Source: an uncultured Acidimicrobiia bacterium
GTDB lineage: Bacteria; Actinomycetota; Acidimicrobiia; Spongiisociales; ZC4RG35
Reading direction: 5' to 3'
Length of the DNA stretch: 64,000 bases
NCBI GenBank assembly: GCA_963744905.1
Contig: CAVUUV010000004.1
Location: 102,360-166,359, forward strand
In this document: in pieces, positions 1 through 64,000 of the stretch
Layout of the letters: every line of letters begins with the position of its first letter
Position numbering within the stretch: the first letter of the stretch is position 1
Notes under the pieces: model-generated
What the model was told of the DNA's origin: nothing
Database searches by the model: none
The model's input: the letters and a program-made list of their open reading frames with translations, nothing else
Made by a program: the position numbers and the translations under genes

Positions 1-168
1 CGGAGGTGGAGCGCCGGCTGCGAAGCCTGGCCGAGGAGCGCATGTCCTGACCACCACCCGCCCCACGATCGGCCTGGTGGTGCGTGACTCTAGGGGTGCG
101 TCGCCCAAATGATGGCGCGGTCTGTCCGGCCCTCGACGACACCCTCCCCCTGATTGAGCAACACACCA

Positions 169-471
169 CTAGGAGCCCGGACGGCGCCGTCCCGCACCGC
201 TGAAGATCGAGACCAGGATGATCGCCACGACGATCGAGGCGATCCAGTCCACGCCCGCGGTCTCCGGGAAGATGGCCCCGGCCAACCATCCTCCTCCGAT
301 GGCCCCCAGAATCCCTATCAGGATGGTGGCGACCACGCCCATTCCTCTGGTCCCCGGCACGAAGAGCCTGGCCAGCCCACCGATGAAAAGGCCCAACAGG
401 GCATATACCAGGATCGCCCCGAGATCGATCGTCCAGACAACCCCCTGGCCAAGCGTCAGCGGAACCGCCAT
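169..471 (-). CDS. GlsB/YeaQ/YmgE-family small membrane protein (transglycosylase-associated)
   Basis: 100 aa with three predicted TM helices. The Gly-rich motifs match the GlsB/YeaQ family by eye. Confidence 0.65.
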   Translation of the reverse strand: MAVPLTLGQGVVWTIDLGAILVYALLGLFIGGLARLFVPGTRGMGVVATILIGILGAIGGGWLAGAIFPETAGVDWIASIVVAIILVSIFSGAGRRRPGS

Positions 472-680
472 CGCGATCCTCCTGGGCGATTCGGCCTGCC
501 GGGTATCTTCCGGCGCCCGACGGGGAACTCATCCCAGGGCTGCTTCGGCGAGGCGCTGCAGCCGGCGTGGCCGCAACCGCACGGGCCCATAGGGCCCTGA
601 AATGCCATGGCGGCACACAGGTCGGAGCAGTAGTCCCCCTCGAGGGTGCGACAGCTACAGGCGGAGTTGAGACACTTCAT
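456..680 (-). CDS. Cys-rich small protein, bacterial metallothionein-like (SmtA/BmtA-type)
   Basis: The N-terminal 45 aa carry a CxC..C...YCS..C....GPCGCGHAGC pattern that resembles the SmtA zinc-finger-like metallothionein fold. The C-terminal 25 aa tail overlaps the downstream gene by 16 nt. Both the true stop and the frame are uncertain. Confidence 0.45.
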   Translation of the reverse strand: MKCLNSACSCRTLEGDYCSDLCAAMAFQGPMGPCGCGHAGCSASPKQPWDEFPVGRRKIPGRPNRPGGSRWRFR

Positions 681-788
681 GGCACTCCTTGACTTGGATG
701 TATCGCCTCACCTACACCGAAGTCGATCATTTCAAACCTCGGGAGTCGGCTAGCTCAGCGCTTCCACCTACTGTGGGTTGTCAGGCCC

Positions 789-1166
789 ATGCCCACCGCC
801 GTCACCGCAACAGGACCAGCCCTCACCACGCCGCCCGGCCCGTCGGTGGTGGACGGACTGTCCTGGATCGGAATCGTGCTGGCCGGCCTCCTCTTGATAC
901 ACACCCTCGCTGTGTGGGCAGAGAAACGAGGGTGGATCTACTACCGGCGCAGCGGCGGTGGGGCAGGACGAGCTCTTTCCAATGCGATGTCCACCTTCGA
1001 TGCCATGGTCAACCCAGCCTCCGAGCATCTCTACGAGGAGCAGAAATCGGAGCAAATCCGGGGCCAGGTTGACGAGTCGGGCCATCTGATCCTCGACTCG
1101 GGCCACGAGTTCGTGCTCGAGCGAGAGCCAACTGGTCCGGAAGACCACCTCAACGGCCACGAGTAG
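789..1166 (+). CDS. DUF6191-like small membrane protein (hypothetical)
   Basis: One TM helix is followed by a WAEKRGW..RR motif and an acidic tail, as is typical of actinobacterial DUF6191 proteins. The start codon is uncertain; an internal GTG near 848 is possible. Confidence 0.4.
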   Translation: MPTAVTATGPALTTPPGPSVVDGLSWIGIVLAGLLLIHTLAVWAEKRGWIYYRRSGGGAGRALSNAMSTFDAMVNPASEHLYEEQKSEQIRGQVDESGHLILDSGHEFVLEREPTGPEDHLNGHE

Positions 1167-1300
1167 GGCCACGGTCGGCTGAGGTCGCTCGCCACCTCCT
1201 GGCGCGCTTACGTCGCCGTATAGCCTGCGTGCCCTCGAACGGGTGGAACCCCCCATCTCTCCCGCCCGTCTGTTCCGGCTCACGTATGCTCGGAGGGCCG

Positions 1301-2800
1301 ATGACCCAGACCGCCACCAACCAGACCCTGACCGGCGACGACTATCTGGAGTCGCTCCGGGATGGGCGTTCGGTGTGGATAGATGGGGAGCCAGTGGAGG
1401 ACGTCACCACCCATCCCGCCTTTCGCAACGCGGCCCGCTCCATTGCCAACCTCTACGACGCCCTCCACGACCCCGACCTGGCCGAGACGATGCTGGCCAC
1501 CGACCGCCACGGCATCGTCACCCACCCGTTCTTCATGCCCTCCTACACGTCGGACGATTTGCTGGCTGCCCGGGAGGCGATGGCGGTGTGGGCCCGACTC
1601 ACCTACGGCTACATGGGTCGCACCCCCGACTACAAGGCCTCCTTCATGGCCACACTTGGAGCAGACCCGGACTGGTACGCCCCGTTCGGGGACAGTGCTC
1701 GCCACTGGTACCGCCGCTACGCCACCCGGGCCCTATATCTGAACCACGTCCTCATCAACCCGCCCATCGACCGGGCCAAAGCAGTCCACGAGGTGGAAGA
1801 CGTCTTCGTCCACGTGGTTGAGGAACGAGACAACGGGATGGTGGTGGAGGGCGCCAAGATGCTCGCCACCGGATCGTCCCTGACCCATGCCACCTTCGTG
1901 GCCCAGAACAGCGCCGTTCATCTCGAGGCCGGAAAGGCAGAGGACTACGCCCTGGCATTCATCGTCCCCATGGCCGCTCCGGGGATGAAGCTGATCAGCC
2001 GCGCCTCGTACGAGGCTCCGGTCGGCTCACCCTGGGACTACCCGCTCTCGAGCCGCTTCGACGAGAACGACGCCGTGGCAGTGTTCGACCATGTCTTCGT
2101 GCCCTGGGAAGACGTGTTGGTATACCGGGACGTCGAGAAGGCGACCGGTTTCTACGCCCAGTCCGGGTTCATGCCTCGCTACACCCTCCAGTCGGGTACC
2201 AGGCTGGCGGTCAAGTTGGGCTTTCTGGCCGGGCTCCTGGCCCGGGGACTGCAAGCCAACGGAACCGACGGGTTCAGGGGGGTGAAGGCCAAGCTGGGTG
2301 AGCTGATCGGGTGGCGAAACCTGATCTGGGCCGTGACCACCAGCCTGTGTTACGACACCCAGGGAGGCCCCGGCGGCAGCCTCGTCCCGGCCCTGGAGAA
2401 CGCCACCCTGATCCGCCTGTTCGGCACCCAGGCCTTCCCCCGTGCCCGGGAGATCTTTACCGAGTTGTTGGGCGGCGCTCCCCTGGTGGCTCCGTCCTCG
2501 AATAGGGATCTCTTGTCTGAGGAGCTACGACCCCTGATCGACCGCTACTACCGCGGATCGACCGGCGACGCCCACGACCGGATCAAGCTGTTCAAGCTGA
2601 TCTGGGACGCGGTAGGGAGCGAGTTCGGCTCCCGTCATGCCTGGTACGAGTTCAACTACAGCGGCAATCAGGATCAGATGCGTCTCGACGTGCTGCGGTT
2701 CTCCCAGATACGCGGCCTTGCCGACGACTTCGACGACATGGTCGAATCGTGCCTGTCCGACTACGACCTGGACGGCTGGAGCGACGACCGCTGGGTGTAG
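1301..2800 (+). CDS. HpaB-family two-component flavin-dependent monooxygenase, oxygenase component (4-hydroxyphenylacetate 3-monooxygenase-like)
   Basis: 499 aa starting at the ATG at 1301, preceded by a GGAGGG RBS. The full-length protein resembles the HpaB/4-hydroxybutyryl-CoA dehydratase fold family. No flavin reductase partner is adjacent. Confidence 0.8.
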   Translation: MTQTATNQTLTGDDYLESLRDGRSVWIDGEPVEDVTTHPAFRNAARSIANLYDALHDPDLAETMLATDRHGIVTHPFFMPSYTSDDLLAAREAMAVWARLTYGYMGRTPDYKASFMATLGADPDWYAPFGDSARHWYRRYATRALYLNHVLINPPIDRAKAVHEVEDVFVHVVEERDNGMVVEGAKMLATGSSLTHATFVAQNSAVHLEAGKAEDYALAFIVPMAAPGMKLISRASYEAPVGSPWDYPLSSRFDENDAVAVFDHVFVPWEDVLVYRDVEKATGFYAQSGFMPRYTLQSGTRLAVKLGFLAGLLARGLQANGTDGFRGVKAKLGELIGWRNLIWAVTTSLCYDTQGGPGGSLVPALENATLIRLFGTQAFPRAREIFTELLGGAPLVAPSSNRDLLSEELRPLIDRYYRGSTGDAHDRIKLFKLIWDAVGSEFGSRHAWYEFNYSGNQDQMRLDVLRFSQIRGLADDFDDMVESCLSDYDLDGWSDDRWV

Positions 2801-2899
2801 GGCGCTCGGTCGAGTCGACTTCGGGGCCGGCGACAGATCTGGACGGCCCGGGGTCTCCACTGCCTCTACCCTTCACGTCAGCCTGGCCCGACCGAAGGA

Positions 2900-3421
2900 G
2901 TGCCAGTGGGTGCGGCACAGTTCAGAGACGAGGAAGCGCTGTTTCTCTATCGCGTCGGCGGGGTGGCGGTGGATCGGGGCCGAGTGCTGTTGCACCGAAG
3001 CGAGTTCGATGATTTCTGGTCCATTCCGGGAGGACGCGTCGGCGTCGGCGAGACGTCGGCCGATGCCCTGGCCCGCGAGATGCGCGAAGAGACCGGGGCC
3101 GAGGTGCGGGTGGGACGGTTGCTGTGGGTGGTGGAGAACTTCTTCCGCTCCACCCCCCTCGACGGACCGCCCACGGTCTCGCAGCGCATAGACCACCATG
3201 AGCTGGGCGTGTACCTGCAATTACAGTTTCCGGTCCAATTGACCGCAACCGACGCCTTCTTCGGGACCGAGCTGACCGGCACACCGAACGAGTTCACCCT
3301 TGAGTTTCGCTGGTTCCCGCAGTCGAAAGTCGATCAGATCGATCTCCGCCCTCGCCCGCTGCGACAGGCCCTGAGCGGCCCCCTCCCCAGCGGGGCCACA
3401 CGGCTGGTCAACCGCAGCTGA
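2900..3421 (+). CDS. NUDIX hydrolase
   Basis: The Nudix box GGRVGVGETSADALAREMREETGAEV (GX5EX7REUXEEXGU) is present. Confidence 0.8.
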   Translation: MPVGAAQFRDEEALFLYRVGGVAVDRGRVLLHRSEFDDFWSIPGGRVGVGETSADALAREMREETGAEVRVGRLLWVVENFFRSTPLDGPPTVSQRIDHHELGVYLQLQFPVQLTATDAFFGTELTGTPNEFTLEFRWFPQSKVDQIDLRPRPLRQALSGPLPSGATRLVNRS

Positions 3422-3461
3422 CATCTGGGAACCGCATTCGCCTCGACAGCGTCGGAGCGCC

Positions 3462-4013
3462 GTGGATAACGAGAGTTCTCTCGCTCGGCGCCGGCGCTTC
3501 GAAGCCTTGGCGGCCGAGGTGTACGAGCCGATCCAGCGCTACGTCCGACGTCGGGTCGACGACCATGCCGCCGATGACGTGGTGTCGGAAACCCTGCTCA
3601 CGCTATGGCGCCGCCTGGATGACGTCCCGGCTCATGCCCACCTCCCCTGGGCTTACGGCGTGGCCCGGCGTCACATCGCCAATCACCGTCGCAGCACCGC
3701 CCGCCGGCTCCGCCTCGTGCACAGAGCCCAGGCCGAACCACCCCCGGCCCAATCCGCCGACACCCCACTGGACCCGGAACTCGACGTGGCTCTCGCCGCC
3801 CTGGCTGAATCCGACCGAGAGCTGCTCAGGCTGTGGGCGTGGGAGCAACTGGGGCCCGCCGAGATCGCCCCGGTGCTCGGGCTCAGCCCCAACGCCGTTT
3901 CCATACGTCTCCATCGGGCCAAGAAGAAGCTGGCCGAGAATCTCGAACAGGCACGAAAGATCCAGGCGCCCTCCGGACACTCAGACCGTGGAAGCAGAAA
4001 GGAGGAACGTTGA
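3462..4013 (+). CDS. RNA polymerase ECF-type sigma-70 factor
   Basis: Sigma70 regions 2 and 4 are recognisable (…ETLLTLWRRL… and …LGLSPNAVSIRLHRAKKKL…). Its stop overlaps the next start in a TGATG arrangement. Confidence 0.85.
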   Translation: MDNESSLARRRRFEALAAEVYEPIQRYVRRRVDDHAADDVVSETLLTLWRRLDDVPAHAHLPWAYGVARRHIANHRRSTARRLRLVHRAQAEPPPAQSADTPLDPELDVALAALAESDRELLRLWAWEQLGPAEIAPVLGLSPNAVSIRLHRAKKKLAENLEQARKIQAPSGHSDRGSRKEER

Positions 4014-4594
4014 TGACCGACGACGAGCTGAGAAACCGGCTGGCGGCGTCGAACCCGGTTCCTCCTTCCCATGCGGTCGACCCGATCACCTCGGATCGGG
4101 CCCGAGCACAACTGGAGGAAATCATGTCAACGGCAACCACACAACCTCGCACCAGGCCACGGCGGATGCGTCTCACTCTGGCAGTGGCGGCCGCCCTGGT
4201 CGTGGTGGTGGGAGGGGCCACCCTCTACACAGGGTTGGGGACCTCGCAACCCCCGATGGTCCTCACCGCCGACGGAGGTGATGCCATGGCCTCGTGCATC
4301 CGCTTCGATCCCGCCATCCTGGCCGACATGTCACCCGCCTTCGCCGGCACCGTGACCGAAATGACCGACTCCACGGTCACCCTGGAAGTGGACCACTGGT
4401 ACACGGGCGGTGACACCGGAACCGTAGAGATCCGATACACGCCCGGATTCGAAGCCTTGATCGGAACCCCGAGCTTCGATGTCGGTCAGCGCTACCTGAT
4501 CACCGCCACCGACGGAGTGGTCAACGGCTGCGGCTACAGCGGCCCTGCCACCGCCGACCTGGAAGCCGCCTTCAACCAGGCCTTCGGCGGCTGA
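4013..4594 (+). CDS. Putative membrane-anchored anti-sigma factor / hypothetical
   Basis: This ORF is translationally coupled to the ECF sigma gene. A short cytoplasmic N-terminus is followed by one TM helix (LTLAVAAALVVVVGGATLY) and then an extracytoplasmic domain. Confidence 0.55.
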   Translation: MTDDELRNRLAASNPVPPSHAVDPITSDRARAQLEEIMSTATTQPRTRPRRMRLTLAVAAALVVVVGGATLYTGLGTSQPPMVLTADGGDAMASCIRFDPAILADMSPAFAGTVTEMTDSTVTLEVDHWYTGGDTGTVEIRYTPGFEALIGTPSFDVGQRYLITATDGVVNGCGYSGPATADLEAAFNQAFGG

Positions 4595-4675
4595 TCCCCC
4601 CACCCCGGCTCCGGGGAGCTCCCCGGGGCCGGGACGTACGCTCTGGCCGACCGGCAGGGGAGTACGATCCGGCCG

Positions 4676-5263
4676 ATGGGCGGCCAGTTCCACCTCGACG
4701 CCGACACGTACCTGGGCATGATCCGCTCGGAGGTCCAGGGCTACGACGAGCTCCAGGCCCTGGTGGCCAGAGCCACCGCAGACGTGCCCGCCCGGATGAT
4801 CCTCGACCTGGGCACCGGCACGGGTGAGACTGCCCTTGCCACCCTGAAGCTGCATCCCGATGCCGACCTGATCGGAATCGACGCCAGCGAGGAGATGCTG
4901 GCCGTCGCTCGCCAGCGGCTCCCTTCGGCCCAACTGATTGTCTCCCGGATCGAAGATCCTCTCCCGGTAGGCCCTTTCGACGTCGTGATGTCCGCCTTTG
5001 CCGTCCATCATCTCGACGGGCCCGGAAAGGCGGACCTGTTCCGACGCATCTCCGATGTGCTGTCCCCAGGAGGCCGATTCGTCATGCTCGATGTCGTGAT
5101 CCCCGCCCAGCCCGTAGCCTCGCCGATCCGACTCGAGGAGGGCGTCGACATGCCCAGCACCGTGGACGAGATGCTCGGGTGGCTGAGAGAAGGGGGGCTG
5201 AAACCCGAGGTCGTCTACTCGGCGGGCGATCTGGCCGTTCTGGCTGCCGAGCCCGCTGCCTGA
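4676..5263 (+). CDS. Class I SAM-dependent methyltransferase
   Basis: SAM-binding motif I (ILDLGTGTGE) is followed by the post-I acidic residue in DLIGIDAS. Confidence 0.8.
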   Translation: MGGQFHLDADTYLGMIRSEVQGYDELQALVARATADVPARMILDLGTGTGETALATLKLHPDADLIGIDASEEMLAVARQRLPSAQLIVSRIEDPLPVGPFDVVMSAFAVHHLDGPGKADLFRRISDVLSPGGRFVMLDVVIPAQPVASPIRLEEGVDMPSTVDEMLGWLREGGLKPEVVYSAGDLAVLAAEPAA

Positions 5264-5372
5264 TGGTGAGCGGGCGGCACGGGCCCGACCATTTACCCTG
5301 GCCGACCAGCGCCGCCACCACCGCCACCAAGAGCGCGGCGCTCTCCGCTATCCCCCGCCTCCGCCCTCCCCG

Positions 5373-6577
5373 CTAGTGCGACTGTTCTAGGAAATCCAGC
5401 AGGGTTTGCTCGTATCGCCCCGGGTCCACGTTCCAACTGGTGACATGGCCTGCCCCCTCGACCTCGACCAACCGAACCCATCCCGGTGCCTGGGTCGCCA
5501 AGCGACGCGATACCTCAACCGGGACCCGATCATCGTCCAGACCATGGAACACCAGAGTTGGCACCTGGATTGTCTGCGCGGCCCGGTCCACGTAGTCGAT
5601 CTCGGACCAGGACACGTCCCAACGTAGGTCTGACAGCCACATCGCCACAGCCGTCAAAGAAGCCGGGACAGCGATCGACGTGCCGGGCAGCGTCCTTTTG
5701 GTGGCAGCGAAGCGGACCGTCTCTCCCATATCGACATTGGGCGAATCGAACACGACTGCAGACACACGATCAGCGAGGGGCGAATTCTGGAGAAAGGCGA
5801 GGTCGAGGGCGGCACCGGTGCTGTATCCGACGAGAACCAACTGTTGTGCGCCATGGTCTATGGCGTACTGAACCGCTCCTTCCACATCGGCCCATTCCGA
5901 TCGGCCGAAGCGATAGATGCCGCTCGGGTCGGCGGGTTCGTCGGGATCGTTGCGGTAGTCGATGACGAGCGACGTAATCCCCGCCCGGGCATAGGTCGGA
6001 AGGCTTCGCAGAGCTTCCCGCCGGGAGGCGCGCCAGCCGTGGACGTGGACTGCCCAGACCGTCCCCTCACCCGAGCCGATCTTCCATGCGGCCATGTCGC
6101 CCAGGGGTGACTCATAGGAAACGTCCTGATAGTCCAGCCCCACGGAGGACGGATCGCCCGGGTATGTCCACCCCTCAACGTCTACCGCCTCGCATTGGTC
6201 GAGCGACCCGGGACAGCGCGCGGGTAGATCACCCGAGAGGAGCTGGAAATCCCGGGTCACCTCCAGACCCGAGGTGGCAGTTATTGGGCCGAGGAGCCCG
6301 TATCCCGCCTCCCAGTAGAGACCGGCCACGCCGGGACGAAGCGTGTCCCGGCGCTCTTCCTCCGAGGTCAAGACGATGTTTCGCTCGACACCGAGCGGAC
6401 GTAGACGCCGTAGTCGTGACCGGGTGCCTCGGGGGTGAGGGCATCGCTATAAATCATGTTCGAGAAGACGATCCCGCCCGCGGCATAGAACAAGATCACC
6501 AGGCCGGCCAGGCTGCCCACCAGGATCTTGAGCCACCGGGGAACCGTTCTGCGGCGTGGGCGATCTCCGTTTGTCAT
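5373..6577 (-). CDS. Alpha/beta hydrolase with N-terminal TM anchor (apparent frameshift near 6370)
   Basis: The 332 aa ORF 5373–6371 is an alpha/beta-fold hydrolase. The 69 aa ORF 6368–6577 lies in a different frame and encodes the N-terminal signal-anchor plus linker expected for this family. The two ORFs abut. Confidence 0.7.
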
Positions 6578-7062
6578 TCAAGGATCATCCCGCTTCGGCG
6601 CGGAGCCGTCCATGGGGAACACCCCCTATAGATGTGTACAACCAGGGGCGGCCTCTCAGGAACCCGACTTCGGCATCGGGGCCATCCCGCCTGTCCGTTC
6701 TAGTAGGACGGCCGCAGTTTGATGGGCTTCTTCGGACTGCCCGACCAACATGATCAGGCCGCTATCGCATCAGGTCGTCCCCCAACACCACCCGCTCATC
6801 GTCGGCCGAGGGCAATGGGTGGCGATGAAGGGTGAAGGAGATACCCTGTTCAGGCTACCGGCCCCGCCCGCCACAGAGCCGGATGATCCTCCAGGGGTTG
6901 CCGTTCGACAGACGCCATCGCCGCGACGAGGACCGGGACTCCTGTGCCGCTTTGCCCCTTCCCTGGCCCGCCCGGCGCCTAGAGCGGCCCGGAGAAATAT
7001 CGGGCGGGCGCGAAAGGAGTCCTCTCCTCTCGGACACTCAGCACCCGAAAGGAGACACACAC

Positions 7063-7659
7063 ATGACCGACACCACCGTCCATCCTCAGCCGACCCGCAC
7101 CGGGCCCAGAGGAACCCGCATCGCCGTGATCGCCGTGATCGCCGTCTTGGCCCTCGGCACCGGTATGGCGACGCTGATCGGATTCGGCGTCCTCACCCTG
7201 GTTCCGGTAGCGACCGTCGAGCAACCCGACCACAGCCCAGCCCCCATCCCGATGCCGGCCCTGCCCGACGGGGAGATGTTCGCCTGGATCACCGGCGTCG
7301 GCGACCTCATGGTCACGGTTGATCCGGCCCAGATGCTGAGCGGAGAGCCGGCTCACGACGCCGCCGTGGAAGACGGGATCATCGCCCCGGGCGAGGATCT
7401 GCCCAACGACTACTACATCGTCAACCCCTCCAGGCAAGCCATGGACGTAGCCGTGGCAGCCAACGCCGCAGTCACGGTCTACGCCCTGGACTCCCGGGGG
7501 GCCATCGCCGAGGCGAGGATCTCCCTCCTCGATCTGGCCGCCGCCTTCGCCGGCGATCAGAGGATTCCCGTCTACGGGCTCGACCCGAGTGCCTTCCCCG
7601 TCACTTTGACCGTCGAGGGCGGGGCAGTGACTGCCATATCACAGGTGTACCTGCCCTGA
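7063..7659 (+). CDS. Hypothetical secreted/membrane-anchored protein
   Basis: An ATG at 7063 follows an AAAGGAGA RBS. An N-terminal TM/signal-anchor segment (IAVIAVIAVLALGTGMATLIGFGVL) is present. I see no recognisable domain. Confidence 0.5.
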   Translation: MTDTTVHPQPTRTGPRGTRIAVIAVIAVLALGTGMATLIGFGVLTLVPVATVEQPDHSPAPIPMPALPDGEMFAWITGVGDLMVTVDPAQMLSGEPAHDAAVEDGIIAPGEDLPNDYYIVNPSRQAMDVAVAANAAVTVYALDSRGAIAEARISLLDLAAAFAGDQRIPVYGLDPSAFPVTLTVEGGAVTAISQVYLP

Positions 7660-7664
7660 TCTCG

Positions 7665-7692
7665 GAGGGCCCGCGACCTTTCGCGGGCCCTC
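7665..7692 (+). terminator. Perfect 12-bp stem / 4-nt loop hairpin downstream of the 7063–7659 gene
   Basis: GAGGGCCCGCGA-cctt-TCGCGGGCCCTC lies 6 nt after the stop codon. It is GC-rich and has no U-tract, which is common in high-GC genomes. Confidence 0.5.
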
Positions 7693-7693
7693 A

Positions 7694-7750
7694 ATACTCC
7701 GCGTCGTAATTACGGAGCGGGGTACTTAGTACTCCGCGTCGCAATTACGG
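7694..7750. repeat. Repeat family B, copy 1 (CGTAATTACGGAGCGGGGTACTTAG core plus a partial tandem duplicate)
   Basis: The sequence contains the 10-bp palindrome CGTAATTACG. It matches the copies at 7858–7894 and 27820–27854 on the reverse strand. Confidence 0.55.
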
Positions 7751-7856
7751 TCGCATGTTTCGGCCAGTCGGCGGCGTCGATGGCAAGGACGCAGTCCGCA
7801 GGCGCACCCGCAGCGGTGCGTCAAGGACGAGGACACAGCAAGCGGCGTAGCCGGCC

Positions 7857-7895
7857 GCTGAAACGTCAGCGTAATTACGGGGCGGGGTACTTAGG
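7857..7895. repeat. Repeat family B, copy 2 (GAAACGTCAGCGTAATTACGGGGCGGGGTACTTAG)
   Basis: It matches 32 of 35 positions of the reverse complement of 27820–27854. Confidence 0.55.
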
Positions 7896-8075
7896 AGCGC
7901 CCGTCGCCACTGAAGCCGAAGTCTCTCGCAGGGTCCTGCCTGCCCTTTCCTCGGTATCATCTTCTTCAGGTCGCAACCTGACGTCCAGGGGTCGATCGCC
8001 GCAGAAGCGGGCGCTGCTTCATAGCAATTCGACCGCCAGAGTCGAGGCGCCCATCTATCGAGATCGGAGGTTCTG

Positions 8076-8954
8076 GTGAGGTGGAGCAGACGCCCCCGAA
8101 GCGACGACCTGATCGACCGGCGGGGGTCATCCCAAGTACCGGGCCGAACGGGAGGCATCCCGATTCCGCTGGGGATGTTGGGCAAGATGGGCGTGCCGGG
8201 CTTGCTGATCCTGGTGGTGATCTTGGCTTTCGCCTACTGCGGCGGGACCGGCATCGACCCTGGCGTTGGCTCCCTGGAGCGTCCGACCGACCAGGCGGCA
8301 GCCGACCCCCTGGATCCGAGCCTGGATCCTGATGCCGACCTGGTCGATTTCATGTCCTTCGTTCTCGACGATGTTCAGAACGAGTGGGCCGACCTGTTTC
8401 GAATCTCGGGGCTCACCTACGAACGGGCCAAACTCGTCGTGTTCGACGGATTCACGCAATCTGCGTGCGGAGGAGCCAACGACGTAATCGGACCTCACTA
8501 CTGCCCTGTCGATCAGCGTGTCTATCTGGATCTGACGTTCTTCCGGGACCTCTCGGATAGGTTCGGAGCCAAGGGCGACTACGCCCAGGCCTATGTCCTG
8601 GCCCACGAGATCGGCCACCACGTGCAGAACCTGCTGGGAACCATGGATCGGGTCCAGAACTCCTCGGGAGACCCCAACGACCTCTCTGTCCGGCTCGAGC
8701 TTCAGGCTGATTGTTTCGCGGGAGTGTGGGGCTACTCGACATTCCAGCGTGACCTGCTGGAGTCGGGTGACCTGCAGGAGGCACTCACCGCCGCAGCCGC
8801 CGTAGGCGACGACCAGATCCAGAGGGAGACCACGGGCCGCGTGAACCCCGAGACGTGGACCCATGGCTCGTCGGCCCAGAGGATGAAGTGGTTCGAACGC
8901 GGCTTCGAGGATGGAGACCCTTCCGCCTGCGACACCTTCTCGGGTGGAATCTGA
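8076..8954 (+). CDS. ypfJ: YpfJ-family putative neutral zinc metallopeptidase
   Basis: An N-terminal TM helix and an HEIGHH zinc-binding motif are present, and the overall match to the KPN_02809/YpfJ family (Zn_peptidase_2) is good. Confidence 0.8.
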   Translation: MRWSRRPRSDDLIDRRGSSQVPGRTGGIPIPLGMLGKMGVPGLLILVVILAFAYCGGTGIDPGVGSLERPTDQAAADPLDPSLDPDADLVDFMSFVLDDVQNEWADLFRISGLTYERAKLVVFDGFTQSACGGANDVIGPHYCPVDQRVYLDLTFFRDLSDRFGAKGDYAQAYVLAHEIGHHVQNLLGTMDRVQNSSGDPNDLSVRLELQADCFAGVWGYSTFQRDLLESGDLQEALTAAAAVGDDQIQRETTGRVNPETWTHGSSAQRMKWFERGFEDGDPSACDTFSGGI

Positions 8955-9043
8955 CCTCACGGTTCTCCTCCCGGGCTCGGGAGTCGGTTCTTGCCCGGAC
9001 CCGCCCCGAAGCTGGGGAGCCGAGGGCTGTGGTAGCGGGTCTT

Positions 9044-10264
9044 TCAGGCCACCCGCCACACCCGCCACAGAGCGGAGGGGTCCTGAAGGGGATTGCCGTG
9101 GACCAGGAAGAAGTCCGCCGGGCCTCCGACGGTGATCCGCCCTGCCGTCTCCTCGCCCAACAGCTCGCCCCCTATCCAGGTGGCGGCGGCCAGGGCCCGC
9201 CACGGCTCCAGCCCCGCTTCGACCAGACACTCCACCTCCCAGGCCATGTGGTTGGCCCGCAATGAGCCGCCACCGAAATCGGTGCCCGCCGCCATCTTCA
9301 CCCCTGCCTGCGACGCCAGGGCGACACTGTGGAAGGCCCGCTCCTTGCGCTCGGCCAGAGCCGCCCGCCCCTCCGGCGAGGCGAAGCGGTCGATGTTGGT
9401 AGTGGAGGAGAACGTCTCCCACGATGCCATCACCCCCAGGGTGGGGACCAGGTAGGTGCCACGGCGAGCCATGTCGTGGGCCAGGTCGGCGTCGAGGGTG
9501 GTGCCGTGCTCGATGCAGTGCACCCCGCCTTCCACGGCTGCCCGGGCCCCCGGCAACACGGTGGCGTGAGCGGTCACCACCAGCCCGTACTTTGACGCGG
9601 CTGCAACCGCCTGGGCCACCTCTGCCGACGTCCACGGTGAGGTATCCCGATCCGGACCGTCGAGGTACAGCTTGATCAGGTCGGCGCCATCGGCGGCCTG
9701 TTTCTGCACCGCCGCCACCAGCTCGTCTGCGTCTGACGCCTCGACGCTTAGGTCGGCCGGCAAGGTCTCGGCCTTGGATATCCAGGTCCCCGCCGCCCGA
9801 ATGTAGGGGCGGTCGGCCCGGCCCACCCACGAATCCCTCACCTGCAGAGCGAGGGCCCTTCCATCCCGCTGCGGCGATCCTACGTCACGGAACCAGCGAG
9901 TTCCGGCCCGACGGGCGATTTCGCCGTTGTGCTCGGCTACCGCCAACAGCTCCTCGCCCGGGTCTGCGCCCCGAGCGATCCAGTGCGACCCACCGGGGAG
10001 AACGGTGTGGCTGTGGGCGTCGACCATCCCCGGTACCGCCGTCGCCCCCCCGGCGTCGATGATCCGGGTGGCTTCGCCCGGGTCCTCAGCCTCGGGGTCG
10101 GGTCCGACCCACCCGACGTGATCGTCTCTAACCAGGATCGACTGGTCCAGGATCAAGGCCGGACCGGTTCCGTCGGCTATGGCGGCATTGCGGTAGAGGG
10201 TGTCCATCTCGGCGAGTGTAAGGGTTGAGCCCCTGACCAGTCCTCGGGCCTCCACCTGCCGCAA
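9044..10264 (-). CDS. Amidohydrolase-family metal-dependent hydrolase
   Basis: The N-terminal metal-binding motif …DAHSHT… (the HxH of the amidohydrolase superfamily) is present, and the length is about 400 aa. An internal start at the Met 19 residues in is possible. Confidence 0.75.
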   Translation of the reverse strand: MRQVEARGLVRGSTLTLAEMDTLYRNAAIADGTGPALILDQSILVRDDHVGWVGPDPEAEDPGEATRIIDAGGATAVPGMVDAHSHTVLPGGSHWIARGADPGEELLAVAEHNGEIARRAGTRWFRDVGSPQRDGRALALQVRDSWVGRADRPYIRAAGTWISKAETLPADLSVEASDADELVAAVQKQAADGADLIKLYLDGPDRDTSPWTSAEVAQAVAAASKYGLVVTAHATVLPGARAAVEGGVHCIEHGTTLDADLAHDMARRGTYLVPTLGVMASWETFSSTTNIDRFASPEGRAALAERKERAFHSVALASQAGVKMAAGTDFGGGSLRANHMAWEVECLVEAGLEPWRALAAATWIGGELLGEETAGRITVGGPADFFLVHGNPLQDPSALWRVWRVA

Positions 10265-10293
10265 TCCCGGCGGAGGATTTGTAGGCTCCCGCT

Positions 10294-10752
10294 GTGACAG
10301 AACCTCCCAGCGGCACCGTCTCGTTCCTCTTCACCGATGTGGCCGGATCGACCCGCCTGTGGGACTCCGACCGCCGGGGAATGGCCGAGAGCCTGGCCGT
10401 CCACGACCGAATCGTGCAAGCGGCAATCGCCGACTACGGAGGCTACGTGTTCTCCACCGCCGGCGATTCATTCGGAGCCGCCTTCCCGACTGCCTCGGCC
10501 GCCGTGGAGGCGGCTCTCCAGGCTCAGCTGGCTCTGGTCGCCGAGCCGTGGATCGGACCCACGATCCGGGTTCGGATGGGCATCCACACCGGCACCTCAC
10601 AGGAGCGAGCCGCCAACTACTTCGGGCCCGAGGTCAACCGGGCGGCGAGGATAATGAGCGCTGCCAACGGCGGCCAGGTGCTGGTATCGGCCGTCACCGC
10701 CCAGCTGCTGGCCGGTTCGGGGAACGGCGTCCTACACCCTGGTCGATCGTGA
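10294..10752 (+). CDS. Adenylate/guanylate cyclase catalytic domain (N-terminal part of a cyclase–ATPase–TPR regulator; frame broken near 10735)
   Basis: FLFTDVAGSTRLW … GDSFGAAF … RVRMGIHTG… are class III cyclase motifs. The canonical C-terminal cyclase motif LVDRDLHDLKDLDRPEHLFEL continues in the frame of the next ORF. Confidence 0.75.
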   Translation: MTEPPSGTVSFLFTDVAGSTRLWDSDRRGMAESLAVHDRIVQAAIADYGGYVFSTAGDSFGAAFPTASAAVEAALQAQLALVAEPWIGPTIRVRMGIHTGTSQERAANYFGPEVNRAARIMSAANGGQVLVSAVTAQLLAGSGNGVLHPGRS

Positions 10753-10822
10753 CCTCCACGACCTGAAGGATCTCGACCGTCCGGAGCACCTATTCGAGCT
10801 GACCCACCCCGATCTGCCGGTC

Positions 10823-13177
10823 GTGACCGAGCCCATCCACACCGCCGACGTGACTCGCAACCACCTACCCGCACAGCTGACGTCGTTCGTCGGCCGTCGC
10901 CGGGAGCTCGATGCGATCGCTGCCCTGATCGAAGACTCCAGGCTGGTCACGTTGACGGGAGTGGGCGGAACCGGAAAGACCCGTCTGGCCGTGGAGGCCG
11001 CCTCCCGGGCGGAGGAGGACTACCCCGACGGTGTATGGATGGTGGAACTCGCCCCCGTCGCCGACCCCGCCCTGGTGGTCGGGGAGGTGGCGGACCTGTG
11101 GGGTCTACGGGCCGGTGAGGGGGTGGATCTGATCAGGGTGGTCAAGTCACACGTGGCCCGACAGACAATGCTGTTGGTGGTCGACAACTGCGAGCACGTG
11201 CTGGAGTCGGCCGCCGACCTGGTGGCCCAGCTGCTGGCCGCCGCTCCGGGTCTGACGGTCATCGCCACCTCGCGAGAATCGCTGGGGATAGGCGGAGAGG
11301 CCGTGTACCGGGTGCCATCCCTGGGCCTACCCGAGCGGTCGTCGGGGGCCGATGCATCCGACGCCGTGCAACTCTTCCTGGACCGGGCCGCTCACAAGGG
11401 AGGCGACGACATCCCGGCCACGGAGATGGAGGCGGTGGTGAGAATCTGTCGCCGCCTGGACGGGATTCCTCTCGGTATCGAGCTGGCCGCCGCCCGTCTC
11501 CGCACTCTCAGTGCCACGGAGCTGGCTGACCGTCTCGACGCTTCTTTCCGCATCCTGACCGGCGCCTCCAAGACGGCGGTGTCCCGCCAACGCACCCTTC
11601 AGACCGCAATCGACTGGTCCTACGATCTTCTCGGCGAGGAGACCGCGGCCGTGTTCCGCCGCCTATCCGTCTTCGCAGGTGGCTTCGACCTGGCCGCGGC
11701 CGAAGCGGTGGGCGTCGACGAGGCGATCCAGGACTGGCAGGTGCTCGACCACATCGACCAGCTGGTCGACAAGTCCTTGATCGTCGCCGCCCACCACGGG
11801 GGACAAACCAGATTCCGGATGCTCGAGCCGATCCGCCAGTACGGCCAGGAGCGGCTGGCGGCCGCCGGCGAGGCCGACGCCGTATATGAGGCCCATGCTC
11901 GACACTATGCCGGATATGTGGCCGAGGTGGCCCCGGGCCTCCGGAGCCGGGAACAGCGCCGTGCCAATGACGAATTGCTGGCCGAGTGGGACAACATCCG
12001 TCTCGCCCTGGCCACGCTCCAGGATAAGGGTCGCGCCGATCTGCTCTTGTTGACCTGCTTCGACCTGACCTGGTTCTTCAACCAATCCAGCCTTCTCGTG
12101 GAGGGACGTGAGCTGGTTCTGTCCGCTCTGCAGTCGGTGGGGAACGAGGCTTCTGACGAGGCGGCGGCCCGAGCCTGGTGGGAGGCGGCAATACTGGCCA
12201 CCTTCCTCACCGATCCCCGAGGGATCGACTATGCGGAGAGAGGGCTGGAACGGGCTCGTGCCGGCGGTCTACCCGGCCTGGAGGGCTGGTTGAGCGCCGC
12301 CCGGGGTATGACCGCACGGCTTCTCGATCCCGGCCGGGTGGATGACAGGGACTGGCTGGCCGAGGGAGTCCGTCTGGTCAATGAGAGTCCCGGCCTGCCG
12401 CTGTTCGATGGGGCGTGGGATGACGTCTTCTTGGATTTCATGGTGCTCTTCGCCGGGGGCTCGCCTGAGGGGGTAGAAGGCCCAGACACCCTCCCCCGCC
12501 AGAGGGCGATGAGTCCCGGCGCGGACGCGGGCCATTTCCTCGACTCCCTGGTGAGCCGGGCCATGACCGTGGGCGACCTGAACATGGCCGCCAACGTCAT
12601 GACCCTGGCAACATCGGTTCCCGACCAAGACGATTGGGTACTCGAACAGCTCCACCGCAGTGTGGAGATGCTCGAAGAGCTGGACTTTCGTCACGGGCTG
12701 GGCCATTCCCTGTTCTACCTGGGCGTGGAGACCCAGGACCGGGGAGTCGGCGATGGGATCGATGACCTGGCTCGGGCCTCGCAGATGCTGGCCGAACTGG
12801 GGGACCTGCCCTGTTCGACCTGGTCCGCCGCCCGGCTGATCCGCGCCTTGCTGGACTCCGATGAGCTCGACGAGGCGGGACGGTACCTGGCCGGCTCGGT
12901 GGGGAGGTTGATCGATTTCGAGCGTGAGATCCCCTCCGATCTTCCGGCACTGGCCTGCCGTTATGCGGTGGCTCGCGGAGACAACATCACGGCCGCCCGG
13001 GCGCTCGGCCACCATCTGGCTCATCACGCCGACAGTGACGATGAGGCTGCCCGCTGTCTGGAGAGGTTGGAAAGCATCCTCGACGTGGGGGAACTAGAGA
13101 GGCGAATGGCTGAGGGGGCCGCCACATCCCCGTCCGAGGTGCTGGCCTGGATCCAGCAGGCGGTGGCGACCGCCTGA
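10823..13177 (+). CDS. NB-ARC/AAA ATPase + TPR regulatory protein (C-terminal part of a cyclase–ATPase–TPR regulator)
   Basis: A Walker A motif (LTGVGGTGKTRLA) is present. The protein has 784 aa and a TPR-like C-terminal half. This architecture is typical of the large actinobacterial cyclase/ATPase/TPR regulators. Confidence 0.8.
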   Translation: MTEPIHTADVTRNHLPAQLTSFVGRRRELDAIAALIEDSRLVTLTGVGGTGKTRLAVEAASRAEEDYPDGVWMVELAPVADPALVVGEVADLWGLRAGEGVDLIRVVKSHVARQTMLLVVDNCEHVLESAADLVAQLLAAAPGLTVIATSRESLGIGGEAVYRVPSLGLPERSSGADASDAVQLFLDRAAHKGGDDIPATEMEAVVRICRRLDGIPLGIELAAARLRTLSATELADRLDASFRILTGASKTAVSRQRTLQTAIDWSYDLLGEETAAVFRRLSVFAGGFDLAAAEAVGVDEAIQDWQVLDHIDQLVDKSLIVAAHHGGQTRFRMLEPIRQYGQERLAAAGEADAVYEAHARHYAGYVAEVAPGLRSREQRRANDELLAEWDNIRLALATLQDKGRADLLLLTCFDLTWFFNQSSLLVEGRELVLSALQSVGNEASDEAAARAWWEAAILATFLTDPRGIDYAERGLERARAGGLPGLEGWLSAARGMTARLLDPGRVDDRDWLAEGVRLVNESPGLPLFDGAWDDVFLDFMVLFAGGSPEGVEGPDTLPRQRAMSPGADAGHFLDSLVSRAMTVGDLNMAANVMTLATSVPDQDDWVLEQLHRSVEMLEELDFRHGLGHSLFYLGVETQDRGVGDGIDDLARASQMLAELGDLPCSTWSAARLIRALLDSDELDEAGRYLAGSVGRLIDFEREIPSDLPALACRYAVARGDNITAARALGHHLAHHADSDDEAARCLERLESILDVGELERRMAEGAATSPSEVLAWIQQAVATA

Positions 13178-13209
13178 GGCGAAGGGAGCCGCGATACCCT
13201 CACGTCGGT

Positions 13210-13617
13210 ATGGAGGCACTTGCCACCTTCGAGCTCTCCGAACAGCGCCAGGTCCCAACAGCCGACGACGTCGACTCGGTGGTCGACGTCTGCCTCTCCC
13301 ACAGTGCCTTCACCAAGACGTTCCGGGGTGACCTGGACGGATCGAGTGTCACCGAGATGCTGGCTGCCCGCTCCCCCGGAGGAGCCGGATACGTGGCGAT
13401 GGAACGCATCGTCGGCCGCCTGGGCGATCGGGTGGGGACCTTCGTCCTGTTGCACCTGGGAACCCTCGACGGAGAGGGCGAGCCCGCTGGTCACTGGCCG
13501 ATCGTGCCGGGATCCGGAACCGGTGAGCTGGAGGGAATCAGCGGCCACGCCCACATCGGCGCCGACGACGACGGAACCCACCGCATCCAGCTTCATTACG
13601 AGCTGGGGGCCCTCTGA
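13210..13617 (+). CDS. DUF3224 domain protein
   Basis: 135 aa. The …VPGSGTGELEGISGHA… region matches DUF3224 family proteins. Confidence 0.65.
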   Translation: MEALATFELSEQRQVPTADDVDSVVDVCLSHSAFTKTFRGDLDGSSVTEMLAARSPGGAGYVAMERIVGRLGDRVGTFVLLHLGTLDGEGEPAGHWPIVPGSGTGELEGISGHAHIGADDDGTHRIQLHYELGAL

Positions 13618-13621
13618 CAGA

Positions 13622-13743
13622 CTCTGTGAACCCTTTCTTGGCAACGGGCGGAGATTCGGTTCACAATGAGAGCCGTCCCAGCGCAAACCGTTCTCTCTGT
13701 GAACCCTTTCTCGGCCACCGGCGGAGATTCCGTTCACAGAGAG
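13622..13743. repeat. Repeat family A, tandem copies 1 and 2 (CTGTGAACC-N26-GGTTCACAG hairpin elements)
   Basis: Two roughly 46 bp units (13622–13667 and 13693–13743) are present. Both the stem sequences (9–10 bp) and the loop sequence (CTTTCTYGGC…GGAGATTC) are conserved. Confidence 0.6.
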
Positions 13744-13745
13744 TG

Positions 13746-14192
13746 CTACTCCGACCGAGACGCGTACCTGAAGGTCGTGAAGGGCCATTGCCGCTGGAGC
13801 CATTCGGTCACGGCTCTCCAGACAACGACGTCCAACTCGGCGCGGCTCTTGGTGACCCATGAGCTGACATAGGCCTCGGTGTCGCCGTTTCGATCGGGAT
13901 AGATGTACAGGCACCCGATCACCTCGTCGCCATCCAGGATCGAGTACGTGAAACCCCGGCCCTCCTCGAAATCCCGGGCATGCCCGTCCAGGTCTTCCAG
14001 GTTTTCCTCCAGCGTCATCGGGTGAGGCCAATTGCCCCATTCGCCCGGGGTCGAATGGATGTGATCCATGCTCGAGGTCCAGGCGGCATAGTCCCGCTCG
14101 TTGTGGACCGATCCGAGCGGCTCCAGGCGAAAGCCGGGCCCGTCGAAGCTCGTGGGCGGGTCGAAGTCGTCAGGAACCAAGCTCGAGGGCAT
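13746..14192 (-). CDS. GNAT-family N-acetyltransferase
   Basis: 148 aa. A …FTYSILDGDEVIGCLYIYP… acetyl-CoA-binding core is present. The gene is flanked by family A repeats. Confidence 0.7.
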   Translation of the reverse strand: MPSSLVPDDFDPPTSFDGPGFRLEPLGSVHNERDYAAWTSSMDHIHSTPGEWGNWPHPMTLEENLEDLDGHARDFEEGRGFTYSILDGDEVIGCLYIYPDRNGDTEAYVSSWVTKSRAELDVVVWRAVTEWLQRQWPFTTFRYASRSE

Positions 14193-14244
14193 GCCGGGGA
14201 GAGCTTACGCCCGAGCCCGGATGTCCCTGATGTTCCCGCAGGCG

Positions 14245-14291
14245 GACTGTGAACCATTTCTGGGCGTAGGCCCCAGATTCCGTTCACAGAC
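14245..14291. repeat. Repeat family A, copy 3
   Basis: CTGTGAACCATTTCTGGGCGTAGGCCCCAGATTCCGTTCACAG has the same stem and loop signature as the copies at 13622–13743. Confidence 0.6.
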
Positions 14292-14350
14292 CTGGCTCCT
14301 TCCCACCACCCCCTCCGGCTAAATGCCGTGGCCAGCAGCTGGAGGGCAAG

Positions 14351-15121
14351 ATGTGGATGGAATGCTTCGCCGGTGACGCCCGGATCGAAGCCGACGACGC
14401 CGAGACGATCGCCGAACGATTCCTCGCCCACGCCCGGCAGAATCACGACTGGTCGTACCCGGAAGAGGCACTCCGCAACTACGCCCGCAACTACGCCGAG
14501 GCGAACGGGCGGCTCACGGGGGGTACGGAGCGTCTGCCCGAGATAGGGGAGGTGACCGTCTATCCGGTGACCGAGGATCGTATCGATGATTGGCTCAATT
14601 TCTTCGACCACGACGGCTTCGCCGGCAATCCGGACTGGGCTTCGTGCTACTGCCTCGAGCCCCACGTCCCACCCACCGACGAGGAGCCTGAGCGACCTTG
14701 GCGCCAGGTCCGGTCGGCCATGGTCGACCGGTTCCGCACGGGCGGCACCTACGGGTACCTCGCCTACGTCGACGAGAACCCGGTGGGGTGGGTCAACGCC
14801 TCACGGCGGGACGACTACGGCTTCTTCCGGTCGGTGGATCCCGACGGACCCGAACCGGCATCGGTCATCGGCGTGTCCTGCTTCGTAGTCGCGCCTCCAT
14901 ATCGGAGACATGGAGTCGCCGGAGCGCTCCTGGACAGGGTTATCGCCGACGCCTCTGGTCGAGGAGCCGAATGGATCGAGGGCTACCCGCACAATTCTCC
15001 TGACAGTGGCGACCCGGGCCATTTCCGCGGGCCGCGGCACCTCTACGACGCCCGCGGATTTGAACCGGTCGAGCAGCGCGAGCGCGACACGGTCATGCGC
15101 CGCCCGGCGCCCACGGGCTGA
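14351..15121 (+). CDS. GNAT-family acetyltransferase with N-terminal extension
   Basis: The C-terminal 150 aa form a GNAT fold (…VIGVSCFVVAPPYRRHGVAGALL…). Confidence 0.65.
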   Translation: MWMECFAGDARIEADDAETIAERFLAHARQNHDWSYPEEALRNYARNYAEANGRLTGGTERLPEIGEVTVYPVTEDRIDDWLNFFDHDGFAGNPDWASCYCLEPHVPPTDEEPERPWRQVRSAMVDRFRTGGTYGYLAYVDENPVGWVNASRRDDYGFFRSVDPDGPEPASVIGVSCFVVAPPYRRHGVAGALLDRVIADASGRGAEWIEGYPHNSPDSGDPGHFRGPRHLYDARGFEPVEQRERDTVMRRPAPTG

Positions 15122-15611
15122 CCTCACCGCCAACCCAGACCATCTCGCCGTCTTCGTCGTAACGGTCGCTGGGTCTGAGCCCGAGGTGGACCGCCACGTG
15201 CTGGGATGCAACATGGTCAGGATGGATGTGGGCAGAGAAGCGCGCCACACCGAGCTCGACCAGAAAGGTTCGCATGGCGGAGACAGCTTCGGTGGCGAAC
15301 CCGCGTCCCTGCCAAGGAACCCCGATCACCCACCCCAGGTCGGCGTCTGCGCCGCGCACGGTGGCCTGCACATATCCGATCGGCGTTCCGTCCTGGCGGA
15401 TCACCCAGTTGAGCCAGGTCTCGGCGGGGCGGGCCGAACCGGCCACTTGATGACGGTACAGATCTTCCAACTGCTCCCGAGTAGGAGGCTCGCCTCCGGT
15501 GAACGTGTACAGACCTGGATCGGCCAGGACGCCCCACATCTCCGTGGCGTCACTCACGGCCAATGGTGTCAGAGTGAGACGGGCACTGCGAAGCACATCG
15601 CTCGGAGCCAT
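15093..15611 (-). CDS. GNAT-family N-acetyltransferase (RimJ/RimL-like)
   Basis: The WVIGVPWQGRGFATEAV motif is present. It overlaps the convergent previous gene by 29 nt. Confidence 0.7.
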   Translation of the reverse strand: MAPSDVLRSARLTLTPLAVSDATEMWGVLADPGLYTFTGGEPPTREQLEDLYRHQVAGSARPAETWLNWVIRQDGTPIGYVQATVRGADADLGWVIGVPWQGRGFATEAVSAMRTFLVELGVARFSAHIHPDHVASQHVAVHLGLRPSDRYDEDGEMVWVGGEVSPWAPGGA

Positions 15612-15649
15612 CCCTCAATTATGGGCGTAATCGAGCCGGTCGCGCGGCC

Positions 15650-16126
15650 CTACGGCACGGGGACGATGGCGATGTGTATCACCGCGATGTGAGGGATGAT
15701 CCGGGCGATCTTCTCCTTTGTCCTCTCTTCTCGCGCCAGGCCGTAGGCCTTGGCATCCACCGGGCGCTTGGCCAGATAATCGGTCATGAACTCGAGCGTG
15801 TTGGTGTCGTCCGTCTCGAGTTCCGCCTTGCCGGTGTAAACCCGGCCGGCCAGTCTCAGCTCTACCTCAATCGGGGACTCGAAGTTGTGCCACCATTTCC
15901 GTTGACGTTTGGTGATGACGGTCACCACGTCGCCTTGCCGGTCGTAGCTGACGGGAATCGTGTAGGGCTTTCCCGTCTTGCGGCCCTCGAAGCTGAGCAG
16001 CGCCACTCCCTTTCCGATCAGACTCTCGAGGCCGGGGGTGGTGAGCGCCCACTTCATCCATCGGTTGGCCCACTCAGGCGGCTTGTCCTGAGGGATCCGA
16101 ACCTCTCCGGTGGGAGAACTCGTCAT
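15650..16126 (-). CDS. Nitroreductase-family deazaflavin(F420)-dependent oxidoreductase-like (DUF385)
   Basis: …LLSFEGRKTGKPYTIPVSYDRQGDVVTVI… matches the conserved DUF385/split-barrel core. Confidence 0.55.
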   Translation of the reverse strand: MTSSPTGEVRIPQDKPPEWANRWMKWALTTPGLESLIGKGVALLSFEGRKTGKPYTIPVSYDRQGDVVTVITKRQRKWWHNFESPIEVELRLAGRVYTGKAELETDDTNTLEFMTDYLAKRPVDAKAYGLAREERTKEKIARIIPHIAVIHIAIVPVP

Positions 16127-16218
16127 CGAATACCTCCATTACTAGACCCTTCTTCCACCTCATCATTTGACCGCACCCGTCTCGCGACTAGAGGCGAAGG
16201 TAACGAAAACGGGCCGCC

Positions 16219-17427
16219 TCAGGCCTGGTGCTGGTATCTCCTCAGGAATCGATGGGCCGATGCCAGAGAAGGTGCCTGAGACCGGGTGGCGGGGACCTGA
16301 ATCAGACCGGCGGTTGCGAACAGGAGACCGAACCCCAACCCGATTCCCACGAAGCCCCACTGGTCGAGGAGGATCCCCCCCAGGCTCGCTCCGAGCAGAT
16401 AACCGAGTTGAGTGGCGCTGGTGCGCAGACTCATCGCCGCCAGGCGCCGGCCGTTCGAGATCCCTAGACCCATCGCCGCGCCGGCGATGGTCCGCCCTCC
16501 ATCGAAAAACACCGCCACGGCGAAGACGACCACCGCGGTCGCCAGGCCGGTGCGGGCGGAAGAGAACACTCCCACCGCGACGGCGGCAGCCAGCGAGAAG
16601 CCCACCAACAGCAGTCCGGTTCCTTTTTCGAGCCAGCGTCGACCCAGGAAGTTGCCCGGCAGGTAGAACACCGCACCCACCCCGAGTATCAAACCGACCT
16701 TGCCCACCCCGAGGTCGTAGGCCTGGATGAAGACCGCTCCGCTGTAAGTCAACGCCCCGCCCCAGGCTGCGAAGGCCAACAACTCGGACGTCGCCCAGCG
16801 TTTGACCCCCGGCTCCTGCCACAGCCCGTAGGGGTCACATCGTTGGCCCTCGTCGCTTATCGAGGTGTCGCGCAACGCCAGAGCAGCCAGGGCAACGAGA
16901 CTCGACGCCAGGGGCATCACGACCCAGGCCCAGCGCCAACTGCCCTGGGACACCAGCCCGACTATGGGTTGTCCGACCACCCACGCCACGGGCTGACCGA
17001 TCAACGCCCACGACAGAACCCGGGAAGCCTGCCCATCCGCCGCCCACACCTCGGAGGCGGCCACCCCACCCGACAACACGGCCGCCAGGCCCAACCCGAT
17101 CACCACGTGGGCCCCGATCATCACCGCGAAGGTCGGGGCGACCGCGCAGGTGAGGGCGGCGACCGCAAACAGGGCCAGCCCCGCATACAGGAGGGTGGAG
17201 AGCCGAAACCGGTTTCCCCTCACCGCCAACACCAGAGCGAACACGGCCGCCGTCACGCCCGACACCGACCTCAATTGGGCAGCCCCCGCCGTGCCCACCC
17301 CGAACTCCTCGGCAATCTGGGGGAGGATCGGGGACAGGACCATGATCGACGCCTGGGCGGCGAACAGGGCCGCGAACAGGACGTAGCCGACCCCCAGGCC
17401 CGACCGTCGTCGTAGTGAAGGGTGCAT
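16219..17427 (-). CDS. MFS transporter
   Basis: 402 aa with 12 predicted TM helices and a typical MFS arrangement. Confidence 0.8.
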   Translation of the reverse strand: MHPSLRRRSGLGVGYVLFAALFAAQASIMVLSPILPQIAEEFGVGTAGAAQLRSVSGVTAAVFALVLAVRGNRFRLSTLLYAGLALFAVAALTCAVAPTFAVMIGAHVVIGLGLAAVLSGGVAASEVWAADGQASRVLSWALIGQPVAWVVGQPIVGLVSQGSWRWAWVVMPLASSLVALAALALRDTSISDEGQRCDPYGLWQEPGVKRWATSELLAFAAWGGALTYSGAVFIQAYDLGVGKVGLILGVGAVFYLPGNFLGRRWLEKGTGLLLVGFSLAAAVAVGVFSSARTGLATAVVVFAVAVFFDGGRTIAGAAMGLGISNGRRLAAMSLRTSATQLGYLLGASLGGILLDQWGFVGIGLGFGLLFATAGLIQVPATRSQAPSLASAHRFLRRYQHQA

Positions 17428-17549
17428 CGGAGAAGCCTACGTCACCACCTACTGCCCACGCCTGCAGAATCCCCGGACATCTATTTCTGGAGCGGTGGAC
17501 CGCCACCCGTGGCTCAAAACGGCCGGGACCTACCAGAATCGAGGGTGCC

Positions 17550-18245
17550 ATGGCTGATCGGCGCTGGCCGCGAGTTGCCCTCTCGATTCTCGGCATCCAC
17601 AACCTGACGCAGAATTCATTTCTAAATGAGCGGGGCTACGTGGCAGGAAATCTCGTGGTGTCGGGGCTGATGATCGGTGTCGGGCGTGCCGCGGGGTTGG
17701 AGTGGGCCGAGATGGGACTCGATCGGGGCGACCTCCGACGCAGTCTGGACGTCGGCGCGATTGCGGCCGGTGCCGGCTCGGCCGCCGCCCTCCTCCTTCT
17801 CGAGAGTCGGCGCGGGCGAAGGTTCCTCCACGACGAGCGGGCAATCGGAACGGGCCACCGGATATGGAGTCGGGCCCTGATTCGATTCCCGATCGGCACG
17901 GCCCTGTTCGAGGAGGTCGCCTTCCGTGGTGTCCTCCCGGGGCTGATTCGGCAGGGTCGGGGGGCGTTCCCGGCCGAGGTCCGTTCTGCTGTGGCTTTCG
18001 GGCTCTGGCACCTGATCCCGACCCGAACGGCCCTGTCGTCCAACCCGGCCGGTCGGGAACTTTCGGTCAAGCAGCGTCTGCTGGTGATCGTCGGTGGGTC
18101 GGCCGGAGCCGGTGTGGCCGGCCTCGTCCTCAGCTGGATGAGGCGATACGCCGGCAGCCTCCTGGCTCCCTGGGTGGCACATTCATCCTTCAATACCCTG
18201 AGCTATCTGGCCGGCGTGGCTGCCGCCAAGCTCTCGTCGAATTAG
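17550..18245 (+). CDS. CPBP-family intramembrane metalloprotease (CAAX protease-like)
   Basis: EEVAFRG and FGLWH motifs sit in TM segments. The chosen start is the ATG at 17550. Confidence 0.65.
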   Translation: MADRRWPRVALSILGIHNLTQNSFLNERGYVAGNLVVSGLMIGVGRAAGLEWAEMGLDRGDLRRSLDVGAIAAGAGSAAALLLLESRRGRRFLHDERAIGTGHRIWSRALIRFPIGTALFEEVAFRGVLPGLIRQGRGAFPAEVRSAVAFGLWHLIPTRTALSSNPAGRELSVKQRLLVIVGGSAGAGVAGLVLSWMRRYAGSLLAPWVAHSSFNTLSYLAGVAAAKLSSN

Positions 18246-18292
18246 GTCGGGCTCGACACGGTTACGCGATTCCCCGTCTCATCGCCGCGAGC

Positions 18293-18923
18293 TCAGCGGG
18301 ACCGGAGGGTGTCGAGGCCCGGTCCCTGGAGGTCGTCGAGGGCGACGCGTCGCCCACAGGTGGCCATTAGCAGCGCCTCGGCGGGACCACGCACCTCCGG
18401 GCCCTCGCCATGGGACCAGTCCGTGTCAGTCGCCACGAGCCGGAGACCGGCGATACGGTCCTTGTTGCCCAGAACTGATCCGGTGCGGACCATCGACCAG
18501 AGGGCGCGAACCGTCCTCTCGACGGGTGGAACCCTGTCTATCGCCAGAGGCCGGCGCATGTCCTGGCCATGAACGATCGCCTCCGCAAGGAGTCCCGCGG
18601 GCGTAGTGCCGGGTAGGACGACGGCGGCTCACGGCGGACTCTCTCAGCCGCCCCGCCAGATCCCGAGGGCTCGCATCGTCACCGACTCGAATGGAGAGCC
18701 GCCGGCTGGCACGATTGAAGTCGAATCCCGATCTGATCAGGTAGGCCAGGAACCTGGAAACACCCCCGCCTTCGGCTCCCATCACCACGTGGGCGAAGAC
18801 GTGACGGACCTTCCAGCCGTCGCACAGCGACGGCGCATCCCACTGCGTGTCTGACAGCGACTCGCCGAGGTCGGCCAGATCTTCACGCTCTGCGACGACC
18901 GCCTCCCAATCGTCCATCTTCAT
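18293..18923 (-). CDS. DinB_2 / mycothiol-dependent maleylpyruvate-isomerase-N-terminal-domain family protein (TIGR03083-like), apparent frameshift near 18625
   Basis: The N-terminal ORF (…WDAPSLCDGWKVRHVFAHVV…) and the C-terminal ORF (…EAIVHGQDM…RLVATDTDWSHGEGPEVRGPAEALLMA…) lie in different frames. Together they span the family. Confidence 0.55.
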
Positions 18924-18926
18924 ACC

Positions 18927-19292
18927 CTAATGAAGGAGCCACAGGTCAGGCCCGGCTGAGGGATGGCGCACACGGCGGCATTTGATCCGGCTCCAAGCCC
19001 CTGGAGCGCCCAGCTCGTCGATGCCAAGACCAAGCCTCATCACACGACCCGGGAGCCGATTCTCACCCCGTGACGCATGACCGACAGCTCCCAGCCACTC
19101 GATGGCATCTGGCCGCTCGACCACTTCCAGCCGACCATGGGCGAGACCGACAGGCCGAGACCGCCGGAGCAGTCGGGTCCGGCGAGAGGACCACGGACTA
19201 TTGCCGACCAGCCAGCCGATGTAACCGATGAAATCCTGACAGAGATCCCGGCCCAAGGGGCATGTGCGGAGGGTAGCTGGCTCCCCGCTCAC
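18927..19292 (-). CDS. Hypothetical protein
   Basis: It is tightly packed between two minus-strand genes with 4-nt overlaps. I see no recognisable motif, so it may be non-coding. Confidence 0.25.
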   Translation of the reverse strand: MSGEPATLRTCPLGRDLCQDFIGYIGWLVGNSPWSSRRTRLLRRSRPVGLAHGRLEVVERPDAIEWLGAVGHASRGENRLPGRVMRLGLGIDELGAPGAWSRIKCRRVRHPSAGPDLWLLH

Positions 19293-20497
19293 TCTGTGTG
19301 GTCATGCACCCACACGCCCACAGCCGAGGGACGCATCGCCTCGCCCACCACGGCCACCGCTTCTCCGATCAACTGGTTGACATCTGTGCCTTCCCGGAGA
19401 TGATCTCCAAACCGATCGACTACCCGCTGGGCGTCGTACTGGGACCGATAGAAGCGACGGTCCACCCAGACCAACAGCCGGCGGCGCAAAGGATTGAACA
19501 ATGCTGCCACCACCAGAGTCGACCCGGCCACGAACAGAGGAGGCTGCTCCCCCATCAGCCGGATGGGCAGCCACACGGCACCCACCACGTAGACCGAACC
19601 CAGGGCCACGATCACCAGGGCATAACCCACGGTGCGCGAGATGATCCGGTCGATGTCGTACAGGCGGTATTTCGCCACCGCAAAACCGATCGACAGCCAC
19701 ACCCCACTCAGAGTCACGGCGAGGGCCCAGGCCGCCAGGTCGGTCCCGATGAACCGAAGGTTGAGGACGGTGAAGAGGAAGTCGGCGACGAAGGGGACGG
19801 CGGCGAGGGTGAACCATTTCAACTGGGCGCGCTGGACCCCGGTCGATCGACGCCAGCGCAGCACCGCCGCGATCACCGCCGGGATGGTGAGGAGGAAGAG
19901 ACCGACGTTGAGCGTTGCCAAAACTGAGCCGTCCGGGCCAGGGATGCCCCACGGGTTGGTCACATAACGTGAACAGTCGACGCCGCCTTCACCCACCGAC
20001 ACGACGCACACCCGGTTCTGGAACACCACTCCGAGGAAAGCCAGCAACATGAAGAACATGGCGGCCCGAGCCACCCACCCAGACCATCGGCTGATGGCGA
20101 CGCCGTCGGGAAACCAGATCGGCAACAGGATGAGGAGAGCGGTCAGGAGACCACTGAACGCCATCTCGCCGGCGATCTCAGCGATCATGGCAAACAACGG
20201 GTGGCCGTTGGCGACCCCCCAGTCCCGGACCAGTGCATAGGCACCCACCACCGTGAAGCTCAGTACCGCCACCAGGACCACCGGGCCGATGTTGTTGTCC
20301 GGCACTCTGATGCACAGGAACAATCCCACGCCCAGGCCCAACAGGCTCGGGATCAGACTCATCGGCTGAGTGTTCACCGATGACGTGATTCCAACGAAGA
20401 TCAAGAACCCCGAAACCGTCAGGATGCCGAACGAAAGCACCCAGCCGATCAGCGCCCGGATTCTCACGGCACTCTCACCGGAGGACGGGCTGTGCAC
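19289..20497 (-). CDS. Polytopic membrane protein resembling the N-terminal sensor region of histidine kinases, with no kinase domain
   Basis: About eight TM helices are predicted. The C-terminal …RRFYRSQYDAQRVVDRF… segment is typical of the start of the cytoplasmic part of sensor kinases. The ORF terminates before any HisKA/HATPase domain. Confidence 0.6.
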   Translation of the reverse strand: MHSPSSGESAVRIRALIGWVLSFGILTVSGFLIFVGITSSVNTQPMSLIPSLLGLGVGLFLCIRVPDNNIGPVVLVAVLSFTVVGAYALVRDWGVANGHPLFAMIAEIAGEMAFSGLLTALLILLPIWFPDGVAISRWSGWVARAAMFFMLLAFLGVVFQNRVCVVSVGEGGVDCSRYVTNPWGIPGPDGSVLATLNVGLFLLTIPAVIAAVLRWRRSTGVQRAQLKWFTLAAVPFVADFLFTVLNLRFIGTDLAAWALAVTLSGVWLSIGFAVAKYRLYDIDRIISRTVGYALVIVALGSVYVVGAVWLPIRLMGEQPPLFVAGSTLVVAALFNPLRRRLLVWVDRRFYRSQYDAQRVVDRFGDHLREGTDVNQLIGEAVAVVGEAMRPSAVGVWVHDHTE

Positions 20498-20556
20498 CGG
20501 GACCTCACCTCGTGTCGTCGGACCCGAGTAGCCATGGCGTCATGCTGGCAGCCATT

Positions 20557-20574
20557 CGTTACGAAAACGTAACG
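20557..20574. promoter_or_regulatory. Perfect palindrome CGTTACG-aaaa-CGTAACG between convergent/tandem genes
   Basis: A 7-bp inverted repeat with a 4-nt spacer lies 60 nt upstream of the start of the membrane-protein gene. It could be an operator or the terminator of the SnoaL gene. Confidence 0.3.
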
Positions 20575-20813
20575 CCGACCTTCCCCGTCGTTCTGGCCGG
20601 CCAGATATCGTGACGGACCGGCTCGTACCCGAGCGGAGCAGCCCGATATTCGCCTAGACCTTGCGCCTAGACCCTTCGCTGGTCTTCGCCCCATGGGATG
20701 GCCGGATACATCGGGGCCCGGGCCACGGCGCTGGCCTGACTACCCGGGCAGCCACAGACGGAGCCGGCATCGCCATCACCTATGCGGGATCGGGTGGGGC
20801 GGTCGCCCGGCGG

Positions 20814-21245
20814 CTATTCGCTCGCCTGGAACCCCCAGATCTCCTCCAGGGCGTGCTGATCGGCTATGTAGTCGCGGATGAAGACGGCTCGACCATGTCG
20901 AATCGTGATCGAGGTGACCCCGTCGAACCCGAACCATCTTCCCTGACGGTCTTCCTCATCCAGATGCCACTCGACGAGAACCGAGTTGCTCGACCCCATG
21001 GCCAGGCCGTTCTCGGCCGCAATCTTCTTGATGGTGAACCGCCTCGAGGGCATCTGGCTGAACCAGGCTCCGTACCAGGATCTGATGGCGTCGGCGCCCC
21101 TGTGGCTCCCCGAGACGACGGTTCGCCCGGGGAACTCGAACACGGCGTCGTCCGAGACCCCTGACATGAAGGTCGCCAGGTCCCCGCGGTTCAGGGCCGC
21201 AAAGCTGCGTCGCGTCGCTCTCATGGCCAGAGCCGCTCCGATCAT
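20814..21245 (-). CDS. SnoaL-like / NTF2-family protein
   Basis: 143 aa with the typical NTF2-like α+β pattern (…DDAVFEFPG… and …FTIKKIAAENG…). Confidence 0.65.
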   Translation of the reverse strand: MIGAALAMRATRRSFAALNRGDLATFMSGVSDDAVFEFPGRTVVSGSHRGADAIRSWYGAWFSQMPSRRFTIKKIAAENGLAMGSSNSVLVEWHLDEEDRQGRWFGFDGVTSITIRHGRAVFIRDYIADQHALEEIWGFQASE

Positions 21246-21709
21246 GACGATTCCCCCGACGTAGCGGTGCGCCCAACGGATGGTGTCTCAGCTGCGATGT
21301 CCGCATCCAATGGATTCAAGGCGAATACAGGGTGACGACCGGCCTCCTCGAGGTCGTTTTCGGAAGGAAAGTGACGTTTGGTCATGCCCGCCGTCATCCG
21401 CCGATATCGCCCGATCACGTCGCCAGCGCGCTCCCGGTCGGAAACCTCGGTCAGACTGACCTCCTGTATGACCTTGCCGCGAGTGAGGGTGCCCTGCCCC
21501 GAGGCCCGAACGTTGGCCACCCAGGCCGACGTCGGCACCTGGGCCACCAACCACCTGCGGGGTCCGTCGCTTACGACGGCCACCGGCACCTCGTGCATCT
21601 CCCCCGTATGGCGACCCGCCACACCCAGCAGGTGGACGAAGGAGTAGCCCATCCCCCGGCGCGCCATCGAGCCTGCGATGCGATCCAGAATCGGTTGCAT
21701 TCGTCTCAT
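21242..21709 (-). CDS. Nitroreductase-family deazaflavin-dependent oxidoreductase-like (DUF385-type)
   Basis: …PTSAWVANVRASGQGTL… resembles the DUF385 core. Confidence 0.5.
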   Translation of the reverse strand: MRRMQPILDRIAGSMARRGMGYSFVHLLGVAGRHTGEMHEVPVAVVSDGPRRWLVAQVPTSAWVANVRASGQGTLTRGKVIQEVSLTEVSDRERAGDVIGRYRRMTAGMTKRHFPSENDLEEAGRHPVFALNPLDADIAAETPSVGRTATSGESS

Positions 21710-21805
21710 GACAGCCTCCTTGATCTAGACAGTGTCAATATAGAAATCAAACTTTACGCTGTCAAGATCGGTTTACAGTCGGTCTGTCATGCATGATGAG
21801 TACTA
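21710..21805. promoter_or_regulatory. Divergent promoter/operator region between the DUF385 gene and the TetR gene
   Basis: The region is AT-richer than its surroundings. It holds reiterated TGTCA/TGACA half-sites (TGACAG…AGACAGTGTCA…CGCTGTCA…GGTCTGTCA). Confidence 0.4.
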
Positions 21806-22416
21806 ATGGCAACGCGAGGTAGGCGATACCACCACGGCAACCTGCGACAGGTGCTGCTCGAGACGGTAGGGGCGACGATCCGCCGGGACGGGCTGGAGGC
21901 AGTCACCCTGCGCGAAGTTGCCAGGCGCGCCGGGGTGTCCCATGCCGCTCCGGCCCACCACTTCACAGTCTCCGCGGGCTCCTGACCAGCTTCGCCATCG
22001 CTGGATACGACCTACTCACGGACCAATTCGAGTCCACCCTGGCTCGGCTGGAGGGTGAGAACACCACCCCGCTGGAGACCTCCCACGAACTGGGCGTGAC
22101 CTACGTACGATTCGCCGTTGACCGGCGCGAGTACTTCGAGGTCATGTATCGCCACGAGCTGCTCGACACCCGGGACCCGGCGTTCGTCCAGGCCCGTGAT
22201 CGGTCAGGCGAGTACCTGATGCGGGCCGTCGATGCGGGCCGCCAGGCGGGATGGGCGACGGACGCAGATCCCAAGTCCGCCGCCCTTGCCGCCTGGTCCG
22301 TCGTCCACGGCCTGGCGTCCCTGTGGGTCACCGAAACCCTGGCCGATCGCCTCGCCGGCCGTGATGTCGACGAACTCGCCCGGGCCGTGCTGCGCATCAC
22401 CATCGCTCCTCGTTGA
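21806..22416 (+). CDS. TetR-family transcriptional regulator (apparent frameshift near 21963)
   Basis: The HTH segment GLEAVTLREVARRAGVSHAAPAHHF is followed, after a 1-nt shift, by …GLLTSFAIAGYDLL… and then the TetR_C region (ORF 22096–22416). Confidence 0.6.
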
Positions 22417-22449
22417 GACAAGCGACCCCGCCATAGCGGGCGTAGTGGT

Positions 22450-23227
22450 CAAGTCGGCTCGACGAGTTGAGAGGTCGCTAACGGAATCGAGCCCGTGATA
22501 TGTCTGATAATCGATCTCTCTTAGCCAGATTTCCCTTCCGGAGATACAGCTCATCCGCTTGGGCAATGACGGCTCGAGCTGCCTCTTCCAGACCTGAGGT
22601 GCTCAACGTCCTCGCCAGATGGACGTGCAGGTCAGCGCGGAAGTCCACCATGGCGTCGGGAACCAGGTCTATGGCCGATTGGGCGAGTTGAATTGCGTTG
22701 TCGGCCTTCCCCCCGGCCGGCCAAGGCCAGGGCTTGCGTCGATCGCCACAGGGCCTGTGGCACCACCCTCTGTGAAGGTGCCTTGTCTCGACTCAGTTCA
22801 GCCATCTCGGCGGCCTCATCGAGATCTCCCTTCTGGGACAAGACCCTTGCCAGCAGGGCGGCCGCCTCTGATGCCTCTCTCGAATCCCCATGTCCAGATC
22901 CAGTCGGAGGGCCCGCCTCAGTGCATCCCCGGCGGCGTCGAGCTCACCGGCAAGTGTCTCCACCTCGGCACGCCGCTTGCCGAGCAGCGTCAGGGGACGG
23001 CGGGCCTGGGCGTGCTCCTTCAAGACGACTTCAGCGCGGTCGACCATCTGGCGAGCTCGTTCGAACTGACCGTTCATCGCATGCAGACAGCCAAGGATCG
23101 GCAATACCGCTGCGCTCTGCTCACCCCGCCAAAGGGCTAACTCCTCACATTCCTCGATGCATTGCGGTACGGGCATTGGACCTTCCTCCAGTGAGGTGGC
23201 CAGCATCCGGCGGGCGCCAAGTTGCAT
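22450..23227 (-). pseudogene. Remnant of the TPR region of a regulator (multiple frameshifts, no N-terminus)
   Basis: TPR-like helical repeats are readable across three frames (…GKADNAIQLAQSAIDLVPD…, …EAAALLARVLSQKGDLDEAAEMA…, …ALWRGEQSAAVLPILGCLHAMNGQFERARQMV…). One frame switch coincides with a C6 homopolymer at 22711. Confidence 0.45.
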
Positions 23228-23280
23228 CTGTCATCCCCAAGGGAATGAGACCAAGGCTCGACTCTGCTAGATGAGAGCGA

Positions 23281-24736
23281 TCACCCATTCGCGTCTCCGA
23301 TTCTGACCCACGGCTGCGATGTGGCGACAGCGTTGGCTGCTGCCCAATCCGGGTACGTACTTACAACGGTGAGGAGCAGGTCACCGTTGGCGTTGGTCCT
23401 CCATCTGTACACGTCAGTCACGCCGTTGGGCCAGGCGATGGTCAGCCGATCACCTTCGATCGTGTAGTCGCCGGCCTGTTCGAACGATCCTTCAAAGGCG
23501 GGAGAAGTGTGGACGAAGCTGACCGTGCCATGTGAGAAGGTCCACGTGTAAATCCCCGCCAATATCGAGATCTTCTCTGGATAGTCGGTCTCGTCGGCTC
23601 CCCCCGCTCGGTATTGATCCTCGGTGGTCTCGAATCGGTAGACGCCGTCGATGACACCGTCTGCCGTGACATGATCTGATTGACCGCCGCACGGGACGGG
23701 GGCTACGGCTGACACCTGCGAAGTACGCTTCAGTTCGGCGATGCGGTCGATCAACGACTTGGTGAGCTCGTCGCTCAGCAAATCCGCGTAGACGGAGGCT
23801 GTGGCTGCCTCCAGGGCTGTCAGGTCGCCCTCACCAGCCAGCACCACAGCCTGGCCAGTAATGCAAAACCGGAGGGCGGCGACGGCATCGCTCGGCGTGT
23901 TTTCGATCGACCACGTGCGAGTTTCGGCGGCTGCCTGTTGGAGAATCGAGCGTTTGTCGTTGTCGAGCCCGGCGAACACTCCGGCGTTGACGACGAGCGA
24001 GTTCACCTTTGGATAGAAGGTGACGTTGCCGGTCGCTGTCCCGGAAGGATCAAGCCGATATTCCGACTCCATGCCCGCCTGGGTGGATTCATCGATCTCG
24101 TCGTCGGTGACAGTGGCCCCCAACGAGGTGAATATCGCCTCAGTGATAGCCGAGGTTGGGGTTCGTATCGTCTTCCCTGAGTAGTCTGCTGGGCCGAGAA
24201 ACGGCTTCGAGAATCCGAACGGGTGACGCAGTCCCTCGGGTAGGAGGGCGAGGCCCACGATCCCTATCTGGTCGAGCCCGGACAGCAAGTCGTCGGCCAG
24301 GTCGCTGTCGATGACCTCGGCGACGAGCGTCCGTTGTTACGAGAAACGGCGCGTTCAAGGCCCGCAGGCTTGTTACGCCTTCGGTGTCCCAGGCCCTCGC
24401 AGGGATGTTTCCCATCTCGAGATCGCCATCGACAACCATGTGGGCCACCTTCTGATCCCAGTCGGACAACCCGGTTCCGGCGGCATGCCACACCGGTTTG
24501 ACAGTGATAGTGCCCTCCGACAGCTGCGCGACCCTACGGGCGAACTCCTCGACCTGGTCACTGGCCGGCCGCCCCTGGCCGTCGTCGGTCCCCATCCTGA
24601 GGACCAGCGGTGGCGCGGCACCACCTGCTTTGCTGACCCCGGCACCCTTGCTGCAGGCGCTCATGGTCAACACGACGGCCAAGGCTCCGATCGCCACTCT
24701 GCCGAGCTTGCTCATTGGTGTCCTCCACGTGTCCAC
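23281..24736 (-). CDS. DctP-family (TRAP-type) solute-binding lipoprotein with C-terminal extension, apparent frameshift near 24335
   Basis: A lipobox (LTMSACS) is followed by DctP-like N-terminal motifs. After a frame switch the protein continues …LLSGLDQIGIVGLALLPEGLRHPFGFSKP…. No DctQ/DctM genes are nearby. Confidence 0.6.
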
Positions 24737-25045
24737 CGCGCCACCGCGAATCTATGAAGAAGGAGGAGGCGTGACATCGTGGCTAGTCTCACTCGGCGCT
24801 CAACTGACCGTTGTGGGTGGCCACAATTTCAGGCCCGATCACGACCACTCCCAGAGAATACAACCGGTGAGATAGGCGGATGCTGCCTCAACGACATGAT
24901 TGCCGTGTCGCGGACACCATGGATTGTCCGGGGGAGACTGAGGCAGCGGTCGACAACAGCGCTGGGGGCTGATGGCACCAGAGGTGCGATGGGCATGAAA
25001 CGGGGCGGTGCGCGCTAGCCGCAGGCCGCCACGTACGCTTCGGAC

Positions 25046-26506
25046 ATGAAACTCGCCGTCGCCGGAGCCACCGGATACATCGGCAGCCGGCTGGTGCCGC
25101 GGCTGCTCGCCGCCGGCCACCAGGTGGTTTGCCTGGCTCGCACCCCGGCCAAGCTCGACGACCGACCCTGGCGCGACAAGGTCGAGGTACGTGCCTGCGA
25201 CGTCCTCGTTGCCGAGGAGGTCGAGCAGGCGCTAGAGGGTTGCGACGCCGCCTACTTCCTGATCCACTCGATGGGGGAACATGCGGACTTCGCCGACGCC
25301 GATCGTGCCGCCGCCGAGAACTTCGCCCGGGGGGCGGAAGCCAACCGGCTCCAACGGATCGTTTACCTAGGTGGCCTCGGCCGCGCCGGGGACCTGTCCG
25401 ATCACCTCGCCAGCCGTCAAGAGGTGGGCCACGTTCTGGCCCAGGGCGCCACCCCCGTCACCGAGTTGAGGGCCAGCGTCGTCATCGGCGCCGGATCGGT
25501 CTCCTTCGAGATGCTGCGCTACCTGACCGAGGTGCTGCCGGTGATGGTCACCCCACGCTGGGTGGAGACCAGGACCCAGCCGATCGCCATCCGCGACGTT
25601 CTCTCCTACCTCGTGGCAGTCCTCGACGACCACGGGGGATCTGTCGTCTACGAGATCGGCGGCCCCGATGTCATCACGTACCGGGAGATGATGCAGTTGT
25701 ACGCCGATGTGGCGGGGCTGCGCCGCCGGATCATCATTCCGGTCCCCGTCCTGACCCCTCGGCTCTCATCGCTGTGGGTGGGGCTCGTAACCCCACTCCC
25801 CTCGGGGGTGGCGCGCCCGCTGGTCGATTCGCTCCGCAACGAGGTCGTCGTCACCGACCATGCCGCCGCCAAGTTCGGCGTGGAGGTGCTCGCTCTCAGG
25901 GAGGGGATCGAGCACGCCCTGGACCGGGACACCCGCTTCGACGTCCCCAGTCGCTGGTCCGACGCCAGTTCCAGCCCGGCCCGGCCCTTCCCCTCCGACC
26001 CCGAATGGGCGGGGGGCAGCCTTATGGAGGACCGCCAGACGGTCCCCACCTACGCCAGGCCCGCAGACCTGTTCTGGGCTTTCTCCCGGGTCGGGGGGAC
26101 AGTCGGCTACTACACCCTCGACTGGGCGTGGAGGTTTCGGGGCCTGCTCGACACCCTGGTGGGAGGGGTCGGACTGCGCCGGGGCCGGCGTCACCCCCAG
26201 GAGGTGCGGCTCCACGACACCATCGACTTCTGGCGAGTGTCGTCCGTCGCCCCCGACGACCACCTCGAGCTCTCCGCAGAGATGCGCCTCCCCGGCGAGG
26301 CGTGGCTGGAGTGGCGGGTCCGGAGTGACGGCGACCAGACATTCCTCGACCAGACCGCCCGCTTCCGGCCCCGGGGACTGGCCGGTCGCCTCTACTGGTA
26401 TGCCATGTTCCCGTTCCACCGCATGATCTTCGGTCGCATGGCCCGCCGGATCACCGCCGCGGCCGAGGCGCACTCCCCCGCCAAGACCTGGAAACCACTC
26501 AGCTAG
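25046..26506 (+). CDS. NAD(P)H-binding SDR/NmrA-like domain fused to DUF2867
   Basis: An N-terminal Rossmann motif (VAGATGYIGSRLVPRLL) is present. The C-terminal 150 aa are typical of DUF2867. Confidence 0.75.
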   Translation: MKLAVAGATGYIGSRLVPRLLAAGHQVVCLARTPAKLDDRPWRDKVEVRACDVLVAEEVEQALEGCDAAYFLIHSMGEHADFADADRAAAENFARGAEANRLQRIVYLGGLGRAGDLSDHLASRQEVGHVLAQGATPVTELRASVVIGAGSVSFEMLRYLTEVLPVMVTPRWVETRTQPIAIRDVLSYLVAVLDDHGGSVVYEIGGPDVITYREMMQLYADVAGLRRRIIIPVPVLTPRLSSLWVGLVTPLPSGVARPLVDSLRNEVVVTDHAAAKFGVEVLALREGIEHALDRDTRFDVPSRWSDASSSPARPFPSDPEWAGGSLMEDRQTVPTYARPADLFWAFSRVGGTVGYYTLDWAWRFRGLLDTLVGGVGLRRGRRHPQEVRLHDTIDFWRVSSVAPDDHLELSAEMRLPGEAWLEWRVRSDGDQTFLDQTARFRPRGLAGRLYWYAMFPFHRMIFGRMARRITAAAEAHSPAKTWKPLS

Positions 26507-26621
26507 GGGGTCCGCCTGGTGCTCGACACGATTCCGGCTACCGGCTACGTCGTCTACGGTCTGAGCCGTTTCCTGCCGCCTGCCGTCCATATTCAATGGT
26601 AAGAAGAATCAGGAGGATTTC

Positions 26622-27183
26622 ATGGCCGACCTCATCTACGCCATCAGCGCGTCACTCGACGGCTTTATCGCCGACGAGAACGGCAACTTCGACTGGTCGT
26701 ACCCATCTGAGGACACCCATGCCTTCTTCAACGACCTCCAGCGATCGGTGGGCACCTTCCTTTGCGGCCGTCGCATGTATGAGACGATGAGGGTGTGGGA
26801 CACACTTCTCCTCGACGACCTCCCCGACGTAGAACGCGAGTTCGCCGAGGCGTGGCGGGATACCGACAAGGTCGTCTACTCATCCACTCTGGATACCGTG
26901 CCGGAAGCGCGGACCCGTATGGAGCGGACGTTCGACCTCGAAGTGGTACAGAACATGAAGGACAAAGCCGACCGCGACCTGTCCATCGGTGGCGCCGGCC
27001 TCGCTGCTGAGGCCATAAGGGCAGGCCTCGTCGACCGGTATCTACTGCGCCTGGTCCCGACGATCGTCGGTGGGGGCACCTCTGCCCTTCCCGATGCAAC
27101 GAGCGATCGACCTCGCTCTCCACACGACTCGTCGCTTCGACGATGGCTCCGTTCTGCTCGAGTATGGCCGCCGAGGAGCCTGA
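26622..27183 (+). CDS. Dihydrofolate-reductase-family protein (RibD C-terminal domain-like), apparent frameshift near 27095
   Basis: The N-terminal motif is …LIYAISASLDGFIADENG…. The canonical C-terminus …RAIDLALHTTRRFDDGSVLLEYGRRGA* is readable in the +1 frame, ending at 27183. Confidence 0.65.
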
Positions 27184-27372
27184 AGGACCGAGGCAACACG
27201 GAAGCTCGGCAAACTGACCAGAACCCTCCACCACGCGTTTCACCACCATTCGCAGTGTCGCCAAGGAGAATCTGGCATCCGTTGGACCGGTGCACGACTG
27301 CCCTCAGCCCTTCCAGGTTTGACAGGTATGGTCGACGGGTAGGCCGCCGAACGACATGCGAAGGAGGGTTTC

Positions 27373-27810
27373 ATGCCATCAACCGACTATGTCGCCGAAG
27401 CCACCATCGAAATACGGTCGACGCCCGAAGACGTGTGGGATGCGCTGACCGAGCCCGAACGGATCCAGAAGTACATGTTCGGCACCCGGGTGGAAACGGA
27501 CTGGAATGTCGGCAGCCCAATCGCCTGGAAGGGCGAATGGCAGGGAAAGCAGTACGAGGACAAGGGCAAAATCCTCGTCTTCGACCCGGAACGAGAGCTC
27601 AGCTACAGCCACTACAGCCCTCTGACCGGCGCCCCTGACGTTCCAGAGAACTACCACACCGTCACCATCAAGCTCACCTCTGACGATGGTGTAACGAATG
27701 TCACACTCACTCAGGACAACAACGACACCGAAGAAGCCAGAGACCACTCCCAACGGAACTGGTCAACCATGCTGCAGGCGCTGAAGGAACATGTAGAAGC
27801 CGGCTACTGA
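27373..27810 (+). CDS. SRPBCC-family protein (AHSA1/Aha1-like)
   Basis: 145 aa. The …PEDVWDALTEPERIQKYMFG… pattern matches the family. Confidence 0.75.
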   Translation: MPSTDYVAEATIEIRSTPEDVWDALTEPERIQKYMFGTRVETDWNVGSPIAWKGEWQGKQYEDKGKILVFDPERELSYSHYSPLTGAPDVPENYHTVTIKLTSDDGVTNVTLTQDNNDTEEARDHSQRNWSTMLQALKEHVEAGY

Positions 27811-27819
27811 CACCGGGCA

Positions 27820-27854
27820 CTGAGTACCCCGCCCCGCAATCACGCTGACGTTTC
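27820..27854. repeat. Repeat family B, copy 3 (reverse orientation)
   Basis: Its reverse complement is GAAACGTCAGCGTGATTGCGGGGCGGGGTACTCAG. It sits in a convergent intergenic region. Confidence 0.55.
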
Positions 27855-28009
27855 GATGGTCGGCGAACGCCGTTTGCCACGTCCTTGTCCCCGACGGACC
27901 GCCCCGGCGACGCAGGCGACCACGACCTCCCGTGCGGGTCGAGCCATGCGCCGCGTTGTAGAACTCGAAGTCCGTGAGTTGCCCGCTCGCCCTCGTGGGT
28001 GCCGAACGC

Positions 28010-28456
28010 CTACGACACGGCGGCCTTCACCATGGCGGAAACCCTCTTCTCGACCGTCGGGGTCCATTCGGTGAGGGCGTACGATGTTGGCCACATCGGA
28101 CCGTCGTCGAGGTTGGCGGCCTCCTCGAACCCGAGCGTCGCGTAGCGAGACTTGAACTTGCCGGCGTCCTTGAAGAAGACGACAACCTTGCCGTCCTCGT
28201 TGGCGTAGGCCGGCATGCCGTACCAGGTCTTGGGCGACAACTCGGGAGCGGTGGAGGTCACGGTGGCATGCACGCGCTCGGCGAGGATGCGGTCCTCGGG
28301 GGCCATCGCGGCGATACTGTCGAGCGCCGCCTGGAGGGCATCGGCCATTTTGGCGCCCTTCTTCCCCTCGGCGCGCAGCTCGGCGGCCCGCTGCTTCATG
28401 GCGGCACGCTCTTCGGCGCTGAACCCACCCGATTCGTTCTCTGTCGACATGGCCAC
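28010..28456 (-). CDS. DUF1801 (YdhG-like) domain protein
   Basis: …WYGMPAYANEDGKVVVFFK… matches the DUF1801 core. Confidence 0.7.
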   Translation of the reverse strand: MAMSTENESGGFSAEERAAMKQRAAELRAEGKKGAKMADALQAALDSIAAMAPEDRILAERVHATVTSTAPELSPKTWYGMPAYANEDGKVVVFFKDAGKFKSRYATLGFEEAANLDDGPMWPTSYALTEWTPTVEKRVSAMVKAAVS

Positions 28457-28589
28457 TCCTCTCTTCTTGCTTGGCTCGGAACACGCTATGTCTCCACAAA
28501 ACGCTACGGCCGACCCAAGGGAATCGCTTCTCGATTCCTGCTCTGTTGCCGGCCGAACCTGACCGAACCGCGCCGAGTCGACACCAAAG

Positions 28590-29015
28590 GCCGGGCGCAG
28601 GACCCCGCCCCCGCTTGGCTGAGCGCTCTCCCCCGGACCCAGTGGCTCCCATCGCTCCCGGTGCTTCCCGGCTGCGAACAGCGGCGATCCGGGACCTCAG
28701 GAACCAGGTATCCATCTCCCCCTTGCCTTTGAGGCTGGCCCGACCCCGGGGCTCGCACTCGAAGTCAGGCTGGATGCGGATCCTGTCTGGCTCGCCGTGA
28801 CTCCATCCGGGCGGCAGCTGTTCACTGTGTCTCCCCGCACGTCGTAGTGGAACTTGTTGGTAACGATCACCCCGCCCACGAGCGGCCCCGAGTTGATGCC
28901 GATCCGGACCGCGAGCCGCCTGCCGTTCCTGGCGGGAATCCGCACCCGAGCCTCGAGCATGTCGCTGTCCCAAGTCGCAGATGGCGTGAACGTGATCGGG
29001 TCGGGGAACCGGCAC
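28590..29015 (-). pseudogene. Truncated, frameshifted remnant of a class III adenylate/guanylate cyclase domain
   Basis: …LAVRIGINSGPLVGGVIVTNKFHYDVRGDTVN… then, after a frame change, …AARMESHGEPDRIRIQPDFECEPRGRASLKGKGEMDTWFL. These are canonical C-terminal cyclase motifs. No N-terminal half is present. Confidence 0.5.
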
Positions 29016-29026
29016 GCCGGCAGACG

Positions 29027-29236
29027 TCAGCCCCGATCGGCCGTGCTGGGGCCCTGGAGCAGCCGGGCGGGCAAACGGATGATCGCCCCGATCAGCTCGA
29101 ACACCGCCTTCACCGACACTCCCACCAGACGAAAGGGCAGGCTCAACAGCCAGACGATCGGGTACAGGATCAGCGCCAGCAGCGCCAGCGGCAACGAGAT
29201 GATCGCCAATATCAGCCAGAGAAGAAACTTGACCAT
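29027..29236 (-). CDS. Small hydrophobic membrane protein (hypothetical)
   Basis: 69 aa with two predicted TM helices. It lies directly downstream of the DUF4342 gene on the same strand. Confidence 0.35.
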   Translation of the reverse strand: MVKFLLWLILAIISLPLALLALILYPIVWLLSLPFRLVGVSVKAVFELIGAIIRLPARLLQGPSTADRG

Positions 29237-29252
29237 CGCTGTGGGGAACAGT

Positions 29253-29534
29253 CTAGGAGGGCTGCTTGGCCTCGACCCGCTCGATCTCGATGGTGCATTC
29301 AGTCACCAGGGCGGCCAGGGCACCAACCGCGGCCAACACCGGAGCGATGACGACGCCCACCACTCCGATAGTGAGGGGAATCTCCATCAGCCTGTGGCCG
29401 TCCCTGTCGGTGATGGCGATGCGACGCACATTCCCTTCATGCACGATCTCTTTGATCTTGGCCAGAAGATCGTCGCCCTTGACCTCGATGGTCTCAGTGT
29501 GGACCTTCTCCTCGGTAGTCACATTGGTCACCAT
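29253..29534 (-). CDS. DUF4342 domain protein
   Basis: …LLAKIKEIVHEGNVRRIAITDRDGHRLMEIPLTIGVVGVVIAPVLAAVGALAALVTECTIEIER… matches the family. The start is at the ATG at 29534, preceded by a GGAAGGAG RBS. Confidence 0.7.
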   Translation of the reverse strand: MVTNVTTEEKVHTETIEVKGDDLLAKIKEIVHEGNVRRIAITDRDGHRLMEIPLTIGVVGVVIAPVLAAVGALAALVTECTIEIERVEAKQPS

Positions 29535-29766
29535 GGTCTCCTTCCTCGGTCCCGAGTTGCTCCAGATGCCTCCATCTTGACCATCCGAGCTCGAGGTGCC
29601 AGGGGACAAGGTCCCATGTGGCCCACAAGAGACGGCCCGGGACCGGACCAGGACGGGTCCCGGGCGTAGCTGGAACGGAATCGCCATCAGCGAATCCCCC
29701 GGTTCGACCCAGCCTTCGAGCTTCGGTACTCGAGCCGAGTCACGGGTGGAGAGCGCCACGAGGTGG

Positions 29767-29798
29767 GAGGCGCGGGAACCGCCGGGTTCCCGCGCCTC
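29767..29798. terminator. 14-bp perfect stem / 4-nt loop hairpin downstream of the 30100–29822 gene
   Basis: The hairpin is GAGGCGCGGGAACC-gccg-GGTTCCCGCGCCTC. A second hairpin lies at 29637–29665. Confidence 0.45.
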
Positions 29799-29821
29799 TG
29801 CGGCCCACCTGGTTGTTGACG

Positions 29822-30100
29822 TCAGTACTGGATCGCCTCGACCTCTTCGAAGATCTCGACCCTGGGCTGGCCGGTGACGCCGGCCCGGTGCATCGACTCT
29901 TTCAGGTCGGCGTTGTCGACGAAGGCCCGGGCGGCCTCGGTGGTGTCGAAGCCGGCCACGACCGTGATGTTGTTGGGATCATCGACGTTGCGGTTGATGC
30001 GGTGAAACAGCGCACCACCCTTGGCCGGCGGGTACTCGTCGAAGACGGCCTTCCAGCGGTCGTAGTCCTCGACCTCGTGGTTGATGGCGAGCATTTGCAT
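29822..30100 (-). CDS. Small ferredoxin-like-fold protein (ABM/Dabb-like), hypothetical
   Basis: 92 aa. The start ATG at 30100 is preceded by a GGAAAGGAG RBS. Confidence 0.5.
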   Translation of the reverse strand: MQMLAINHEVEDYDRWKAVFDEYPPAKGGALFHRINRNVDDPNNITVVAGFDTTEAARAFVDNADLKESMHRAGVTGQPRVEIFEEVEAIQY

Positions 30101-30161
30101 GCTTTCTCCTTTCCTCGACCCGTTCTCGGGTCGTGCTGTGTGTAAGCGGCCTCTTGCCGCC

Positions 30162-31028
30162 TCAGCCTGCGAACAGCTCCTCACGAAGGAACTGTTCGAT
30201 GCCGCGTGGCCGGAACCCGGTCAGCGTCTCGGTGATTGGCTGCGGATCACCGAGATAGGTTGTCGCCTGGAAGTAGTCGAACAGCTCGGCATAGGCGTCC
30301 TTGTGCGGCTCCGACAGCGGGAACCCGGCCACGTACTCGCGGCTCGTCACCGGCGCCTGTTGGTAGGCGACCGGGCGACCCAGCACCGAGGTGGCGGCTT
30401 CGGCGATCTGCTCGCCGGTGATCCCGCCGGGGACGTGGACGTCGAATCCCCGGTTGGCCGGACCCCGATCGAAGAACGCCGCCGCCGCGGTGACGATGTC
30501 CTCGACGTCGGTCGCCGCCCACACCATGTCCCCGGGCCATGGCATGCTCACCACTCCCTGGGACAGATAGTCTCGAGCCGCCCACAGGTTCTGGAGGAAC
30601 CACGCCGGCCGCAGGATCGTGTACCCGATGCCCGAGTGGGCCACTCGCTCCTCGATTGGAGTCTTGTTGTCGAGGACCCGTGCCCCGGTGTCGCCACGGT
30701 CCGCCCCCACGGCAGAGTGCATGACGAGATGCGCCACGTCGTGCTTGAGGGCGGCATCGATGACGTTGTCGGCAACGATCCGTTCTGTGGCGAACAGATC
30801 GTCGCCTCCCTCCATCGGTGTGAGATACACACCGTCGGCTCCCTCCACCACTTTGATCGCCTGCTCAGGGTCGGTCAGGTCGGCGGCGACCGGCTCCACG
30901 CCACCGTCCCAGTTCCCCGGGTTCCGACAGATCGCCCGCACCCGGCTGCCTTGTGCCGCAAGGCGCCGCGCCAGCCGGCCGCCAATCGTTCCCGTCGCTC
31001 CGATGATTGCGATGGTTCCCATGTGCAT
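30162..31028 (-). CDS. NmrA-family NAD(P)-binding oxidoreductase
   Basis: An IAIIGATGTIGGRLARRL Rossmann motif is present. The length is 288 aa. Confidence 0.8.
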   Translation of the reverse strand: MHMGTIAIIGATGTIGGRLARRLAAQGSRVRAICRNPGNWDGGVEPVAADLTDPEQAIKVVEGADGVYLTPMEGGDDLFATERIVADNVIDAALKHDVAHLVMHSAVGADRGDTGARVLDNKTPIEERVAHSGIGYTILRPAWFLQNLWAARDYLSQGVVSMPWPGDMVWAATDVEDIVTAAAAFFDRGPANRGFDVHVPGGITGEQIAEAATSVLGRPVAYQQAPVTSREYVAGFPLSEPHKDAYAELFDYFQATTYLGDPQPITETLTGFRPRGIEQFLREELFAG

Positions 31029-31149
31029 CCTTTCCGCCTTCGTGTCTCGACTTTCGAGCCACACCGACTATCATCTTGTATCGCACTATCTACTTTCTGA
31101 TAGTCCGATATAGGATCATTCGAGTTCGAACTATACACTAGAGGAGACG
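31029..31149. promoter_or_regulatory. Divergent NmrA/MarR promoter-operator region with nested palindromes
   Basis: GACTATCA…TGATAGTC inverted repeats occur together with an internal ACTATC-N8-GATAGT. There is also a perfect 10-bp palindrome, AGTTCGAACT. Confidence 0.45.
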
Positions 31150-31611
31150 ATGAGTCAACCCCCCACTCGCCCAGGCGGCCGCGACGATCCCGGCCTGCGG
31201 GCCTGGCGCGCCCTGATGGAACTCCACATGGAGCTCACCACGCTCTTCGACACCGAATTCCGGGAGCAATGCGGGATCGACCTTTCGATCTACGACACTC
31301 TGCTCCACGTCTATGAGTCAGGACCGGAAGGGATCCGCATGACCGACCTCTCCGAGCGACTGGTGGTCAGCAAGTCCGGACTGACCACCATCATCGACCG
31401 CCTCGAGGCACGGGGCCTTCTCCGACGGGTCCCCGATCCCGACGATCGGCGAGCGATTCGCATCGCCATCACCGATGAGGGATACGCCGTGCTCCGGTCG
31501 GCGGCCAAGGTCCATATGGCCAGCGTCGACCACAACTTCTCGAGCCACATCACCGACGATGAGGCCCAAATGATCATCGACATCGTCGATCGGATCCGCG
31601 CAGACGAATGA
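31150..31611 (+). CDS. MarR-family transcriptional regulator
   Basis: It has a winged-HTH core (…GIRMTDLSERLVVSKSGLTTIIDRLEARGLLRRVPDPDDRRA…). Confidence 0.85.
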   Translation: MSQPPTRPGGRDDPGLRAWRALMELHMELTTLFDTEFREQCGIDLSIYDTLLHVYESGPEGIRMTDLSERLVVSKSGLTTIIDRLEARGLLRRVPDPDDRRAIRIAITDEGYAVLRSAAKVHMASVDHNFSSHITDDEAQMIIDIVDRIRADE

Positions 31612-31674
31612 CCCCGGCTGCGCTCGAACAAAGACAATGCCGTGTCACGGCCGGGCTCGACGAGTGGGCCGGGC

Positions 31675-33873
31675 TTATGCGGTTCGGGCGAAGAAGTCGA
31701 CCAACACCTCGACCACTGCCGCTGGATGCTCGGCATGAAAGACATGCCCGGCTTTTTCGAAGATGACCAGCTCGGAGTGGGGTGCGAGCCGGGCTATGGA
31801 CCGAGCATTGTCGGTCGGGACCAGCAAGTCTCTGTCGCCGGCCATTACCAGCAGGGGGACCTCGAGTCTCGCCAACCGATCCGAGGCGTCGAACGACCTC
31901 ATCGCCTCCGAACGACGGCCCAGCTCCTCGAGCGAATGCGGGTACGCCTGCTTGCTGGCCAGGAACCACTCTCCCACCTCGGGGTGGTGACGGAGGGTGT
32001 CGGGGTGGAATCCGATGCCGAGCACTGCCTCCCTATCGGCGTCGCCGGCGTCAGGGTCACGAAACCAACGGGGACTGCAGCGTCGCCGGTCACCTCGTTC
32101 CGGCGCTCGGCCTAGGAACGGTGGACCTGGATGCCCCGACCCTTGACGGGGAGGCCATCTGATGGATAGGCGGGCCCGCCGTAGACCAGCGACCCATCCG
32201 GGGCCGCGGACTGTGATCCAGAACAGATCGCGGTCGGATGTGGCCAGACGCTCGTCCGTCGCAACCACGTCGAAGCTGTAGCCGGCCTCTCCATTCAGGC
32301 GTGCCGTGCCGGAGAAACGTGCGATACCGTCGGCGATACGAAGGTCACGCAGAGAAGTGGCGTGCAAGTTGAAGCCACGCCCAGCCTGCAGCTCCAGATT
32401 GCCGGCCACGGTTCCCGATCGGGTCCAGCGGGCCACGAATCCGAAGGTGGCCTTGGGCGAGGCCTCGGGCCTGCCCGGCAACGATCCGACCGGAGAGCTG
32501 ACCCACCCTCCCCCGGTGACGAAGGTATCGGGGTCGAACACGAACACGGTGCCGATCTGCGCCGTGTCGGAACCGCCGTCGTCGTCGGTGACTGTGACGG
32601 CGACCGTGTACGTTCCCGGCATCTGATACTCGTGGGAGGCCGAAGCGTTGCCGGCACCGCCCGACTCGCTCACCGCTCCCGGCGACGAAGAACCGTCTCC
32701 CCAATCGAACGTGGCGACATGGGTGTCTTCGAATCCGGCGTCGGTGAAGTCCGCCCAGGCCGTGACGGCCGTCGCCAGGGGAGAGAGGGCCGGCAATCCG
32801 GATGTGGACGTGATCACCGGGGGAAGGTTCGTCACCGTGACCGTGAACCCGTCGGTGGCAGTGAGCAGGCCGTCGTCGGCCGTGACCACCGTCGGTCGAT
32901 GATCGGCGTCGTCGGGCTCCAAGCGGGACCAGCTCCAGGAGCCGTCTCCGTTGTCGACGAAACCGGTGCAGAAACCCGAGCAGCTCAGGTCGAGGGGGTC
33001 CCCGTCCGGATCCGAGAACGACCCCGAAGTGGAGGCCAGGGACCCCTCGGGGACGGTCACGTCGGCAGCGCCCGACTGCACCTCGGGAGGATCGTTGATC
33101 TGCTCGAAAGTAACGGGACCAAACCGCACACCCGCCTGCGAGAAGGCGTACAGGGCGAACCCGCCCGTCGGGAAGGCTCCGGTCTCATCGAATTCGAGCT
33201 GGTCGTTGACCCACAACCGGAGGTGGTCGGTCTCGTACTCGACGACGAAGTGGTAGGTGGAGCCGTTCACCCATCCCGCGTCTCCGAGGTTGGCCCCCCG
33301 AGCCAGCTCCTCGACCACTGCTGCGCCTCCCAGAGAAGCGTGGCTCCACAACTCCCCCCACAGGGGGACTCCCTCGATCCGGGTCAGGGCCAATCCCGGG
33401 GTGCCGTCGACCGGATCCGGGAAGTCGAACCAGCTGATCGACTGGGCGGCCTTTCGCCAGTCGACCAGCAGATAGTCGGCCCCCGGGTTGGTGATGTCAC
33501 CGGGGTCGTATCCAAGCGCCAGGCCGAAGAAGTCGTCATCGAAACCGTCCGGCATGGTGAAGTCGACAGTGATCCGGTAGTCGTCGGCCGGGTGGCCGCT
33601 GGCGAAGAAGGTGGGCGCACCGTTGACCACCTGGCTGACCACCTCGTTGCCGGATTGGAGCTGCCACTCCCCCGGCTGGGTGTAGATACCGGCGGGTGCC
33701 GGCGAAGACTCCCCGGTCCAGCCGGAGAGGTCGACCGGGCCGGCGGCCAGTGCTGGGGCGGCAAGCGCCATCGTGACCAGGGCGGTCAGGATCACATATC
33801 TTCGCATTGTCGACCCTCGCGCCCCACGGGCCTTACTCTCAGTGACAGAATACCACTCAGAGTGGGGACACAA
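31675..33873 (-). CDS. Secreted LamG/concanavalin-like (DUF1080-type) + PKD-domain protein whose reading frame runs into an alpha/beta-hydrolase C-terminal fragment
   Basis: A signal peptide and then a jelly-roll-like N-domain are followed by a PKD-like repeat (…FDWGDGSS…YTVAVTVTDDDG…). The last ~115 aa resemble only the C-terminal half of an alpha/beta hydrolase (…LLVMAGDRDLLVP…EKAGHVFHAEHP…). Confidence 0.6.
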   Translation of the reverse strand: MCPHSEWYSVTESKARGARGSTMRRYVILTALVTMALAAPALAAGPVDLSGWTGESSPAPAGIYTQPGEWQLQSGNEVVSQVVNGAPTFFASGHPADDYRITVDFTMPDGFDDDFFGLALGYDPGDITNPGADYLLVDWRKAAQSISWFDFPDPVDGTPGLALTRIEGVPLWGELWSHASLGGAAVVEELARGANLGDAGWVNGSTYHFVVEYETDHLRLWVNDQLEFDETGAFPTGGFALYAFSQAGVRFGPVTFEQINDPPEVQSGAADVTVPEGSLASTSGSFSDPDGDPLDLSCSGFCTGFVDNGDGSWSWSRLEPDDADHRPTVVTADDGLLTATDGFTVTVTNLPPVITSTSGLPALSPLATAVTAWADFTDAGFEDTHVATFDWGDGSSSPGAVSESGGAGNASASHEYQMPGTYTVAVTVTDDDGGSDTAQIGTVFVFDPDTFVTGGGWVSSPVGSLPGRPEASPKATFGFVARWTRSGTVAGNLELQAGRGFNLHATSLRDLRIADGIARFSGTARLNGEAGYSFDVVATDERLATSDRDLFWITVRGPGWVAGLRRARLSIRWPPRQGSGHPGPPFLGRAPERGDRRRCSPRWFRDPDAGDADREAVLGIGFHPDTLRHHPEVGEWFLASKQAYPHSLEELGRRSEAMRSFDASDRLARLEVPLLVMAGDRDLLVPTDNARSIARLAPHSELVIFEKAGHVFHAEHPAAVVEVLVDFFARTA

Positions 33874-34042
33874 GGGGAAAGTTCTCTAACTCCCCGCCCC
33901 CACTCCAGCGCCGGCATCCAACCAGAGGCGGGACCCCGGTCAGTTGCCCAGATCAGCGGCGGCCGCGCCACCGTGTTGATCGGTCCGAGCGGGCCGGCGC
34001 CTGATCACCGGCTCACCCAGGCGACAGCCGACTCTGCCTCGC

Positions 34043-35432
34043 TCAGGGCCCGGACGGACACGGTGCAGCCAACAAGTGTCCTCCCGGAGTCGTGAAGTCG
34101 GTGAACCGGCAGCCGTAGTCGTCCTCGGCCACGACCGAGGGGTCGGACACGATGTCGCCGGCCGGTTTGACGCCGTTCTCAACCCAATTCACCAGGTCTG
34201 CGAAAGCCGTCACCAGTTCGGTGGGAGTGAAACCGCAATGATTCACCCCGCGTATCGCCCTCTGCACCAGGAGATCGCTCCTACCGGCTCGCTGCACTTC
34301 TCCCGCGTAGACGACTTCGTTGAGGAACGGGACGAACAGGTCACCCAGGTTGTGGAGTGTCAGCACCGGAACACGGATGTCACCTCGCACCACCGGTATC
34401 GGGTTCAGTGTCTCGGACCGGCGCAACCAGGGGGCGGCATCAACCCGCACGATCTGGTCGTTCAACTCCTGCTCGGCGACCGAGATGGCCGGGTCGAGGT
34501 CCATCTGGTATTGGGTATCCCGGTTGTCCGGGACCGTCCCGGGCTTGCCCGCCACGGTGCCGTCGCTGACACCGAGGTCGAACAGGAAGTTGCCGGCCCC
34601 GGACGCGATAGGAGGGGAATGTGTTCCAGAAGTACCAGGCCTGGTCGAAGTTGGGACGATCTCCGCCCGAACGCAACTCGACCAGCTGCTTGAAAGCCTG
34701 GCCGGTCGGGTTCAGGGCGAGAGGCCACCCTCCGGGGGTCGATTCCAGGTTGGCCTTGATGGCCGGCACGTCCGCCCCTATGTAGGTAGCGCCATCGGTG
34801 ACGGGAAAGCGCGACTCGCCCAAGCCGAGCTGCTGGGCGGCCACGTTGAAGTCCAGGAAGTAGTCGAACAGCTCGTAATCTCCCAGCACCCCGCACACGG
34901 CCAGGGCTCCGTCGTAGGTCTGGGGGTATTGCTCGACAGAGCGTGCGGTCACGTGACCACCCATCGACCCACCGGTCATGTAAGTGGTTTCAGGATGACC
35001 GAACTGCTGGCCGAACAAGCGGACCAGCGCCTCTGTGTCCCTGACGCCGTCCCCCACGTTGTAGTCGTTGGAAGAGAAGCTGGACGCCGCCCAGGCGAAG
35101 CCGTTGGCGAGGAGGTAGGGACGAAGCGGGTGATTGTCCACCGTCAGCTCGAGGCCGCTTCCCCGGAAGCCGTGGGCCCACATCACCAGCGACCCGTTCC
35201 AGTCGGCGGGCACCTCGATGCGATAGCCGGCGCCCTGGTTTACTCCCCACACCCTGGTGGTGTCTTCGAATCCGGGAAGGGGATCGAAGGGGAGCTCGGC
35301 TTGATCGACGAACCAGGCAGGTTCCGGTTGAGGGGGCCCGTTGGGACCCCAACCGGAACCGAGAGCCGAAATCGGGCCCAGGGTCAGGACCAGCAGGGCG
35401 ACAACGGCGGTGACGGTAGATATGCGTCGCAT
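34043..35432 (-). CDS. Secreted alpha/beta-hydrolase-fold esterase/lipase-like protein (apparent frameshift near 34600)
   Basis: A signal peptide and a GGSMGG nucleophile-elbow motif are present. The 330-aa ORF and the 170-aa ORF overlap in different frames and join at FWNTFPSY / ASGAGNFLFDLG. Confidence 0.6.
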
Positions 35433-35676
35433 TCTTCTCCCTCAGCTTCTCTCTCCCAACCGTACTCTTCGACCCGAGGGTGTGGGCGCGAAGACTATGA
35501 GTCTTCGCGGGGACTCGTCCGGCGACATCCCCTCCGCCGGGGCGTTTCGTCCCGGCTTCCAGTCGTGGTGGTAACCGAGATCGTTTCAGCCCGGCTCCGC
35601 CGGCGTCCGGGAGGCTGGCCCGGCCAATGAACGCACCCGTCCAGGGCCGGAGTACCCCCCGACCTCGTCGATGCCG

Positions 35677-36715
35677 TCAGATGAGCAGACGGTCCTCGTA
35701 CTCGACCCGGGACAGGAGGTGGGGCTCGCCGTCGGTGATGAGGATCATGTCCTCGATGCGGACCCCGCCCCCTCCCGCGCACCTCGGGGACCCAGACGAG
35801 GGGTTCGACTGCGAACACCATGTTGGGCTGGAACTGATAGACAGTGGCTCCGGGCAGAGTTTCGCCTATGTACGGAGGCTCGTTGGCGCCCATCCCTATG
35901 CCGTGCCCGATGAAGAGGCTGAACAGATGATCCTCGAGCCCATGATCTGCGACCTTGGCGATGATGGCGTCAGCACAGTCCTGATTGGTGAAGCCGGGCC
36001 GCATCTTCTCCACACCCGCCATCAGCCCCTCGTATACGGCCGTGTAGATCTTCTGCTGTTGTCTGGATGGTCGCCCCACGACCGTCGTCCGGCCGATATC
36101 GGCGAAATAGCCATTCCACATGGCGCCGATGTCGATGAAACACAGGTCCTGATTTCTGATGATCTTGTCCGTGGCGAGACGGTGAGGCGGGGACATGTGC
36201 TCTCCCGAGGCCACATAGGGGGTGATCACATGGGCCATCTCGCCTCCGAGACGGAAAAGGGTCTGCATGGCGTCGGCGGCCACTTCGAGCTCGCGCCGAC
36301 CCGCCCTCGTCTCGTCCAGAGCTCTCTGCGTGACAGAGTCTCCGATTGCGCAGGCCTCCTCGATCACCGCCACCTCGAGATCTGTCTTGATCCACCGCGC
36401 CTCGTGCATGATGGTGTCTCCGTCCACTACCTCCACATCGGGCAGGTGGGAGCGAAGAGCCTCGATGAACGAGATATTGGCCTGATCGACGGCCAAGACC
36501 CCCGTCTCGCGCTCGCGCAAGAGGGGCGCCAGCGTCTCCTTCACGAAGCCGTCGACCAATTCCCGTTGTTCCATGATGGGAACTGCATGGGCGGCGCCAA
36601 GCCAGCTCATCCCGTACCCGGCCTTGTCGATCTCTCCTCCCGAGGCCAGCAAGATTGGGTCCTCGTCGGAGAACAACAGGGCTCCGTTCAGGGAAGTCGT
36701 CTTACCGGCGATCAA
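35677..36715 (-). CDS. M24-family metallopeptidase/hydrolase (Xaa-Pro peptidase/creatinase fold), apparent frameshift near 35770
   Basis: The pita-bread-fold metal ligands lie in …DIGAMWNGYFADIGRT… and …HGIGMGANEPP…. The C-terminus …GVRIEDMILITDGEPHLLSRVEYEDRLLI* is readable in another frame after a G/C-rich run. Confidence 0.7.
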
Positions 36716-36954
36716 CTGGGCGCGAAGCGAGGTCAGGTAGCGGACGTTCTCGTCTTTCCATACCAGCAGTGCATCGGCGTTCGAATGGACAAGGGCCTCC
36801 TTCGCCTTACCCAGGCGCTGACGGCGTAGCCGGGCGAAGTCGTACCGATCTTCCCAGTCGACGGCGAACGGTCCCTTGGCATATCCAGTGATGTCGATGC
36901 TCCTGTCTTCTCAGGGGAGACGCGGCTCGGTGGCCGACACGATATAGGGTGACG

Positions 36955-38004
36955 TCATGGCTCTGGCACGTCCTGCAGCCGGTCGGAAATATCCAGCCGT
37001 TCGGCCACCTGCCGGAGTTGGTCGAGGAGGACGTCGGGAACCGGAATCCCTCTCCGGCGCTGAGCGACCTCCAACTCGATGGCACCGTCTCCGGGAAGAC
37101 GCACCGCTCCCGGCGGGCCGGCGGATCGAAGCGCCCCCAGATGCTCATCCACGGCCAGCTCGAACTCGTCCTGGGGCCGCATGAGATCGGGACGGAGCAC
37201 GAGGATCGCCTGGCCGGTGTTTGCCACCTCATCGGCCACCGCCCGATGGTCGATGACCTCGGCGCCGAAGGCCGCTCCATTGAGGACGCCGGCGAGCATA
37301 CCGATGGCCACATTGAGGCCCGACCCCTTGTAGCCACCGATCGGCATGAGAAAGCCCTCGTCTGCTCGGGCCGGATCCGTGATCGGCTGACCCCCGGAGT
37401 CGACGACCCACCCTTCCGGCAACGTCTGGCCGGCCTGTGCGAGCACCTTGATCGTCCCGTGCGAGGCCACGGTCGTGGCGATATCGAGCGCGAAGGTACT
37501 GGTGTGACCCGGAATGGCGATCGAGATGGGATTCGTGCCCAGCAGCCTCTGATCGCCTCCCCACGGTGGCATCACGTTGGCGCTCGCCACCGCCATGTAG
37601 ATGGCGATGAAACCCTCCCGCGCAGCCATCGTGGTGTAGACGCCGGCGGCACCGGCGTGGTTGGAGCGGACGGTGCCGACCCAGGCCATGCCCGATTCCC
37701 TTGCCTTGGCAATGGCCGTCTCGACCGCACGGGTCATGACTACCTGCCCGAGTCCATTGTCCCCGTCCACCAACGCCGAGACCGGCGTGTCCCGGGTGCA
37801 CACGATGCTCGGACGCAGATTGATTCCCCCCGCTTCGATCCTGGTGACATAAGGCGGCACCCGAATGATGCCGTGGCCCGTCCGCCCTCTGAGGTCCGCC
37901 TCCAGAAGGCGCTGGGCCGTGATCCGGGCCTGATCTGGCATGACGTCCAGGCTGGTGAACACATCTTCGACGAAGCTCTGGAGGCGCTCCAGTGAGAACC
38001 TCAT
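36955..38004 (-). CDS. Ldh_2-family oxidoreductase (malate/L-lactate dehydrogenase family 2; ureidoglycolate/sulfolactate/Pyr2C-reductase-like)
   Basis: 349 aa. The …RTGHGIIRVPPY…HAGAAGVY… pattern matches the Ldh_2 family. Confidence 0.75.
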   Translation of the reverse strand: MRFSLERLQSFVEDVFTSLDVMPDQARITAQRLLEADLRGRTGHGIIRVPPYVTRIEAGGINLRPSIVCTRDTPVSALVDGDNGLGQVVMTRAVETAIAKARESGMAWVGTVRSNHAGAAGVYTTMAAREGFIAIYMAVASANVMPPWGGDQRLLGTNPISIAIPGHTSTFALDIATTVASHGTIKVLAQAGQTLPEGWVVDSGGQPITDPARADEGFLMPIGGYKGSGLNVAIGMLAGVLNGAAFGAEVIDHRAVADEVANTGQAILVLRPDLMRPQDEFELAVDEHLGALRSAGPPGAVRLPGDGAIELEVAQRRRGIPVPDVLLDQLRQVAERLDISDRLQDVPEP

Positions 38005-38384
38005 TGCTGGAACTGCTCCACGGTCTCGCCCGTATCGGCAAACGTGCGGGTCACGTGCGTGTCCCCGTAAACCCAGAGGATTCGCATCCTGGAAGTGCCG
38101 CTGTTGATGAAGCGATGAAGCTCGCCGGGAGCGATCTGAGTCGTGTCATAGGGAACCGCTGGTCGTTGTTCGCCTTCGAGTTCGGCCAGACCCTCCCCTT
38201 CTATGACGGTCACCTGCTCGATCGTGTTGTGACTGTGAAGGCGAATCGAGGTTCCGGGCGGAAAGGTCGTGATGCCCATGGTGAAGCGTTGCCCTTGCAG
38301 CGGCAGGGGCGTCAGGCGCACGCTTTCGATCCCGTTCCCCCTCTCAACGGGTTCACTCTGGTCGAACTTCAGCAATCTGGCCAT
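38001..38384 (-). CDS. Cupin-domain protein
   Basis: 127 aa with two His-containing cupin motifs (…HSHNTIEQVTVIEGEG… and …GELHRFIN…). It overlaps Ldh_2 by 4 nt. Confidence 0.7.
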   Translation of the reverse strand: MARLLKFDQSEPVERGNGIESVRLTPLPLQGQRFTMGITTFPPGTSIRLHSHNTIEQVTVIEGEGLAELEGEQRPAVPYDTTQIAPGELHRFINSGTSRMRILWVYGDTHVTRTFADTGETVEQFQQ

Positions 38385-38408
38385 CGTCTCTCTCCTAGGG
38401 CTCGCGTG

Positions 38409-39152
38409 TCATGCCATGAACCTGCCCCCATTGACCGACACGGTCTGACCGGTCATGAAACTCGCCGACGGAGAGGCGAGGAATACCACCCACCGTGCGA
38501 TCTCATCGGGGCTCTGGTACCGGCCCAGCGGGATGGAGGCCGCCGTGGCACGGCGTTCCTCTTCGTCACGGACCTTCTCGATGCGCTCGGTCAGCACCGC
38601 CGACGGTGCCAGCGCGTTCACCGTTATCCCCAACGGGGCCAACTCGGAGGCCATGACCCTGCTGAGGGCGTGGACGCCCGCCTTGGCGGCCGCATAAGCC
38701 GGTGTGGTCCGATAGGTTGCCACCTGGCCGGCCAGAGAACCCAGATTGACCACGCTTGCCGCCGGCGAGCAACGCAGCCAGGGCAGCGCCGTCTGCGTCA
38801 TCAAGAAGACCGAGGTCAGGTTCAAATCGAGCGTCGCGTGCCATTCCGACAACGGGGCATCGGCCAGGCTCCTCTGGGCTGAGAAGCCGCCGGCATTGTT
38901 GACCAGCACATCCACCCGTCCCTCCGCATCGCCGATCTGTTGCAGGGCAGCCCGAACTTCGTCCGCCGAGGTGACATCGCAACCGATGAACCGCACCCTG
39001 GTGGTGTCTCGGGCCAGTTCGGTGCCCCTATCCGCATCGACATCCAGGGCGTAGACGAGATCTCCCTGGGCGGCGAAGGCAGTGACGATGGCTCGACCGA
39101 TGCCGATTGAGGCTCCGGTGACGATCACCACCCGCTCGTCGGCGGCACTCAC
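38409..39152 (-). CDS. SDR-family oxidoreductase
   Basis: The TGASIGIGRAI Rossmann motif and a YAAAK active-site motif are present. Confidence 0.85.
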   Translation of the reverse strand: MSAADERVVIVTGASIGIGRAIVTAFAAQGDLVYALDVDADRGTELARDTTRVRFIGCDVTSADEVRAALQQIGDAEGRVDVLVNNAGGFSAQRSLADAPLSEWHATLDLNLTSVFLMTQTALPWLRCSPAASVVNLGSLAGQVATYRTTPAYAAAKAGVHALSRVMASELAPLGITVNALAPSAVLTERIEKVRDEEERRATAASIPLGRYQSPDEIARWVVFLASPSASFMTGQTVSVNGGRFMA

Positions 39153-40069
39153 GACGCCACCAGCATCAGGATCTCATCGGAGACGGCAGATCGGGCCATG
39201 GCCATGGCGCCCTGTGACGCTTCGAGGAAGGAAGCTCTCTCTTCGTCGCCCAGATCGACGAAATGGGCCCCTTCGGCCTCCATTCGGCGACGGAGGGACT
39301 CCTCGTACCCGGCGGCGGCTATCCGCTGGACGGAAACGGCCGACCGTGCCCCCTCGGCCACGACTCGCCTGATCTCGGGCGAAAAGGACTCCCAGGTTGG
39401 CCGGTGGGCGAAGAGGCCCCGCGCCCCGTACAGATGCCCGGTCATGGTGACATGCGGATGGACCCGGTCGACCCCGTAGGCAACGGTGTTGGCCAGCGGA
39501 TTCTCCTGGGCATCCACCTTTCCATCGACGATCAAGCCGATTCCATCCTGAAGCTCCGCCGCAACCGGGACCGCACCCCACGACTCGAACAGTGCGACGT
39601 GGAAGGCGTTGGGCTGAAGCCGGACCGTCAGGCCACGACAGTCATCTGGGGTGCGAATCGGGCGCAACCGGTTGGTGAGATGACGAAACCCGTTGTCCCA
39701 AAACCCCAGCACCTCGAATCCGGTACTGGAGGCGACCGATTCTCTCAACGCCCCCCCGAGGCCACCGTCCAGCGCCTCGTGGGCCTGCTTTAGGTCTGCG
39801 AACAGGAAGGGGACATCGAGGACGTTGAGGTCGGGGACCCGGCTCCCCAGGTAGCTGCACGAGAAGTAGCACATGAACATCTCCCCCGCCTCCACCAGCC
39901 GGAACAGATCTGTGTTGGGCCGGCCCTCGTCCATGATGTTGTAGTTGATGGCAACACTCACCTGGTTGGCTGTGGCGGATTCCACGAACCGGCCGAAGGC
40001 GGCCAGGCCCTGGCCGTGGGCGCTTTCTCTGGGTCCATAGCCGCCGATGTGCAGTTCGATCTGGCTCAT
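39149..40069 (-). CDS. DctP-family (TRAP solute-binding protein) homolog with no signal peptide
   Basis: Core TRAP SBP motifs are conserved along the whole length (…LDVPFLF…GFWDNGFRHLTN…DGQENPLAN…). The ORF begins directly with the mature-domain sequence. An upstream stop leaves no room for a leader, and the gene is 77 bp from the divergent neighbour. Confidence 0.65.
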   Translation of the reverse strand: MSQIELHIGGYGPRESAHGQGLAAFGRFVESATANQVSVAINYNIMDEGRPNTDLFRLVEAGEMFMCYFSCSYLGSRVPDLNVLDVPFLFADLKQAHEALDGGLGGALRESVASSTGFEVLGFWDNGFRHLTNRLRPIRTPDDCRGLTVRLQPNAFHVALFESWGAVPVAAELQDGIGLIVDGKVDAQENPLANTVAYGVDRVHPHVTMTGHLYGARGLFAHRPTWESFSPEIRRVVAEGARSAVSVQRIAAAGYEESLRRRMEAEGAHFVDLGDEERASFLEASQGAMAMARSAVSDEILMLVAS

Positions 40070-40146
40070 CTGTCTCGCAAAAGAGGCTGCTCGCGACGAA
40101 TCGTATATGATGTAGGATCAGGCTGTCGAACGGACAGGAGTAGCTG

Positions 40147-41382
40147 ATGGCTCAAGAACCTTGGAAGACCGAGCAATGGTTTTCCAGTCCCTGGAACTAC
40201 CTACCGGAGGTCACAGAGGGGTTTCAAGTTCCCGACGAGGTACGTATCCACGATGTGACCTTGCGGGACGGGGAGCAGCAGGCCGGTGTCGAGTTCACCG
40301 CCGACGAGAAGGTGCAGATCGCCGAAGCGCTCGCCGAGGCCGGTATTCATCGCATCGAGGCGGGCTTGCCCGCAGTCTCCCCGGCCGACAAGGAGGCCAT
40401 CGAGCGGATGGTGGCGGCCGAGCTGCCGACAGAGATCTATGCCTTCAGCAGATGCCTGGTCTCGGACGTGGAATTGGCCCTCGATTGTGGGGTGTCGGGT
40501 GTGGTGATGGAGGTTCCCGCCAGCCATCACTTGATCGAGAAGGCTTACCGGTGGCCGGTGGAAAAGGCGATCGACGCCTCCGTCGAGGCAACCAAGTACG
40601 CCCACGACAATGGGCTCAAGGTGACGTTCTTTCCCATCGACGCCACGAGAGCGACGATGACCCAGCTCCTCGATGACCTCGAGACGGTGGCTACCAATGG
40701 TCATGTCGACAACATCGCCCTCGTCGACACCTTCGGAGTGACGTCTCCCCATGCCATCCGCTACTACACCCGCAAAGTCCGAGAGCGTTTCCCTGGCGTG
40801 CCGCTCGAGACCCATTTCCACATGGACTTCGGTATGGGGGTGGCGAACACGGCCCTGGCCGTGACAGAGGGCGCCTCCGTTCTCCACACCACCGTCAGCG
40901 GGATCGGCGAGCGGGCCGGAAACGCTCCCACGGAGGAGACGGTGCTGGCCCTTTTGACCATGTACGGAATCGACACCGGCATCAACACGGAGAGGTTCAC
41001 CGACATCGCACGACTGGTGGCCGAGCTCTCGGGTGTCACCCAGCCCGCCAATCGCCCGGTCACCGGCGAGATGCTGTACAACGTCGAATCGGGCATCATC
41101 GCCACCTGGGTCAACAACGTGGGCGACGAGCTGCTCGAGCCCTTCCCTTACCGTCCCGAGCTGGTCGGCCAGGCCGACCCGAGCATCGTCCTCGGAAAGG
41201 GCTCGGGGCTCGACTCCATTGCCATCTGGCTGGCCCGGCACGGCATCAACGACGCCGAGACCAAGGAGATCGAGGCGATCCTGGCCGAGGTGAAGGGTCG
41301 GTCTTTGGCCAAGAAGGGCCTGTTGGACGACGACGAATTCCTCGACGTCGTCCGCCAAGTCATCCCCGACAAGGTCAACTGA
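40147..41382 (+). CDS. DRE-TIM metallolyase (HMGL-like/pyruvate carboxyltransferase domain; IPMS/homocitrate synthase/4-hydroxy-2-oxovalerate aldolase-like)
   Basis: DVTLRDGEQ… and …HFHMDFGMGVANTLAA… are hallmark motifs of the family. Confidence 0.75.
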   Translation: MAQEPWKTEQWFSSPWNYLPEVTEGFQVPDEVRIHDVTLRDGEQQAGVEFTADEKVQIAEALAEAGIHRIEAGLPAVSPADKEAIERMVAAELPTEIYAFSRCLVSDVELALDCGVSGVVMEVPASHHLIEKAYRWPVEKAIDASVEATKYAHDNGLKVTFFPIDATRATMTQLLDDLETVATNGHVDNIALVDTFGVTSPHAIRYYTRKVRERFPGVPLETHFHMDFGMGVANTALAVTEGASVLHTTVSGIGERAGNAPTEETVLALLTMYGIDTGINTERFTDIARLVAELSGVTQPANRPVTGEMLYNVESGIIATWVNNVGDELLEPFPYRPELVGQADPSIVLGKGSGLDSIAIWLARHGINDAETKEIEAILAEVKGRSLAKKGLLDDDEFLDVVRQVIPDKVN

Positions 41383-41409
41383 AAACAGGCGTCTGAGGGA
41401 GCAGTATTC

Positions 41410-42648
41410 ATGCGAGAAGCATTTTTCGGTCTGAGCACCGACTGGAAGGAAGGGATCAACTGGGCCAACGTCAGGGACTGGCGGCTCAAGAGGGCGCACG
41501 AGGCCATGGAGCGGCACGGTCTCGGGGCGCTACTGCTGTTCTATGACGAGAACATGCGATACGTGTCGTCGACCCTGACGCCCGGGTGGAACCGTCTCAA
41601 GCCCGGTCTGCGCTACGTGGTGCTGCCGGCGGGAAAGCCTCCCATCGTGTACGAGCAAGGCGACATCGGCATGCACCTCGAGGTCCACAATCCATGGATC
41701 CCAAAGGAGAACATCCGCCACTCCTACATATGGATCAAGGGAGCCGTCGGTCCGGCCGCCGACCAACAGGTCACGAAGTTCGTGGACGCCCTCTTGAACG
41801 ACCTGGAGGAGGCCGGGGTCCGGGATCAACCACTCGGAGTCGACTTCATCGACATCAACCTCTTGCGGGCGTTTCAAGAACGGGGAATCGAATGGACCGA
41901 TGGTATGTCGCCCATGATGGAGGCGAGGGCCATCAAGTCCCCCGACGAGATCAAGGCGTTTCAGATCGTCGGAGCCATCTGCGACCGGGTGCACTACGAG
42001 ATAACGAACTTCATGAAACCCGGCATGACCGAGAACGAAGTGGCGGCTTTTGGATTCGAGCAGCTCTACTCGATCCCGGGGATGGAAGACGTCGAGGACG
42101 TCATCGTGTCTTCGGGTCCCAACGCCTGGCCCAACTGGCGCAACTTCTCCGACCGCATGATCCGTCCTGGCGAGCTCGTCATCATCGACCTGGCCGCTCT
42201 GACCTGGAACGGGTTCAAGTCCTGCGTCTATCGAACCTACTGCGTGGGCGGCAAACCCACCGATGAGCATCAGCAGGCCTACGACATGGCCCACAAGTGG
42301 CTGTGGGATTCGATCGAAGCCACCAAGCCCGGGGTAACGACAGCCGACGTCGCCTCCAAATGGCCCTCGGCCAAGGAGGCATGGGGATACGAGGAAGAGG
42401 ACCGTGCAGCAGCCAACAACTGGGGCCACGGGCTGGGCCTCGCCCAGTACGACCCGCCGGTGATATCCCGGATCTGGTCCCTCGATCACCCGGTCGAGAT
42501 CCAGCCGGGCATGACCTTCGCTCTGGAAACCCAGCATGGCAAGGTACACGATTACGGGGTGCGTCTCGAAGAGATGATCTACGTCACGGACACCGGCATC
42601 GAGCTCGTATCGACGTACAAGAACCACGAGATCATCGTCATCGACTGA
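41410..42648 (+). CDS. M24-family hydrolase (creatinase/prolidase/ectoine-hydrolase-like fold)
   Basis: It has a creatinase-like N-domain plus pita-bread C-domain (…IIDLAALTWNGFKSCVYRTY…HGLGLAQYDPP…ETQHG…). Confidence 0.75.
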   Translation: MREAFFGLSTDWKEGINWANVRDWRLKRAHEAMERHGLGALLLFYDENMRYVSSTLTPGWNRLKPGLRYVVLPAGKPPIVYEQGDIGMHLEVHNPWIPKENIRHSYIWIKGAVGPAADQQVTKFVDALLNDLEEAGVRDQPLGVDFIDINLLRAFQERGIEWTDGMSPMMEARAIKSPDEIKAFQIVGAICDRVHYEITNFMKPGMTENEVAAFGFEQLYSIPGMEDVEDVIVSSGPNAWPNWRNFSDRMIRPGELVIIDLAALTWNGFKSCVYRTYCVGGKPTDEHQQAYDMAHKWLWDSIEATKPGVTTADVASKWPSAKEAWGYEEEDRAAANNWGHGLGLAQYDPPVISRIWSLDHPVEIQPGMTFALETQHGKVHDYGVRLEEMIYVTDTGIELVSTYKNHEIIVID

Positions 42649-42658
42649 CGCCAGGGTC

Positions 42659-44341
42659 GTGCGATATCCCGATCGACTGGCCGCTGCCCATCTGAGCCCT
42701 GAAGGGTCGCTGCTCATCGGGCTCGACGACGATCGCTGTCTCGATCACCGGCTGGTCGGCGCCAAGGCGGCCCGGCTGGCCAGGGCACGCCGGACAGGAA
42801 TCCCGGTCCTTCCCGGATTCGTCGTGAACGGTTCCGCCTCAACCCACCACATGAAGATCGGCGCCGCTGCGCTGACCAGGCGGGGCTCGGGAGGGGCACG
42901 CCTGGAGATGATGTCCGAGCCTCTGCCCATCGCCGACGATCTGGTCGCGGCCGGATCCCGTCTCGGTCCCCGGCTGGTGGCCCGCTCCTCCACCAGTCTC
43001 GAGGCATCGGGCCGGTGGTCGGGCGCCTTCACCTCGTATCTGGACCTGACTCCCGACGAACTGCCCAGGGCGATCGTCGGATGCTGGGCGTCGGCCTTCT
43101 CCGTGCAGGCAATCAGCCGGCAGCGAGCCGAGAACATCGAGCCCGGCTCCTTCCCGATGAGCGTTCTGGTCCAACCTGCCCTGTCTCCTGCGTCGGGCGG
43201 GACGGCGATGCTCGACGAGGGGGGGCGGGTGACGGTCCATACCGTCGAGGGCTCACCCGCCCCGCTGCTCCAGGGGTGGTCACAGGGTGCTGAGGCACGA
43301 TGGGACGGCCGGTGGATCGGCGAAGAGGCCATCTCCCTGCTGGGAGCCGACCGACTCGACGCCATCGCCTCGCTCCTGAGGCGAGCCCACCAGGTCGTCG
43401 GTGCCGACCGCTGCGAATGGGCACTGGACGACGACATCTGGATTCTGCAGTTGGACTCCGTACCCGCTCCCCCAGCCCTCGATCAGTTCATCGCCCAGCC
43501 TCGAGAACTCGACCCCATTCTGCTCGATGTGGCACGCACGGTTACCAGAGCCCCGGGCGCCCTCGGCGAAGAACTCGTTCTCCCCTGGGCTCTGGCGGGC
43601 CTCCCCCGAACCCTGACATCCTCCGTCGAGAGGCCGGCGACTGCGCTGGCCCGAGCCCGCCACCTGTGCGAGGAGTTGACGGCCGAAGTATGGGGATGTG
43701 CCGCCCCCCAAGCGCGATCATTGGCCCTGGAAACCCTGGAACGACTTCGCACCGGCGATCCCTCACCTGCGCTGGCCCGCATCCGGCGGCTTCGTCCCCC
43801 CGACACAGCGAAGGCGACGACGCTTCTGTCCCTGGTGGACGGCATGCGCCAGGCCCTGGTAGGACTGGGCGCTTTCCCCGACCCCGGCTCGGCCTGGTAC
43901 GCCACGACTCACGAGGTCGAACGGGCGGCACAGAAGACCCCCACAAGTGCGGTCGACCGCGTCGGTGTCTCCGGCTGGGAACCTTTCGTGGCCTCCGTAG
44001 TCCTGGCCGGAGGACACCGTCACCGGGGCACCCCGGCGGCCCCCGGCATCGGGGCGGGCCGACGGCACTCGATCAATGGACCCGACGAGGCCGCCTGGTT
44101 CTCGCCCAGGGAAGTGATCGCCACTCCACAACCCGTCCCCAACCTGGCCCCGTTCCTGTGGGATTCGGCGGGATTGGTGACAGAATCGGGATCCCCGGCC
44201 GCCCACCTCTTCGAGTCCGCCCGGTCTCTGGGAGTACCGGCTGTGTGTGGAGTGTCGTCGGGGGAGACCGACGACGAGATCGTGGCGGTGGACGGCTATT
44301 CGGGAGTCGTCTCTACCACTCCCCTGTTCGGAGAAGCATGA
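42659..44341 (+). CDS. PEP-utilising-enzyme family protein: PPDK_N (ATP-grasp) domain + C-terminal mobile phosphohistidine domain, with no PEP/pyruvate-binding TIM barrel
   Basis: The N-terminal …LVGAKAARLARARRTGIPVLPGFVV… resembles the PEP synthase/PPDK nucleotide-binding region. The C-terminal …ESGSPAAHLFESARSLGVPAVCGV… resembles the swivel phospho-His domain. The protein ends about 60 residues later. Confidence 0.65.
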   Translation: MRYPDRLAAAHLSPEGSLLIGLDDDRCLDHRLVGAKAARLARARRTGIPVLPGFVVNGSASTHHMKIGAAALTRRGSGGARLEMMSEPLPIADDLVAAGSRLGPRLVARSSTSLEASGRWSGAFTSYLDLTPDELPRAIVGCWASAFSVQAISRQRAENIEPGSFPMSVLVQPALSPASGGTAMLDEGGRVTVHTVEGSPAPLLQGWSQGAEARWDGRWIGEEAISLLGADRLDAIASLLRRAHQVVGADRCEWALDDDIWILQLDSVPAPPALDQFIAQPRELDPILLDVARTVTRAPGALGEELVLPWALAGLPRTLTSSVERPATALARARHLCEELTAEVWGCAAPQARSLALETLERLRTGDPSPALARIRRLRPPDTAKATTLLSLVDGMRQALVGLGAFPDPGSAWYATTHEVERAAQKTPTSAVDRVGVSGWEPFVASVVLAGGHRHRGTPAAPGIGAGRRHSINGPDEAAWFSPREVIATPQPVPNLAPFLWDSAGLVTESGSPAAHLFESARSLGVPAVCGVSSGETDDEIVAVDGYSGVVSTTPLFGEA

Positions 44342-45216
44342 TGTCTGCGCGGGTGGGAATCATCGGGCTCGGGGTCATGGGTGCCGCCATGGCCAAGAAT
44401 CTCCTCGCGGCCGATCATGAAGTACTCGGGTTCGATCTCGCTCCCCACAGGAGACAGATCGCCACCGACGCCGGTGTCAGCGTCCTGGCGAATGCGGCTG
44501 CGGTGGCCAAGCGAGCAGACACGGTCGTCTTCTCCCTTCCCACCGTCGAGGCCCTGGCGGCGGTGGCCGACGAGGTCGCCGCCAATGCCCATGCCGAATT
44601 GCTCTGCCTCGAAACCGGCACGTTCCCGCTCGTCGCCAAGTTCTCTGCCCGCGATGTGCTGGCGGCAGCCGGGATCGAACTGATGGACACGGCGCTGTCG
44701 GGCACCGGCCTACAGGCAGCAGACGGAACACTGGTCGTGTTCGCATCGGGAACGCCGGAAGCGTTCGAACGAGCCCAGCCGGTCTTCCGTGCCATCGGCC
44801 GGTCAACGCATTACCTGGGGGAATTCGGCAACGGCTCCAGGATGAAATACATCGCCAACCTTCTGGTGACCATCCACAACCTGGCCACCGCCGAGGCCCA
44901 CGTTCTCGGAATGGCCGCCGGAATGGACCCCGCCGTCGTCCAGGAGGTGATGGAAGACGGCGTCGGCTCCTCGAAGATCTTCGAGATCAGGGGCCCGATG
45001 ATGGTCGCCGGCGATTACCCGGCCGCGGCCCGGCTGGACATCATCCTCAAAGACGCCCGCATCATCGAAGACTTCGCCCAAAGCGTGGGGGCTCCGACCC
45101 CGCTCCTCGATGCGGCGCTCGAGGTCTACACCCGGACCAGCGCAGCCGGTATGGGGGATTTCGACGCGGCCGTCTTGTTCGAGTACCTACGCAACCAAGC
45201 CGGACTCGAACGATGA
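44338..45216 (+). CDS. NAD(P)-dependent oxidoreductase, 3-hydroxyisobutyrate/6-phosphogluconate dehydrogenase-like (HIBADH family)
   Basis: RVGIIGLGVMGAAMAKNL is an NAD-binding motif. The length is 292 aa. Its start overlaps the upstream stop in an ATGA arrangement. Confidence 0.8.
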   Translation: MMSARVGIIGLGVMGAAMAKNLLAADHEVLGFDLAPHRRQIATDAGVSVLANAAAVAKRADTVVFSLPTVEALAAVADEVAANAHAELLCLETGTFPLVAKFSARDVLAAAGIELMDTALSGTGLQAADGTLVVFASGTPEAFERAQPVFRAIGRSTHYLGEFGNGSRMKYIANLLVTIHNLATAEAHVLGMAAGMDPAVVQEVMEDGVGSSKIFEIRGPMMVAGDYPAAARLDIILKDARIIEDFAQSVGAPTPLLDAALEVYTRTSAAGMGDFDAAVLFEYLRNQAGLER

Positions 45217-47498
45217 TCGGTCGGCCGCTTCGCCGCCTCGAGGATTCCCATCTGATCACCGGCAGAGGACGTTACGTCGACGACATCTCACTCCCCTCCA
45301 CGGCCCACGCCGTCTTCGTCCGTAGTGTCGAGGCCCATGCCCTGATCCGATCGGTGAGCCTCGACCAACGCGACGCCGGTCGGGCCCGACTCTTTGGGCC
45401 TCGCGAGCTCGGCCTGACGGCCCCGGTCCAGAACCAGCATCCCTCCCCACTGATCGAGCGCTCCACACAGGCTCCACCCCTGTCCGACCACGAGGTGTGC
45501 TTCGTTGGCCAGCCGATAGCCGTGGTCGTGGCTCCGACGGCTCAGGAGGCAACCGATGCAGCCGGTGCCGTTCTGATCGACTACGAACCGCTCCCGACGA
45601 TGACAGATCATCGTCGGGCATTGGACGTAGATGCCCCTCCCGTGCATTTGGGAGGTGACGGCAACCTCATCGCCACTCTCAGCGCCTCCTTCGGCGAGGT
45701 CGAGGCCGGGTTCGCCACAGCACCTCGAAGGCTGGCCCTGGACGTGGATCAACACCGGGGGGCGGGCGCCTCGATGGAGGGCCGGGCGATCCTGGCTAGT
45801 TGGGAAGAGGGAGAGCTGAAGCTGTGGACTTCGACGCAGGCACCCTATGCGGTTCGAAGCCATCTGGCGTCATATCTCGGTTTGAAGCCCGATTCCGTAA
45901 GGGTGATCGCACCGGATGTCGGGGGTGGCTTCGGGCCGAAGGCAGCCGTCTACCCCGAGGAGTACGTCGTTGCGGCCCTGGCCATTCATCTGAGACAACC
46001 CGTCAAGTGGATCGAACAGCGCCGCGAGAACTTCACGGCCACCTACCAGCAGCGCGGCCAGAGCGGCCGGATCGAGGTGGCCTTCGACGACAACGGAAGG
46101 GTCCTGGCCCTTCGCGCCCACCTCACACACGACTGCGGTGCCTTCGTGCCTTACGGGATCGTGGTCCCCATGACAACGCTCCGTCTGATGTCGGGCCCCT
46201 ACCGGATCCCCGCCCTGGAGGCGACGATCGAATGCGTGTTCACCAACGCCACTCCGACCGCAGCCATCAGAGGGGCCGGCCGACCCAATGCCTGCTTCGC
46301 GCTGGAGCGGACGATGGATGCGATCGCCCGATCGCTGAACCTGGAGAGGGAGACGATTCGGCGTCGCAACTTCATACCCGTCGATGCCCTTCCCTATCAG
46401 GTCGATATCCCCGGCTCGGACGGTCGGCCCATCACCTACGACAGCGGAGATTTCACCCGGGCGCTCGATGCGGCGCTGGAGGCGGCGCGAATCGACGATT
46501 TCCCGAGCCGCCGGGAAGTCTCGGAGCGGAGCGGCCTTCGGCGCGGATACGGCATCGCCTCGTACATCGAAGACACCGGGATGGGCCCCTTCGAAGGAGC
46601 CCGGATCGAGATTCTCGCCGGCGGAGAGGTCCTGGTCGAGACCGGAGCCGGAGCCCAGGGTCAGGGACATGAGACCGTCTTCGCCCAGATATGTGCCCAG
46701 CACCTGGGCGTCGAACCGGGCCGAGTGAGGGTCAGGAGTGGAGACACCGCCTTCTACAGCCACGGCGTCGCCACCGTTGCCAGCAGGACCGGTCAGACCA
46801 CGGCCGCCGCCGTCAGCGTGGCGGCCGAAGAGCTCGCTTCGATCACCAAGGAACTGGCTGCCGACGAGCTCGAGGCTGCATTCGAGGACATCGCCCTCGA
46901 AGGGGGCATGGCCATGGTTGTCGGCCAACCTGGTACCGAGATTCCCTTCGCCGACCTGGTGAGCCGCCTGTCCCGGGCGGATGCGTTCCCCACCCGTCTG
47001 CGAAGGCCCGGGCTCTCGGTGGAACGGGTCGTCCCCTTCGGCGGACTCGGATTCACATACGGGACCCACGTCGCCGAGGTCGAGGTCGATCCCGAGACCG
47101 GACATGTCAGGGTGGTCGGATACATCGTGGTCCACGACTGTGGCACGTTGATCAACCCGATGATCGTCGACGGCCAGATCGACGGCGGGGTGGCGCATGG
47201 ATTGGGTAACGCTCTGATGGAGCGCGTCCAGTTCTCCGACTCCGGCCAGCCGCTGACGACTTCTTTCATGGACTACCACCTGATGACGGCGGTTGAGATG
47301 CCGCCCTTGGTCAAGACGCACACCGTTACGCCCTCTCCCAACAATCCTCTTGGAACAAAGGGGGCTGGCGAGGGCGGCACGATCCCGGCGGCTGCCGCCG
47401 TGACATCGGCCGTCGAGCACGCTCTCTCCGACCGGGGTGTGATCGTGAATCACTACCCGGTTGAGATGCAGTGGGTGCAGAAGGCCGCCACCGGCTGA
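45213..47498 (+). CDS. Xanthine-dehydrogenase-family molybdopterin-binding large subunit (CoxL/aldehyde-oxidase-like)
   Basis: 761 aa. The N-terminal …RLEDSHLITGRGRYVDD… region and the Mo-cofactor domain motifs (…GGGFG…, …GEGGT…) are present. No small or medium subunit genes are adjacent. Confidence 0.85.
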   Translation: MIGRPLRRLEDSHLITGRGRYVDDISLPSTAHAVFVRSVEAHALIRSVSLDQRDAGRARLFGPRELGLTAPVQNQHPSPLIERSTQAPPLSDHEVCFVGQPIAVVVAPTAQEATDAAGAVLIDYEPLPTMTDHRRALDVDAPPVHLGGDGNLIATLSASFGEVEAGFATAPRRLALDVDQHRGAGASMEGRAILASWEEGELKLWTSTQAPYAVRSHLASYLGLKPDSVRVIAPDVGGGFGPKAAVYPEEYVVAALAIHLRQPVKWIEQRRENFTATYQQRGQSGRIEVAFDDNGRVLALRAHLTHDCGAFVPYGIVVPMTTLRLMSGPYRIPALEATIECVFTNATPTAAIRGAGRPNACFALERTMDAIARSLNLERETIRRRNFIPVDALPYQVDIPGSDGRPITYDSGDFTRALDAALEAARIDDFPSRREVSERSGLRRGYGIASYIEDTGMGPFEGARIEILAGGEVLVETGAGAQGQGHETVFAQICAQHLGVEPGRVRVRSGDTAFYSHGVATVASRTGQTTAAAVSVAAEELASITKELAADELEAAFEDIALEGGMAMVVGQPGTEIPFADLVSRLSRADAFPTRLRRPGLSVERVVPFGGLGFTYGTHVAEVEVDPETGHVRVVGYIVVHDCGTLINPMIVDGQIDGGVAHGLGNALMERVQFSDSGQPLTTSFMDYHLMTAVEMPPLVKTHTVTPSPNNPLGTKGAGEGGTIPAAAAVTSAVEHALSDRGVIVNHYPVEMQWVQKAATG

Positions 47499-47522
47499 GT
47501 CCGCCAACCAAAGGAGACAGGC

Positions 47523-48302
47523 GTGGACCTAGGAATCTCGGGCAAGAAGGCCCTGCTGACGGCATCCAGCCGGGGCCTGGGCAAAGCCTGTGCCATTGCC
47601 CTGGCAGCAGAAGGAGTGAACGTGGTCATCAACGGCAGGGACGAGGCCACCCTGGAGGCGTCGGCCGAAGAGATCAGGCACCGATTCGACGTAGAGGTGC
47701 TGGGCGTCCCCGCCGACATCAACTCCGATCAGGGCCGACAGAGTCTGCTGGAGAGCTGCCCCGATCCCGACATTCTCGTCAACAACAACTGGGGGCCTCC
47801 ACCAGGCGCTTGGGAGGACTTCGAATACGACGACTGGCTGGGAGCCGTAGAGGCGAACATGCTGGCACCGATAATGATGATCAAGGGGGTGATCGCCGGG
47901 ATGAAGGAGAGGCGCTTCGGGCGAATCGTCAACATCACCTCCCAGATGGTCAAGTCACCCTTTCGGGTGATGGGACTCTCGGCCGGCGCCCGTACCGGGC
48001 TGACTGCCGCAGTGAAAGTGCTGTCCCGTGATGTGGCCCGCTTCAATGTCACCATCAACAACCTCCTCCCTGAACGGATAGACACCGAACGTCAGGTGTA
48101 CATGGCCAGGAGGCAGGCCGAATCCGCCGGTATCACCTATGAGGAGGCGCGGCGCCAAATCGTCGACAGCATCGCCGCCCAGCGCATGGGCCGGCCCGAG
48201 GAATTCGGGGCCGCCTGTGCCTTCTTGTGCGGCGCCGACTCGGGATACATCTCCGGCCAGAACCTGCAGCTGGACGGGGGATCCTATCGAGGCACGTTCT
48301 GA
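47523..48302 (+). CDS. SDR-family oxidoreductase (3-oxoacyl-ACP reductase-like)
   Basis: The Gly-rich loop is TASSRGLGKAC and the family core is present. The likely start is the GTG at 47523. Confidence 0.75.
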   Translation: MDLGISGKKALLTASSRGLGKACAIALAAEGVNVVINGRDEATLEASAEEIRHRFDVEVLGVPADINSDQGRQSLLESCPDPDILVNNNWGPPPGAWEDFEYDDWLGAVEANMLAPIMMIKGVIAGMKERRFGRIVNITSQMVKSPFRVMGLSAGARTGLTAAVKVLSRDVARFNVTINNLLPERIDTERQVYMARRQAESAGITYEEARRQIVDSIAAQRMGRPEEFGAACAFLCGADSGYISGQNLQLDGGSYRGTF

Positions 48303-48432
48303 CTGCCATAGGGCAGGGCGAGACGGCGAGCCCCGGGACTCCGCAGCGCCTGACGGCGACCTATCCAGCCGTCTCGACCACCGCATCGAACGATCTCCTG
48401 GCCAGGCCGGTCTCACCCGAAACGGCTGCTAG

Positions 48433-49704
48433 TTGAAACCCAACCTCCTCAAATGGGGGCGGCGGGCGGTAGTGGACGTCCGGCCGCTCCGGCTCGTTCC
48501 CGGATACAGATGGCTGTTCGCCGGGCTGTTCTTCGGACAGGCAGGACGGCAGATGACGGTGGTGGCCGTTCCGTTCCAGGTGTTCGAACTGACCGGATCC
48601 ACCCTGGCGGTGGGTCTGCTTGGTCTCACTCAGCTCGTGCCGCTGCTGGTGGTATCCCTGGTTGGAGGCGCCTTGGCCGATGCGGTGGATCGCCGCAAGC
48701 TTCTTTCGTTCTCACAGGTGATTCTCGCCCTGACCGGGGTCGGCCTGTTGTGGAATGCCGCCGCCGACTCTCCCCTCCTCTGGCCACTCTTCGTCCTCAG
48801 CGGGCTGAATGCAGCGGTTTCGGCCGTCGACTCTCCCGCCCGCCAAGCCGTGCTGCCGGGCCTGGTGGGGCGCGGGCTCCTCCCATCCGCTCTGGCCCTC
48901 AATCAGACCCTCGGGAACGTGGCCAAGGCGGCCGTGCCGGCCGCCGGCGGTCTCCTGATCGCCACGGCCGGACTTCCGTTCAGCTACGGCGCGGTGACTG
49001 TCATGTTCGTCGCCAGCGGCATCTTGTTCTACCGGATTCCCAGCCTTCCCGTCGAGGGAGGAAAAGGACGTTTCAACATCTCCTCGATCGTCGACGGCCT
49101 CCGTTATCTAGGGTCCCGTCGACTCATCCAGGCGGCCATGCTCATCGACCTCAACGCGATGGTGTTCGGAATGCCCACTGCCCTATTCCCCGCCATCGGT
49201 ACCCAGATCTTGGACGGGGACGCCTTCACGGTCGGCCTGCTCTACGCCGCCCCCGGGGCGGGAGCCCTCTTCGCTGCCCTCACTTCGGGCTGGGTTGCCT
49301 CGGTTCGTCGCCACGGCCGAGCCGTGATCATGGCCGTCATCGGATGGGGCCTGGCCATCGCCGTGTTCGGCCTGACCGCCTCGACCGCTCTGGCCCTTGC
49401 GATGCTGGCGATCGCCGGCGGCGCAGACGTCGTGTCCGCCATCTTCCGGAACACCATCGTCCAGATGTCCACCCCCGACGCGTTCCGGGGCCGGCTGATG
49501 TCGATGCACATAGCGGTAGTGGCGGGCGGGCCCCGGCTGGGAGACCTGGAGGCAGGGGTGGTCGCCTCGCTGGCCTCGATCAGGTTCTCGGTCGTCTCGG
49601 GTGGGATCGTGTGTGTCCTCGGTGCCCTGGCAATTACCCGCTGGGCGCCTTCTCTGGCCGCATACAGCTACGAGCCCGACGGCGGCGGCGCGATGGCACC
49701 GTGA
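48433..49704 (+). CDS. MFS transporter (EntS/efflux-like)
   Basis: 423 aa with 12 TM helices and an N-terminal basic region. Confidence 0.8.
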   Translation: MKPNLLKWGRRAVVDVRPLRLVPGYRWLFAGLFFGQAGRQMTVVAVPFQVFELTGSTLAVGLLGLTQLVPLLVVSLVGGALADAVDRRKLLSFSQVILALTGVGLLWNAAADSPLLWPLFVLSGLNAAVSAVDSPARQAVLPGLVGRGLLPSALALNQTLGNVAKAAVPAAGGLLIATAGLPFSYGAVTVMFVASGILFYRIPSLPVEGGKGRFNISSIVDGLRYLGSRRLIQAAMLIDLNAMVFGMPTALFPAIGTQILDGDAFTVGLLYAAPGAGALFAALTSGWVASVRRHGRAVIMAVIGWGLAIAVFGLTASTALALAMLAIAGGADVVSAIFRNTIVQMSTPDAFRGRLMSMHIAVVAGGPRLGDLEAGVVASLASIRFSVVSGGIVCVLGALAITRWAPSLAAYSYEPDGGGAMAP

Positions 49705-49756
49705 GAGCGAAGCAATGACGACGCCCCTGAGTCCTCTCGACCACGAGCCCGGCCTC

Positions 49757-50755
49757 TCAATCCAGGCCGAACAGCCTCATGGCAGTCCCCCCCGAGATGG
49801 CGGCACGCTGGTTGGAGTCCAGGCCACCGGTCTCGGCCAGCAGGCCCACCGGGTCGGTCTCGCTCATATCGAAGGGGAAGTCCGTGCCGAGCATGACCCG
49901 TTCCGGCCCAACCACCTCGATCAGATGCCGGAGGTAAAGCGGCTGAAAGACCATCGTGTCGTAATAGAGCTGCTTCATGTAGTGACTGGGCGGGTGCTCG
50001 GGAATCCGTACCCGTGTCTCCGGTCTGACCTTCCACGTGTGATCGGCCCGGGAACAGTAGAAGGGGAGATAGCCGCCGCCGTGGAGCAGCAACAGCTTGA
50101 TCCCGGGATGGTCCTCGAACAGCCCACTGAAGATCATCCGGGTGGCGGCCACCATGGTCTCGAGGGGATTACCGATGCAGTTGACCAGGAAGTAGTCGGA
50201 GAGACGCTGCCCCTCCGGATAGCCGCTGGGGTGGAGGATGACCGGTACGCCCTTGGACGCCACGGCTGCCCAGAAGGGCCGGAACCGGGGCTCATCCAGG
50301 TTTCGCCCGTCGATCGTTCCCCCTATCTGGACTCCCTTGAAGCCCAACTCATCGACGGCCCGATCCATCTCGGCGATGGCCAGATCGATGTCCTGCAAGG
50401 GCAAGGTGGCCCCGATGGGGGCGAACCGATCCGGATGCTCGGCCGCCACCGTCGCCAGGTTGTCGTTCTGAATGCGGGCAGACTCGGCCGCGGCCGGACC
50501 CGGCGCCCAGTAGAAGTACTCCGATACGAAAGTGGCCAGACCTTGCAGTTCTATGCCCATCGCATCCATCAGCTCGAGCCGTGCCGACGGAACCGTCAGG
50601 GCGGCCTCGATGCTGGGAAACATCTCCTGGTTCTGTTCTCTGGAGGTCCGATTCATGAAGTAGTCGTAGGGCTCGAACTCAGGCCGCCGGTGTATCTCGA
50701 CCGGGGCCCTGGCGGAGGGAGTAGCGAGATGGCAATGGACGTCGATGGTCTTCAT
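49757..50755 (-). CDS. Amidohydrolase-2-family enzyme (ACMSD-type metal-dependent decarboxylase/hydratase-like)
   Basis: The N-terminal IDVHCHL motif, an internal …HPSGYP… and a …LLLHGGGY…GTDFPFD motif match PF04909 proteins. Confidence 0.8.
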   Translation of the reverse strand: MKTIDVHCHLATPSARAPVEIHRRPEFEPYDYFMNRTSREQNQEMFPSIEAALTVPSARLELMDAMGIELQGLATFVSEYFYWAPGPAAAESARIQNDNLATVAAEHPDRFAPIGATLPLQDIDLAIAEMDRAVDELGFKGVQIGGTIDGRNLDEPRFRPFWAAVASKGVPVILHPSGYPEGQRLSDYFLVNCIGNPLETMVAATRMIFSGLFEDHPGIKLLLLHGGGYLPFYCSRADHTWKVRPETRVRIPEHPPSHYMKQLYYDTMVFQPLYLRHLIEVVGPERVMLGTDFPFDMSETDPVGLLAETGGLDSNQRAAISGGTAMRLFGLD

Positions 50756-50796
50756 GGCTCCTGCCTGGGGGTCGGTGGCGGCACCATACCCTCACC

Positions 50797-51786
50797 GTGG
50801 AGCGGGAGACGCGCCACATGACCGGGTCGCTTCGGGATCTGATCTGGCGGTCTCAGGAGGGTGAGCGCCACGAGCGACGCCTCAACACGATCGTCGTGTA
50901 TCTGCTCCTGGCGACCGTGGTGGTGGTGCTGGGCTTGAACTGGCCGATCATGGCCACGGGCCTGAGATCCATCACTCCGGTGTGGATGGCGGTTTTCCGT
51001 GTCGCCGGCGCCGCGCTCGTCGTCACCACCATCACCGTCTCCACCGGTAGGTTTCACCTTCCGCCCCGACGTGACCTCCCGATCATCGTCTCACTGGGGA
51101 TCTTTCGTCTGGCGGCGGTCTTCCTCCTGGTCTTCACGGCCCTCAAGCTGGTGCCGGCGGGACGAGCATCGGTAGTCGTATGGACCACCTCACTGTGGAC
51201 GGTGCCCATCGCCGCCATCTTCCTGGGAGAGACGATGAACCGGCGCAGATGGATGGGGCTGGCAATTGGCATCACCGGCGTGGCGATTCTCTCACAGCCC
51301 TGGAGTCGGGATTGGACCGAGCCCGGCATCGCGTTGGGTCACGGGTTGCTGATTCTGGCCGCCATCACCAACGCCGCCACCTCGGTGCACATTCGCGCTC
51401 ACCGTTGGACCATCACTCCCCTGGAGGCCATCCCATGGCAACTGGCCGGGGCGGCCATCCCACTGGTCGTGCTCGGGCTGGTGATGGAAGGGCCGCCGGT
51501 CATCCACTGGACTGCCCAGCTGGCATGGATCGTCGCCTATCAGGGGATGCTCGCAACGGGAGTGGCGTTCTGGGCCCAGATAGTGATCCTGCGGAATCTC
51601 GCCGCCGTCTCCACCAACCTGACCCTGATGGCGGTCCCCGTGGTGGGCGTCATATCGTCGGCGGTGTTGTTGCAGGAGTCGATAACCGGCTCCCTGGCGA
51701 TGGGGATGGTCCTGGTCATCGTCGGCGTGAGCCTCAATCTCCTCTCCGATCAGGGACAGGGACGAGAACGGATCCCGGACGGGTAA
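50797..51786 (+). CDS. DMT-superfamily (EamA-like) transporter
   Basis: It has 10 TM helices and two EamA repeats. The true start may be the ATG at 50818. Confidence 0.7.
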   Translation: MERETRHMTGSLRDLIWRSQEGERHERRLNTIVVYLLLATVVVVLGLNWPIMATGLRSITPVWMAVFRVAGAALVVTTITVSTGRFHLPPRRDLPIIVSLGIFRLAAVFLLVFTALKLVPAGRASVVVWTTSLWTVPIAAIFLGETMNRRRWMGLAIGITGVAILSQPWSRDWTEPGIALGHGLLILAAITNAATSVHIRAHRWTITPLEAIPWQLAGAAIPLVVLGLVMEGPPVIHWTAQLAWIVAYQGMLATGVAFWAQIVILRNLAAVSTNLTLMAVPVVGVISSAVLLQESITGSLAMGMVLVIVGVSLNLLSDQGQGRERIPDG

Positions 51787-52479
51787 TCAGCTCCGCGCTC
51801 GCTCGGAGTCCTCGAAAGCGTGGATCGATGTGGCCAGGTGACGAGTCAATAGCTCGACCGCCGCCTCGGCATCCCGCTGCTCCAGAGCGTCGAGGATGTC
51901 GGCGTGATCTCGGTTGGCATCGTCTCGCAATGTCGAACTCTGCTTGAGAGAGGCCCCGATGTACATGAGTGAGGCATCCTGCAGGTTGCGGATTATCCCC
52001 ACCAGGCGGGGCGATGCGGCCGCTTCGTAGATGGCCATGTGGAAGGCGCGGTTCCGATCGACCCATTCGGCCGACTGCGGCTCTGCCAGCATCTTCTGGT
52101 GCAGCTCGCTGAGCCGGGCCAGGAGCTGGTCACTCACTTTGGGCACCGCCTGGCGGATCGCCAGCGGTTCCAGGACGCTCCGAATCTCATAGATCTCGTG
52201 AACGTCGTCGCTGCTCAGCTCCGCAACGACGGCACCGTGATGCGGATCGAACCTCACCAAACCCTCGGTGGCCAGGTCGCGGAGGGCTTCCCGCACCGGC
52301 GTGGTGCTCACATCGAGCATCGAGGCCAGCTCGGCCTGCACCAGCCGGCTCCCGCTGGCCAGCTCTCCGTTGAGTATGGCCCTACGCATGACCCCTCTGA
52401 CATACTCGTGGGCCGTCTGGCGGGTCGGTGCGAGTCCGTCGCCGAGGACGGAACTTCGGAAGTCGGAATCGCCTGTCAT
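51787..52479 (-). CDS. GntR-family transcriptional regulator (FadR/FCD subfamily)
   Basis: An N-terminal GntR wHTH (…LASGSRLVQAELASMLDVSTTPVREALRDLATEGLV…) is followed by an FCD helical domain. The start was chosen at MTGDSDF. Confidence 0.8.
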   Translation of the reverse strand: MTGDSDFRSSVLGDGLAPTRQTAHEYVRGVMRRAILNGELASGSRLVQAELASMLDVSTTPVREALRDLATEGLVRFDPHHGAVVAELSSDDVHEIYEIRSVLEPLAIRQAVPKVSDQLLARLSELHQKMLAEPQSAEWVDRNRAFHMAIYEAAASPRLVGIIRNLQDASLMYIGASLKQSSTLRDDANRDHADILDALEQRDAEAAVELLTRHLATSIHAFEDSERARS

Positions 52480-52596
52480 ATGGTTATCAATGCTAACTGT
52501 GGACCGGCTCCATCGTGTGGATGCTCGCCGCCCCGGGAAGCGATCGAGCCGGTGGGAGCGAGGCATCTACGATCTCGTCAACAACCCACAGGAGTC

Positions 52597-53598
52597 GTGT
52601 TGAAAGCAGTGCGTGTCGTTGAGCCCGGTGTGGTCACGGTGTCCGATGTACCCGAGCCACCGTCAGACCAGGTGATGGTCCGGGTCCACCAGGTAGGTAT
52701 CTGTGGAACCGACACCAAGATCTTTCTCGGCAAGATACCGGTGGACTATCCGCGGATCATGGGCCATGAGATGGTGGGTGAAGTCGCCTTCGCTCCCGAG
52801 GAGGCTCCCTACCAGGAGGGACAGCGAGTCCTGGTCGACCCGGGCGTCGCCTGCGGCTGGTGTCACCTCTGCCGAGCCGGGAGACCCAACCTCTGCATCA
52901 ACGGAGGTCTGCTGGGCCGCGATGTCGACGGCGTATTCGCCGACTACATAGCCGCACCCGTCGGTCGGCTCATACCCGTGCCGGAACACATCTCGGACAG
53001 AGCGGCCGGTCTGTTGCAGGTGCTTGGAACGTGCGTCCATGCCTGTAAGCAGGTCAACCCCGTTCCGGGTGGGGTGGCGGCGGTGATCGGCCTCGGGGTC
53101 TCCGGCCAGCTCATCGCCCAGTTGCTGACGATGAGGGGAATGCAGGTGGTGGGCATAACTCGATCCGAGTGGAAGCGACGCCTCGCCGTGGAAAGCGGAG
53201 TCGTCGCGGCGGTGGAACCGGCCCGGGCCGCCGCCGCGCTGGCCGACCTCACCTCGGGTCGTGGCCCCGAGATCGTTGTGGAGGCCGTCGGCACCGAGGC
53301 CACGTTGGCTGAGGCGATCTCACTGGCGGCCACAGGGGGAGAGGTGGTGGTGTTCGGGACGTTGACCGGTGGGAGCTCGGGACTCCCCTACTACGAGCTG
53401 TATCACAAGGAGCTGACGGTGCACAATCCTCGCGCTGCGATTCCGGCCGACTACGAGGATGGGGTTGCCCTGGCGGCAAGCGAGTCTCTGCGACTGGATG
53501 ACATCGTCACCCATGTGCTGACGCTGGACGACGCCCACCGCGCTTTCGAGCTGGTGCAGGATCCCGCCAGCCTGAAGGTACTGATGAAGCTCGGGTGA
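52597..53598 (+). CDS. Zn-dependent alcohol dehydrogenase (MDR family; threonine/sorbitol dehydrogenase-like)
   Basis: The structural zinc cysteines are in …GVACGWCHLCRAGRPNLC…. The Rossmann motif is VIGLGVSG. A GTG start at 52597 follows a CAGGAG RBS. Confidence 0.8.
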   Translation: MLKAVRVVEPGVVTVSDVPEPPSDQVMVRVHQVGICGTDTKIFLGKIPVDYPRIMGHEMVGEVAFAPEEAPYQEGQRVLVDPGVACGWCHLCRAGRPNLCINGGLLGRDVDGVFADYIAAPVGRLIPVPEHISDRAAGLLQVLGTCVHACKQVNPVPGGVAAVIGLGVSGQLIAQLLTMRGMQVVGITRSEWKRRLAVESGVVAAVEPARAAAALADLTSGRGPEIVVEAVGTEATLAEAISLAATGGEVVVFGTLTGGSSGLPYYELYHKELTVHNPRAAIPADYEDGVALAASESLRLDDIVTHVLTLDDAHRAFELVQDPASLKVLMKLG

Positions 53599-53604
53599 AC
53601 GGCC

Positions 53605-54796
53605 TCAGATTATGTCCCGCGCCGCCATGTCATCGATCTCCTCTGGTGGGAAGCCGAGCTCGACGAGGACCTCTTCTGTGTCGGCGCCCAGCATGGGAGG
53701 ATCTCTGCGAATCGATGCGGCCGTGTCCGAGAGTCGGATGGGAAGTCCCAGCATCTTGAAAGCCCCTACCAGGGGGACGTCTCTCTCGACCACCATCTCG
53801 CCGCGCCCTCGTCTGGTCGCTGCCCAAGGCCTCGGAGACCCGGTTGATCGGACCCGAGGGAATACCCAACTCGTCCATCACCCCGATCCACGACTGTCTG
53901 GTTCCGGTGGCGAGGACCTCCCCCACCAGCCGGTCCACCAACTGGCGGTTGCGAACCCGATCGGGGTTGGTCGCCATCCGCTCGTCTCGCGCCCACTCGG
54001 GATGACCCAGAGCCTCAGCCAGGAGACCGAATTGACGATCGTTGCCGACCGCCAGAGCCAGGTCTCCGTCAGCGGCCCGAAACGTCCTGTAGGGGACGAT
54101 GTTGGGGTGGCCGTTGCCATAGCGGGAGGGCTCGACACCGGAGGCGAGGTGGTTGGCTGCCACGTTCGCCAGCAGATGGAGGCCGGTGTCGTGGAGATTG
54201 ACTTCACATCGCTGGCCCGACCCGGTCGACCCCCGAGCCTGGAGAGCGGCGAGGATGGCGATGGTCGCCTGCATCCCGGTGCAGATGTCGACGATCGCCA
54301 CTCCCAGCTTCATCGGAGAGCCTTCCGGTTCGCCGGTGATCGCCATCAGCCCGGTCTCCGCCTGGAGAATGAAGTCGTATCCCGGCCGATCCGCTTTCGG
54401 GCCCGTGGATCCGTATCCGGTGATGGAGCACCGAACGACCCCGGCGGCGTTTTCCTCGAACCAGGCGTCGTCGAACCCCCAACGCTCCAGAGTCCCCCGC
54501 TTGAAGTTGTCCACCACCACATCCCCGGCACAGATCATCCGGCCCAGTACGGCCCGGCCCTCCGGCCGGGAGAGATCGAGGGTGATGCTGCGCTTGTTCC
54601 GATTCACCCCGACGAAATAGGCCGACAGCGGGCCGACATAGGGAGGTCCCCATTGCCGTGTGTCGTCACCCGTGCCCGGGCGCTCGACCTTGATCACCTC
54701 TGCTCCCAGGTCCCCCAGCGTCTGGGTGCATAAGGGTCCGGCCAGCACACGGGACAGGTCGATGACGCGCAGACCCGCCAGCGGACCATCGCTCAT
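53605..54796 (-). CDS. CaiB/BaiF-family (class III) CoA-transferase, apparent frameshift near 53815
   Basis: Full family conservation runs from MSDGPLAGLRVIDLSRVLAGP…. The C-terminal 60 aa (…GEMVVERDVPLVGAFKMLGLPIRLSDTAASIRRDPPMLGADTEEVLVELGF…) lie in the -1 frame (ORF 53605–53796). Confidence 0.75.
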
Positions 54797-55665
54797 TCTC
54801 GAGCTGCCCGCGAGGCGTCACTCTGATTGTGCCCCGAGTGAAAATCATCGGCGTAGGCGTCGAGGGCGACCTTGTTGCGCACCCGGAACTGGTGGAAATC
54901 GGCCGGTCGCTTCTCCAGGAAGGCGTTCATGCCCTCGAGAGACTCCTCGCTACCCCATATGTTGGCCAGCAACTCCATGCCATGCTGCCACGATGGATAG
55001 AGCTGGTCGCTGTCGAAGTTGAGCGAGACCTTGGTGGCCCGGAGAGTCTGAGAGGAGTAGCCCTTGATCTGGCTGACGATCTCCTCGACCCGCTGCCTGA
55101 GTTCTCCGGCCGGCACGGCCTCGTTGGCCAGGCCTATCTCCGCCGCCTCGGTCCCCGAATACCGACGACACAGGAAGATCATTTCCTTGGCACGCCGCTC
55201 GCCGATCAGTTTGGCGATGTACTGGGTGGCACCCACGGTCGGGCACGCACCCACTCTCGCCCCGGTCTGACCGAAGATCGCATCCTCGGCGGCGATGGCC
55301 AGGTCGCACCAGAGCATCAGCTCATGACCGCCCCCAACGCACGCCCCCTCCACCATGGCGATAACCGGGATGGGCAGGTTGCGACAGGTCATCGCCACCC
55401 GCAGCATCCGATCGTTCCACATGTACGAGTTGGCTTTGTTGAGCTTCATCATGGCGTGGAAGTCACCGCCGGCCGAGAAGTGACCCGCAACCCCGTAGAT
55501 GACGGCAGCCACGATGGTCGGATCGAGGCGGGTCGACTCGAGGGCGTGAGCGATCTCGTCGAGAGTCTGCTCCCGGAAGGCGTTTCGGACCTCGGGGCGA
55601 TTGATGCCGATCCAGGCAGCATCGTTACGCACTTCGTACACGATTTCGCGATATTCCATTGTCAT
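54793..55665 (-). CDS. Crotonase-fold enzyme, MenB/BadI-like (enoyl-CoA hydratase/isomerase family)
   Basis: …FSAGGDF… (oxyanion hole) … the C-terminal …FLEKRPADFHQFRVRN… resembles the DHNA-CoA synthase/2-ketocyclohexanecarboxyl-CoA hydrolase tail. Confidence 0.75.
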   Translation of the reverse strand: MTMEYREIVYEVRNDAAWIGINRPEVRNAFREQTLDEIAHALESTRLDPTIVAAVIYGVAGHFSAGGDFHAMMKLNKANSYMWNDRMLRVAMTCRNLPIPVIAMVEGACVGGGHELMLWCDLAIAAEDAIFGQTGARVGACPTVGATQYIAKLIGERRAKEMIFLCRRYSGTEAAEIGLANEAVPAGELRQRVEEIVSQIKGYSSQTLRATKVSLNFDSDQLYPSWQHGMELLANIWGSEESLEGMNAFLEKRPADFHQFRVRNKVALDAYADDFHSGHNQSDASRAARE

Positions 55666-56660
55666 CAGCCTTTCTCGCCAACTTCCACGGCCCGCCCCGT
55701 TGCGGCCGATTCCTGAGCGGCCTCGAGCACCGCTATCACGGCCAGGGCGGTTTCGCCGTCCACTTCGACCTCGGTCTCCCCCCTGACGGCGTGGGCGAAC
55801 TCGGTGAGCTCGTCCACCAACGGGTCGATCGGATCCAGCTCCACCTCATTGCGCTCGGAGCCGTCCCAGGCCTGCAGCTGCAGCCGGGCACCGGCGGCGA
55901 GGTTGTAGGCCGCCCCTTTGGTGGCAAACACCGAGATCTCATTGATGGTCGGGGTGAAGAACGAGGTGGTCAGGGTTCCCACCGCTCCGCTCTCGAACTC
56001 GACCGCCACCACCGTCGCCTCATCGATGGGATGGTCACGACCGGGCCGGGTGAAGGCGGAAACCCGGCGGATGGGACCCACCAGGTAGTGCATCGTGTCG
56101 ATCTTGTGAACCCCGAGCGAGGTCATCGAGCCCAGAGGGCTTTCCTCGGGGCTCCAGCGCCAGGCTCCGGCCGGCATACGAAAGCCGTTGGGAATCGACT
56201 GGTGGGCGACCACAGTCTCCACGTCGCCCAGATCCCCTGCCTCCAGCAGCGCCTTCAGACGGCGATTGGCCGCCGTCCTCCGCCGGAGGTGGCCTACCTG
56301 GAGAATGACCCCGGCCCGCCTGGCGGCGTCGATGCAGGCCACACCGTCGGCCACCGTGGTAGTGAGGGGCTTCTCCAGGAATACGTGCTTGCCTGCCGAC
56401 GCCGCCTGCTCGGTCAGTGGACGGTGGCTCTTGTGAGAGGTGGCGATCAAGACCCCTTCGATCTCCGGATCTGTGAGGAACTCGTCCAGAGAACCGGCCG
56501 CCCGGCACCCGAATCGCTCGGCGAATCTGTTCCGCCCCTCGGCGCCACGGGCGAAGCAACTTACGATCTCGGCCTGCCCGCTTCGTTGCACGGCCTGGGC
56601 CATTTCCGCTCCCCACCATCCCAGCCCGAGGCTTCCGAGACGTACCCTGTCCGTACTCAT
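55665..56660 (-). CDS. Gfo/Idh/MocA-family NAD(P)-dependent oxidoreductase
   Basis: An N-terminal Rossmann motif (LGSLGLGWWG) and an …EKP… motif are present. The length is 331 aa. Confidence 0.8.
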   Translation of the reverse strand: MSTDRVRLGSLGLGWWGAEMAQAVQRSGQAEIVSCFARGAEGRNRFAERFGCRAAGSLDEFLTDPEIEGVLIATSHKSHRPLTEQAASAGKHVFLEKPLTTTVADGVACIDAARRAGVILQVGHLRRRTAANRRLKALLEAGDLGDVETVVAHQSIPNGFRMPAGAWRWSPEESPLGSMTSLGVHKIDTMHYLVGPIRRVSAFTRPGRDHPIDEATVVAVEFESGAVGTLTTSFFTPTINEISVFATKGAAYNLAAGARLQLQAWDGSERNEVELDPIDPLVDELTEFAHAVRGETEVEVDGETALAVIAVLEAAQESAATGRAVEVGEKG

Positions 56661-56729
56661 TGCTCTCCTTCCGCTCGATCGATCCTATATGTTATGTGAT
56701 ATTGCCCCACGCGACGAGAAAGGCCTCGT

Positions 56730-58052
56730 ATGACCATCACCGTCAAGGGAGGAACGGTGGTTTCGGCCACCGCTCTCGGCCGGGCAGATCTGCGGATAGA
56801 GGGCGAGACAATCGCCGAGATCGGAGACCTGGAGCCGGATGGCGAGGTGGTGGATGCGACCGGCCTGTTGGTTCTTCCGGGGATGGTCGATACCCACGTT
56901 CACCTCATGGATCCTGGCCCCACCGACCGGGAGGACTTCCCCACCGGGACGTCGGCCGCCGCCGCCCGGGGGGTGACCACGGTCGTCGAGCACACCCACG
57001 CTCATCCGATTCGCTCCGTCTCCGAGTTCGACGACAAACGCCACTATCTGCAGGGACGGTCCAATGTCGACTATGGGCTCGCCGCCCATGTGTGGCCGGA
57101 TCACATAGGCGACATCACCGAACTGGCGGCGGCGGGGATCAGCTTCTTCAAGATCTTCACCTGCACCACCCATGGAGTGCCCGGTCTCGATCCGTTCCAG
57201 TTGCGGGAGGCTCTGATCGCCATAGCCGGGGCCGGGATTGGCTGCCTGATCCACAACGAAGACGAGAGCCTGACTACTTCGACCGAAAGGCGGCTGAGAG
57301 AGGAGGGGAGGTCCGATCCGGGGCTGCTGTCGGAATGGCGCAGCCGCGAAGCAGAGATGGTGGCGGTGGCGTCGAGCGCCGCCCTGGTGTTGAGCACGGG
57401 AGCGGCAGCCACCTTCGCCCATGTCTCCTCTCCGCCGGTCCTGGATGTCATCGACGCCTTTCGCAACCTGGGCGCCGATATCGTCGCCGAGGCCTGTCCC
57501 CAGTACTTCACCATGGAGGAGGCCGAGGTCGAGTCCTTCGGTGCCTTGCGCAAGTTCACCCCGCCGGCCCGGATTCGCCGGGCCGAGGACCGGGTCGCCA
57601 TGTGGGAGGCGGTGCGAACGGGCCGGTTCCATCACTTCTCCACCGATCACGCACCCTCGACCGTCGCCCAGAAGACCGGGACGGGATTCTGGGATGCCCC
57701 ATTCGGGCTTCCCGGGCTCGACACCACCTTGCCCTTCCTCCTGGATGCTGCCCTGGAGGGTGAGATTGCCCTGACCGACCTGGTGCGCCTCTACTCCACC
57801 GCCCCCGCCGACCGCTACCGGCTCCCCAAGGGCCGATTGGCCCCGGGGAGCGACGCCGATCTGGTCCTGGTCGATCCTGAGGCGAACTGGCAGGTCGAGG
57901 ACGGAGACATCATCTCCAAAGCCGGGTGGACACCCCTGGCCGGGCGCAGTTTCCGGGGTGGCGTAGTCTCCACCTACCTGCGTGGCCGGGAAATCGCCCG
58001 GGATGGTCGCTGCCACCACAGTTTGAGCGGCAACTTCGTCCGACCCCGATAG
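56730..58052 (+). CDS. Cyclic amidohydrolase (dihydroorotase/allantoinase/dihydropyrimidinase-like)
   Basis: …GMVDTHVHL… (HxH) and the overall 440 aa layout match D-hydantoinase/allantoinase-type enzymes. Confidence 0.8.
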   Translation: MTITVKGGTVVSATALGRADLRIEGETIAEIGDLEPDGEVVDATGLLVLPGMVDTHVHLMDPGPTDREDFPTGTSAAAARGVTTVVEHTHAHPIRSVSEFDDKRHYLQGRSNVDYGLAAHVWPDHIGDITELAAAGISFFKIFTCTTHGVPGLDPFQLREALIAIAGAGIGCLIHNEDESLTTSTERRLREEGRSDPGLLSEWRSREAEMVAVASSAALVLSTGAAATFAHVSSPPVLDVIDAFRNLGADIVAEACPQYFTMEEAEVESFGALRKFTPPARIRRAEDRVAMWEAVRTGRFHHFSTDHAPSTVAQKTGTGFWDAPFGLPGLDTTLPFLLDAALEGEIALTDLVRLYSTAPADRYRLPKGRLAPGSDADLVLVDPEANWQVEDGDIISKAGWTPLAGRSFRGGVVSTYLRGREIARDGRCHHSLSGNFVRPR

Positions 58053-58103
58053 CGGGACCAGGCTACGGCACCGCGACGGGTCGGCCCGAGGGGTGAGGGA
58101 GAC

Positions 58104-58616
58104 TCAGCAGACGGCGCAGGCGCTCATGAACACCGCCAGCATCGTGTAATAACCCACCATGGCCGCCAGTTCAACGATGCCTTCTTCGCCCAGATCGGAC
58201 CTCGCCGCCTCGAAGACGGCGTCGGACACGGTCCCCGTCCGACACAGCTCCTGGACGAAGGTCACCAGAGTCGCCGCCGAGGGATCGTCCACCATCTTGC
58301 CGGCCTGGATCGATTCCAGTACCGCGTCCGACACCCCGGCCGACCTGGCCAGAGGCGAGTGCGATTCCCACTCGAAGGGGCAACGACGCTCGATGGCGGT
58401 GGTACAGATCACCAGCTCGCGATCGTGGTCCGACAGCATCCCCCGATAGCGGATCACGGCCCCGAGGTCGGCCGCCGCCCGGGCTATCTCCGGACGGTGG
58501 AGCATGGCGGCGAAGGGACGGATCATCTTGCCCCGACTGGCCGCGATGTGATCGAACACCTCCAGCTGGGAAGGAGCGGCCTGGTCTCGCTCTTCGATCA
58601 TCTCGACACGTGGCAT
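58104..58616 (-). CDS. Carboxymuconolactone-decarboxylase (CMD/AhpD-like) family protein
   Basis: 170 aa. …ELVICTTAIERRCPFEWESH… is the typical CMD core. Confidence 0.75.
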   Translation of the reverse strand: MPRVEMIEERDQAAPSQLEVFDHIAASRGKMIRPFAAMLHRPEIARAAADLGAVIRYRGMLSDHDRELVICTTAIERRCPFEWESHSPLARSAGVSDAVLESIQAGKMVDDPSAATLVTFVQELCRTGTVSDAVFEAARSDLGEEGIVELAAMVGYYTMLAVFMSACAVC

Positions 58617-58657
58617 CGTCCCTCCTGGCCAGAAGACATTTCTAGGCTGTATCTTGC

Positions 58658-59467
58658 ATGATATATGATCTGGCGGTGACGGAATCCGCAGACAGAATCG
58701 TCGACACCGCCCGGGGGACGATCTCCTACGGTGACTACGGGAGGGGGCCTGCCCGGGTGGTGCTGCATTCCCTGCTCACGGACCGGCGGGCCTTCGACCA
58801 CCTCCGGGCCGACATGGGTGGCAGGATCATCACCGTCGACCTGGCGGGTTTTGGCTCCACGGCGCCGGCTCCCCCCACCATCGACGCCTATGCCGACCAG
58901 GTGGCCGCTCTCATGGAGGCCCTCGACCTGGAGCCCACCACCACCTTCCTGATGGGAAATGGCCTGGGGGCGTTCGTAGCCCTGGGCCTCGCCATCCACC
59001 ATGGAGACGCCTTCGGGCGGCTGTTGCTGATCGGGTGTGGGACCGGGTTCTCTGCCTCCGCCAGGGGCAGTTTCCTCGCCATGGCTTCGGCGGCGGAGGC
59101 AGGGGGCATGGACGCCGTCGTTCCCACCGCGCTCCGGCGCATATTCACCGAGGAGTACCTGGACGCCAACCCGAGTGTGGCCGAGGAGCGGGCGATGGTG
59201 CTGAAGCGTACCGACCCGGCCGCCTTCGCCTCGGCCTGCCATGCCCTGTACGGCCTCGACTATGCCGAAGAGGTCAGCGGAGTGCACAACCCCACCATGA
59301 TCGTGGTGGGCGAGGACGACCGGGCCACACCACCGGAGATGGCCGAGCGTCTCCACGCGTTGCTCCCCGACTCCACCCTGGTGCGTCTTTCGGGTGTGGC
59401 CCACGCCCCTCATCTGCAGGATCCGGCCGGGTTCATGAGAACGATCAAACGATTCCTGGAGGAATGA
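58658..59467 (+). CDS. Alpha/beta-hydrolase-fold protein (3-oxoadipate enol-lactonase-like) lacking the nucleophilic serine
   Basis: The fold motifs are present (…VVLHSLLTDRRAF…, and a C-terminal …GEDDRATP…GVAHAPHLQDP). The nucleophile elbow reads LMGNGLGAF instead of G-x-S-x-G. Confidence 0.7.
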   Translation: MIYDLAVTESADRIVDTARGTISYGDYGRGPARVVLHSLLTDRRAFDHLRADMGGRIITVDLAGFGSTAPAPPTIDAYADQVAALMEALDLEPTTTFLMGNGLGAFVALGLAIHHGDAFGRLLLIGCGTGFSASARGSFLAMASAAEAGGMDAVVPTALRRIFTEEYLDANPSVAEERAMVLKRTDPAAFASACHALYGLDYAEEVSGVHNPTMIVVGEDDRATPPEMAERLHALLPDSTLVRLSGVAHAPHLQDPAGFMRTIKRFLEE

Positions 59468-60408
59468 TGACGAGGTACAAAGTGGTGGTCAGCGATCAGG
59501 TGTTTCCCTCGGTGGAGATCGAACGCGCCATGCTGGCTGAGATCGACGCCGGGTTGGACGTCGCCACCGGCAACATCGACGACGTGCTGGCCGTGGCCGC
59601 AGATGCCGACGCCATCCTCAACACCTATCTCCCCTGGACCGCCGAGGCCATCGCAGGACTGGAGAGGTGCCAGATCATCGCCCGCTACGGTATCGGGGTC
59701 GACAACGTCGATCTCGATGCGGCCGCCCGCGCCGGCATCGTCGTCACCAACGTCCCCGACTACTCGGTGGAGGAAGTGGCCACCCATGCCCTGGCCCTGA
59801 TTCTGGCCTCTCTGCGGAAGGTGGTACCGGCAGACGACCTGGTTCGGTCCGGCGGGTGGAGCGTGGACAACTTCCGTCCCATACACCGTCTCTCCACCAT
59901 GACGGTGGGCCTGGTGGGCTACGGACGCATCGCCCGGCGTATCGCCGCTCCCCTGGAGGCCCTGGGGGCGCGGCTCGTGGCACACGACCCCTACCTTGAG
60001 CCTGGCCCCGACCTCCCACCGCTGCTGGAGCTCGATGATCTCCTCTCCGAAGCAGACGTGGTCTCGCTCCACCTTCCCCTCACCGACGAGACCCGGGGCC
60101 TGATCGACGCTGACCGGATCGAGATCATGAAGCCGGGCGCGATCCTGGTCAACACCTCCCGCGGCCCGCTGGTGGATCTCGACGCCGTCACCGCCGCCCT
60201 CGAGGAGCACCGGCTCGGTGCCGCCGGTCTGGACGTGTTCGACGTCGAACCGGTCGACCCCGAACGCCTCGAGGGGGTATCGAATCTGATCGCAACTCCC
60301 CACATGGCCTACTACTCGGAGGAAGCGCTGCAGGAATCCCAACGCAAGGCCACCACACAGGTGATCAAAGTCCTCACCGGCCAAGAACCGGATTACCGGG
60401 TCAACTGA
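59467..60408 (+). CDS. D-isomer-specific 2-hydroxyacid dehydrogenase (PGDH/CtBP-like)
   Basis: GLVGYGRIARRIA is an NAD-binding motif. …SLHLPLTDETRGLI… and the catalytic …TPHMAYYSEE… are present. The start overlaps the upstream stop in a TGATG arrangement. Confidence 0.8.
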   Translation: MTRYKVVVSDQVFPSVEIERAMLAEIDAGLDVATGNIDDVLAVAADADAILNTYLPWTAEAIAGLERCQIIARYGIGVDNVDLDAAARAGIVVTNVPDYSVEEVATHALALILASLRKVVPADDLVRSGGWSVDNFRPIHRLSTMTVGLVGYGRIARRIAAPLEALGARLVAHDPYLEPGPDLPPLLELDDLLSEADVVSLHLPLTDETRGLIDADRIEIMKPGAILVNTSRGPLVDLDAVTAALEEHRLGAAGLDVFDVEPVDPERLEGVSNLIATPHMAYYSEEALQESQRKATTQVIKVLTGQEPDYRVN

Positions 60409-60409
60409 G

Positions 60410-60787
60410 ATGGAGGCGAGCCCCGAAATCGTCGAGCGAGGCGTCTTCGAGCCCGAACAGTTCTCCCGGGAGCTGGACCAGGCTCCAGACAATCACGACC
60501 TGGGCACCACGCTCTGGTTCGAGAACGAACGCATCCGGGTGTGGGAGGTTCTGCTCCAGCCGGGAGAGAGAGGTCCCTTTCACAGCCACACCACCAACTA
60601 CTTCTGGACCGTCGTCGAGGGCAGCCGCGGCCTGCAGCGCTTCGCCGACGGGACCTATGTGATTCGCGATTACGAGGTCGGAGAGACCAAATTCCTCGAG
60701 CACACCGTGGATCAGCCCCTGATTCACGACCTCGAGAATGTCGGCGGTGGCGTCCTGCGATTCGTGACTGTGGAACTCCTCGGCTGA
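60410..60787 (+). CDS. Cupin-domain protein
   Basis: 125 aa with the cupin motif …FHSHTTNYFWTVVEG…. Confidence 0.65.
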   Translation: MEASPEIVERGVFEPEQFSRELDQAPDNHDLGTTLWFENERIRVWEVLLQPGERGPFHSHTTNYFWTVVEGSRGLQRFADGTYVIRDYEVGETKFLEHTVDQPLIHDLENVGGGVLRFVTVELLG

Positions 60788-60794
60788 GCAACCG

Positions 60795-61976
60795 ATGGGG
60801 TGGCCACGAGTTGTCATAGCTGGAGGCTCGATCGGGGGCCTCACCACCGCCGCCCTCCTGCGCGACCTGGGATGCCGGGTCGACGTCTACGAGCGCTCGC
60901 CCTCCCCCCTCGAGGACCGGGGGGCCGGAATAGTCGTCCTGCCGATCACCGAGCGCTACTTCCGGGAACGAGCCGAGGAGGATGAGAGGGTCAGCCTGGA
61001 GCTCACCTACTGGACCTACGTCGACCGGGAGGGGAGGATCCTGAGTGCCGACCCCGATCATTACCGGTTCAGCGGCTGGAACACCATCTACCGCGCCCTG
61101 CTCGACGCCTTCGGGACCGAGCACTACCACCTCGGCCGGGAGGTGGTCGGGTTCGAAGAGGACCAGGACGGGGTCACCGCGGTGCTGGCTGACGGCGAAC
61201 GGGTTGGGGGCGACCTGCTGGTCTTCGCTGATGGATTTGGCTCCACCGGCCGCTCCATACTCATGCCGGAGGTGGTTCCCGAGTACGCCGGTTATGTTGC
61301 GTGGCGCGGGACCACCCCCGAGAACTCCCTCAGCCCGGCCACCCGTCGGCAGTTGGCCGACGCCATGGTTTACCAGGTCCTCGACGCCGGACACATCCTG
61401 GTCTACGCCATCCCCGACCATTTCGGACGCACCTCCCCCGGCCACCGGGTGATCAACTCCGTCTGGTATCGCAACTATCCGACGGGAGGCCCCTTCGAGG
61501 ATCTGATGGTCGACCGTGACGGCCGGCGCCGGGCCGCCACCGTTCCCCCGGGAGGAATCCGTCCCGAGCCCATGAGAGAGATGCAGACCACCGCCCGGCG
61601 AGTGCTCGCTCCCATCCTTCTGGAAGTGGTGATGGGGTGTGACCAGCCCCTGATTCAGGCCATCTTCGACCTGGCGAGCCCCCGGATGGCATTCGGCCGT
61701 ATTTGCCTCATCGGAGACGCCGCAGCCACCATCCGTCCCCACCTGGCGGCCGGCCAGGCCAAGGCCTGTGCCGACGCCTGGGCCCTGCGCGACGCACTCC
61801 GGTCGTCGGGCGGCGAGGTGAGGTCTGCCCTGGCGAAGTGGGAGCCCCAACAGCTGGCCCTGGCTCACGATGCCCGGAATCGCTCGCGTGCCATGGGGAC
61901 TGCCAGCCAGTTCGACGGGACGATGATCCCCGGCGACCCCGCCTGGAAATTCGGTTTGTGGGAGCCGGGCAATTGA
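60795..61976 (+). CDS. FAD-dependent aromatic-ring monooxygenase (2,6-dihydroxypyridine-3-hydroxylase/salicylate-hydroxylase-like)
   Basis: The GxGxxG motif is VIAGGSIGGLTTA, and the DG motif is DLLVFADGFGS. …GDAAATIRPHLAAGQ… is also present. The length is about 393 aa. Confidence 0.8.
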   Translation: MGWPRVVIAGGSIGGLTTAALLRDLGCRVDVYERSPSPLEDRGAGIVVLPITERYFRERAEEDERVSLELTYWTYVDREGRILSADPDHYRFSGWNTIYRALLDAFGTEHYHLGREVVGFEEDQDGVTAVLADGERVGGDLLVFADGFGSTGRSILMPEVVPEYAGYVAWRGTTPENSLSPATRRQLADAMVYQVLDAGHILVYAIPDHFGRTSPGHRVINSVWYRNYPTGGPFEDLMVDRDGRRRAATVPPGGIRPEPMREMQTTARRVLAPILLEVVMGCDQPLIQAIFDLASPRMAFGRICLIGDAAATIRPHLAAGQAKACADAWALRDALRSSGGEVRSALAKWEPQQLALAHDARNRSRAMGTASQFDGTMIPGDPAWKFGLWEPGN

Positions 61977-63112
61977 TCGTCGAGGTAGTGGCGGTCGGCA
62001 CCGAGCTCCTCATCGGCCAGATCATCAACTCCAACGCCGCCGCCATCGGCCGCCGGCTGGCCGAGGAAGGCTTCGACGCCCACTTCCAGGTGACGGTAGG
62101 CGACAACCTCTCCCGATTGTCTTTCACTCTCAGGCAGGCCCACCAACGGGCGGATGCGGTCGTCATCACCGGGGGCATCGGCCCCACCCAGGACGACCTC
62201 ACCCGCCAGGCGCTGTGTAACCTCGCCGACCGTCCGATGATCCGGGACCGCGAGCACGCCGCCTGGATCGAGGACCGAATCCGCTCCTCCCGGGGGACGG
62301 TGTCGGAGAACGTGCTGCGCATGGCCGACCTCCCCGAGGGTGCGGAGGGTCTGGTCAACGCCAACGGGGTGGCACTCGGGGTGGCGCTGGAGCATCAGGG
62401 AAAGTGGCTCTTCGCCATGCCCGGTGTTCCAGCCGAGATGATGATGATGTTCGACCAGGAGGTACTCCCCCGGCTCCGCCGACTTTCGGGCTCTCCCGCC
62501 GTCCTCCTCAGCCGGGTGCTGAGAACCTGGGGCCTGGGCGAATCTCAGGTGGCCGAGCGCCTCGACGACCTCTTCACGGCCACCAACCCGTCAGTGGCCT
62601 TCCTCATCAGTGATATGGAGGTCCAGGTCCGGATCAGCGCCAAGGCGCCGGACAGGGAGACGGCAAGAGACCTGATAGAGCCGGTGGAGCGGCAGGTGCG
62701 GGAGAGGCTTGGTGGGGCGGTGTTCGGCAGTGATTCCGATCGCGTCGAGGACCTGATCCTGGGCGGGCTCTCCGCCCAGGCCTGGACGGTGGCCACGGTC
62801 GAGCACGCCACCCTGGGTCAGGTGGGAGCTCGTCTCGCCACAACACTCGGCGAGGCCTTTAGGGGTTCGATCATCCCTCCGTCCGGTGAGGCCGAACCAT
62901 CACCGCCCCCGGCCGACGTGATCCTCCACGTCGGTGAGATCGGGACGGATCCGGCCGAGCGCCGCACGACCCGGGCGGTCGACATGGACGTCCGCACACC
63001 GGTCAGATCCATCGAGCGTACTTTCAGGTTCGGAGGCGACGACGAGCGCCTACGCTCTTTCGCGGTCATCGCCGGACTGCACATGATCCGTCAGGCCATC
63101 GAGCCCTCATGA
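61973..63112 (+). CDS. cinA: CinA-family competence/damage-inducible protein (MoCF-binding domain + CinA C-terminal domain)
   Basis: A probable TTG start at 61973 overlaps the upstream stop. IVEVVAVGTELLIGQIINSN… is the classical CinA N-terminus. Confidence 0.75.
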   Translation: MIVEVVAVGTELLIGQIINSNAAAIGRRLAEEGFDAHFQVTVGDNLSRLSFTLRQAHQRADAVVITGGIGPTQDDLTRQALCNLADRPMIRDREHAAWIEDRIRSSRGTVSENVLRMADLPEGAEGLVNANGVALGVALEHQGKWLFAMPGVPAEMMMMFDQEVLPRLRRLSGSPAVLLSRVLRTWGLGESQVAERLDDLFTATNPSVAFLISDMEVQVRISAKAPDRETARDLIEPVERQVRERLGGAVFGSDSDRVEDLILGGLSAQAWTVATVEHATLGQVGARLATTLGEAFRGSIIPPSGEAEPSPPPADVILHVGEIGTDPAERRTTRAVDMDVRTPVRSIERTFRFGGDDERLRSFAVIAGLHMIRQAIEPS

Positions 63113-63980
63113 TCGCCGGCAGCCGGCTGCGTGACCATCTCGCTCGCCGGCCACTGCTCACTGCGGTCGTATATACGGGGGTTGGGGTTCTGCCCATGTT
63201 CCTGGTCAGCGCCCAGATCCTCCAGTTGGGGCGGGAGATCGACTTCGGCGTTGCCCGGCTCGGTTTGGCCACCGCATTCTTCTTCGGAATGGCCGCCTTG
63301 GCCGCCAACCCGGCCGGTCAGGTGGTGGCGCGCCTCGGCCCTCGCCAGGGTTTGCGCATCGGCAGCTCTCTCACCGTGGTTGCCTGCATCCTGGCCGCCT
63401 CCGCTTCGGCCTGGTGGGTGATACCCGTGGCCACCGCCCTGGGTGGAATCGGCAATGGGACGATCCAGGTAGCGGCCAACGTGGCCATCTTCGACGGCGT
63501 CACCCGGCGAAGGCAGGGATTGGCCTTCGGGAGCAAACAGGCCTCCGTCCCCTTGGCCAGCATGCTGGCCGGACTCTCACTGCCGGTGATCGGACTCGTG
63601 TTCGGGTGGCGCTGGGTCTTCATCGGCGCCGCCTTGCTGGCCCTGATGCTGGCCGCTTCTGCCCCCGCTCCTGCCAACAGGAGAAAAGAGATCGAGGCAC
63701 GAGGGACCCATGGGCCGCCCGCCACCATCTCTGATACTCCTGGGGCTGGCCGGGATCAGTGGGGCCATGGCCGGCAACGGTGTCTCTCTGTTCGTCGTCC
63801 CCTCGGCCGTGGCGGTTGGCATCAGCGAGGCGGCGGCCGGGGCCGTCCTGGCGGTCTGCTCGTTCCTGGCGATGGCCGTGCGCATGGCGGCGGGCTGGAC
63901 CGTGGATAGGCGGGGATCCAGCGGTCACACCGAGATGGCCTGGCTGGTGGGGGCCGGCGCGGTGGGGGCTCTGGTACTGA
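63109..63980 (+). CDS. MFS transporter (runs off the window end; possible frameshift near 63718)
   Basis: Six TM helices and then the central loop are read in the frame of the start codon. The second half (…PPPSLILLGLAGISGAMAGNGVSLFVVP…) is readable in the -1 frame and continues to the end of the window. Confidence 0.65.
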
Positions 63981-64000
63981 TGGCTACCTCCTCACCCCTG

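Follow-up and report, generated by a model that had tools for sequence, protein, structure and literature searches.

At a series of conserved genes on a contig from an uncultured Acidimicrobiia bacterium, parts of a single protein lie in different reading frames, raising the question of whether these genes are decaying or whether the assembly carries errors in its base counts. The window analyzed here is a 64-kb part of an unannotated, 274,842-bp metagenome contig. It contains 13 supported frameshifts and one suspected frameshift (Table 1); about one-fifth of its genes are broken by an insertion or deletion of 1 to 2 bases, and the density is approximately one frameshift per 4.5 to 5 kb. An initial annotation had listed eleven split loci, and at each of these a single protein family was found in two pieces that occupy different frames. 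The list was incomplete, as one further frameshift was confirmed in an MFS_3 transporter gene and another is suspected in a gene for a PKD protein (~32200). An apparent triple-frame gene formed by overlapping plus-strand ORFs at 2801-4591 was rejected, this region consisting of separate NUDIX, ECF-sigma and unknown genes.

Alignment to two assemblies with 98.8 to 99.8% identity, GCA_049579045.1 and Logan SRR28023568, pinned eight of the shifts to the base, including those at seven of the eleven listed loci. Six of the eight were +1 insertions, one was a 1-base deletion and one a 2-base deletion. The 2-base deletion is the lesion in the DctP gene, for which a single-base change had been proposed. 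At the four other listed loci (the alpha/beta hydrolase at ~6380, TetR at ~21960, the TPR gene and MFS_1 at ~63720), the evidence for a shift came only from homology.

Table 1. Frameshift sites in the window (positions are those of the window)
Gene	Position	Strand	Change and evidence
Alpha/beta hydrolase	6371..6385	-	Shift separating a membrane anchor at the N-terminus (frame of 6371-6577) from the body (5376-6446); located to interval
Adenylate-cyclase/AAA_16 regulator, 10294-13177	10723	+	+1 insertion, GGGGA[A]CGG; single-base gap versus relative
MDMPI/DinB-type gene, 18296-18923	18618	-	+1 insertion within a substitution cluster; alignment gap
TetR regulator	21955..21968	+	Shift between TetR_N and TetR_C_33 (Pfam split, translations); located to interval
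TPR gene (244 aa, ~22460-23206), second shift	22705..22716	-	At C6/G6 run; three-frame reading
TPR gene (244 aa, ~22460-23206), first shift	22900..22925	-	Located to interval; three-frame reading
DctP-family solute-binding lipoprotein	24327..24328	-	2-bp deletion, GAG[CT]CGT; alignment gap
RibD_C gene (DHFR-family protein), starting at 26622	27104	+	+1 insertion, GAG[C]GATCG; alignment gap
PKD/Big_9 secreted protein	32195..32210	-	Suspected frameshift; translations and Pfam
Tannase-like/DUF6351 secreted hydrolase, 34046-35441	34607	-	+1 insertion, GACGC[G]ATAGG on plus strand; gap versus L078
M24 peptidase, near 3′ end	35774	-	+1 insertion, C2 to C3 in C-rich tract; gap versus L078
MFS_3 transporter	49690	+	1-base deletion, nine codons ahead of stop
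Family III CoA-transferase	53799	-	+1 insertion, ATCT[C]GCC on plus strand; gap versus Logan contig L077
MFS_1 transporter, loop between halves	63700..63735	+	Pfam pieces 6-166 and 202-290 in two frames; located to interval

At the pinned sites, protein comparisons were consistent with the alignment gaps. The Guanylate_cyc (4-156 of 183) and AAA_16 domains of the cyclase regulator are in split frames, as are MDMPI_N and MDMPI_C of the DinB-type gene; contig L073 of the relative encodes an intact 959-aa counterpart of the former and an intact 207-aa MDMPI_N protein corresponding to the latter. In the DctP gene, codon-position frame tracking flips exactly at 24326/24327 and the Pfam DctP match begins at model position 87; the counterpart in L001 is uninterrupted for 475 residues, up to the contig end. 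The insertion in the RibD_C gene exchanges the last ~25 residues for a 178-aa out-of-frame tail, with the Pfam match ending at 175 of 197, and L001 encodes an intact 186-aa protein. For the tannase-like hydrolase, the Pfam pieces (positions 116-148 and 414-449) occupy two frames, and 120 homologues of 416 to 484 aa align with the repaired protein over 90 to 100%. Repair of the M24 peptidase frame extends the Peptidase_M24 match from 3-194 to 3-208 of 208 positions (161.7 bits). The gap in the MFS_3 gene was identical versus two assemblies (L075 and L077), the product in the relative being 428 aa. The CoA_transf_3 match of the window's CoA-transferase ends at 327 of 366, and almost all of the homologues among the matches listed are 391 to 398 aa. 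An intact 396-aa protein (P0188) matches the repaired query with 99% identity across 100% of its length. The frameshifted form (P0189, 388 aa) is a singleton cluster present only on the 274,842-bp contig, and this allele was found on no other contig in a collection of 15 billion proteins. For the truncated products of 26622-27638 and 18426-18923, no record was found, not even that of the source contig itself, such that this search is uninformative on support for these alleles.

Homologues, Pfam matches or both also bear on the sites located to an interval. Frame tracking in the alpha/beta hydrolase flips at 6380/6381, and a Deinococcus plasmid hydrolase spans residues 26-398 of the repaired protein in one piece, over the junction at residue 63. 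Metagenome homologues, of ≤47% identity and informative on colinearity only, cover residues 4-194 of the repaired TetR protein in a single segment; this lesion is probably a 1-base deletion. The TPR gene contains two compensating shifts (~22915 and ~22711), that at the C6/G6 run being plausibly a change from G5 to G6. Homologue P0429 aligns across all three segments and repair raises the TPR_MalT match from 16.9 to 38.9 bits; a phmmer match to regulators of 1265 to 1270 aa ends at query residue 119. In the MFS_1 gene, frame tracking flips at 63731 and repair renders 6-290 contiguous (80.8 bits). Abhydrolase_6 positions 100-217 are fused behind the PKD domains of the PKD/Big_9 ORF, which is suspected of running through a frameshift into a fragment located downstream (31678-32145), the C-terminal part of an alpha/beta hydrolase.

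The initial annotation had offered either a systematic homopolymer artefact or extensive pseudogenisation. Comparison of orthologous loci favored an artefact: the indels at all eight pinned sites were private to the window, full-length proteins being present in GCA_049579045.1 or Logan SRR28023568, and P0189 was a singleton. Neither the homopolymer label nor pseudogenisation common to the relatives was upheld. As nearly identical assemblies have these genes intact, the frameshifts are most likely consensus errors rather than gene decay, and we assign a probability of roughly 0.84 to their being indel errors in the consensus of a metagenome assembly of this uncultured organism, built from long reads and polished lightly or not at all. 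The absence of shared lesions at eight of eight pinned sites rules out, at the level of sequence comparison, a pseudogenisation shared with the close relatives. An alignment of the two comparison assemblies with one another contained no gaps in 9,043 bp; the window has one gap in this stretch. The contig containing the window, present in NCBI and ENA, is ~275 kb long, whereas this species is represented in the second assembly by pieces of 1.5 to 17 kb. A Logan contig (ERR11594398) with 100% identity to the window was considered as evidence on strain or sample and rejected, the stretch covered being also identical in the relative. A scan of a genome collection with the epimerase protein detected no relative above 74% identity, no conserved synteny and no orthologous flanks.

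Under the consensus-error reading, the contig would derive from a long-read assembly with little or no polishing, the platform and assembler being ones that we infer. Errors would have entered about once per 4.5 to 5 kb, chiefly through insertion of one base into otherwise unremarkable sequence, and reads would be expected not to back the extra or missing bases. The errors seem denser where co-occurring strains differ, as judged from only four compared stretches.

An unlikely alternative is that the indels are real and private to the strain, a recent burst having inactivated ~20% of the genes in one Acidimicrobiia lineage while relatives with 99% identity kept them. The overall indel-to-substitution ratio (~1:8 to 1:20) matches that expected from real mutation, and most of the genes hit are accessory ones, encoding transporters, regulators and hydrolases. 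Broken genes are also more diverged from the relative than intact genes (0.97% versus 0.36% substitutions, a 2.7-fold difference); this fits errors clustering in strain-variable regions but also faster evolution of dispensable genes. The DctP gene alone has 3 synonymous versus 9 nonsynonymous changes. Furthermore, the relative has a frameshift of its own, in an Rce1-like gene at 17959, and frameshifts, whether real or erroneous, are therefore not exclusive to the window.

Several observations argue against real mutation. Over 40.3 kb, eight frameshifts were found in the window and one in the relative (binomial P = 0.02), both lineages having had equal time since their split. None of the codon changes relative to the relative was a stop-gain substitution. 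The mix of synonymous and nonsynonymous changes was far from neutral overall and did not differ significantly between broken (38:28) and intact (46:22) genes (P = 0.28), although few changes were available. In bacterial genes undergoing decay, indels are biased toward deletions; six insertions among eight pinned coding indels, with two deletions and hence no such bias, are the opposite of what gene decay would produce. The lesions are exclusively indels of 1 to 2 bp, with two possible exceptions, the TPR gene and the hydrolase fragment at 31678-32145, which is truncated at its 5′ end, and no IS elements are present in the window. The frameshift alleles tested were absent from other contigs of the 15-billion-protein collection, and another long contig of this kind, from ERZ25039500 (below), exhibits about the same rate of frameshifts at different genes. 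Such a pseudogene load is not known from any free-living bacterium of soil or sediment. The stricter proposition that small insertions inactivated about one-fifth of the accessory genes in one free-living strain during 0.2 to 1% divergence from gene-keeping relatives is a little more improbable still; if true, it would mean that genes were lost unusually fast, in a burst biased toward insertions, for example in a mutator or niche-restriction regime.

Systematic errors in homopolymer length, as from flow-based sequencing or early nanopore chemistry, are a very improbable source of the indels. Switch points in or next to C/G runs had been proposed, but the association is weak: only the insertion at 35774, where C2 became C3 within a C-rich tract, and possibly the unpinned TPR shift at the C6 run (22711) are located in a run. 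The insertion at 34607 is beside the C/G run and outside it. Against this explanation, the context of six of the eight pinned indels is nonrepetitive and outside runs, and one indel is a dinucleotide deletion. Across 35.8 kb compared with the relative, a length difference was confined to 1 of 96 runs of ≥5 bases and 1 of 383 runs of ≥4 bases, and the window has the intact copy in that instance. Decoding of these genes through programmed ribosomal frameshifting or transcriptional slippage is refuted because the orthologues are intact, the same proteins being in a single frame in close relatives, with mixed directions (+1, -1 and -2) and no slippery heptamer or other motif common to the fourteen sites. 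A search for a shared motif at the indel sites, of methylation type or other, found nothing consistent; three of the window alleles read GCGAT.

The value of the observation is practical rather than biological. About 20% of the gene calls on the contig are truncated, fused or split, giving false products such as the RibD_C protein with its 178-aa tail and, as suspected, the PKD protein running into a hydrolase fragment. Without polishing or frameshift-aware gene calling, annotation, protein-family statistics, claims of a "novel fusion" and pseudogene counts would be misleading, and a correction limited to homopolymers would miss most such errors.

Among known systems, Mycobacterium leprae, M. 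ulcerans, Sodalis and Shigella have undergone reductive genome decay with mass pseudogenisation. The window resembles these in having many conserved genes frameshifted at high density but differs in that its lesions are not common to relatives with 99% identity and in the lack of nonsense mutations, IS elements, deletion bias and clear relaxation of selection. The homopolymer errors of 454, Ion Torrent and Nanopore R9 data likewise generate frameshifting single-base indels, but 95 of the 96 runs of ≥5 bases have the same length in the window as in the independent assemblies. The classic nanopore signature is one of homopolymer deletions, whereas single-base insertions outside homopolymers predominate here, a point against the consensus-error reading. 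The closest likeness is to long-read (Nanopore or PacBio CLR) assemblies and MAGs, in which private indels of 1 to 2 bp split conserved genes once per few kilobases; classic descriptions of these emphasize homopolymers, unlike the mostly nonhomopolymer insertions of the window, whose source platform we infer. The source contig is also long where the other assembly of its species is fragmented, and frame-split genes recur in other long-read MAGs. The 870,704-bp "contig_11116" of a relative (ERZ25039500, ENA) has frameshifts of its own in PPDK (window position 42952) and MFS_3 (49472), two sites with no lesion in the window or in the fragmented assemblies; at least two frameshifts in ~9 kb aligned represent a rate about as high as that of the window. 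The name "contig_11116" resembles those given by Flye, a long-read assembler. Similarly, in the Microflora Danica MAGs, produced by a nanopore-only method (PMC12313526), one 1.46-kb gene was frame-split in 3 of ~13 copies versus 0 of ~60 in other assemblies. Consensus indels in nanopore assemblies cause frameshifted and fragmented gene calls, which the IDEEL test measures in long-read assemblies, and polishing with short reads is reported to be necessary for nanopore bins below ~40× coverage to attain PacBio HiFi-level quality (PMC9262707).

The initial annotation had listed at least eleven genes in the window as broken by frameshifts. Frame tracking by codon position, with long ORFs as the training set, showed frame switches uninterrupted by any gap at 6380, 10733, 24326, 34608, 53803 and 63731, and Pfam scans of ORF pairs found complementary pieces of one family at every listed locus. 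After conceptual repair, the MFS_1 match was contiguous over positions 6-290 (80.8 bits), the M24 match was complete (3-208/208) and the TPR scores increased. The repaired CoA-transferase exhibited 99% identity over its full length to a 396-aa protein, other homologues among the matches listed being nearly all of 391-398 aa, while the repaired secreted hydrolase aligned over 90-100% of its length with homologues of 416-484 aa. Residues 4-194 of the repaired TetR aligned as a single piece with metagenome homologues, and residues 26-398 of the repaired alpha/beta hydrolase aligned with a Deinococcus plasmid hydrolase, spanning the junction. The agreement of frame tracking, Pfam halves and repaired-protein matches confirmed that all of the listed genes are split across frames.

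The window has a G+C content of 65% with a strong third-position bias and derives from a contig of 274,842 bp, held at NCBI and ENA without protein accessions. Species-level neighbours were uncultured Acidimicrobiia MAGs with at most 74% amino-acid identity (epimerase gene) and no conserved synteny. Contigs of GCA_049579045.1, a fragmented MAG (contigs of 1.5-17 kb; protein names "Acidimicrobiia bacterium") referred to here as the relative, and Logan contigs of run SRR28023568 were 98.8-99.8% identical to the window in DNA. Alignment of these near-identical contigs (40.3 kb compared in total) located eight frameshifts to the base. Seven were single-base lesions, as had been proposed for all, the exception being DctP. 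The list of eleven was borne out but incomplete, as the MFS_3 deletion was observed in addition, against two other assemblies. In total, 13 supported frameshifts and one suspected were counted in 64 kb, or ~1 per 4.6 kb, close to the earlier estimate of one per 5 kb.

Frameshifts and other indels in the window and in contigs aligned to it
Feature	Window position	Change	State in other assemblies	Pfam match in window
Cyclase/ATPase regulator	10723	+1 in window	959 aa, full length	Guanylate_cyc then AAA_16
Cyclase/ATPase regulator, inside	11389-11391	in-frame +3 (GGC) in window vs relative
Rce1-like (CPBP) ORF	17959	window C6, relative C5	two split ORFs, 154 and 84 aa (relative's contig L073, 1026-1720)	complete domain spanning junction
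MDMPI gene	18618	+1 in window, within substitution cluster	207 aa, full length	MDMPI_N then MDMPI_C
TetR regulator				TetR_N then TetR_C_33
TPR gene	22460-23230 (- strand)	two compensating shifts, near 22915 and 22711 (C6 run)
DctP	24327	-2 (CT) in window	at least 475 aa	begins at model position 87
RibD_C	27104	+1 in window	186 aa, full length	stops at 175/197
PKD/Big_9 secreted protein	near 32200	suspected frameshift
Tannase-like secreted hydrolase	34607	+1 in window	at least 301 aa	two segments
M24 peptidase	35774	+1 in window, C2 to C3	176 aa (C-terminal part)	stops at 194/208
PPDK	42952	+1 in L161	intact in window and fragmented assemblies
MFS_3 transporter	49472	C5 to C4 in L161	intact in window and fragmented assemblies
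MFS_3 transporter	49690	-1 in window, nine codons 5' of stop	428 aa, full length
CoA-transferase	53799	+1 in window	396 aa, full length	CoA_transf_3 stops at 327/366
MFS_1 transporter				two halves
Intergenic indels	14322, 18951, 35495	vs near-identical contigs

Most probably (about 0.84), the frameshifts are technical in origin, an artefact of a type already known, and not a biological feature. All eight pinned lesions were private to the window, the genes being intact at each site in near-identical assemblies; the two other assemblies exhibited zero gaps against each other over 9 kb, and the window's frameshifted CoA-transferase product was a singleton in a collection of 15 billion proteins. 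Consensus errors could have arisen in pile-ups mixing co-occurring strains. The source contig is presumably a long-read product, to judge from its size, repositories and the company it keeps.

A mixture of such errors with real polymorphisms is possible. Genuine polymorphism is probable for the in-frame insertion at 11389 and for the majority of the intergenic indels; three further indels lay at the extreme end of contig L001, and none was present between 57757 and 62370. The relative had a single frameshift of its own in the compared sequence, at 17959, where the window ORF was intact (276 aa); the window is thus not alone in carrying frameshifts, whether these are real or errors.

Real mutations private to this strain, and with them the proposed pseudogenisation, are unlikely. 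Sister lineages of equal age exhibited 8 frameshifts in the window versus 1 in the relative (binomial p = 0.02), and zero stop-gains were present among the codon differences. On a small number of codon changes, synonymous to non-synonymous ratios did not differ significantly between broken (38:28) and intact (46:22) genes (p = 0.28), and selection removing most amino-acid changes should not tolerate frameshifts in a fifth of genes. Decaying bacterial genes exhibit a deletion bias; hence, the six insertions among the eight pinned indels also count toward an artefact. Broken genes did carry 2.7 times more substitutions relative to the relative than intact ones (0.97% versus 0.36%; Fisher p about 2e-8), with 23 changed codons in the 624 nt of the MDMPI gene alone and 9 non-synonymous to 3 synonymous changes in DctP alone, and frameshifts appeared denser where strains diverge more (four compared stretches only). 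The excess and the density fit consensus errors in strain-mixed pile-ups and fit faster evolution of dispensable genes as well; on these grounds, together with the DctP ratio, a small probability was kept for real mutations private to the strain. The homopolymer-driven form of the artefact was not sustained, as only 1 of 96 runs of five or more bases differed from the relative (35.8 kb compared at that stage), the window having the intact copy; the signature is non-classical, consisting of single-base insertions outside homopolymers.

The compensating shifts of the TPR gene lie in a 244-aa reading frame, and the middle ~60 residues are therefore out of frame. This gene matched the last ~250 residues of SARP/cyclase/ATPase/TPR regulators of 1265-1270 aa (residues about 1020-1140 matched), with similarity extending a few residues 5' of the Met (QLGARRML), but stand-alone homologues of 245-246 aa share its start methionine. 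The frames do switch, but the label of remnant is not required, and the sequence may represent either a remnant of a larger regulator or an independent small gene. In the fragmented MAG, contig breaks flank this gene at about 21645 and 23292. At 31678-32210 (- strand), the PKD/Big_9 protein appears to run on into a C-terminal alpha/beta-hydrolase fragment that covers only Abhydrolase_6 positions 100-217; the N-terminal half was absent from every frame, and the fragment may be a genuine 5'-truncated remnant.

In practice, these results are a warning about gene calls on the source contig. Private frameshifts were also present in L161, a related ENA contig (ERZ25039500 "contig_11116"; 870,704 bp), at other sites than those of the window, and count toward an artefact. 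L161 also lacks ~2.7 kb (window 45331-48066; junction L161 15185-15186) holding a xanthine-dehydrogenase-family gene and a short-chain dehydrogenase, and across this locus its identity to the window steps down from 96% through 88% to 82%, suggesting gene-content change and mosaic divergence. A further point in favour of an artefact is that the 1.46-kb epimerase/DUF2867 gene was frame-split in 3 of ~13 copies (loci L052, L055 and L056) from Microflora Danica MAGs versus 0 of ~60 from other assemblies; these MAGs are nanopore-only, assembled with Flye plus Medaka (PMC12313526). Frameshifted and fragmented gene calls are a known effect of consensus indels in nanopore assemblies, and short-read polishing was reported to be necessary for nanopore bins below ~40x to equal PacBio HiFi quality (PMC9262707).

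Follow-up and report, generated by a model that had tools for sequence, protein, structure and literature searches.

A 35-nt sequence recurs at two distant sites in a 64,000-nt stretch of genomic DNA from an uncultured Acidimicrobiia bacterium (the whole stretch is called the window here). The question raised by this locus is whether the sequence represents the operator of a dimeric transcription factor or a REP-like repeat, the two possibilities named in an earlier, sequence-only reading of this DNA. REP/REPIN, ERIC and Correia elements are well studied small palindromic mobile repeats of Proteobacteria, and the Acidimicrobiia are an abundant, mostly uncultured class of actinobacteria; to our knowledge, no small palindromic mobile repeats have been described for this class in the literature searched. 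The 35-mer forms the outermost part of the right arm in a non-coding palindromic repeat element of about 160–170 nt. The family to which it belongs probably consists of non-autonomous palindromic elements of the MITE/REPIN class in Acidimicrobiia, mobile or recently so.

The Repeat and Its Extent

The degenerate 35-mer showed exactly two matches in the window, at 7860–7894 (+) and 27820–27854 (−), which are identical at 32 of 35 positions, and none was expected by chance (0 in 100 dinucleotide-preserving shuffles). Its 21-nt core, CGYRATYRCGGRGCGGGGTAC, was found with up to 3 mismatches four times, at 7705 (+), 7729 (−), 7870 (+) and 27824 (−), for an expectation of 0.09. From these counts the repeat is real and not a product of chance, and the distant match proposed in the sequence-only reading was borne out, with its first copy starting at 7860 instead of 7858. 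The proposed length of 35 nt fell well short of the homology between the two loci, which extends over 83 nt in strict local alignment (7813–7894 versus the reverse complement of 27820–27903) and over about 110 nt at 74.5% in sensitive blastn. The 10-bp palindrome described as perfect, CGTAATTACG, is perfect at 7705 and 7870 only, and its counterparts CGCAATTACG at 7740 and CGCAATCACG at 27835 are imperfect. Within the 64 kb the pattern CGYAATTRCG occurs solely at 7705, 7740 and 7870. The palindromy of the core is gone in an 88% relative (L018, CGAAATTGCG) and in a metagenome-assembled genome (MAG) of a second lineage (L022, CGTACTTGCG / AAAGTACG).

Anatomy of the Two Loci

The features of locus 1 (7660–7900) and locus 2 (27820–27928) are the following:

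7657–7659, stop codon of the gene 7063–7659
7665–7692 (+), GC-rich hairpin with a 12-bp stem, GAGGGCCCGCGA/TCGCGGGCCCTC, and the loop CCTT, from the fold
7695–7724 (+), near-perfect mini-palindrome of 30 nt, TACTCCGCGTCGTAATTACGGAGCGGGGTA
7725–7729 (+), CTTAG junction, right flank of the mini-palindrome and left flank of the long element
7730–7889 (+), full-length element, an imperfect palindrome of about 160 nt, from self-inverted blastn, fold and inverted-repeat score
about 7730–7807 (+), left arm of the element
about 7793–7814 (+), apical hairpin GGCGCACC-CGCAGC-GGTGCGTC
up to 7889 (+), right arm of the element
7860–7894 (+), 35-mer, comprising the right tip (basal hairpin stem) and the CTTAG flank at 7890–7894
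27820–27928 (−), solo right-type arm, a half element without partner arm, from blastn and arm alignment
27820–27854 (−), tip of locus 2 with its CTGAG flank

Comparison of 7725–7894 with its own reverse complement by blastn gave an alignment of 175 nt (E 1.3e-8), and the inverted-repeat score of the element was 43, as compared with 14.8 ± 3.5 in shuffles. The plus strand of 7730–7889 was predicted to fold into one long hairpin, and the covariance-model score of this segment was 198 bits on the plus and 56 bits on the minus strand. When 7660–7900 was folded as RNA, three successive hairpins were obtained (z = −8.86). The left tip, TACTCCGCGTCGCAATTACG, matches the reverse-complemented right tip, TACCCCGCCCCGTAATTACG, at 15 of 20 positions, and the inverted similarity runs on along the arms, which are 63–77% identical over about 87 nt. 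The right arm of locus 1 shares 77% identity with the arm of locus 2 and 63% with its own left arm, so that the distinction between left-type and right-type ends belongs to the family and is not the outcome of a local inverted duplication. Folded alone, the tips 7725–7764 and 27820–27859 gave z values of about +1, and the tip 7855–7894 formed only a non-conserved 6-bp hairpin.

The left half of the mini-palindrome is identical to the left tip (7730–7750) at 20 of 21 positions and the right half to the right tip (7875–7894) at 19 of 20. As single-stranded DNA it folds on its own (z −3.5), both of its wobble pairs being G·T on the plus strand. What had been described as a partly duplicated copy at 7694–7750 consists of this 30-nt palindrome (7695–7724) followed by the left tip of the inverted repeat of about 160 nt, of which the 7860–7894 copy is the right tip. 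The mini-palindrome appears to be an internally deleted copy that recombined through the common CGTAATTACG core and stands in tandem with the full copy.

The GC-rich hairpin begins 5 nt past the stop of the gene 7063–7659, is missing in the relative L012 and is context, outside the repeat family. It had been taken for a terminator; the hairpin with its 12-bp stem is real, but it has no U-tract and failed the terminator scan, which detected no U-tract terminator in 7500–8200 and no T-run after 7692, 7724 or 7894. All copies are intergenic, as had been noted, and the gap 7660–8075 contains no ORF with family support, also in agreement with the earlier description; the ORFs that overlap the element gave no family match. 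Simple scans of locus 1 revealed no sigma-70-like promoter. Rfam 15 gave no match at gathering score in the window and none at E ≤ 1 in 7600–8100 or 27780–28030, and no tRNA was found in the window and no tandem array in 7500–8200.

Three other identities were considered and discarded. A conserved small ORF of 35 aa, which on the minus strand of locus 2 ends in the TGA of the core, is ruled out by an in-frame TAG eight codons upstream and a 1-nt indel at locus 1, and by a 46-nt deletion in L018. A template and variable repeat pair of a diversity-generating retroelement does not fit, the differences not being adenine-specific and reverse transcriptase being absent. A Tn3-type 38-bp end would read outward from GGGG, whereas the homology between copies extends inward.

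Orthologous Sites in Relatives

The solo arm at locus 2 lies between convergent gene ends, 10 nt beyond the stop of the SRPBCC gene and about 80 nt after the end of the DUF1801 gene (28010–28456, −), which has the same orientation, and its fold is unremarkable (z = +1.03). At the orthologous site, both a 99% strain (L017) and L018 (about 10% nucleotide divergence) have the tip, the arm of L018 carrying a 46-nt internal deletion. Between the window and L018, 28 of 33 tip positions are identical, and the third-codon identity of the flanking genes is 0.78–0.84; the tip thus evolves at about the synonymous rate and gives no sign of extra constraint. A relative at 76% has kept the gene pair, with a spacer that is unalignable.

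At locus 1 the closest relative is L012, with 96% identity in its YpfJ-like protein. Of the element it retains traces of the interior and 31 nt of the left arm (27/31), and it is devoid of both tips, the mini-palindrome and the GC-rich hairpin; in some lineages the element simply erodes. In another relative (L013) the gene 7063 is wholly missing. Since the loci of the window are occupied at orthologous sites in relatives, the flanking genes of which show about 10% nucleotide divergence, both insertions are old and predate these splits. No clean pair of filled and empty sites was found among the relatives compared, the element being intact or eroded at both orthologous sites. In more distant relatives (76% at either locus) the intergenic DNA was unalignable or the neighbours differed, so that they yielded no outgroup or empty site.

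Further Copies

A protein collection was searched with concatenated six-frame translations of the element for spurious ORFs crossing other copies. The last 50 residues of a 260-aa protein encoded on an NCBI/ENA contig of 1,094,784 bp (P0241) correspond to the minus-frame translation of 7748–7897 at 49 of 50 positions, the single change coming after the first residue of the match. The first 209 residues have no match in the window and represent a different flank. The homology sets in exactly at L-S-T-P-P, that is CTNAG|TACCCC, and the ORF ends at the TAA of the left core. Judging from this translation, the contig holds a further full-length copy, almost identical, at a third locus that is crossed by a junk ORF, and it probably belongs to the same genome as the window, whose own proteins bear the source labels found in its record. 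A suspicion that the flank is a disrupted PIN/VapC gene was unsupported by Pfam and PDB sequence searches.

The 50-residue translation, used as query in an exhaustive phmmer search, led to HZD24345.1 (P0243) from the Acidimicrobiia MAG GCA_035643195.1, the G+C content of which is 60%, as compared with 65% in the genome of the window. Its contig (L022, extended by L023) contains a full-length copy at 420–593 (−) with a matching tip pair of its own, 78.7% identical to the element of the window over 155 nt (blastn, E 4e-34). A fragment of an rve (IS30-type) transposase adjoins this copy; an IS30-type parent was discarded, as the fragment is external to the element and faces its tip.

The copies known are therefore three loci in, probably, one genome and one locus in a second lineage, the window alone accounting for two loci with four to five tips in 64 kb. 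Chance similarity, which the sequence-only reading would have accepted had there been no further copies and nothing in relatives, does not apply, as further copies exist.

Other searches were negative. Exact-pattern scans yielded 9 matches to CGYRATYRCGGRGCGGGGTAC in the genome collection, 1 match to GAAAN{6,8}CGTRATTRCGRNGCGGRGTA in the metagenome collection, both at chance level with dissimilar flanks, and 0, 1 and 0 matches in the viral collection, also at chance level; because the tips are the fastest-diverging part, such tip-based patterns can catch very close relatives only. Nothing below E 0.2 was obtained when the element was compared by blastn with plasmids and phages, and the window and all retrieved loci gave no additional copies when searched with nhmmer and covariance models. 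About 58 ORFs of the window were compared with Pfam, and the orphans with NCBIfam, without detecting a transposase, integrase, Y1/HUH enzyme or reverse transcriptase, and the ORF scan of the window revealed no TnpB or RAYT. Nor did the window, plasmids or phages yield a parent IS whose ends match, a weak negative given the small search space.

Conservation and Strand Asymmetry of the Hairpin

Between the window and L022 the interior of the element is 85% identical and the 25-nt tips 64% and 52%. All 55 of 55 consensus pairs are kept in these two sequences, which are the basis of the covariation: 7 show two-sided changes, 4 one-sided changes to G·U, and 0 are broken. In the control, in which the partners were slid by 1–3 columns, 25–49% of the cells paired. 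Internal loops with paired AAGGAC are found on both sides of the apical part.

The predicted fold energy of the element in the window was −91.2 kcal/mol on the plus strand versus −69.5 kcal/mol on the minus strand, and that of the L022 copy −91.4 kcal/mol on the equivalent strand versus −61.3 kcal/mol on the other, the better strand thus folding 22–30 kcal/mol better. This strand contains 8 and 7 G·U pairs, respectively, and one A·C mismatch in each copy. Counted as distinct pairs, G·U and A·C stand at 11:2 (binomial p 0.011), or at 13 versus 2 when the mini-palindrome is included. The asymmetry points to selection on one of the strands in single-stranded form, as RNA or as ssDNA.

Flanks and Position Relative to Genes

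The full copy of the window is flanked by CTTAG on both sides, the L022 copy by CTGAG and CT-AG, and the mini-palindrome by CTCAA and CTTAG; the solo arm at 27820 is flanked by CTGAG, and CTNAG also flanks the L012 copy. The central base agrees in the full copy of the window only and differs in 2 of the 3 flank pairs compared. As CTNAG pairs within the stem, it may belong to the element; alternatively, it may be a favoured target of which 3 or 5 bp are duplicated, or it may mark cleavage at the left flank and the right end.

At all three of the three loci that could be assessed (locus 1, locus 2 and L022), the strand that folds well coincides with the coding strand of the gene directly upstream, and the element starts 0–80 nt past the stop of this gene. 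The motif can accommodate a stop codon as C-TGA-G, C-TAA-G or CT-TAG, and in L022 and L012 a TGA stop is located within the CTGAG flank on the side of the left tip.

Proposed Mode of Movement

The repeat family and its anatomy, the additional copies, the hairpin kept by compensatory changes, the strand asymmetry and the placement and orientation relative to genes are observed; that the element is mobile in trans, and the type of transposase that may act on it, we infer. The full element consists of inverted left and right tips joined by a conserved interior and, on one strand, folds as a whole into a single hairpin of about 55–70 bp with CTNAG on both sides. A transposase encoded elsewhere in the genome would copy it in trans. 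It would land at CTNAG, often containing a stop codon, and thus come to lie immediately beyond a gene, the transcribed strand being the one that folds well. Copies that have lost an arm (27820–27928), the interior (7695–7724) or the tips (L012) decay neutrally.

Transposition by a single-strand-hairpin route, of the HUH/Y1 type as for REPINs and IS200/IS605, is tentatively suggested by the strand-specific G·T/G·U pairs, the compensation along the whole stem and the occurrence of CTNAG on the left flank and at the right end with no consistent duplication. Somewhat less likely is a classical DDE cut-and-paste MITE with a target duplication of TNA or CTNAG, the hairpin being in addition selected at the RNA level in 3′-UTRs. 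A mobile RNA module seems unlikely; this would be a hairpin of about 165 nt with a conserved apical core (the AAGGAC loops and the GGCGCACC/GGTGCGTC stem), inserted at gene 3′ ends through stop-containing CTNAG and acting as a terminator, processing site or protein-binding 3′-UTR element. If it were true, such a module would spread a post-transcriptional signal in Acidimicrobiia.

Alternatives to a Mobile Miniature Element

The element might instead be a module of host RNA (a 3′-UTR terminator, processing site, mRNA stabiliser or small ncRNA gene) duplicated by recombination without transposition, in which the apical part with the AAGGAC loops would be the functional core and the 35-mer only the closing stem. 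Such a module would account for an interior conserved at 85% against 52–64% in the tips, for 7 compensatory changes with 0 broken pairs and for the G·U asymmetry of 11:2 in favour of one strand, but at the orthologous site the tip changes about as fast as synonymous positions do, L012 shows free decay and L018 tolerates a 46-nt deletion. The co-oriented position directly downstream of a gene at 3/3 assessable loci would likewise be expected of a 3′-UTR element; against it, no Rfam match, U-tract or promoter-like site was found, the junk ORF P0241 runs through a near-identical copy in unrelated surroundings, and the L022 copy adjoins an IS30-type transposase fragment. The sharp CTNAG boundaries of the unit at unrelated loci are of the kind that transposition produces, and a host RNA module of this kind is quite unlikely.

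It is very unlikely that the tips are solo terminal inverted repeats (TIRs) of a larger autonomous IS or transposon since deleted, and that the structure of about 160 nt is a one-off remnant of internal deletion. The TIR-like ends, the CTTAG direct repeat at the full copy and the solo arm at locus 2 would be compatible with such an origin, but a unit of about 160 nt with the same interior recurs at no fewer than three (≥3) unrelated loci in two lineages, which indicates that the miniature form is what is copied. The rve (IS30-type) fragment beside the L022 copy could be seen as a trace of the larger transposon; its tip-first position outside the element means, however, that the element is not the end of that IS, and the window contains no transposase.

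That CGTAATTACG and the G-rich box form the operator of a dimeric transcription factor, with three sites upstream of ypfJ and one elsewhere, is highly improbable: the 185 nt upstream of ypfJ do contain the perfect 10-bp palindrome twice and a near-copy of it once, and no part is better conserved between the two loci of the window than the tip (32/35), but the homology of 83–110 nt exceeds any plausible site, the dyad symmetry is lost in paralogues and orthologues (27835, L018, L022), one copy is situated where two genes converge with their 3′ ends, L012 as the closest relative has lost the sites and kept ypfJ at 96% protein identity, the orthologous site evolves at a neutral rate, and CGYAATTRCG is found nowhere else in the 64 kb.

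A transcription factor site was thus unsupported, and the REP-like alternative came near the mark, the family being dispersed, palindromic and non-coding with hairpin potential. The repeat is removed as a lead to a regulon motif; it is useful for annotation and of modest biological interest.

Comparison with Known Small Mobile Repeats

MITEs are recognised by terminal inverted repeats of at least 10–15 bp (PMC11602168); the other marks applied were a size of 50–800 bp without a transposase ORF, a target site duplication of 2–10 bp and dispersed copies. The mobile miniature element favoured here has inverted ends within this range, and its size lies between these limits without a transposase ORF. 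It resembles MITEs in its TIR-like ends, small size (about 160–170 nt), lack of an ORF and very stable hairpin (PMC11602168, PMC3184786). Neither a parent IS nor a filled and an empty site, two further hallmarks of MITEs, came to light within the small search space.

REPINs are REP doublets that form hairpins and are mobilised by RAYT tyrosine/HUH transposases, as in Pseudomonas fluorescens SBW25 (PMC3116915, PMC3337134). As in REPINs, the inverted ends and the spacer fold into one long hairpin, as ssDNA or mRNA; compensatory changes are found across the hairpin, here between two sequences, and single ends occur as decaying remnants. Tandem units with a common flanking sequence and an extragenic location near gene ends are also shared (PMC3116915). 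The tips of the present element, however, are not palindromes beyond the 10-bp core, and three of the four do not fold alone as a REP unit does. Its interior is better conserved than the tips between lineages, whereas the opposite holds for REPINs. It is also longer (about 160 nt) with an apparently low copy number, no RAYT was found in the 64 kb searched, and the host belongs to an actinobacterial class and is not a proteobacterium. Membership of either named family, MITE or REPIN, is not established, since a single tip is not palindromic by itself, neither a RAYT nor a parent IS came to light and the evidence for duplication is ambiguous.

ERIC/IRU (about 127 bp) and Correia/CREE (about 104–157 bp) are MITEs of Proteobacteria that are palindromic over their whole length and are co-transcribed with genes (PMC3184786). 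The element described here is comparable in size (100–170 bp), in forming an imperfect palindrome over its whole length, in its intergenic position at gene 3′ ends and in its very stable predicted RNA hairpin (PMC3184786), as well as in having TIR-like ends with a short conserved flanking motif. It differs in showing no sequence similarity to them and in being flanked by CTNAG instead of TA, and no IHF site or promoter was identified in it.

Non-autonomous derivatives of the IS200/IS605 family, which transposes as a single strand by means of an HUH Y1 transposase (PMC6006769), share with it a strand-specific secondary structure and a penta-nucleotide at the left flank and right end without true target duplication, for which CTNAG would be the counterpart. 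Theirs are two small subterminal hairpins, in contrast to the single hairpin that spans the present element, and the window contained no Y1 transposase or TnpB, nor did any derived Rfam family match.

The kind of element, a miniature mobile element, is thus familiar, and what is new is its occurrence in a class without catalogued repeats of this kind. New also is the combination of TIR-like ends, a strand-specific compensated hairpin, a better-conserved interior and insertion at the stop-like CTNAG past gene ends. The element offers a test case for movement through a single-strand hairpin outside Proteobacteria. Should it be numerous genome-wide, it could serve as a marker for strain typing and would account for a part of the spurious ORF calls and assembly breaks in these MAGs. 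Already two "proteins" in the databases (P0241 and P0243) end in a translation of the element, which is read through only by such spurious calls.

Organization of the Region around Gene 7063

The gene at 7063–7659, the repeat elements that follow it and the ypfJ-like gene are all enclosed by a pair of 49-nt direct repeats (6849–6897 and 9043–9091, 78% identical); the amidohydrolase gene 9044–10264(−) has the second copy as its 3′ terminus. Synteny of the window with the compared loci of two relatives, L012 (whose YpfJ-like protein is 96% identical) and L013, ends at about 6843; upstream of this point an alpha/beta hydrolase is encoded in the window, whereas a histidine kinase and a GerE-type response regulator are encoded in both relatives. 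The synteny break at about 6843 and the 49-nt repeats on either side suggest that this segment of about 2.2 kb was rearranged or inserted long ago.

Gene 7063 gave no match in Pfam or NCBIfam and was present neither in L013 nor in the 76% relatives. It is fast-evolving, with 17, 11 and 26 substitutions at the first, second and third codon positions, respectively, in comparison with L012, and on the contig of this relative the gene caller chose the opposite strand. The stop codon of the gene is followed in the window by a hairpin:

7665–7692, GC hairpin with a 12-bp stem, immediately 3′ of the gene 7063 stop codon

In L012 this hairpin, the mini-palindrome (7695–7724) and the adjoining CTTA, about 70 nt in total, are absent, and the stop codon is directly abutted by the left arm of the long palindrome (7730–7889). 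The difference is either an insertion in the window or a deletion in L012.

In a strain 99.3% identical (GCA_049579045.1), the contig corresponding to window positions 7768–9343 (JBAUNC010000456.1) starts within the long palindrome, which may be an assembly break due to the repeat or hairpin.

The Solo Arm and Element Copies outside the Window

Between the solo arm, a half element at 27820–27928(−), and the DUF1801 gene, an intergenic stretch of about 50 nt (27905–27955) shows almost no differences from the orthologous site of the 88% relative, and the adjoining coding DNA is less conserved (third-codon identity 0.78–0.84). This stretch may have belonged to the left half that the element has lost, or it may be a functional piece in its own right, an RNA or part of a 3′ UTR.

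The copies outside the window are embedded in degraded mobile or toxin-antitoxin-like DNA. The contig of the Acidimicrobiia MAG GCA_035643195.1 that carries a full-length copy also contains part of an IS30-type (rve) transposase, an internal fragment (L022 1–345, L023 379–900) with the motifs GHWEGDL and TWDQGKE, and the N-terminus of P0241, a 260-aa database protein, showed a weak PemK/MazF-like match (E 0.008). Part of the amino-acid sequence of two database "proteins", P0241 and, from that MAG, HZD24345.1 (P0243), is the repeat element in translation.

A Separate 52-nt Repeat Family

Another repeat family, distinct from the palindromic element, was found in the window:

13622–13673, 52-nt repeat
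13695–13746, 52-nt repeat
14245–14296, 52-nt repeat

The copies are 67–87% identical, have the arms TGTGAAC...GTTCACA, and flank an orphan ORF at 13746–14192(−). They look like operator or inverted-repeat sites.

Follow-up and report, generated by a model that had tools for sequence, protein, structure and literature searches.

The question raised by this locus is why copies of one short hairpin should lie around a single small gene. An earlier note on the sequence had offered a MITE/REP-like mobile family, the recombination sites of a GNAT cassette, an attenuator or other structured RNA, and a transcription factor array as possible answers. The whole stretch of 64,000 nucleotides (hereafter the window) was analyzed, and the positions of the relevant features are collected in Table 1. 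The three hairpins reported earlier (W1, W2 and W3) were all confirmed, their extents with paired flanks agree with those given before, and all three have the same orientation, as had been claimed. The foot of W1 lies 4 nt past the DUF3224 stop codon (13615-13617), W2 ends 2 nt short of the stop codon of the minus-strand 148-aa gene, and W3 sits in the upstream region common to the divergent 148-aa and 256-aa GNAT genes, 54 and 61 nt upstream of the respective start codons. The 148-aa gene is accompanied by W2 on its 3' side and by W3 on its 5' side.

Table 1. Hairpin copies, parts of the best-formed copy and neighboring genes in the window
Feature	Position	Strand	Description	Found by
DUF3224 gene	13210..13617	+	Pfam PF11528, E = 2.6e-30; TGA stop just before W1	
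W1, two-tier hairpin	13622..13670	+	core TGTGAACC…GGTTCACA at 13625-13665	pattern, repeat family, folds
Spacer W1-W2	13671..13692	.	sequence not conserved	
W2, best-formed copy	13693..13743	+	core at 13698-13738	pattern, repeat family, folds
W2 outer stem	13693-13704 / 13732-13743		CTCTCTGTGAAC / GTTCACAGAGAG	
W2 internal loop	13705-13708 / 13728-13731		CCTT / TTCC	
W2 inner stem	13709-13716 / 13720-13727		one G.G mismatch	
W2 apical loop	13717-13719		ACC	
148-aa gene	13746..14192	-	weakly GNAT-like; large Acidimicrobiia family; GC3 0.82	
W3	14247..14289	+	core at 14248-14288; between divergent genes	
256-aa GNAT acetyltransferase	14351..15121	+	Pfam Acetyltransf_1, E = 4.4e-09	

The three copies share a core of 41 nt, TGTGAACC…GGTTCACA, and the pattern TGTGAAC-N20-40-GTTCACA is matched exactly three times in the 64-kb window, against zero matches expected from 100 shuffles. 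A repeat search grouped W1-W3 as a single family of direct repeats, the other two being 87% and 67% identical to copy 1, and the covariance model R1 scored W1 at 63 bits and W2 at 72.9 bits. No fourth copy was found within the 64-kb window by the covariance model or by a structure-based scan. The strain variants L005 and L006 differ from W3 only in the apical loop, where one G has become A. The CEPFLG..RRF peptide, which had been put down to translation of the repeat, is indeed such an artefact. The GC skew is negative across the window, and at short loci it is too weak for a comparison of orientation with replication.

The bracketed 148-aa gene had been described as a GNAT acetyltransferase. 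Pfam gives its product only a weak match (Acetyltransf_3, E = 0.0026, short of the cut-off) and NCBIfam none, and the part of the description that stands is that NCBI names close homologues 'N-acetyltransferase'. Among the 58 genes of the window, Pfam revealed no transposase, integrase, tyrosine recombinase or Y1/HUH enzyme and no cas genes, and a tRNA/tmRNA scan found nothing. Rfam returned no match at gathering thresholds for the whole window, and only noise with E about 1-10 in 13500-14400; with Rfam empty, an attenuator or known RNA family could not be established.

Each copy is composed of an outer stem, a 4x4 pyrimidine internal loop (CCTT/TTCC), an inner stem of 7-8 bp (TCTCGGCC/GGCGGAGA) and a small apical loop, which is the variable part. 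The 'conserved loop' of the earlier description resolves into the internal loop, the inner stem and this variable tip. A hairpin is predicted for all copies on either strand, with RNA folding energies of -16.6 to -30.9 kcal/mol (z -2.3 to -6.9, the most stable value in both respects being that of W2) and DNA folding energies of -8.7 to -17.0 kcal/mol. Compared with W1 and W2, the inner stem of W3 shows a both-sided change from C-G to G-C (alignment columns 21/33). The 35 cells that form neither Watson-Crick nor wobble pairs comprise 16 T.T and 8 C.C, and these mismatches are conserved and one-sided. The strand bearing T.T folds better in five of six copies, and in the diverged orthologue L046 it is the only strand that retains the loop and stem architecture; the copy at L002 is a perfect palindrome and has no strand mark. 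A wobble asymmetry between the strands (8 G.T vs 4 A.C cells) is suggestive, not significant.

The core was found at five loci, namely the window and L001 to L004. L001 is a syntenic Acidimicrobiia MAG, and three loci are unrelated to the window; there the element follows radA in one case and a cyclophilin gene in another, and in the third it separates divergent aminotransferase and amidohydrolase-like genes. The first two of these copies adjoin radA-disA and cyclophilin-PHP, respectively, and have housekeeping neighbors. Every copy is intergenic and measures 41-51 nt. At three loci, four genes (that of DUF3224, the 148-aa gene, radA and the cyclophilin gene) each have a copy 0-4 nt past the stop codon, and W3, the L001 doublet and L002 lie between divergent genes. 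In L001, a hairpin doublet is present on only one side of the 148-aa gene, and the doublet (W1 corresponding to L1a, W2 to L1b) occupies opposite sides of this gene in the window and in L001, with a start-to-start period of 73 nt vs 74 nt. The extra 2.3 kb of L001 holds a DUF5995 gene only. Rearrangements, namely a gene truncation and this 2.3-kb difference, are seen beside the relocated doublet. As judged from these sequences, the copies may well form a small, lineage-restricted family of ~45-nt palindromic stem-loops in uncultured Acidimicrobiia.

A locally duplicated palindrome, or a set of ordinary unique terminators, arisen by chance or neutrally, would account for the single cluster in 64 kb and for the resemblance of W1-W2 to a tandem duplication with a 73-nt period. 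The earlier note had held that a motif found nowhere else, with pairing not preserved between copies, would be just such a duplication; a search beyond the window showed the core at unrelated loci in related lineages of uncultured soil bacteria, and pairing is preserved. Between the window and L001, the arms are identical at 62 of 68 positions (91%), whereas third codon positions are 51-57% identical, apical loops 43-71%, and the W1-W2 spacer, at 58% identity with gaps, is near random. A local or chance origin can hardly be true: it is refuted by the dispersal of the core to four other loci and by arm conservation where neutral sites are saturated, and no shuffle matched the pattern. These comparisons indicate that purifying constraint acts on the arms and on the T.T internal loop. 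The claim that conservation implies more than chance palindromy is borne out by arms far above neutral sites and by two both-sided substitutions.

Cells are paired in 78% of cases in register, and in 29-44% when the partner is slid. In L046, an orthologue with 92% PHP identity, TGTG/CACA has become CGCG/CGCG; two outer-stem pairs (T-A to C-G) are changed on both sides, and the hairpin still folds at -27 to -30 kcal/mol. Compensatory change can apparently maintain pairing, the covariation resting on one diverged orthologue. The covariation score was matched or exceeded by 35 of 500 shuffles, and the covariation could also stem from templated correction within the palindrome and not from selection.

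The same substitutions bear on the proposed transcription factor array, that is, a duplex-DNA operator for a dimeric regulator in which a small regulon would be marked out by the copies, with cooperative binding at those in tandem. The Streptomyces Rex operator (ROP; TGTGAACNNNTTCACA; ATGTGAACGCGTTCACAA) has the very same half-sites, TGTGAAC and GTTCACA (PMC5355995; also PMC2883068), and the outer stem also resembles the CRP-type TGTGA…TCACA. At five of six positions, the element precedes a start codon by 18-150 nt (that of the 148-aa gene together with the 256-aa GNAT gene, disA, PHP and the amidohydrolase-like gene), and low copy number combined with strong conservation would fit a regulon. 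However, the half-sites of the element are 27 nt apart and not 2-4 nt, the Rex operator consensus consisting of TTGTGAA/TTCACAA half-sites about 4 nt apart (PMC5355995, PMC2883068). The genes on either side of W1 and W2 converge and offer no promoter for a regulator to act on, sister lineages lack the site upstream of disA, and the flanking genes have no common theme, being neither redox or respiratory genes nor Rex-type targets. The inner stem varies by changes that preserve pairs. An operator is quite improbable because the half-sites changed together in L046, where CGCG on both arms (CGCGAAC/GTTCGCG) breaks the half-site and keeps the pairing.

At radA-disA, the element is present in 10 of 10 contigs of one lineage and absent at 90%, 88% and 87% DisA identity, while at the cyclophilin-PHP site only remnants are found in L048 and L049-51. 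This distribution indicates that resident copies are inherited vertically and that they are dispensable, sister lineages having no element or only remnants of it.

The suggestion that the copies bound a GNAT cassette as recombination sites did not hold. Homologues of the 148-aa gene at 17 other loci, in four different neighborhoods (four close homologues), have no hairpin, and the cassette reading fails on this account; besides, the doublet in L001 is one-sided, other copies flank housekeeping genes and no integrase is encoded in the 64 kb. The alternative of a MITE/REP-like family fared better, in that a dispersed, constrained family exists; its identity with classical REPs or MITEs was not established, the dimers being head-to-tail and the copy number apparently low. 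No target-site duplication, conserved flank, consistent flanking direct repeat or conserved guide/target tetranucleotide was detected at the copies. The GTAG/CGTC tag is at neither foot in eight of eight copies, the few GTAG/CTAC strings occurring only in variable apical loops. Lone arms were absent from the loci examined, including the surroundings of IS3/IS21 genes in L049/L050, and from viral contigs. A DDE-type MITE was rejected, given no target-site duplication and no arm at IS3/IS21 ends. Neither the viral contigs nor BLAST against phage and plasmid records pointed to a phage or plasmid origin. The only hit, 21 nt in a Bacillus plasmid, was a chance match.

Strong hairpins beside stop codons, and a repeat-spacer-repeat spacing of 73 nt, recall canonical Rho-independent terminators and a degenerate CRISPR mini-array, respectively. 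No intrinsic terminator was predicted in 13100-14500 and no copy is followed by a T-run; no gene ends ahead of W3, the L001 doublet or L002. Whereas an ordinary terminator has a sequence of its own, the element recurs almost base for base at unrelated loci and in divergent promoter regions. A CRISPR array is at odds with the lack of cas genes in the 64 kb, with at most two adjacent repeats and solitary copies elsewhere, and with a repeat of 45-51 nt and a spacer of 22 nt. We regard both identities as very improbable. The genome has other, unique hairpins directly after stop codons. A SECIS or readthrough element was rejected as well: TGA is simply the usual stop codon here, the downstream frames run into stops at two of the three loci, and conservation does not extend to the apical loop.

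The conserved mismatches raise the possibility of a strand-specific single-stranded DNA site for a recombinase or transposase encoded elsewhere, with the T.T internal loop marking the strand. Candidates would be a RAYT or IS200/IS605-like Y1 enzyme, for which W1-W2 would be a PATE-like left and right end, or an attC-like integrase site. The mismatches are one-sided and lie on the strand that folds better in most copies; relative to radA/disA, cyclophilin/PHP and the 148-aa gene, this better-folding and better-conserved strand is the antisense one, so that a role at the level of single-stranded DNA fits better than one in mRNA. In common with IS200/IS605 elements and PATEs, the element consists of imperfect hairpins in direct orientation (window and L001), with a doublet whose two hairpins differ slightly and which is placed differently in two genomes, having been relocated across the 148-aa gene, and with no target-site duplication, as expected of Y1 elements. 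It differs from them in that no Y1 transposase is encoded in the window, no target or guide tetranucleotide accompanies the copies, and these are mostly solitary and long-resident.

The anatomy is also attC-like, with AAC…GTT in an outer stem, then an unpaired spacer in the center and a further stem that ends in a variable tip, and direct-orientation copies flank a small accessory-type gene. However, TGTGAAC and GTTCACA match RYYYAAC and GTTRRRY at only 4 of 7 positions each, the loops are symmetric with no extrahelical bases, the element falls short of known attC sites in length, and the 64 kb hold no integrase or cassette array, the other copies lying between housekeeping genes. Against a single-stranded site in general stand the absence of a Y1/HUH enzyme or integrase from the 64 kb and of a GTAG/CGTC tag, housekeeping neighbors, long vertical residence with decay, an apparently very low copy number, and the unmarked palindrome at L002. 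On this evidence, we consider such a site unlikely. The narrower proposition that the hairpin is the recognition site of an undescribed enzyme of Acidimicrobiia acting on single-stranded DNA (a domesticated Y1/HUH, RAYT-like or integrase-like protein) is distinctly unlikely. If true, it would mean that Actinomycetota have a copy-and-rearrange system akin to REP/RAYT or attC, with the T.T loop as its strand mark, and would explain the relocated doublet and the nearby rearrangements in L001.

The reading that we prefer, and which has about an even chance of being correct, is that of a copied palindromic module of REP-like character, kept as a hairpin in transcripts or in single-stranded DNA. An identical 41-nt sequence cannot arise independently at unrelated loci, so the module must spread by copying. 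This would occur in a transposition-like or recombinational manner through a factor encoded outside the 64-kb window, and a resident copy would act as a stable hairpin, most likely in transcripts. W1, W2 and the radA and cyclophilin copies would then serve as 3'-end or intercistronic stem-loops of the U-tail-less kind typical of Actinobacteria, blocking 3' exonucleases and terminating or processing the transcript, by which they could set the expression of upstream vs downstream genes. W3, the L001 doublet and L002, which lie in divergent promoter regions and which a 3'-end role leaves unexplained, would be placed in 5' leaders. The pyrimidine internal loop is probably a feature recognized by a protein, either a nuclease or the copying enzyme, and read on one strand.

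The copy number looks low: the 64 kb hold a single locus, about 25 kb surrounding radA-disA hold a single copy, and no extra copies were found in about 450 kb of locus sequence scanned. In the whole CAVYYV01 MAG, there is one match to a pattern that catches four of five copies of that subtype. The scan of the genome collection demanded AGATT in the 3' arm, which is subtype-specific, and undercounts the family in GTDB genomes; the metagenome scan was not exhaustive, having missed Ga0299913_10016277, a carrier of the element. Within this scope, the element appears to be rare and undescribed, with no Rfam family.

If the reading as a copied module holds, the Acidimicrobiia, which are abundant and almost uncultured in soil and aquatic habitats, carry a REP-like copied hairpin that has neither the tags nor the abundance of REPs. 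Small palindromic repeats would be extended to a phylum in which none is catalogued, and annotators would gain an intergenic landmark. With few copies per genome, sites that are filled, empty or decayed, and one orthologue that shows compensation, the family would be a compact test case, suited to asking by what route a copied or selfish hairpin comes to be kept as a 3'-end or leader structure and which factor reads the T.T loop. No new gene-cassette system is revealed, and the practical consequences are modest.

Among known structures, classical RNase III sites consist of a lower stem, an internal loop and an upper stem that together span roughly two helical turns, and the stem-loop-stem of our element, which would likewise extend over roughly two turns, may resemble such processing hairpins. 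In Actinobacteria, the stem-loops at 3' ends are long and in most cases have no U-tract, with 3' ends peaking about 50 nt past the stop codon (PMC13613805), and U-tract-less hairpins are found at many 3' ends in Streptomyces (PMC8269248). The element shares with these 'I-shaped' stem-loops its long stem without a U-tail and its place beside a stop codon, which would put a 3' end about 50 nt downstream.

REP elements are defined by a GTAG or CGTC tetranucleotide, terminal and unpaired, at one end, and the phyla listed in the REP survey do not include Actinomycetota or Acidimicrobiia (PMC3733652). The element has no such tag, is longer (41-51 nt, at or above the upper size limit) and two-tiered, its copy number appears very low compared with the tens to thousands of REPs per genome, and no RAYT is encoded in the 64-kb window. 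Its lifestyle may be REP-like while its sequence falls outside the described REP superfamilies, a placement that we judge as likely to be right as wrong. In REPs, the stem is interrupted by a conserved mismatch, and stabilization of mRNA 3' ends and termination are among the proposed roles (PMC3733652, PMC3479197); correcting the stem bulge abolishes binding in E. coli REP-RAYT, a stem mismatch being essential (PMC3479197), which offers a precedent for a conserved mismatch as the feature that a protein recognizes and would also suit a single-stranded DNA site. Like REPs, the copies described here are short, imperfect, intergenic palindromes, often downstream of or touching a stop codon, and occur both as singletons and in clusters.

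A pattern search for TGTGAAC-N20-40-GTTCACA returned three matches in the window and none across 100 dinucleotide-preserving shuffles of it. A repeat search assigned the three copies, W1 to W3, to a single direct-repeat family with identical orientation, and every copy folded well, whether treated as DNA or as RNA (-16.6 to -30.9 kcal/mol). The three hairpins described in the earlier note were thereby confirmed; the conserved loop ascribed to them, however, is actually an internal loop, an inner stem and a tip, the tip being the variable part within the family. The sole sigma-70-like promoter match in 13100-14500 (TTGGCA-18-CACAAT; 13638-13667, plus strand) falls within W1 and is not conserved in the other hairpin copies.

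Hairpin copies in the window (W1 to W3) and at metagenome loci (L002 to L004)
Copy	Pattern match	Extent with paired flanks	Structure	Setting
W1	13625-13665	13622-13670		begins 4 nt past the DUF3224 stop codon
W2	13698-13738	13693-13743	by folding: outer stem CTCTCTGTGAAC / GTTCACAGAGAG; symmetric 4x4 internal loop CCTT / TTCC; inner stem TCTCGGCC / GGCGGAGA with a single G.G mismatch; 3-nt tip	ends 2 nt short of the stop codon of the 148-aa gene (minus strand, 13746-14192)
W3	14248-14288	14247-14289		between the start of the 148-aa gene and the divergent 256-aa GNAT gene
L002			perfect palindrome, 22-bp stem	between a divergent aminotransferase and an amidohydrolase-like gene, the latter's start ~18 nt off
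L003			palindrome TTCTGTGAACC…GGTTCACAGAA	immediately adjoins the radA stop codon; 46 nt ahead of disA
L004				1 nt past the cyclophilin stop codon; 38 nt ahead of a PHP phosphoesterase gene

Comparison of the element with Rfam gave nothing at gathering thresholds and nothing at E values up to 10. One locus (L001) was found in the genome collection, in an uncultured Acidimicrobiia MAG (CAVYYV010000004.1) that shares synteny with the window (nucleotide identity 75-81%), and the metagenomes yielded three further contigs (L002, L003 and L004) without similarity to it. Given these four loci, the possibility raised in the earlier note that the motif occurs nowhere else can be dismissed: the family is dispersed, intergenic and bound to no single gene. 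A covariance model and a structure-based scan, applied to the window and to some 450 kb of Acidimicrobiia DNA, detected no extra members, and the CAVYYV01 MAG gave one match to a subtype-specific pattern; the copy number thus appears low, not that of a high-copy repeat.

The hairpin arms of the window and L001 agree at 62/68 positions (91%), compared with identities of 51-57% at third codon positions of two flanking genes, 58% in the inter-hairpin spacer and 43-71% in the apical regions. In an alignment of eight copies, 78% of the cells are paired in register versus 29-44% with the partner slid. Since the search pattern dictated the arms of copies from the metagenomes, their lack of variation is uninformative, and covariation in this set is not significant (score reached by 110 of 500 shuffles). 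Two features are independent of the search pattern, namely tandem T.T mismatches at the same two positions in 7/8 copies and non-canonical cells that are mostly pyrimidine-pyrimidine on one strand (16 T.T and 8 C.C).

The history of individual sites was followed in four lineages each. Using close DisA homologues, the radA-disA hairpin was found in each of the ten contigs whose DisA is 100% identical and was absent from the lineages at 90%, 88% and 87%, while CTGATAGCCTGC just ahead of disA is common to all four. In the cyclophilin-PHP spacer, compared via PHP homologues, L046 and L047 (92% PHP identity) keep the hairpin with CGCG…CGCG replacing TGTG…CACA in the outer stem, i.e., two pairs altered on both sides, and the fold still reaches -27 to -30 kcal/mol. 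Only a remnant, GAACC|ACAGAA, is left in L048 (87%), and a single arm, TCTCTGTGAACCG, in L049-51 (74%). Such filled, empty, compensated and decayed sites indicate that the copies are long-resident and vertically inherited. On this comparative evidence, selection for pairing keeps them in some lineages, and others have lost them; the compensation comes from a single orthologue, whose score is reached by 35 of 500 shuffles, and intra-palindrome templated correction could mimic compensatory change.

The short motif CGTAGGCTGAC, a few nt before the PHP start codon, is conserved in all lineages (L004/L046/L048/L049), and both it and CTGATAGCCTGC, conserved a few nt before the disA start codon in L024-L045, contain TAG(C/G)CTG. 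In L003 (9928-10026; likewise L024-L033), the radA TGA and disA GTG are in-frame, 96 nt apart, with no intervening stop; readthrough in this hairpin-bearing lineage would fuse RadA to DisA, and the shared frame is probably a coincidence. At one site ~9 kb upstream of the cyclophilin gene, the otherwise syntenic contigs L049 (1-1036) and L050 (517-2918) carry different insertion sequences, one IS3-type (HTH_Tnp_1 and rve) and the other IS21-type (rve/Mu-transposase and IstB).

The outer stem is identical to Rex-operator half-sites (PMC5355995, PMC2883068), as a duplex-DNA Rex-type operator would have it, yet the half-sites lie 27 nt apart in the element and L046 alters both together, which makes such an operator unlikely.

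The L001 doublet (L1a and L1b) lies at the W3 position, with the 148-aa gene on one side and a truncated 256-aa GNAT homologue on the other; L1a is like W1 and L1b like W2 in the derived bases they share, and the doublet's period is 74 nt versus 73 nt in the window. On the DUF3224 side of the 148-aa gene L001 has no hairpin, and 2.3 kb (3974-6247), including a DUF5995 gene, separates it from DUF3224 there. The 256-aa homologue (2966-3483) lacks ~138 N-terminal codons, the break adjoining the doublet. Homologues of the 148-aa gene at 17 further loci, in four unrelated neighbourhoods, are all free of the hairpin (0/17). The one-sided L001 arrangement and these loci rule out the proposal that the hairpins bound a mobile acetyltransferase cassette. 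Because the doublet is placed differently in L001 and rearrangements adjoin it, the comparison suggests that the hairpins are involved in local rearrangement or serve as markers of it.

The bracketed gene itself had been called a GNAT acetyltransferase. Its product is weakly GNAT-like, with a sub-threshold profile match (Acetyltransf_3, E = 0.0026) and no Pfam or NCBIfam model above threshold (NCBIfam: no hit); the name stands insofar as NCBI designates the family, with >3,200 members in Acidimicrobiia metagenomes, N-acetyltransferase. Homologues in close relatives occupy very different neighbourhoods, and the family may merit definition as a new GNAT-like one. Nearby, the GNAT genes 14351-15121 (+) and 15093-15611 (-) converge, their 3' ends sharing 29 nt (15093-15121). 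Separate cyclase (adenylate/guanylate, 10294-10752) and AAA/STAND (10823-13177) ORFs correspond to one 959-aa gene (cyclase, AAA_16 and HTH_77) in the near-identical contig L005; across 3 kb the window and L005 are 99.2% identical with four gap positions, implying frameshifts (pseudogene) or assembly errors in one of the two.

Several readings were rejected: a DDE-type MITE, by the lack of a consistent target-site duplication and of any lone arm in viral contigs or at the ends of insertion sequences; a canonical terminator, the copies having no T-tail; and a phage or plasmid origin, as no such record carries the element. None of the 58 window genes encodes a transposase, integrase or HUH protein.

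The identical 41-nt core at unrelated loci requires copying, from which we infer a mobile or recombinational origin. That the element is retained, its arms conserved and its pairing preserved, implies that it functions as a folded hairpin. In Actinobacteria, 3' stem-loops are long, mostly lacking U-tracts, with a 3'-end peak ~50 nt past the stop codon (PMC13613805), many Streptomyces 3' ends are marked by U-less hairpins (PMC8269248), and the window genome has further unique hairpins directly after stop codons; for these reasons, copies adjoining stop codons may act at the transcript level. Two very strong, unique GC-rich hairpins at 7665-7692 and 29767-29798, directly after the stops of genes 6832-7659 (+) and 29822-30184 (-), have 12-14 bp perfect stems without T-tail and fold at -35 and -37 kcal/mol in 60 nt; they are probably U-less actinobacterial 3' stem-loops of the ordinary kind.

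The best explanation, which we hold with evenly balanced confidence, is a REP-like copied module kept as a 3'-end, intercistronic or leader hairpin. Its main rival, a strand-specific ssDNA site, seems rather improbable; it would fit the pyrimidine loop on the better-folding strand, the architecture kept in L046 by that strand alone, its antisense orientation to adjacent genes at 3/3 stop-codon loci, and the E. coli REP-RAYT complex, in which the transposase reads a conserved stem mismatch (PMC3479197). Regarding the copied module, the GTAG/CGTC tag that defines the two REP superfamilies (PMC3733652) is on none of its copies, and its phylum is absent from the same REP survey. The element is real, conserved and previously uncatalogued, and is a new form within an already known class, the small dispersed palindromic repeats.

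Follow-up and report, generated by a model that had tools for sequence, protein, structure and literature searches.

The question raised by this locus, which lies in a 64-kb window (the whole stretch of DNA analysed) from an uncultured Acidimicrobiia bacterium, is whether its two divergent sets of genes form a single catabolic system and, if so, which proteins make up its core and what they act upon. As an earlier, preliminary description of this DNA had suspected, no characterised pathway matches the cluster, and none of the proteins scanned reached an NCBIfam equivalog cut-off. The cluster probably encodes a route, not described before, by which a small organic acid is activated and then broken down, and the features that matter most are the invariant pairing of an M24 protein (M24b) with a dikinase, the altered catalytic residues of M24b and of the HMGL-like protein (HMGL*), and the extreme conservation of both. 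Pfam and NCBIfam reproduced all eleven domain calls of the preliminary description, and its layout of two operons diverging at 40070-40146 was borne out. The features are as follows; locus counts are out of about 76, and the source genomes are all uncultured MAGs.

35677-36900 (approximate), minus strand: M24a, a canonical prolidase/creatinase-type M24, disrupted (PF00557, 142 bits)
36955-38004, minus strand: Ldh_2-family 2-oxo/2-hydroxy acid dehydrogenase (PF02615, 349 bits; 40 loci)
38001-38384, minus strand: small metal-binding cupin of 127 aa, Cupin_2 (PF07883)
38409-39152, minus strand: SDR oxidoreductase SDR1 (PF13561/PF00106; 41 loci)
39149-40069, minus strand: DctP-family ligand-binding protein, predicted to be cytoplasmic (PF03480, 175 bits; 30 loci)
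40070-40146, no strand: putative divergent promoter region, with a conserved element at 40100-40145
40147-41382, plus strand: HMGL*, an IPMS/homocitrate-synthase-like DRE-TIM protein (PF00682, 219 bits; 63 of 76 loci)
41410-42648, plus strand: M24b, a DddP-like pita-bread protein (PF00557)
42659-44341, plus strand: dikinase, a single chain of ATP-grasp, helical middle and swivel-His domains (PPDK_N and PEP-utilizers mobile domain)
44338-45216, plus strand: HIBADH-type beta-hydroxyacid dehydrogenase (PF03446 and PF14833, NAD_binding_2/11; 37 loci)
45213-47498, plus strand: xanthine-dehydrogenase-family Mo-binding large subunit, CoxL-like (PF01315/PF02738/PF20256, Ald_Xan_dh_C/MoCoBD_1/2; 28 loci)
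47523-48302, plus strand: SDR oxidoreductase SDR2, accessory (PF13561; 9 loci)
48433-49704, plus strand: MFS transporter, MFS_3/EntS-like (PF05977, 136 bits; 27 loci)
49757-50755, minus strand: ACMSD-like Amidohydro_2 decarboxylase (PF04909; 54 loci)
50797-51786, plus strand: EamA-family transporter (PF00892; 27 loci)
51787-52566, minus strand: GntR/FCD transcriptional regulator, syntenic (PF00392 and PF07729)
52600-53598, plus strand: Zn-dependent alcohol/polyol dehydrogenase, syntenic (PF08240 and PF00107; 36 loci)

Translational coupling through 4-nt overlaps, at first taken to hold throughout, applies to four junctions (ATGA/GTGA at DctP/SDR, cupin/Ldh_2, dikinase/HIBADH and HIBADH/CoxL), while the remaining junctions have gaps of 10-27 nt. 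The leftmost M24 hydrolase had been assigned to the right family, and its D, D, H, E and E ligands are legible, but the gene is not intact: comparison with orthologues of 84% identity shows a single frameshift, within a G-run at about 35770-35787, the tblastn alignment of the L016 orthologue is broken into two frames, and no ATG, GTG or TTG was found at the orthologous start position among the upstream codons inspected. This gene is accessory, being present in 10 loci.

The neighbourhood is kept in about 80 loci, nearly all in Acidimicrobiia MAGs from soil and marine sources, and reaches to about 53.6 kb, taking in the ACMSD-like decarboxylase, EamA, GntR and Zn-ADH genes. At least 20 loci, with proteins that share only 50-75% identity, keep an identical order of about 20 genes, an arrangement far beyond chance. 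The preliminary description had left the coherence of the gene set to a comparison with other genomes, and in that comparison it proved to be conserved. The cluster is one of real, conserved genes, of which only part constitutes the core. Wherever a locus covers the position, the gene immediately preceding the dikinase on its strand is M24b, also in loci from Eremiobacterota and Dormibacterota, and no other gene is as constant. The DctP operon, HIBADH, CoxL and SDR are accessory, and the DctP homolog and Mo subunit, once placed at the centre of the locus, occur in only 30 and 28 of about 76 loci. In genome comparisons where four-fold (synonymous) sites are saturated, M24b and HMGL* are 83-91% identical and the other cluster proteins 45-78%; the high conservation of the former two fits proteins with extra interaction surfaces. 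Neither the invariance of the pairing, nor this conservation, nor the residue changes given below could be seen in the preliminary description.

Such a pattern might also arise if there were no single pathway, only adjacent independent operons (core trio, DctP operon, Mo/SDR and transporter/regulator), or if the core trio were housekeeping or biosynthetic, with the MFS_3 and EamA proteins as exporters. Modules have been gained and lost independently: L004, a 94%-identical relative with core proteins 94-99% identical to those of the window, nonetheless differs in gene content and is without the DctP operon, CoxL and SDR. The 87% mean identity of M24b is at the level usual for housekeeping proteins, and MFS_3 (EntS-like) and EamA proteins are often exporters. 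We nevertheless regard these possibilities as quite unlikely, given a gene order that persists at saturated synonymous sites, a chain of overlaps from dikinase to CoxL that in L026 goes on into a second MFS gene, flanking genes that are catabolic in type, a syntenic GntR/FCD gene, and a single conserved promoter/operator element shared by both divergent operons.

This element (ATCGTATATGATGTAGGATC...CTGTCGAAC...AGGAG) is unique in the window, with 0 expected by chance, and 27 loci each carry a single exact copy of its 18-mer, in every case upstream of HMGL*. It has no match in Rfam, and reads as a pair of overlapping divergent sigma-70-type promoters. That no regulator lies in the cluster holds for the genes first described, but not overall, as the GntR/FCD gene at 51787-52566 is syntenic and 72-76% identical to its counterpart in other loci, with 33 matches to the regulator family.

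The dikinase was initially considered to be PEP-dependent. According to Pfam, it carries ATP-grasp, helical middle and swivel-His domains on one chain, and the scan found no PF02896 PEP-binding domain, nor any PEP/pyruvate-binding domain; among known structures it comes closest to the ATP-grasp domains of rifampin phosphotransferase (RPH) and HpeI. These two observations argue against dependence on PEP and for an ATP-dependent, RPH/HpeI-like small-molecule dikinase, as predicted from sequence. Orthologues all retain His516 and the ATP-grasp motif 'ARSSTxLE'. In three independent MAGs (L078, L080 and L081) the orthologue is 372 aa long and the whole middle domain is missing, so that the ATP-grasp (residues 18-266) is fused straight to the swivel domain (438-555), and these short forms are still found downstream of an 88%-identical M24b. 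Their existence argues that this short chain carries no acceptor-binding domain and that the acceptor is bound by another protein, which for the short dikinases could lie elsewhere in the genome. No M24-dikinase fusion was found among the 150 best family representatives.

We infer that M24b is this acceptor module. It aligns with the DddP structures 4S00/4RZY (99 bits) along the entire chain, N-terminal domain included, and its metal site (D260-C272-H340-E373-E387) keeps four metal ligands together with an invariant Cys. Gln (Q346) occupies what we take to be the position of the DddP catalytic base, Asp377, and Tyr366 is likewise not kept. The ligand set and Q346 are invariant in 72/72 sequences, and 199 of the 412 columns are invariant overall. 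Distant M24b relatives that share the Cys have no adjoining dikinase. HMGL*, with a mean identity of 83%, keeps 'DVTLRDGEQ', the two metal-binding His ('HFH') and 'GIGERAGNA'; among solved structures it is nearest to homocitrate synthase 6KTQ (190 bits), and it matches NCBIfam NF002085 at 309 bits, below cut-off. In alignments to 6KTQ, 3RMJ, 3A9I and 3BLE, 'ED' is changed to 'ID' and 'SG(I/V)H' to 'ESGII', and Ile is invariant at both altered positions in 57 orthologues. These positions correspond to the acetyl-CoA-enolising Glu-His dyad described for MtIPMS, SpHCS and LiCMS.

Our preferred reading, held tentatively and at somewhat less than an even chance, is of a split dikinase with M24b as acceptor module, activating a hydroxy-carboxylate within a GntR-controlled catabolic island. 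The invariant engine would be a newly arranged small-molecule dikinase, ATP-dependent and made of two proteins, in which the dikinase chain would load its His516 with the beta-phosphate of ATP, releasing AMP and Pi, and pass this phosphate to a hydroxy-carboxylate bound in the D-C-H-E-E metal site of the neighbouring M24b. Once the hydroxyl was phosphorylated, M24b would eliminate the phosphate, giving an ATP-driven dehydration or beta-elimination of the free acid, in effect DddP lyase chemistry in which phosphate is the group that leaves. The resulting enoate or 2-oxo acid would pass to HMGL*, its 2-oxo-acid/metal site kept and its enolising dyad lost, and a variable periphery would feed the carbon into central metabolism, comprising beta-hydroxyacid, Ldh_2, SDR and Zn dehydrogenases, the ACMSD-like decarboxylase, the Mo subunit of aldehyde/heterocycle oxidoreductase type and, in other genomes, an HpcH aldolase. 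The lyase chemistry is proposed by analogy, since the DddP base is replaced by Gln and one metal ligand by Cys, and M24b could instead be a hydrolase or phosphatase whose step comes before or after that of the kinase.

That the substrate is a hydroxy-carboxylate is suggested by the gene surroundings: a DctP-type protein with an Arg pair, a GntR/FCD regulator, an HpcH aldolase, and HIBADH, Ldh_2 and other dehydrogenases. Among the annotated recurrent families of the neighbourhood, none is a conventional sugar-acid dehydratase. The DctP homolog is signal-less, as originally described: its stop-to-stop ORF of only 323 codons leaves no room for a signal peptide, and orthologues without over-extended ORF calls start about 10-20 residues before the first beta-strand. 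Neither the window protein nor its reliably called orthologues have a signal peptide or lipobox, and the conserved neighbourhood has no DctQ/DctM genes, so this is a cytoplasmic ligand-binding protein and not a transporter subunit. R129 and R150 are invariant among orthologues and are presumably the motif binding the ligand carboxylate, as in SiaP. The nearest solved structures are TRAP binding proteins, several of which have been reported with bound pantoate or erythronate (PMC11668362). HIBADH matches L-threonate dehydrogenase best in NCBIfam (179 bits vs. a cut-off of 350), and Ldh_2 has L-sulfolactate dehydrogenase 2X06 as its best solved relative (223 bits); NCBIfam matches of Ldh_2 and of the Zn-dependent dehydrogenase are all below cut-off. 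The cupin carries the motif G-x5-HxH-x3-E-x6-G with H-x3-N, and 2-hydroxyacid, FMN and GFO dehydrogenases are also among the genes that surround the core.

Several of these proteins recall the breakdown of tetronate-type acid sugars (L-threonate/D-erythronate), which follows the logic of LtnD/OtnK/OtnC/OtnI. HIBADH would then oxidise, the cupin isomerise, the dikinase replace the DUF1537 kinase and the ACMSD-like enzyme the decarboxylase, with M24b and HMGL* in unrelated side roles. The threonate dehydrogenase match and the erythronate- or pantoate-bound relatives of DctP agree with this, and acid-sugar loci typically contain GFO, HpcH (2-dehydro-3-deoxyglucarate-aldolase-like), Ldh_2 and GntR/FCD genes. 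Every match, however, is far below its family cut-off, HIBADH and DctP are themselves accessory, and the two most constrained and constant proteins are left without a role, making this very unlikely.

The ACMSD-like enzyme, the Mo subunit and published dikinase precedents argue for a phenolic or heteroaromatic substrate over an aliphatic hydroxy acid. Among accessory genes the decarboxylase is the commonest, being found in 54 loci, frequently as two copies, and also in other phyla; it is closest among solved structures to ACMSD (176 bits), then to gamma-resorcylate and 5-carboxyvanillate decarboxylases. The CoxL-like protein has an 'AIRGAGR' loop as in form II CoxL and scores below NCBIfam cut-offs (CODH group 5, 665 bits; glyceraldehyde dehydrogenase alpha, 543 bits); no CoxS-type [2Fe-2S] ORF occurs anywhere in the window, so it is indeed an orphan locally. 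The original idea of heterocycle degradation can be updated to phenol or hydroxy-N-heterocycle catabolism, in which the dikinase alone, like HpeHI, CreHI and PpsAB, would phosphorylate an aromatic hydroxyl group, ring hydroxylation would fall to the Mo subunit and decarboxylation of a hydroxy-aromatic acid to the ACMSD-like enzyme, M24b would serve as a downstream amidohydrolase or phosphatase, and the dehydrogenases and aldolase would process the ring-cleavage products. Precedents for catabolic pathways that begin with PEP-synthase-like phosphorylation do exist, one of them coupled to a Mo hydroxylase, even if the PEP-dependent and Mo-centred parts of that idea are not supported: such phosphorylation starts the HpeHI/CreHI/PpsAB pathways, all characterised catabolic relatives of the dikinase act on phenolics or aniline (PMC12167813), and in Ensifer the 3-hydroxypyridine Mo hydroxylase HpdA depends on a PPDK-like pair (bioRxiv 10.1101/2020.01.08.898148). 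In addition, two or three loci have a PF22607 flavin monooxygenase beside the HMGL-like gene and the window has one at 60795-61976, a cyclase/arylformamidase-like gene is found in 9 loci, and in the window genes for tannase-like secreted esterases are present a short way upstream. Nevertheless, we think this unlikely. CoxL is missing from most loci, including L004, and has no Fe-S or FAD partner nearby, so Mo-dependent hydroxylation is poorly placed as the central step; no ring-cleavage dioxygenase family is conserved save the 127-aa cupin (activity not assigned); no carboxylase follows the kinase as it does in the Hpe, Acv and Pps pathways; and the inseparability of M24b and dikinase, like substrate binding by the 372-aa orthologues, goes unexplained.

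Among known systems, TRAP DctP proteins share the full-length fold of the DctP homolog (175 bits), and both carboxylate-binding Arg seem conserved, but they differ in having a signal peptide or lipobox and DctQ/DctM partners. The 3hpd cluster of Ensifer adhaerens similarly places a xanthine-dehydrogenase-family Mo enzyme beside PEP-synthase-like phosphotransfer proteins, genetically required for the HpdA reaction; HpdA, however, has four components (including Fe-S, FAD and SRPBCC), where here there is only an accessory large subunit, the kinase there is two separate proteins, and its description mentions no M24 or DRE-TIM partner. Homocitrate, 2-isopropylmalate and citramalate synthases (6KTQ, 3RMJ, 3A9I, 3BLE) are the best sequence relatives of HMGL*, which departs from these Claisen-condensing enzymes in its Ile/Ile dyad, its lack of a LeuA regulatory domain and its scores below cut-off. 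DddP (4S00, 4RZY, 4B28), a non-peptidase M24 that takes up a carboxylate substrate at its dimetal site and carries out beta-elimination, is the closest solved relative of M24b, but M24b reaches 115 bits in NCBIfam where the cut-off is 600, the second Asp ligand aligns with the invariant Cys, Gln is found where 4RZY has Asp and the variant entry 4S01 Asn, and most source MAGs are from soil, where DMSP is not expected. With RPH, HpeHI, CreHI, PpsAB and AcvAB the cluster shares the ATP-grasp, the swivelling phosphohistidine domain with its catalytic His, a catabolic operon and the expected conversion of ATP to AMP, Pi and phospho-substrate (PMC12167813). It differs from the RPH/Hpe-type dikinases in that no carboxylase or P450 follows the kinase, ATP-grasp and swivel share one chain without a RIF-binding-type acceptor domain, the helical insert is missing in some orthologues, and an M24 pita-bread partner, found in no described member, is constant here.

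The locus is best described as encoding a dikinase-initiated catabolic pathway of a new arrangement, known from uncultured genomes alone. ORF listing and Pfam/NCBIfam scans reproduced all of the domain calls made in the preliminary description, and the translational coupling by 4-nt overlaps that it reported was found as ATGA or GTGA at four junctions. The G+C content of the window is 65%, and the proteins of the region are near-identical to those of uncultured Acidimicrobiia; its dikinase shares 99% identity with a protein of an NCBI MAG and 94% with that of MAG MFD02923.bin.1.45 (locus L004). The genes form two divergent operons, followed on the right by a transporter gene.

Genes of the leftward and rightward operons
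36955-38004, leftward, Ldh_2 protein
38001-38384, leftward, cupin
38409-39152, leftward, SDR (SDR1)
39149-40069, leftward, DctP-like protein
40147-41382, rightward, HMGL-like (DRE-TIM) protein
41410-42648, rightward, M24b, a DddP-like M24 protein
42659-44341, rightward, dikinase (PPDK_N and swivel domains)
44338-45216, rightward, HIBADH-type protein
45213-47498, rightward, CoxL-like protein
47523-48302, rightward, SDR (SDR2)
48433-49704, rightward, MFS transporter

The dikinase has hundreds of homologues, of which the named ones are nearly all from Acidimicrobiia. The comparison covered 80 loci drawn from species-representative genomes and three neighbourhoods whose Pfam annotation was precomputed, and it used tblastn and clustering of called ORFs. 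Conservation of the neighbourhood, on which the preliminary description had made its proposal depend, was found, with the same order in at least 20 loci. On the left this canonical order comprises GntR, HpcH aldolase, ACMSD-like, GFO and FMN_dh genes, then Ldh_2, cupin, SDR and DctP; divergent from DctP are HMGL, M24b, dikinase, HIBADH, CoxL, MFS2, (SDR2) and MFS, and a far right block consists of ACMSD-like, EamA, GntR and Zn-ADH genes. As the window carries the order from Ldh_2 to Zn-ADH, the cluster reaches to about 53.6 kb. The original observation that no regulator lies inside the cluster holds for the narrower limits then drawn, but the extended cluster includes a GntR/FCD gene (51787-52566) with 72-76% identity to the syntenic gene elsewhere. 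Literature searches for this gene combination gave no direct match.

Occurrence of gene families among about 76 loci
M24b, 76
Dikinase, 76
HMGL-like, 63
ACMSD-like, 54
SDR1, 41
Ldh_2, 40
HIBADH, 37
Zn-ADH, 36
DctP, 30
CoxL, 28
M24a (second M24 gene), 10
SDR2, 9

The core of the cluster is (HMGL)-M24b-dikinase. M24b lies immediately 5' of the dikinase gene in all loci covering that position, including those binned as Eremiobacterota and Dormibacterota. The core proteins of L004 are 94-99% identical to those of the window, yet this locus is without the DctP-SDR-cupin-Ldh_2 operon, CoxL and SDR2, which means that accessory modules have been gained or lost recently. The DctP-like protein and the Mo subunit, previously placed at the centre of the locus, are both accessory, as seen from their frequencies and their absence from L004.

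Three sponge-associated and marine MAGs (L001, L007 and L018) carry a minimal M24b-dikinase-HIBADH trio, divergent from an Opp-type ABC transporter that is adjoined by GRDB/Gly_reductase-like and RidA-like genes. The soil loci have other surroundings, and those of these three MAGs hint at a substrate derived from an amino acid.

Only PF01326 and PF00391 were detected in the dikinase, corresponding to a nucleotide-binding ATP-grasp domain (PPDK_N type) and a C-terminal swivel domain with a catalytic histidine, with which the chain ends. The PEP/pyruvate-binding TIM-barrel domain (PF02896) is absent, and no NCBIfam PEP-synthase model scored above 67 bits (cut-offs 598 or higher). Since there is no PEP-binding domain, PEP synthase, PPDK and other PEP-dependent enzymes were ruled out, and the earlier term 'PEP-dependent' is unsupported. 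The swivel histidine, His516 (in 'GSPAAHLFESAR'), and an 'ARSSTxLE' motif are invariant among orthologues. In the AlphaFold model (pLDDT 83), the ATP-grasp domain spans residues 19-266 and the swivel domain 453-555, and between them lies an all-helical middle (286-451), a 165-aa insert that is not a homologue of the rifampin-binding acceptor domain; full-length rifampin phosphotransferase (RPH) aligned over 294 residues and no more. About 30 residues of the middle domain are missing from some orthologues (for example P0056 and P0081), and three independent MAGs (L078, at 10001-11119, L080 and L081) encode 372-aa orthologues that are missing window residues 267-437, so that the ATP-grasp domain is joined straight to the swivel domain. 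These short dikinases are encoded directly 3' of an 88%-identical M24b, and the loss of the middle domain implies that the acceptor site is not on the dikinase chain in these loci.

Solved structures closest to M24b are those of DddP, with which it aligns over its whole length (residues 17-404), but it differs from DddP at the active site. While the metal ligands of DddP are D, D, H, E and E, those of M24b are D260, C272, H340, E373 and E387, with a cysteine for the second aspartate, and each of the five is invariant in 72 of 72 orthologues. Gln346, likewise invariant (72/72), occupies a position where entry 4RZY has Asp and the variant 4S01 has Asn; we take this position to be that of the DddP catalytic base, Asp377. 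Nor is the tyrosine of DddP retained that is presumably Tyr366, the roles of these residues being read from the mutants in entries 4S00 and 4S01. A function as a DMSP lyase was rejected on the cysteine ligand, the glutamine in place of the catalytic aspartate, a score of 115 bits against the DddP family model NF043017, far under its cut-off of 600, and the mostly soil origin of the MAGs.

Orthologues of M24b form essentially one cluster at 50% identity, with the next relatives at most 42% identical, and about 240 M24 clusters (50% identity) are related to it at E values up to 1e-30. Cysteine in place of the second aspartate was common to 25 of 28 distant relatives sampled, none of which reached a curated family cut-off. 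No dikinase was found near members of this wider Cys-type clade in five contexts examined (M20 with DDAH-like; TctABC with PrpD; molybdopterin oxidoreductase; AFOR with thiolase; one uninformative), a metagenome scan with a single Cys-type M24 protein gave one locus, and no M24-dikinase fusion was seen among the best 150 family representatives. Proteins P0127-P0270 and P0271-P0388 belong to a large and taxonomically wide clade of M24 proteins of 410-450 aa with a 'C-x-Y-R-T' motif, which has no curated family and whose members are annotated at source as Xaa-Pro aminopeptidases.

The core proteins differ greatly in how strongly they are conserved.

Conservation of core proteins (mean identity to the window; invariant columns)
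M24b, 87%; 199/412
HMGL-like, 83%; 172/411
Dikinase, 48%; 34/560

The remaining cluster proteins have mean identities of 61-67%. Across the genomes of L002-L083, M24b and the HMGL-like protein show 83-91% identity, and the dikinase beside them 40-57%. Recent horizontal transfer was rejected as the cause of the 87-91% identities of M24b and the HMGL-like protein, because saturation at their four-fold sites matches that of neighbouring genes: third-base identity at conserved four-fold codons was 0.33-0.5, alike for all genes and close to our estimate from base composition alone. With such sites saturated, the high identity reflects purifying selection, and this constraint is unusually strong and unexplained.

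The nearest relatives of the HMGL-like protein are homocitrate and isopropylmalate synthases. Its DRE-TIM barrel is kept, and the 'DVTLRDGEQ' and 'HFHMD' motifs, the latter with the metal histidines, are invariant. In alignments to four solved synthases, isoleucine replaces the Glu of 'ED', and Ile318 the His of 'SG(I/V)H', a state shared by 57 of 57 orthologues. In IPMS, HCS and CMS, this Glu-His dyad deprotonates and enolises acetyl-CoA. The Ile/Ile replacement led us to set aside acetyl-CoA-dependent alkylmalate synthesis, which from the sequence appears an unlikely role; the best curated family score was 309 bits (cut-off 517), with NifV at 283 bits (cut-off 463).

Among the accessory proteins, the DctP-like protein has the DctP fold (PF03480, 175 bits, profile positions 5-279 of 286). 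It had been described as signal-less, and it has neither signal peptide nor lipobox: the domain begins at residue 12 of a maximal ORF of 323 codons, which leaves no room for either, and orthologues without over-extended ORF calls begin equally near the first strand. No DctQ or DctM was present among the families conserved around 30 DctP loci, nor among window genes annotated from 28 to 63 kb, and the protein is predicted to be cytoplasmic. Both arginines typical of carboxylate binding are invariant, and the nearest solved relatives include crystals with bound pantoate or erythronate, ligands that had mostly co-purified. The CoxL-like protein is a Mo-cofactor-binding large subunit (PF01315, PF02738 and PF20256) and, as claimed, a local orphan: the [2Fe-2S] and FAD subunits of a Mo hydroxylase are not encoded alongside it, and a search of all frames of the 64 kb found no CoxS-type double-cluster [2Fe-2S] motif, which in the compared loci was confined to six divergent ones. 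The active-site loop reads 'AIRGAGR', not the AYxCSFR of form I CO-dehydrogenase, and resembles the form II loop.

Clues to the substrate are divided between hydroxy or acid-sugar and hydroxy-aromatic compounds. The closest relatives are L-threonate dehydrogenase for the HIBADH-type protein, sulfolactate dehydrogenase for Ldh_2, 2-dehydro-3-deoxyglucarate and HpaI aldolases for HpcH, inositol and xylose dehydrogenases for GFO, and ACMSD and hydroxybenzoate decarboxylases for the Amidohydro_2 protein. Catabolism of sulfonates (sulfolactate/DHPS) or of pantothenate was considered because of the similarities of Ldh_2, Histidinol_dh and DctP, and neither a desulfonating enzyme nor pantothenase-type evidence was found.

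The 77-bp region between the operons carries an element at 40100-40145 that occurs once in the window. Upstream of the HMGL-like gene its layout is ATCGTATATGATGYAGGATC...CTGTCGAAC...AGGAG, in non-coding DNA (window and L002-L071). In 27 loci an 18-nt core has a single exact match per locus, invariably 45-60 nt 5' of the HMGL-like gene, even though the proteins on either side share just 60-90% identity. The element reads as putative overlapping divergent promoters (leftward -35 TCGACA and -10 TACGAT; rightward -10 TATGAT), and probably includes an operator. A riboswitch was rejected, as the conserved 45 nt had no Rfam match even at E values up to 10 and the hairpin is weakly maintained, besides the divergent-promoter reading. 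Loci without the leftward operon retain the core alone, which argues that the two operons may be co-regulated; in the close relative L004, also without this operon, the AT-rich core is degenerate. A second copy of the core with two mismatches (CATATATCATGCA) lies at 58655-58667 on the reverse strand, about 40-50 nt 5' of a carboxymuconolactone-decarboxylase-family gene (58104-58616); it hints at a shared regulon, with about 0.5 such matches expected by chance.

On the left are two adjacent damaged genes. M24a, the second M24 gene (35677-36900, reverse strand), shows a one-base frame switch in a G-run at about 35770-35787 relative to orthologues of 84% identity, and GAC/ATC follows AGGAG where these orthologues start, with no ATG, GTG or TTG there. 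Beside it, a secreted tannase-like (DUF6351) gene (34043-35432, reverse strand) has a frameshift near 34640. The damage to M24a points to gene decay or to faulty assembly, and the frameshifts in both genes reflect either pseudogenes or homopolymer assembly errors. Together with a PKD/alpha-beta-hydrolase gene (31675-33873), the tannase-like gene suggests extracellular ester hydrolysis beside the cluster. On the other side, 53630-63112 holds genes of catabolic type, specifying a family III CoA-transferase, enoyl-CoA hydratase, GFO oxidoreductase, Amidohydro_1, CMD, D-2-hydroxyacid dehydrogenase, a small cupin, a PF22607 flavin monooxygenase and a CinA/MoCF_biosynth protein; two of these families, 2-hydroxyacid dehydrogenase and GFO, are also found repeatedly in other loci.

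In this arrangement the ATP-grasp and swivel domains share one chain and the acceptor site would be supplied in trans. No other protein is nearly as good a candidate for this module as M24b, in view of its unvarying position beside the dikinase, the constraint on it, its metal site and the loss of the middle domain in dikinase orthologues. In the preferred reading, we infer that a hydroxyl on a metal-bound carboxylate would be phosphorylated and the phosphate then eliminated. Elimination is favored by the precedent of DddP as a lyase, the 3-hydroxy-acid theme of the HIBADH-type protein, and the fact that the neighbourhood families that recur and were annotated include no conventional dehydratase. 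A bolder proposal, to which we assign a low probability, is that M24b and the dikinase are a new kind of enzyme, in which the swivel-domain phosphohistidine would deliver phosphate into the metal site of the pita-bread protein M24b. ATP would then drive phosphorylation and elimination of a hydroxyl that is not activated, on a free carboxylic acid; this would be a CoA-independent dehydratase/lyase whose enol or enol-phosphate product the dyad-less, IPMS-like DRE-TIM protein may take. If true, this would be a new activation strategy, widespread in soil Acidimicrobiia. Of the earlier interpretation, the conserved cluster stands, but not PEP dependence or the central place of DctP and the Mo subunit; its scheme of N-heterocycle degradation by Mo-dependent hydroxylation is possible, and draws on accessory genes.

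Acidimicrobiia are abundant in soils and sponges and almost uncultured. Automatic annotation mislabels two of the subfamilies described here, as "M24 peptidase/DddP-like" and "isopropylmalate/homocitrate synthase", although in both the hallmark catalytic residues are altered and purifying selection is exceptional, and in metagenome surveys M24b could be counted wrongly among DMSP lyases, and the DRE-TIM protein among enzymes of leucine/lysine biosynthesis. Ligand screening with the syntenic GntR regulator or the signal-less DctP protein is a practical route to the substrate.

Dikinase-initiated catabolism is a general strategy that has only lately been recognized (phenol, cresol, acetovanillone and 3-hydroxypyridine), and every case known to us has its own acceptor domain. 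In small-molecule dikinases, ATP gives its beta-phosphate to the swivel histidine, which transfers it to an acceptor bound by another domain or subunit, and HpeHI, CreHI and PpsAB open catabolic pathways by such phosphorylation (PMC12167813), while the 3-hydroxypyridine Mo hydroxylase of Ensifer needs a PPDK-like pair (bioRxiv 10.1101/2020.01.08.898148). The window dikinase has the ATP-grasp domain and catalytic swivel histidine in common with RPH- and HpeHI-type enzymes, but RPH carries its rifampin-binding acceptor domain on the swivel chain, and the window protein has no homologous domain. The cluster would extend this strategy by another architecture, in which the partner would be an M24 metalloprotein, and its substrate class is probably different too. 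Small-molecule dikinase pathways are known, and what is new is the arrangement, together with two enzyme subfamilies with altered catalytic residues.
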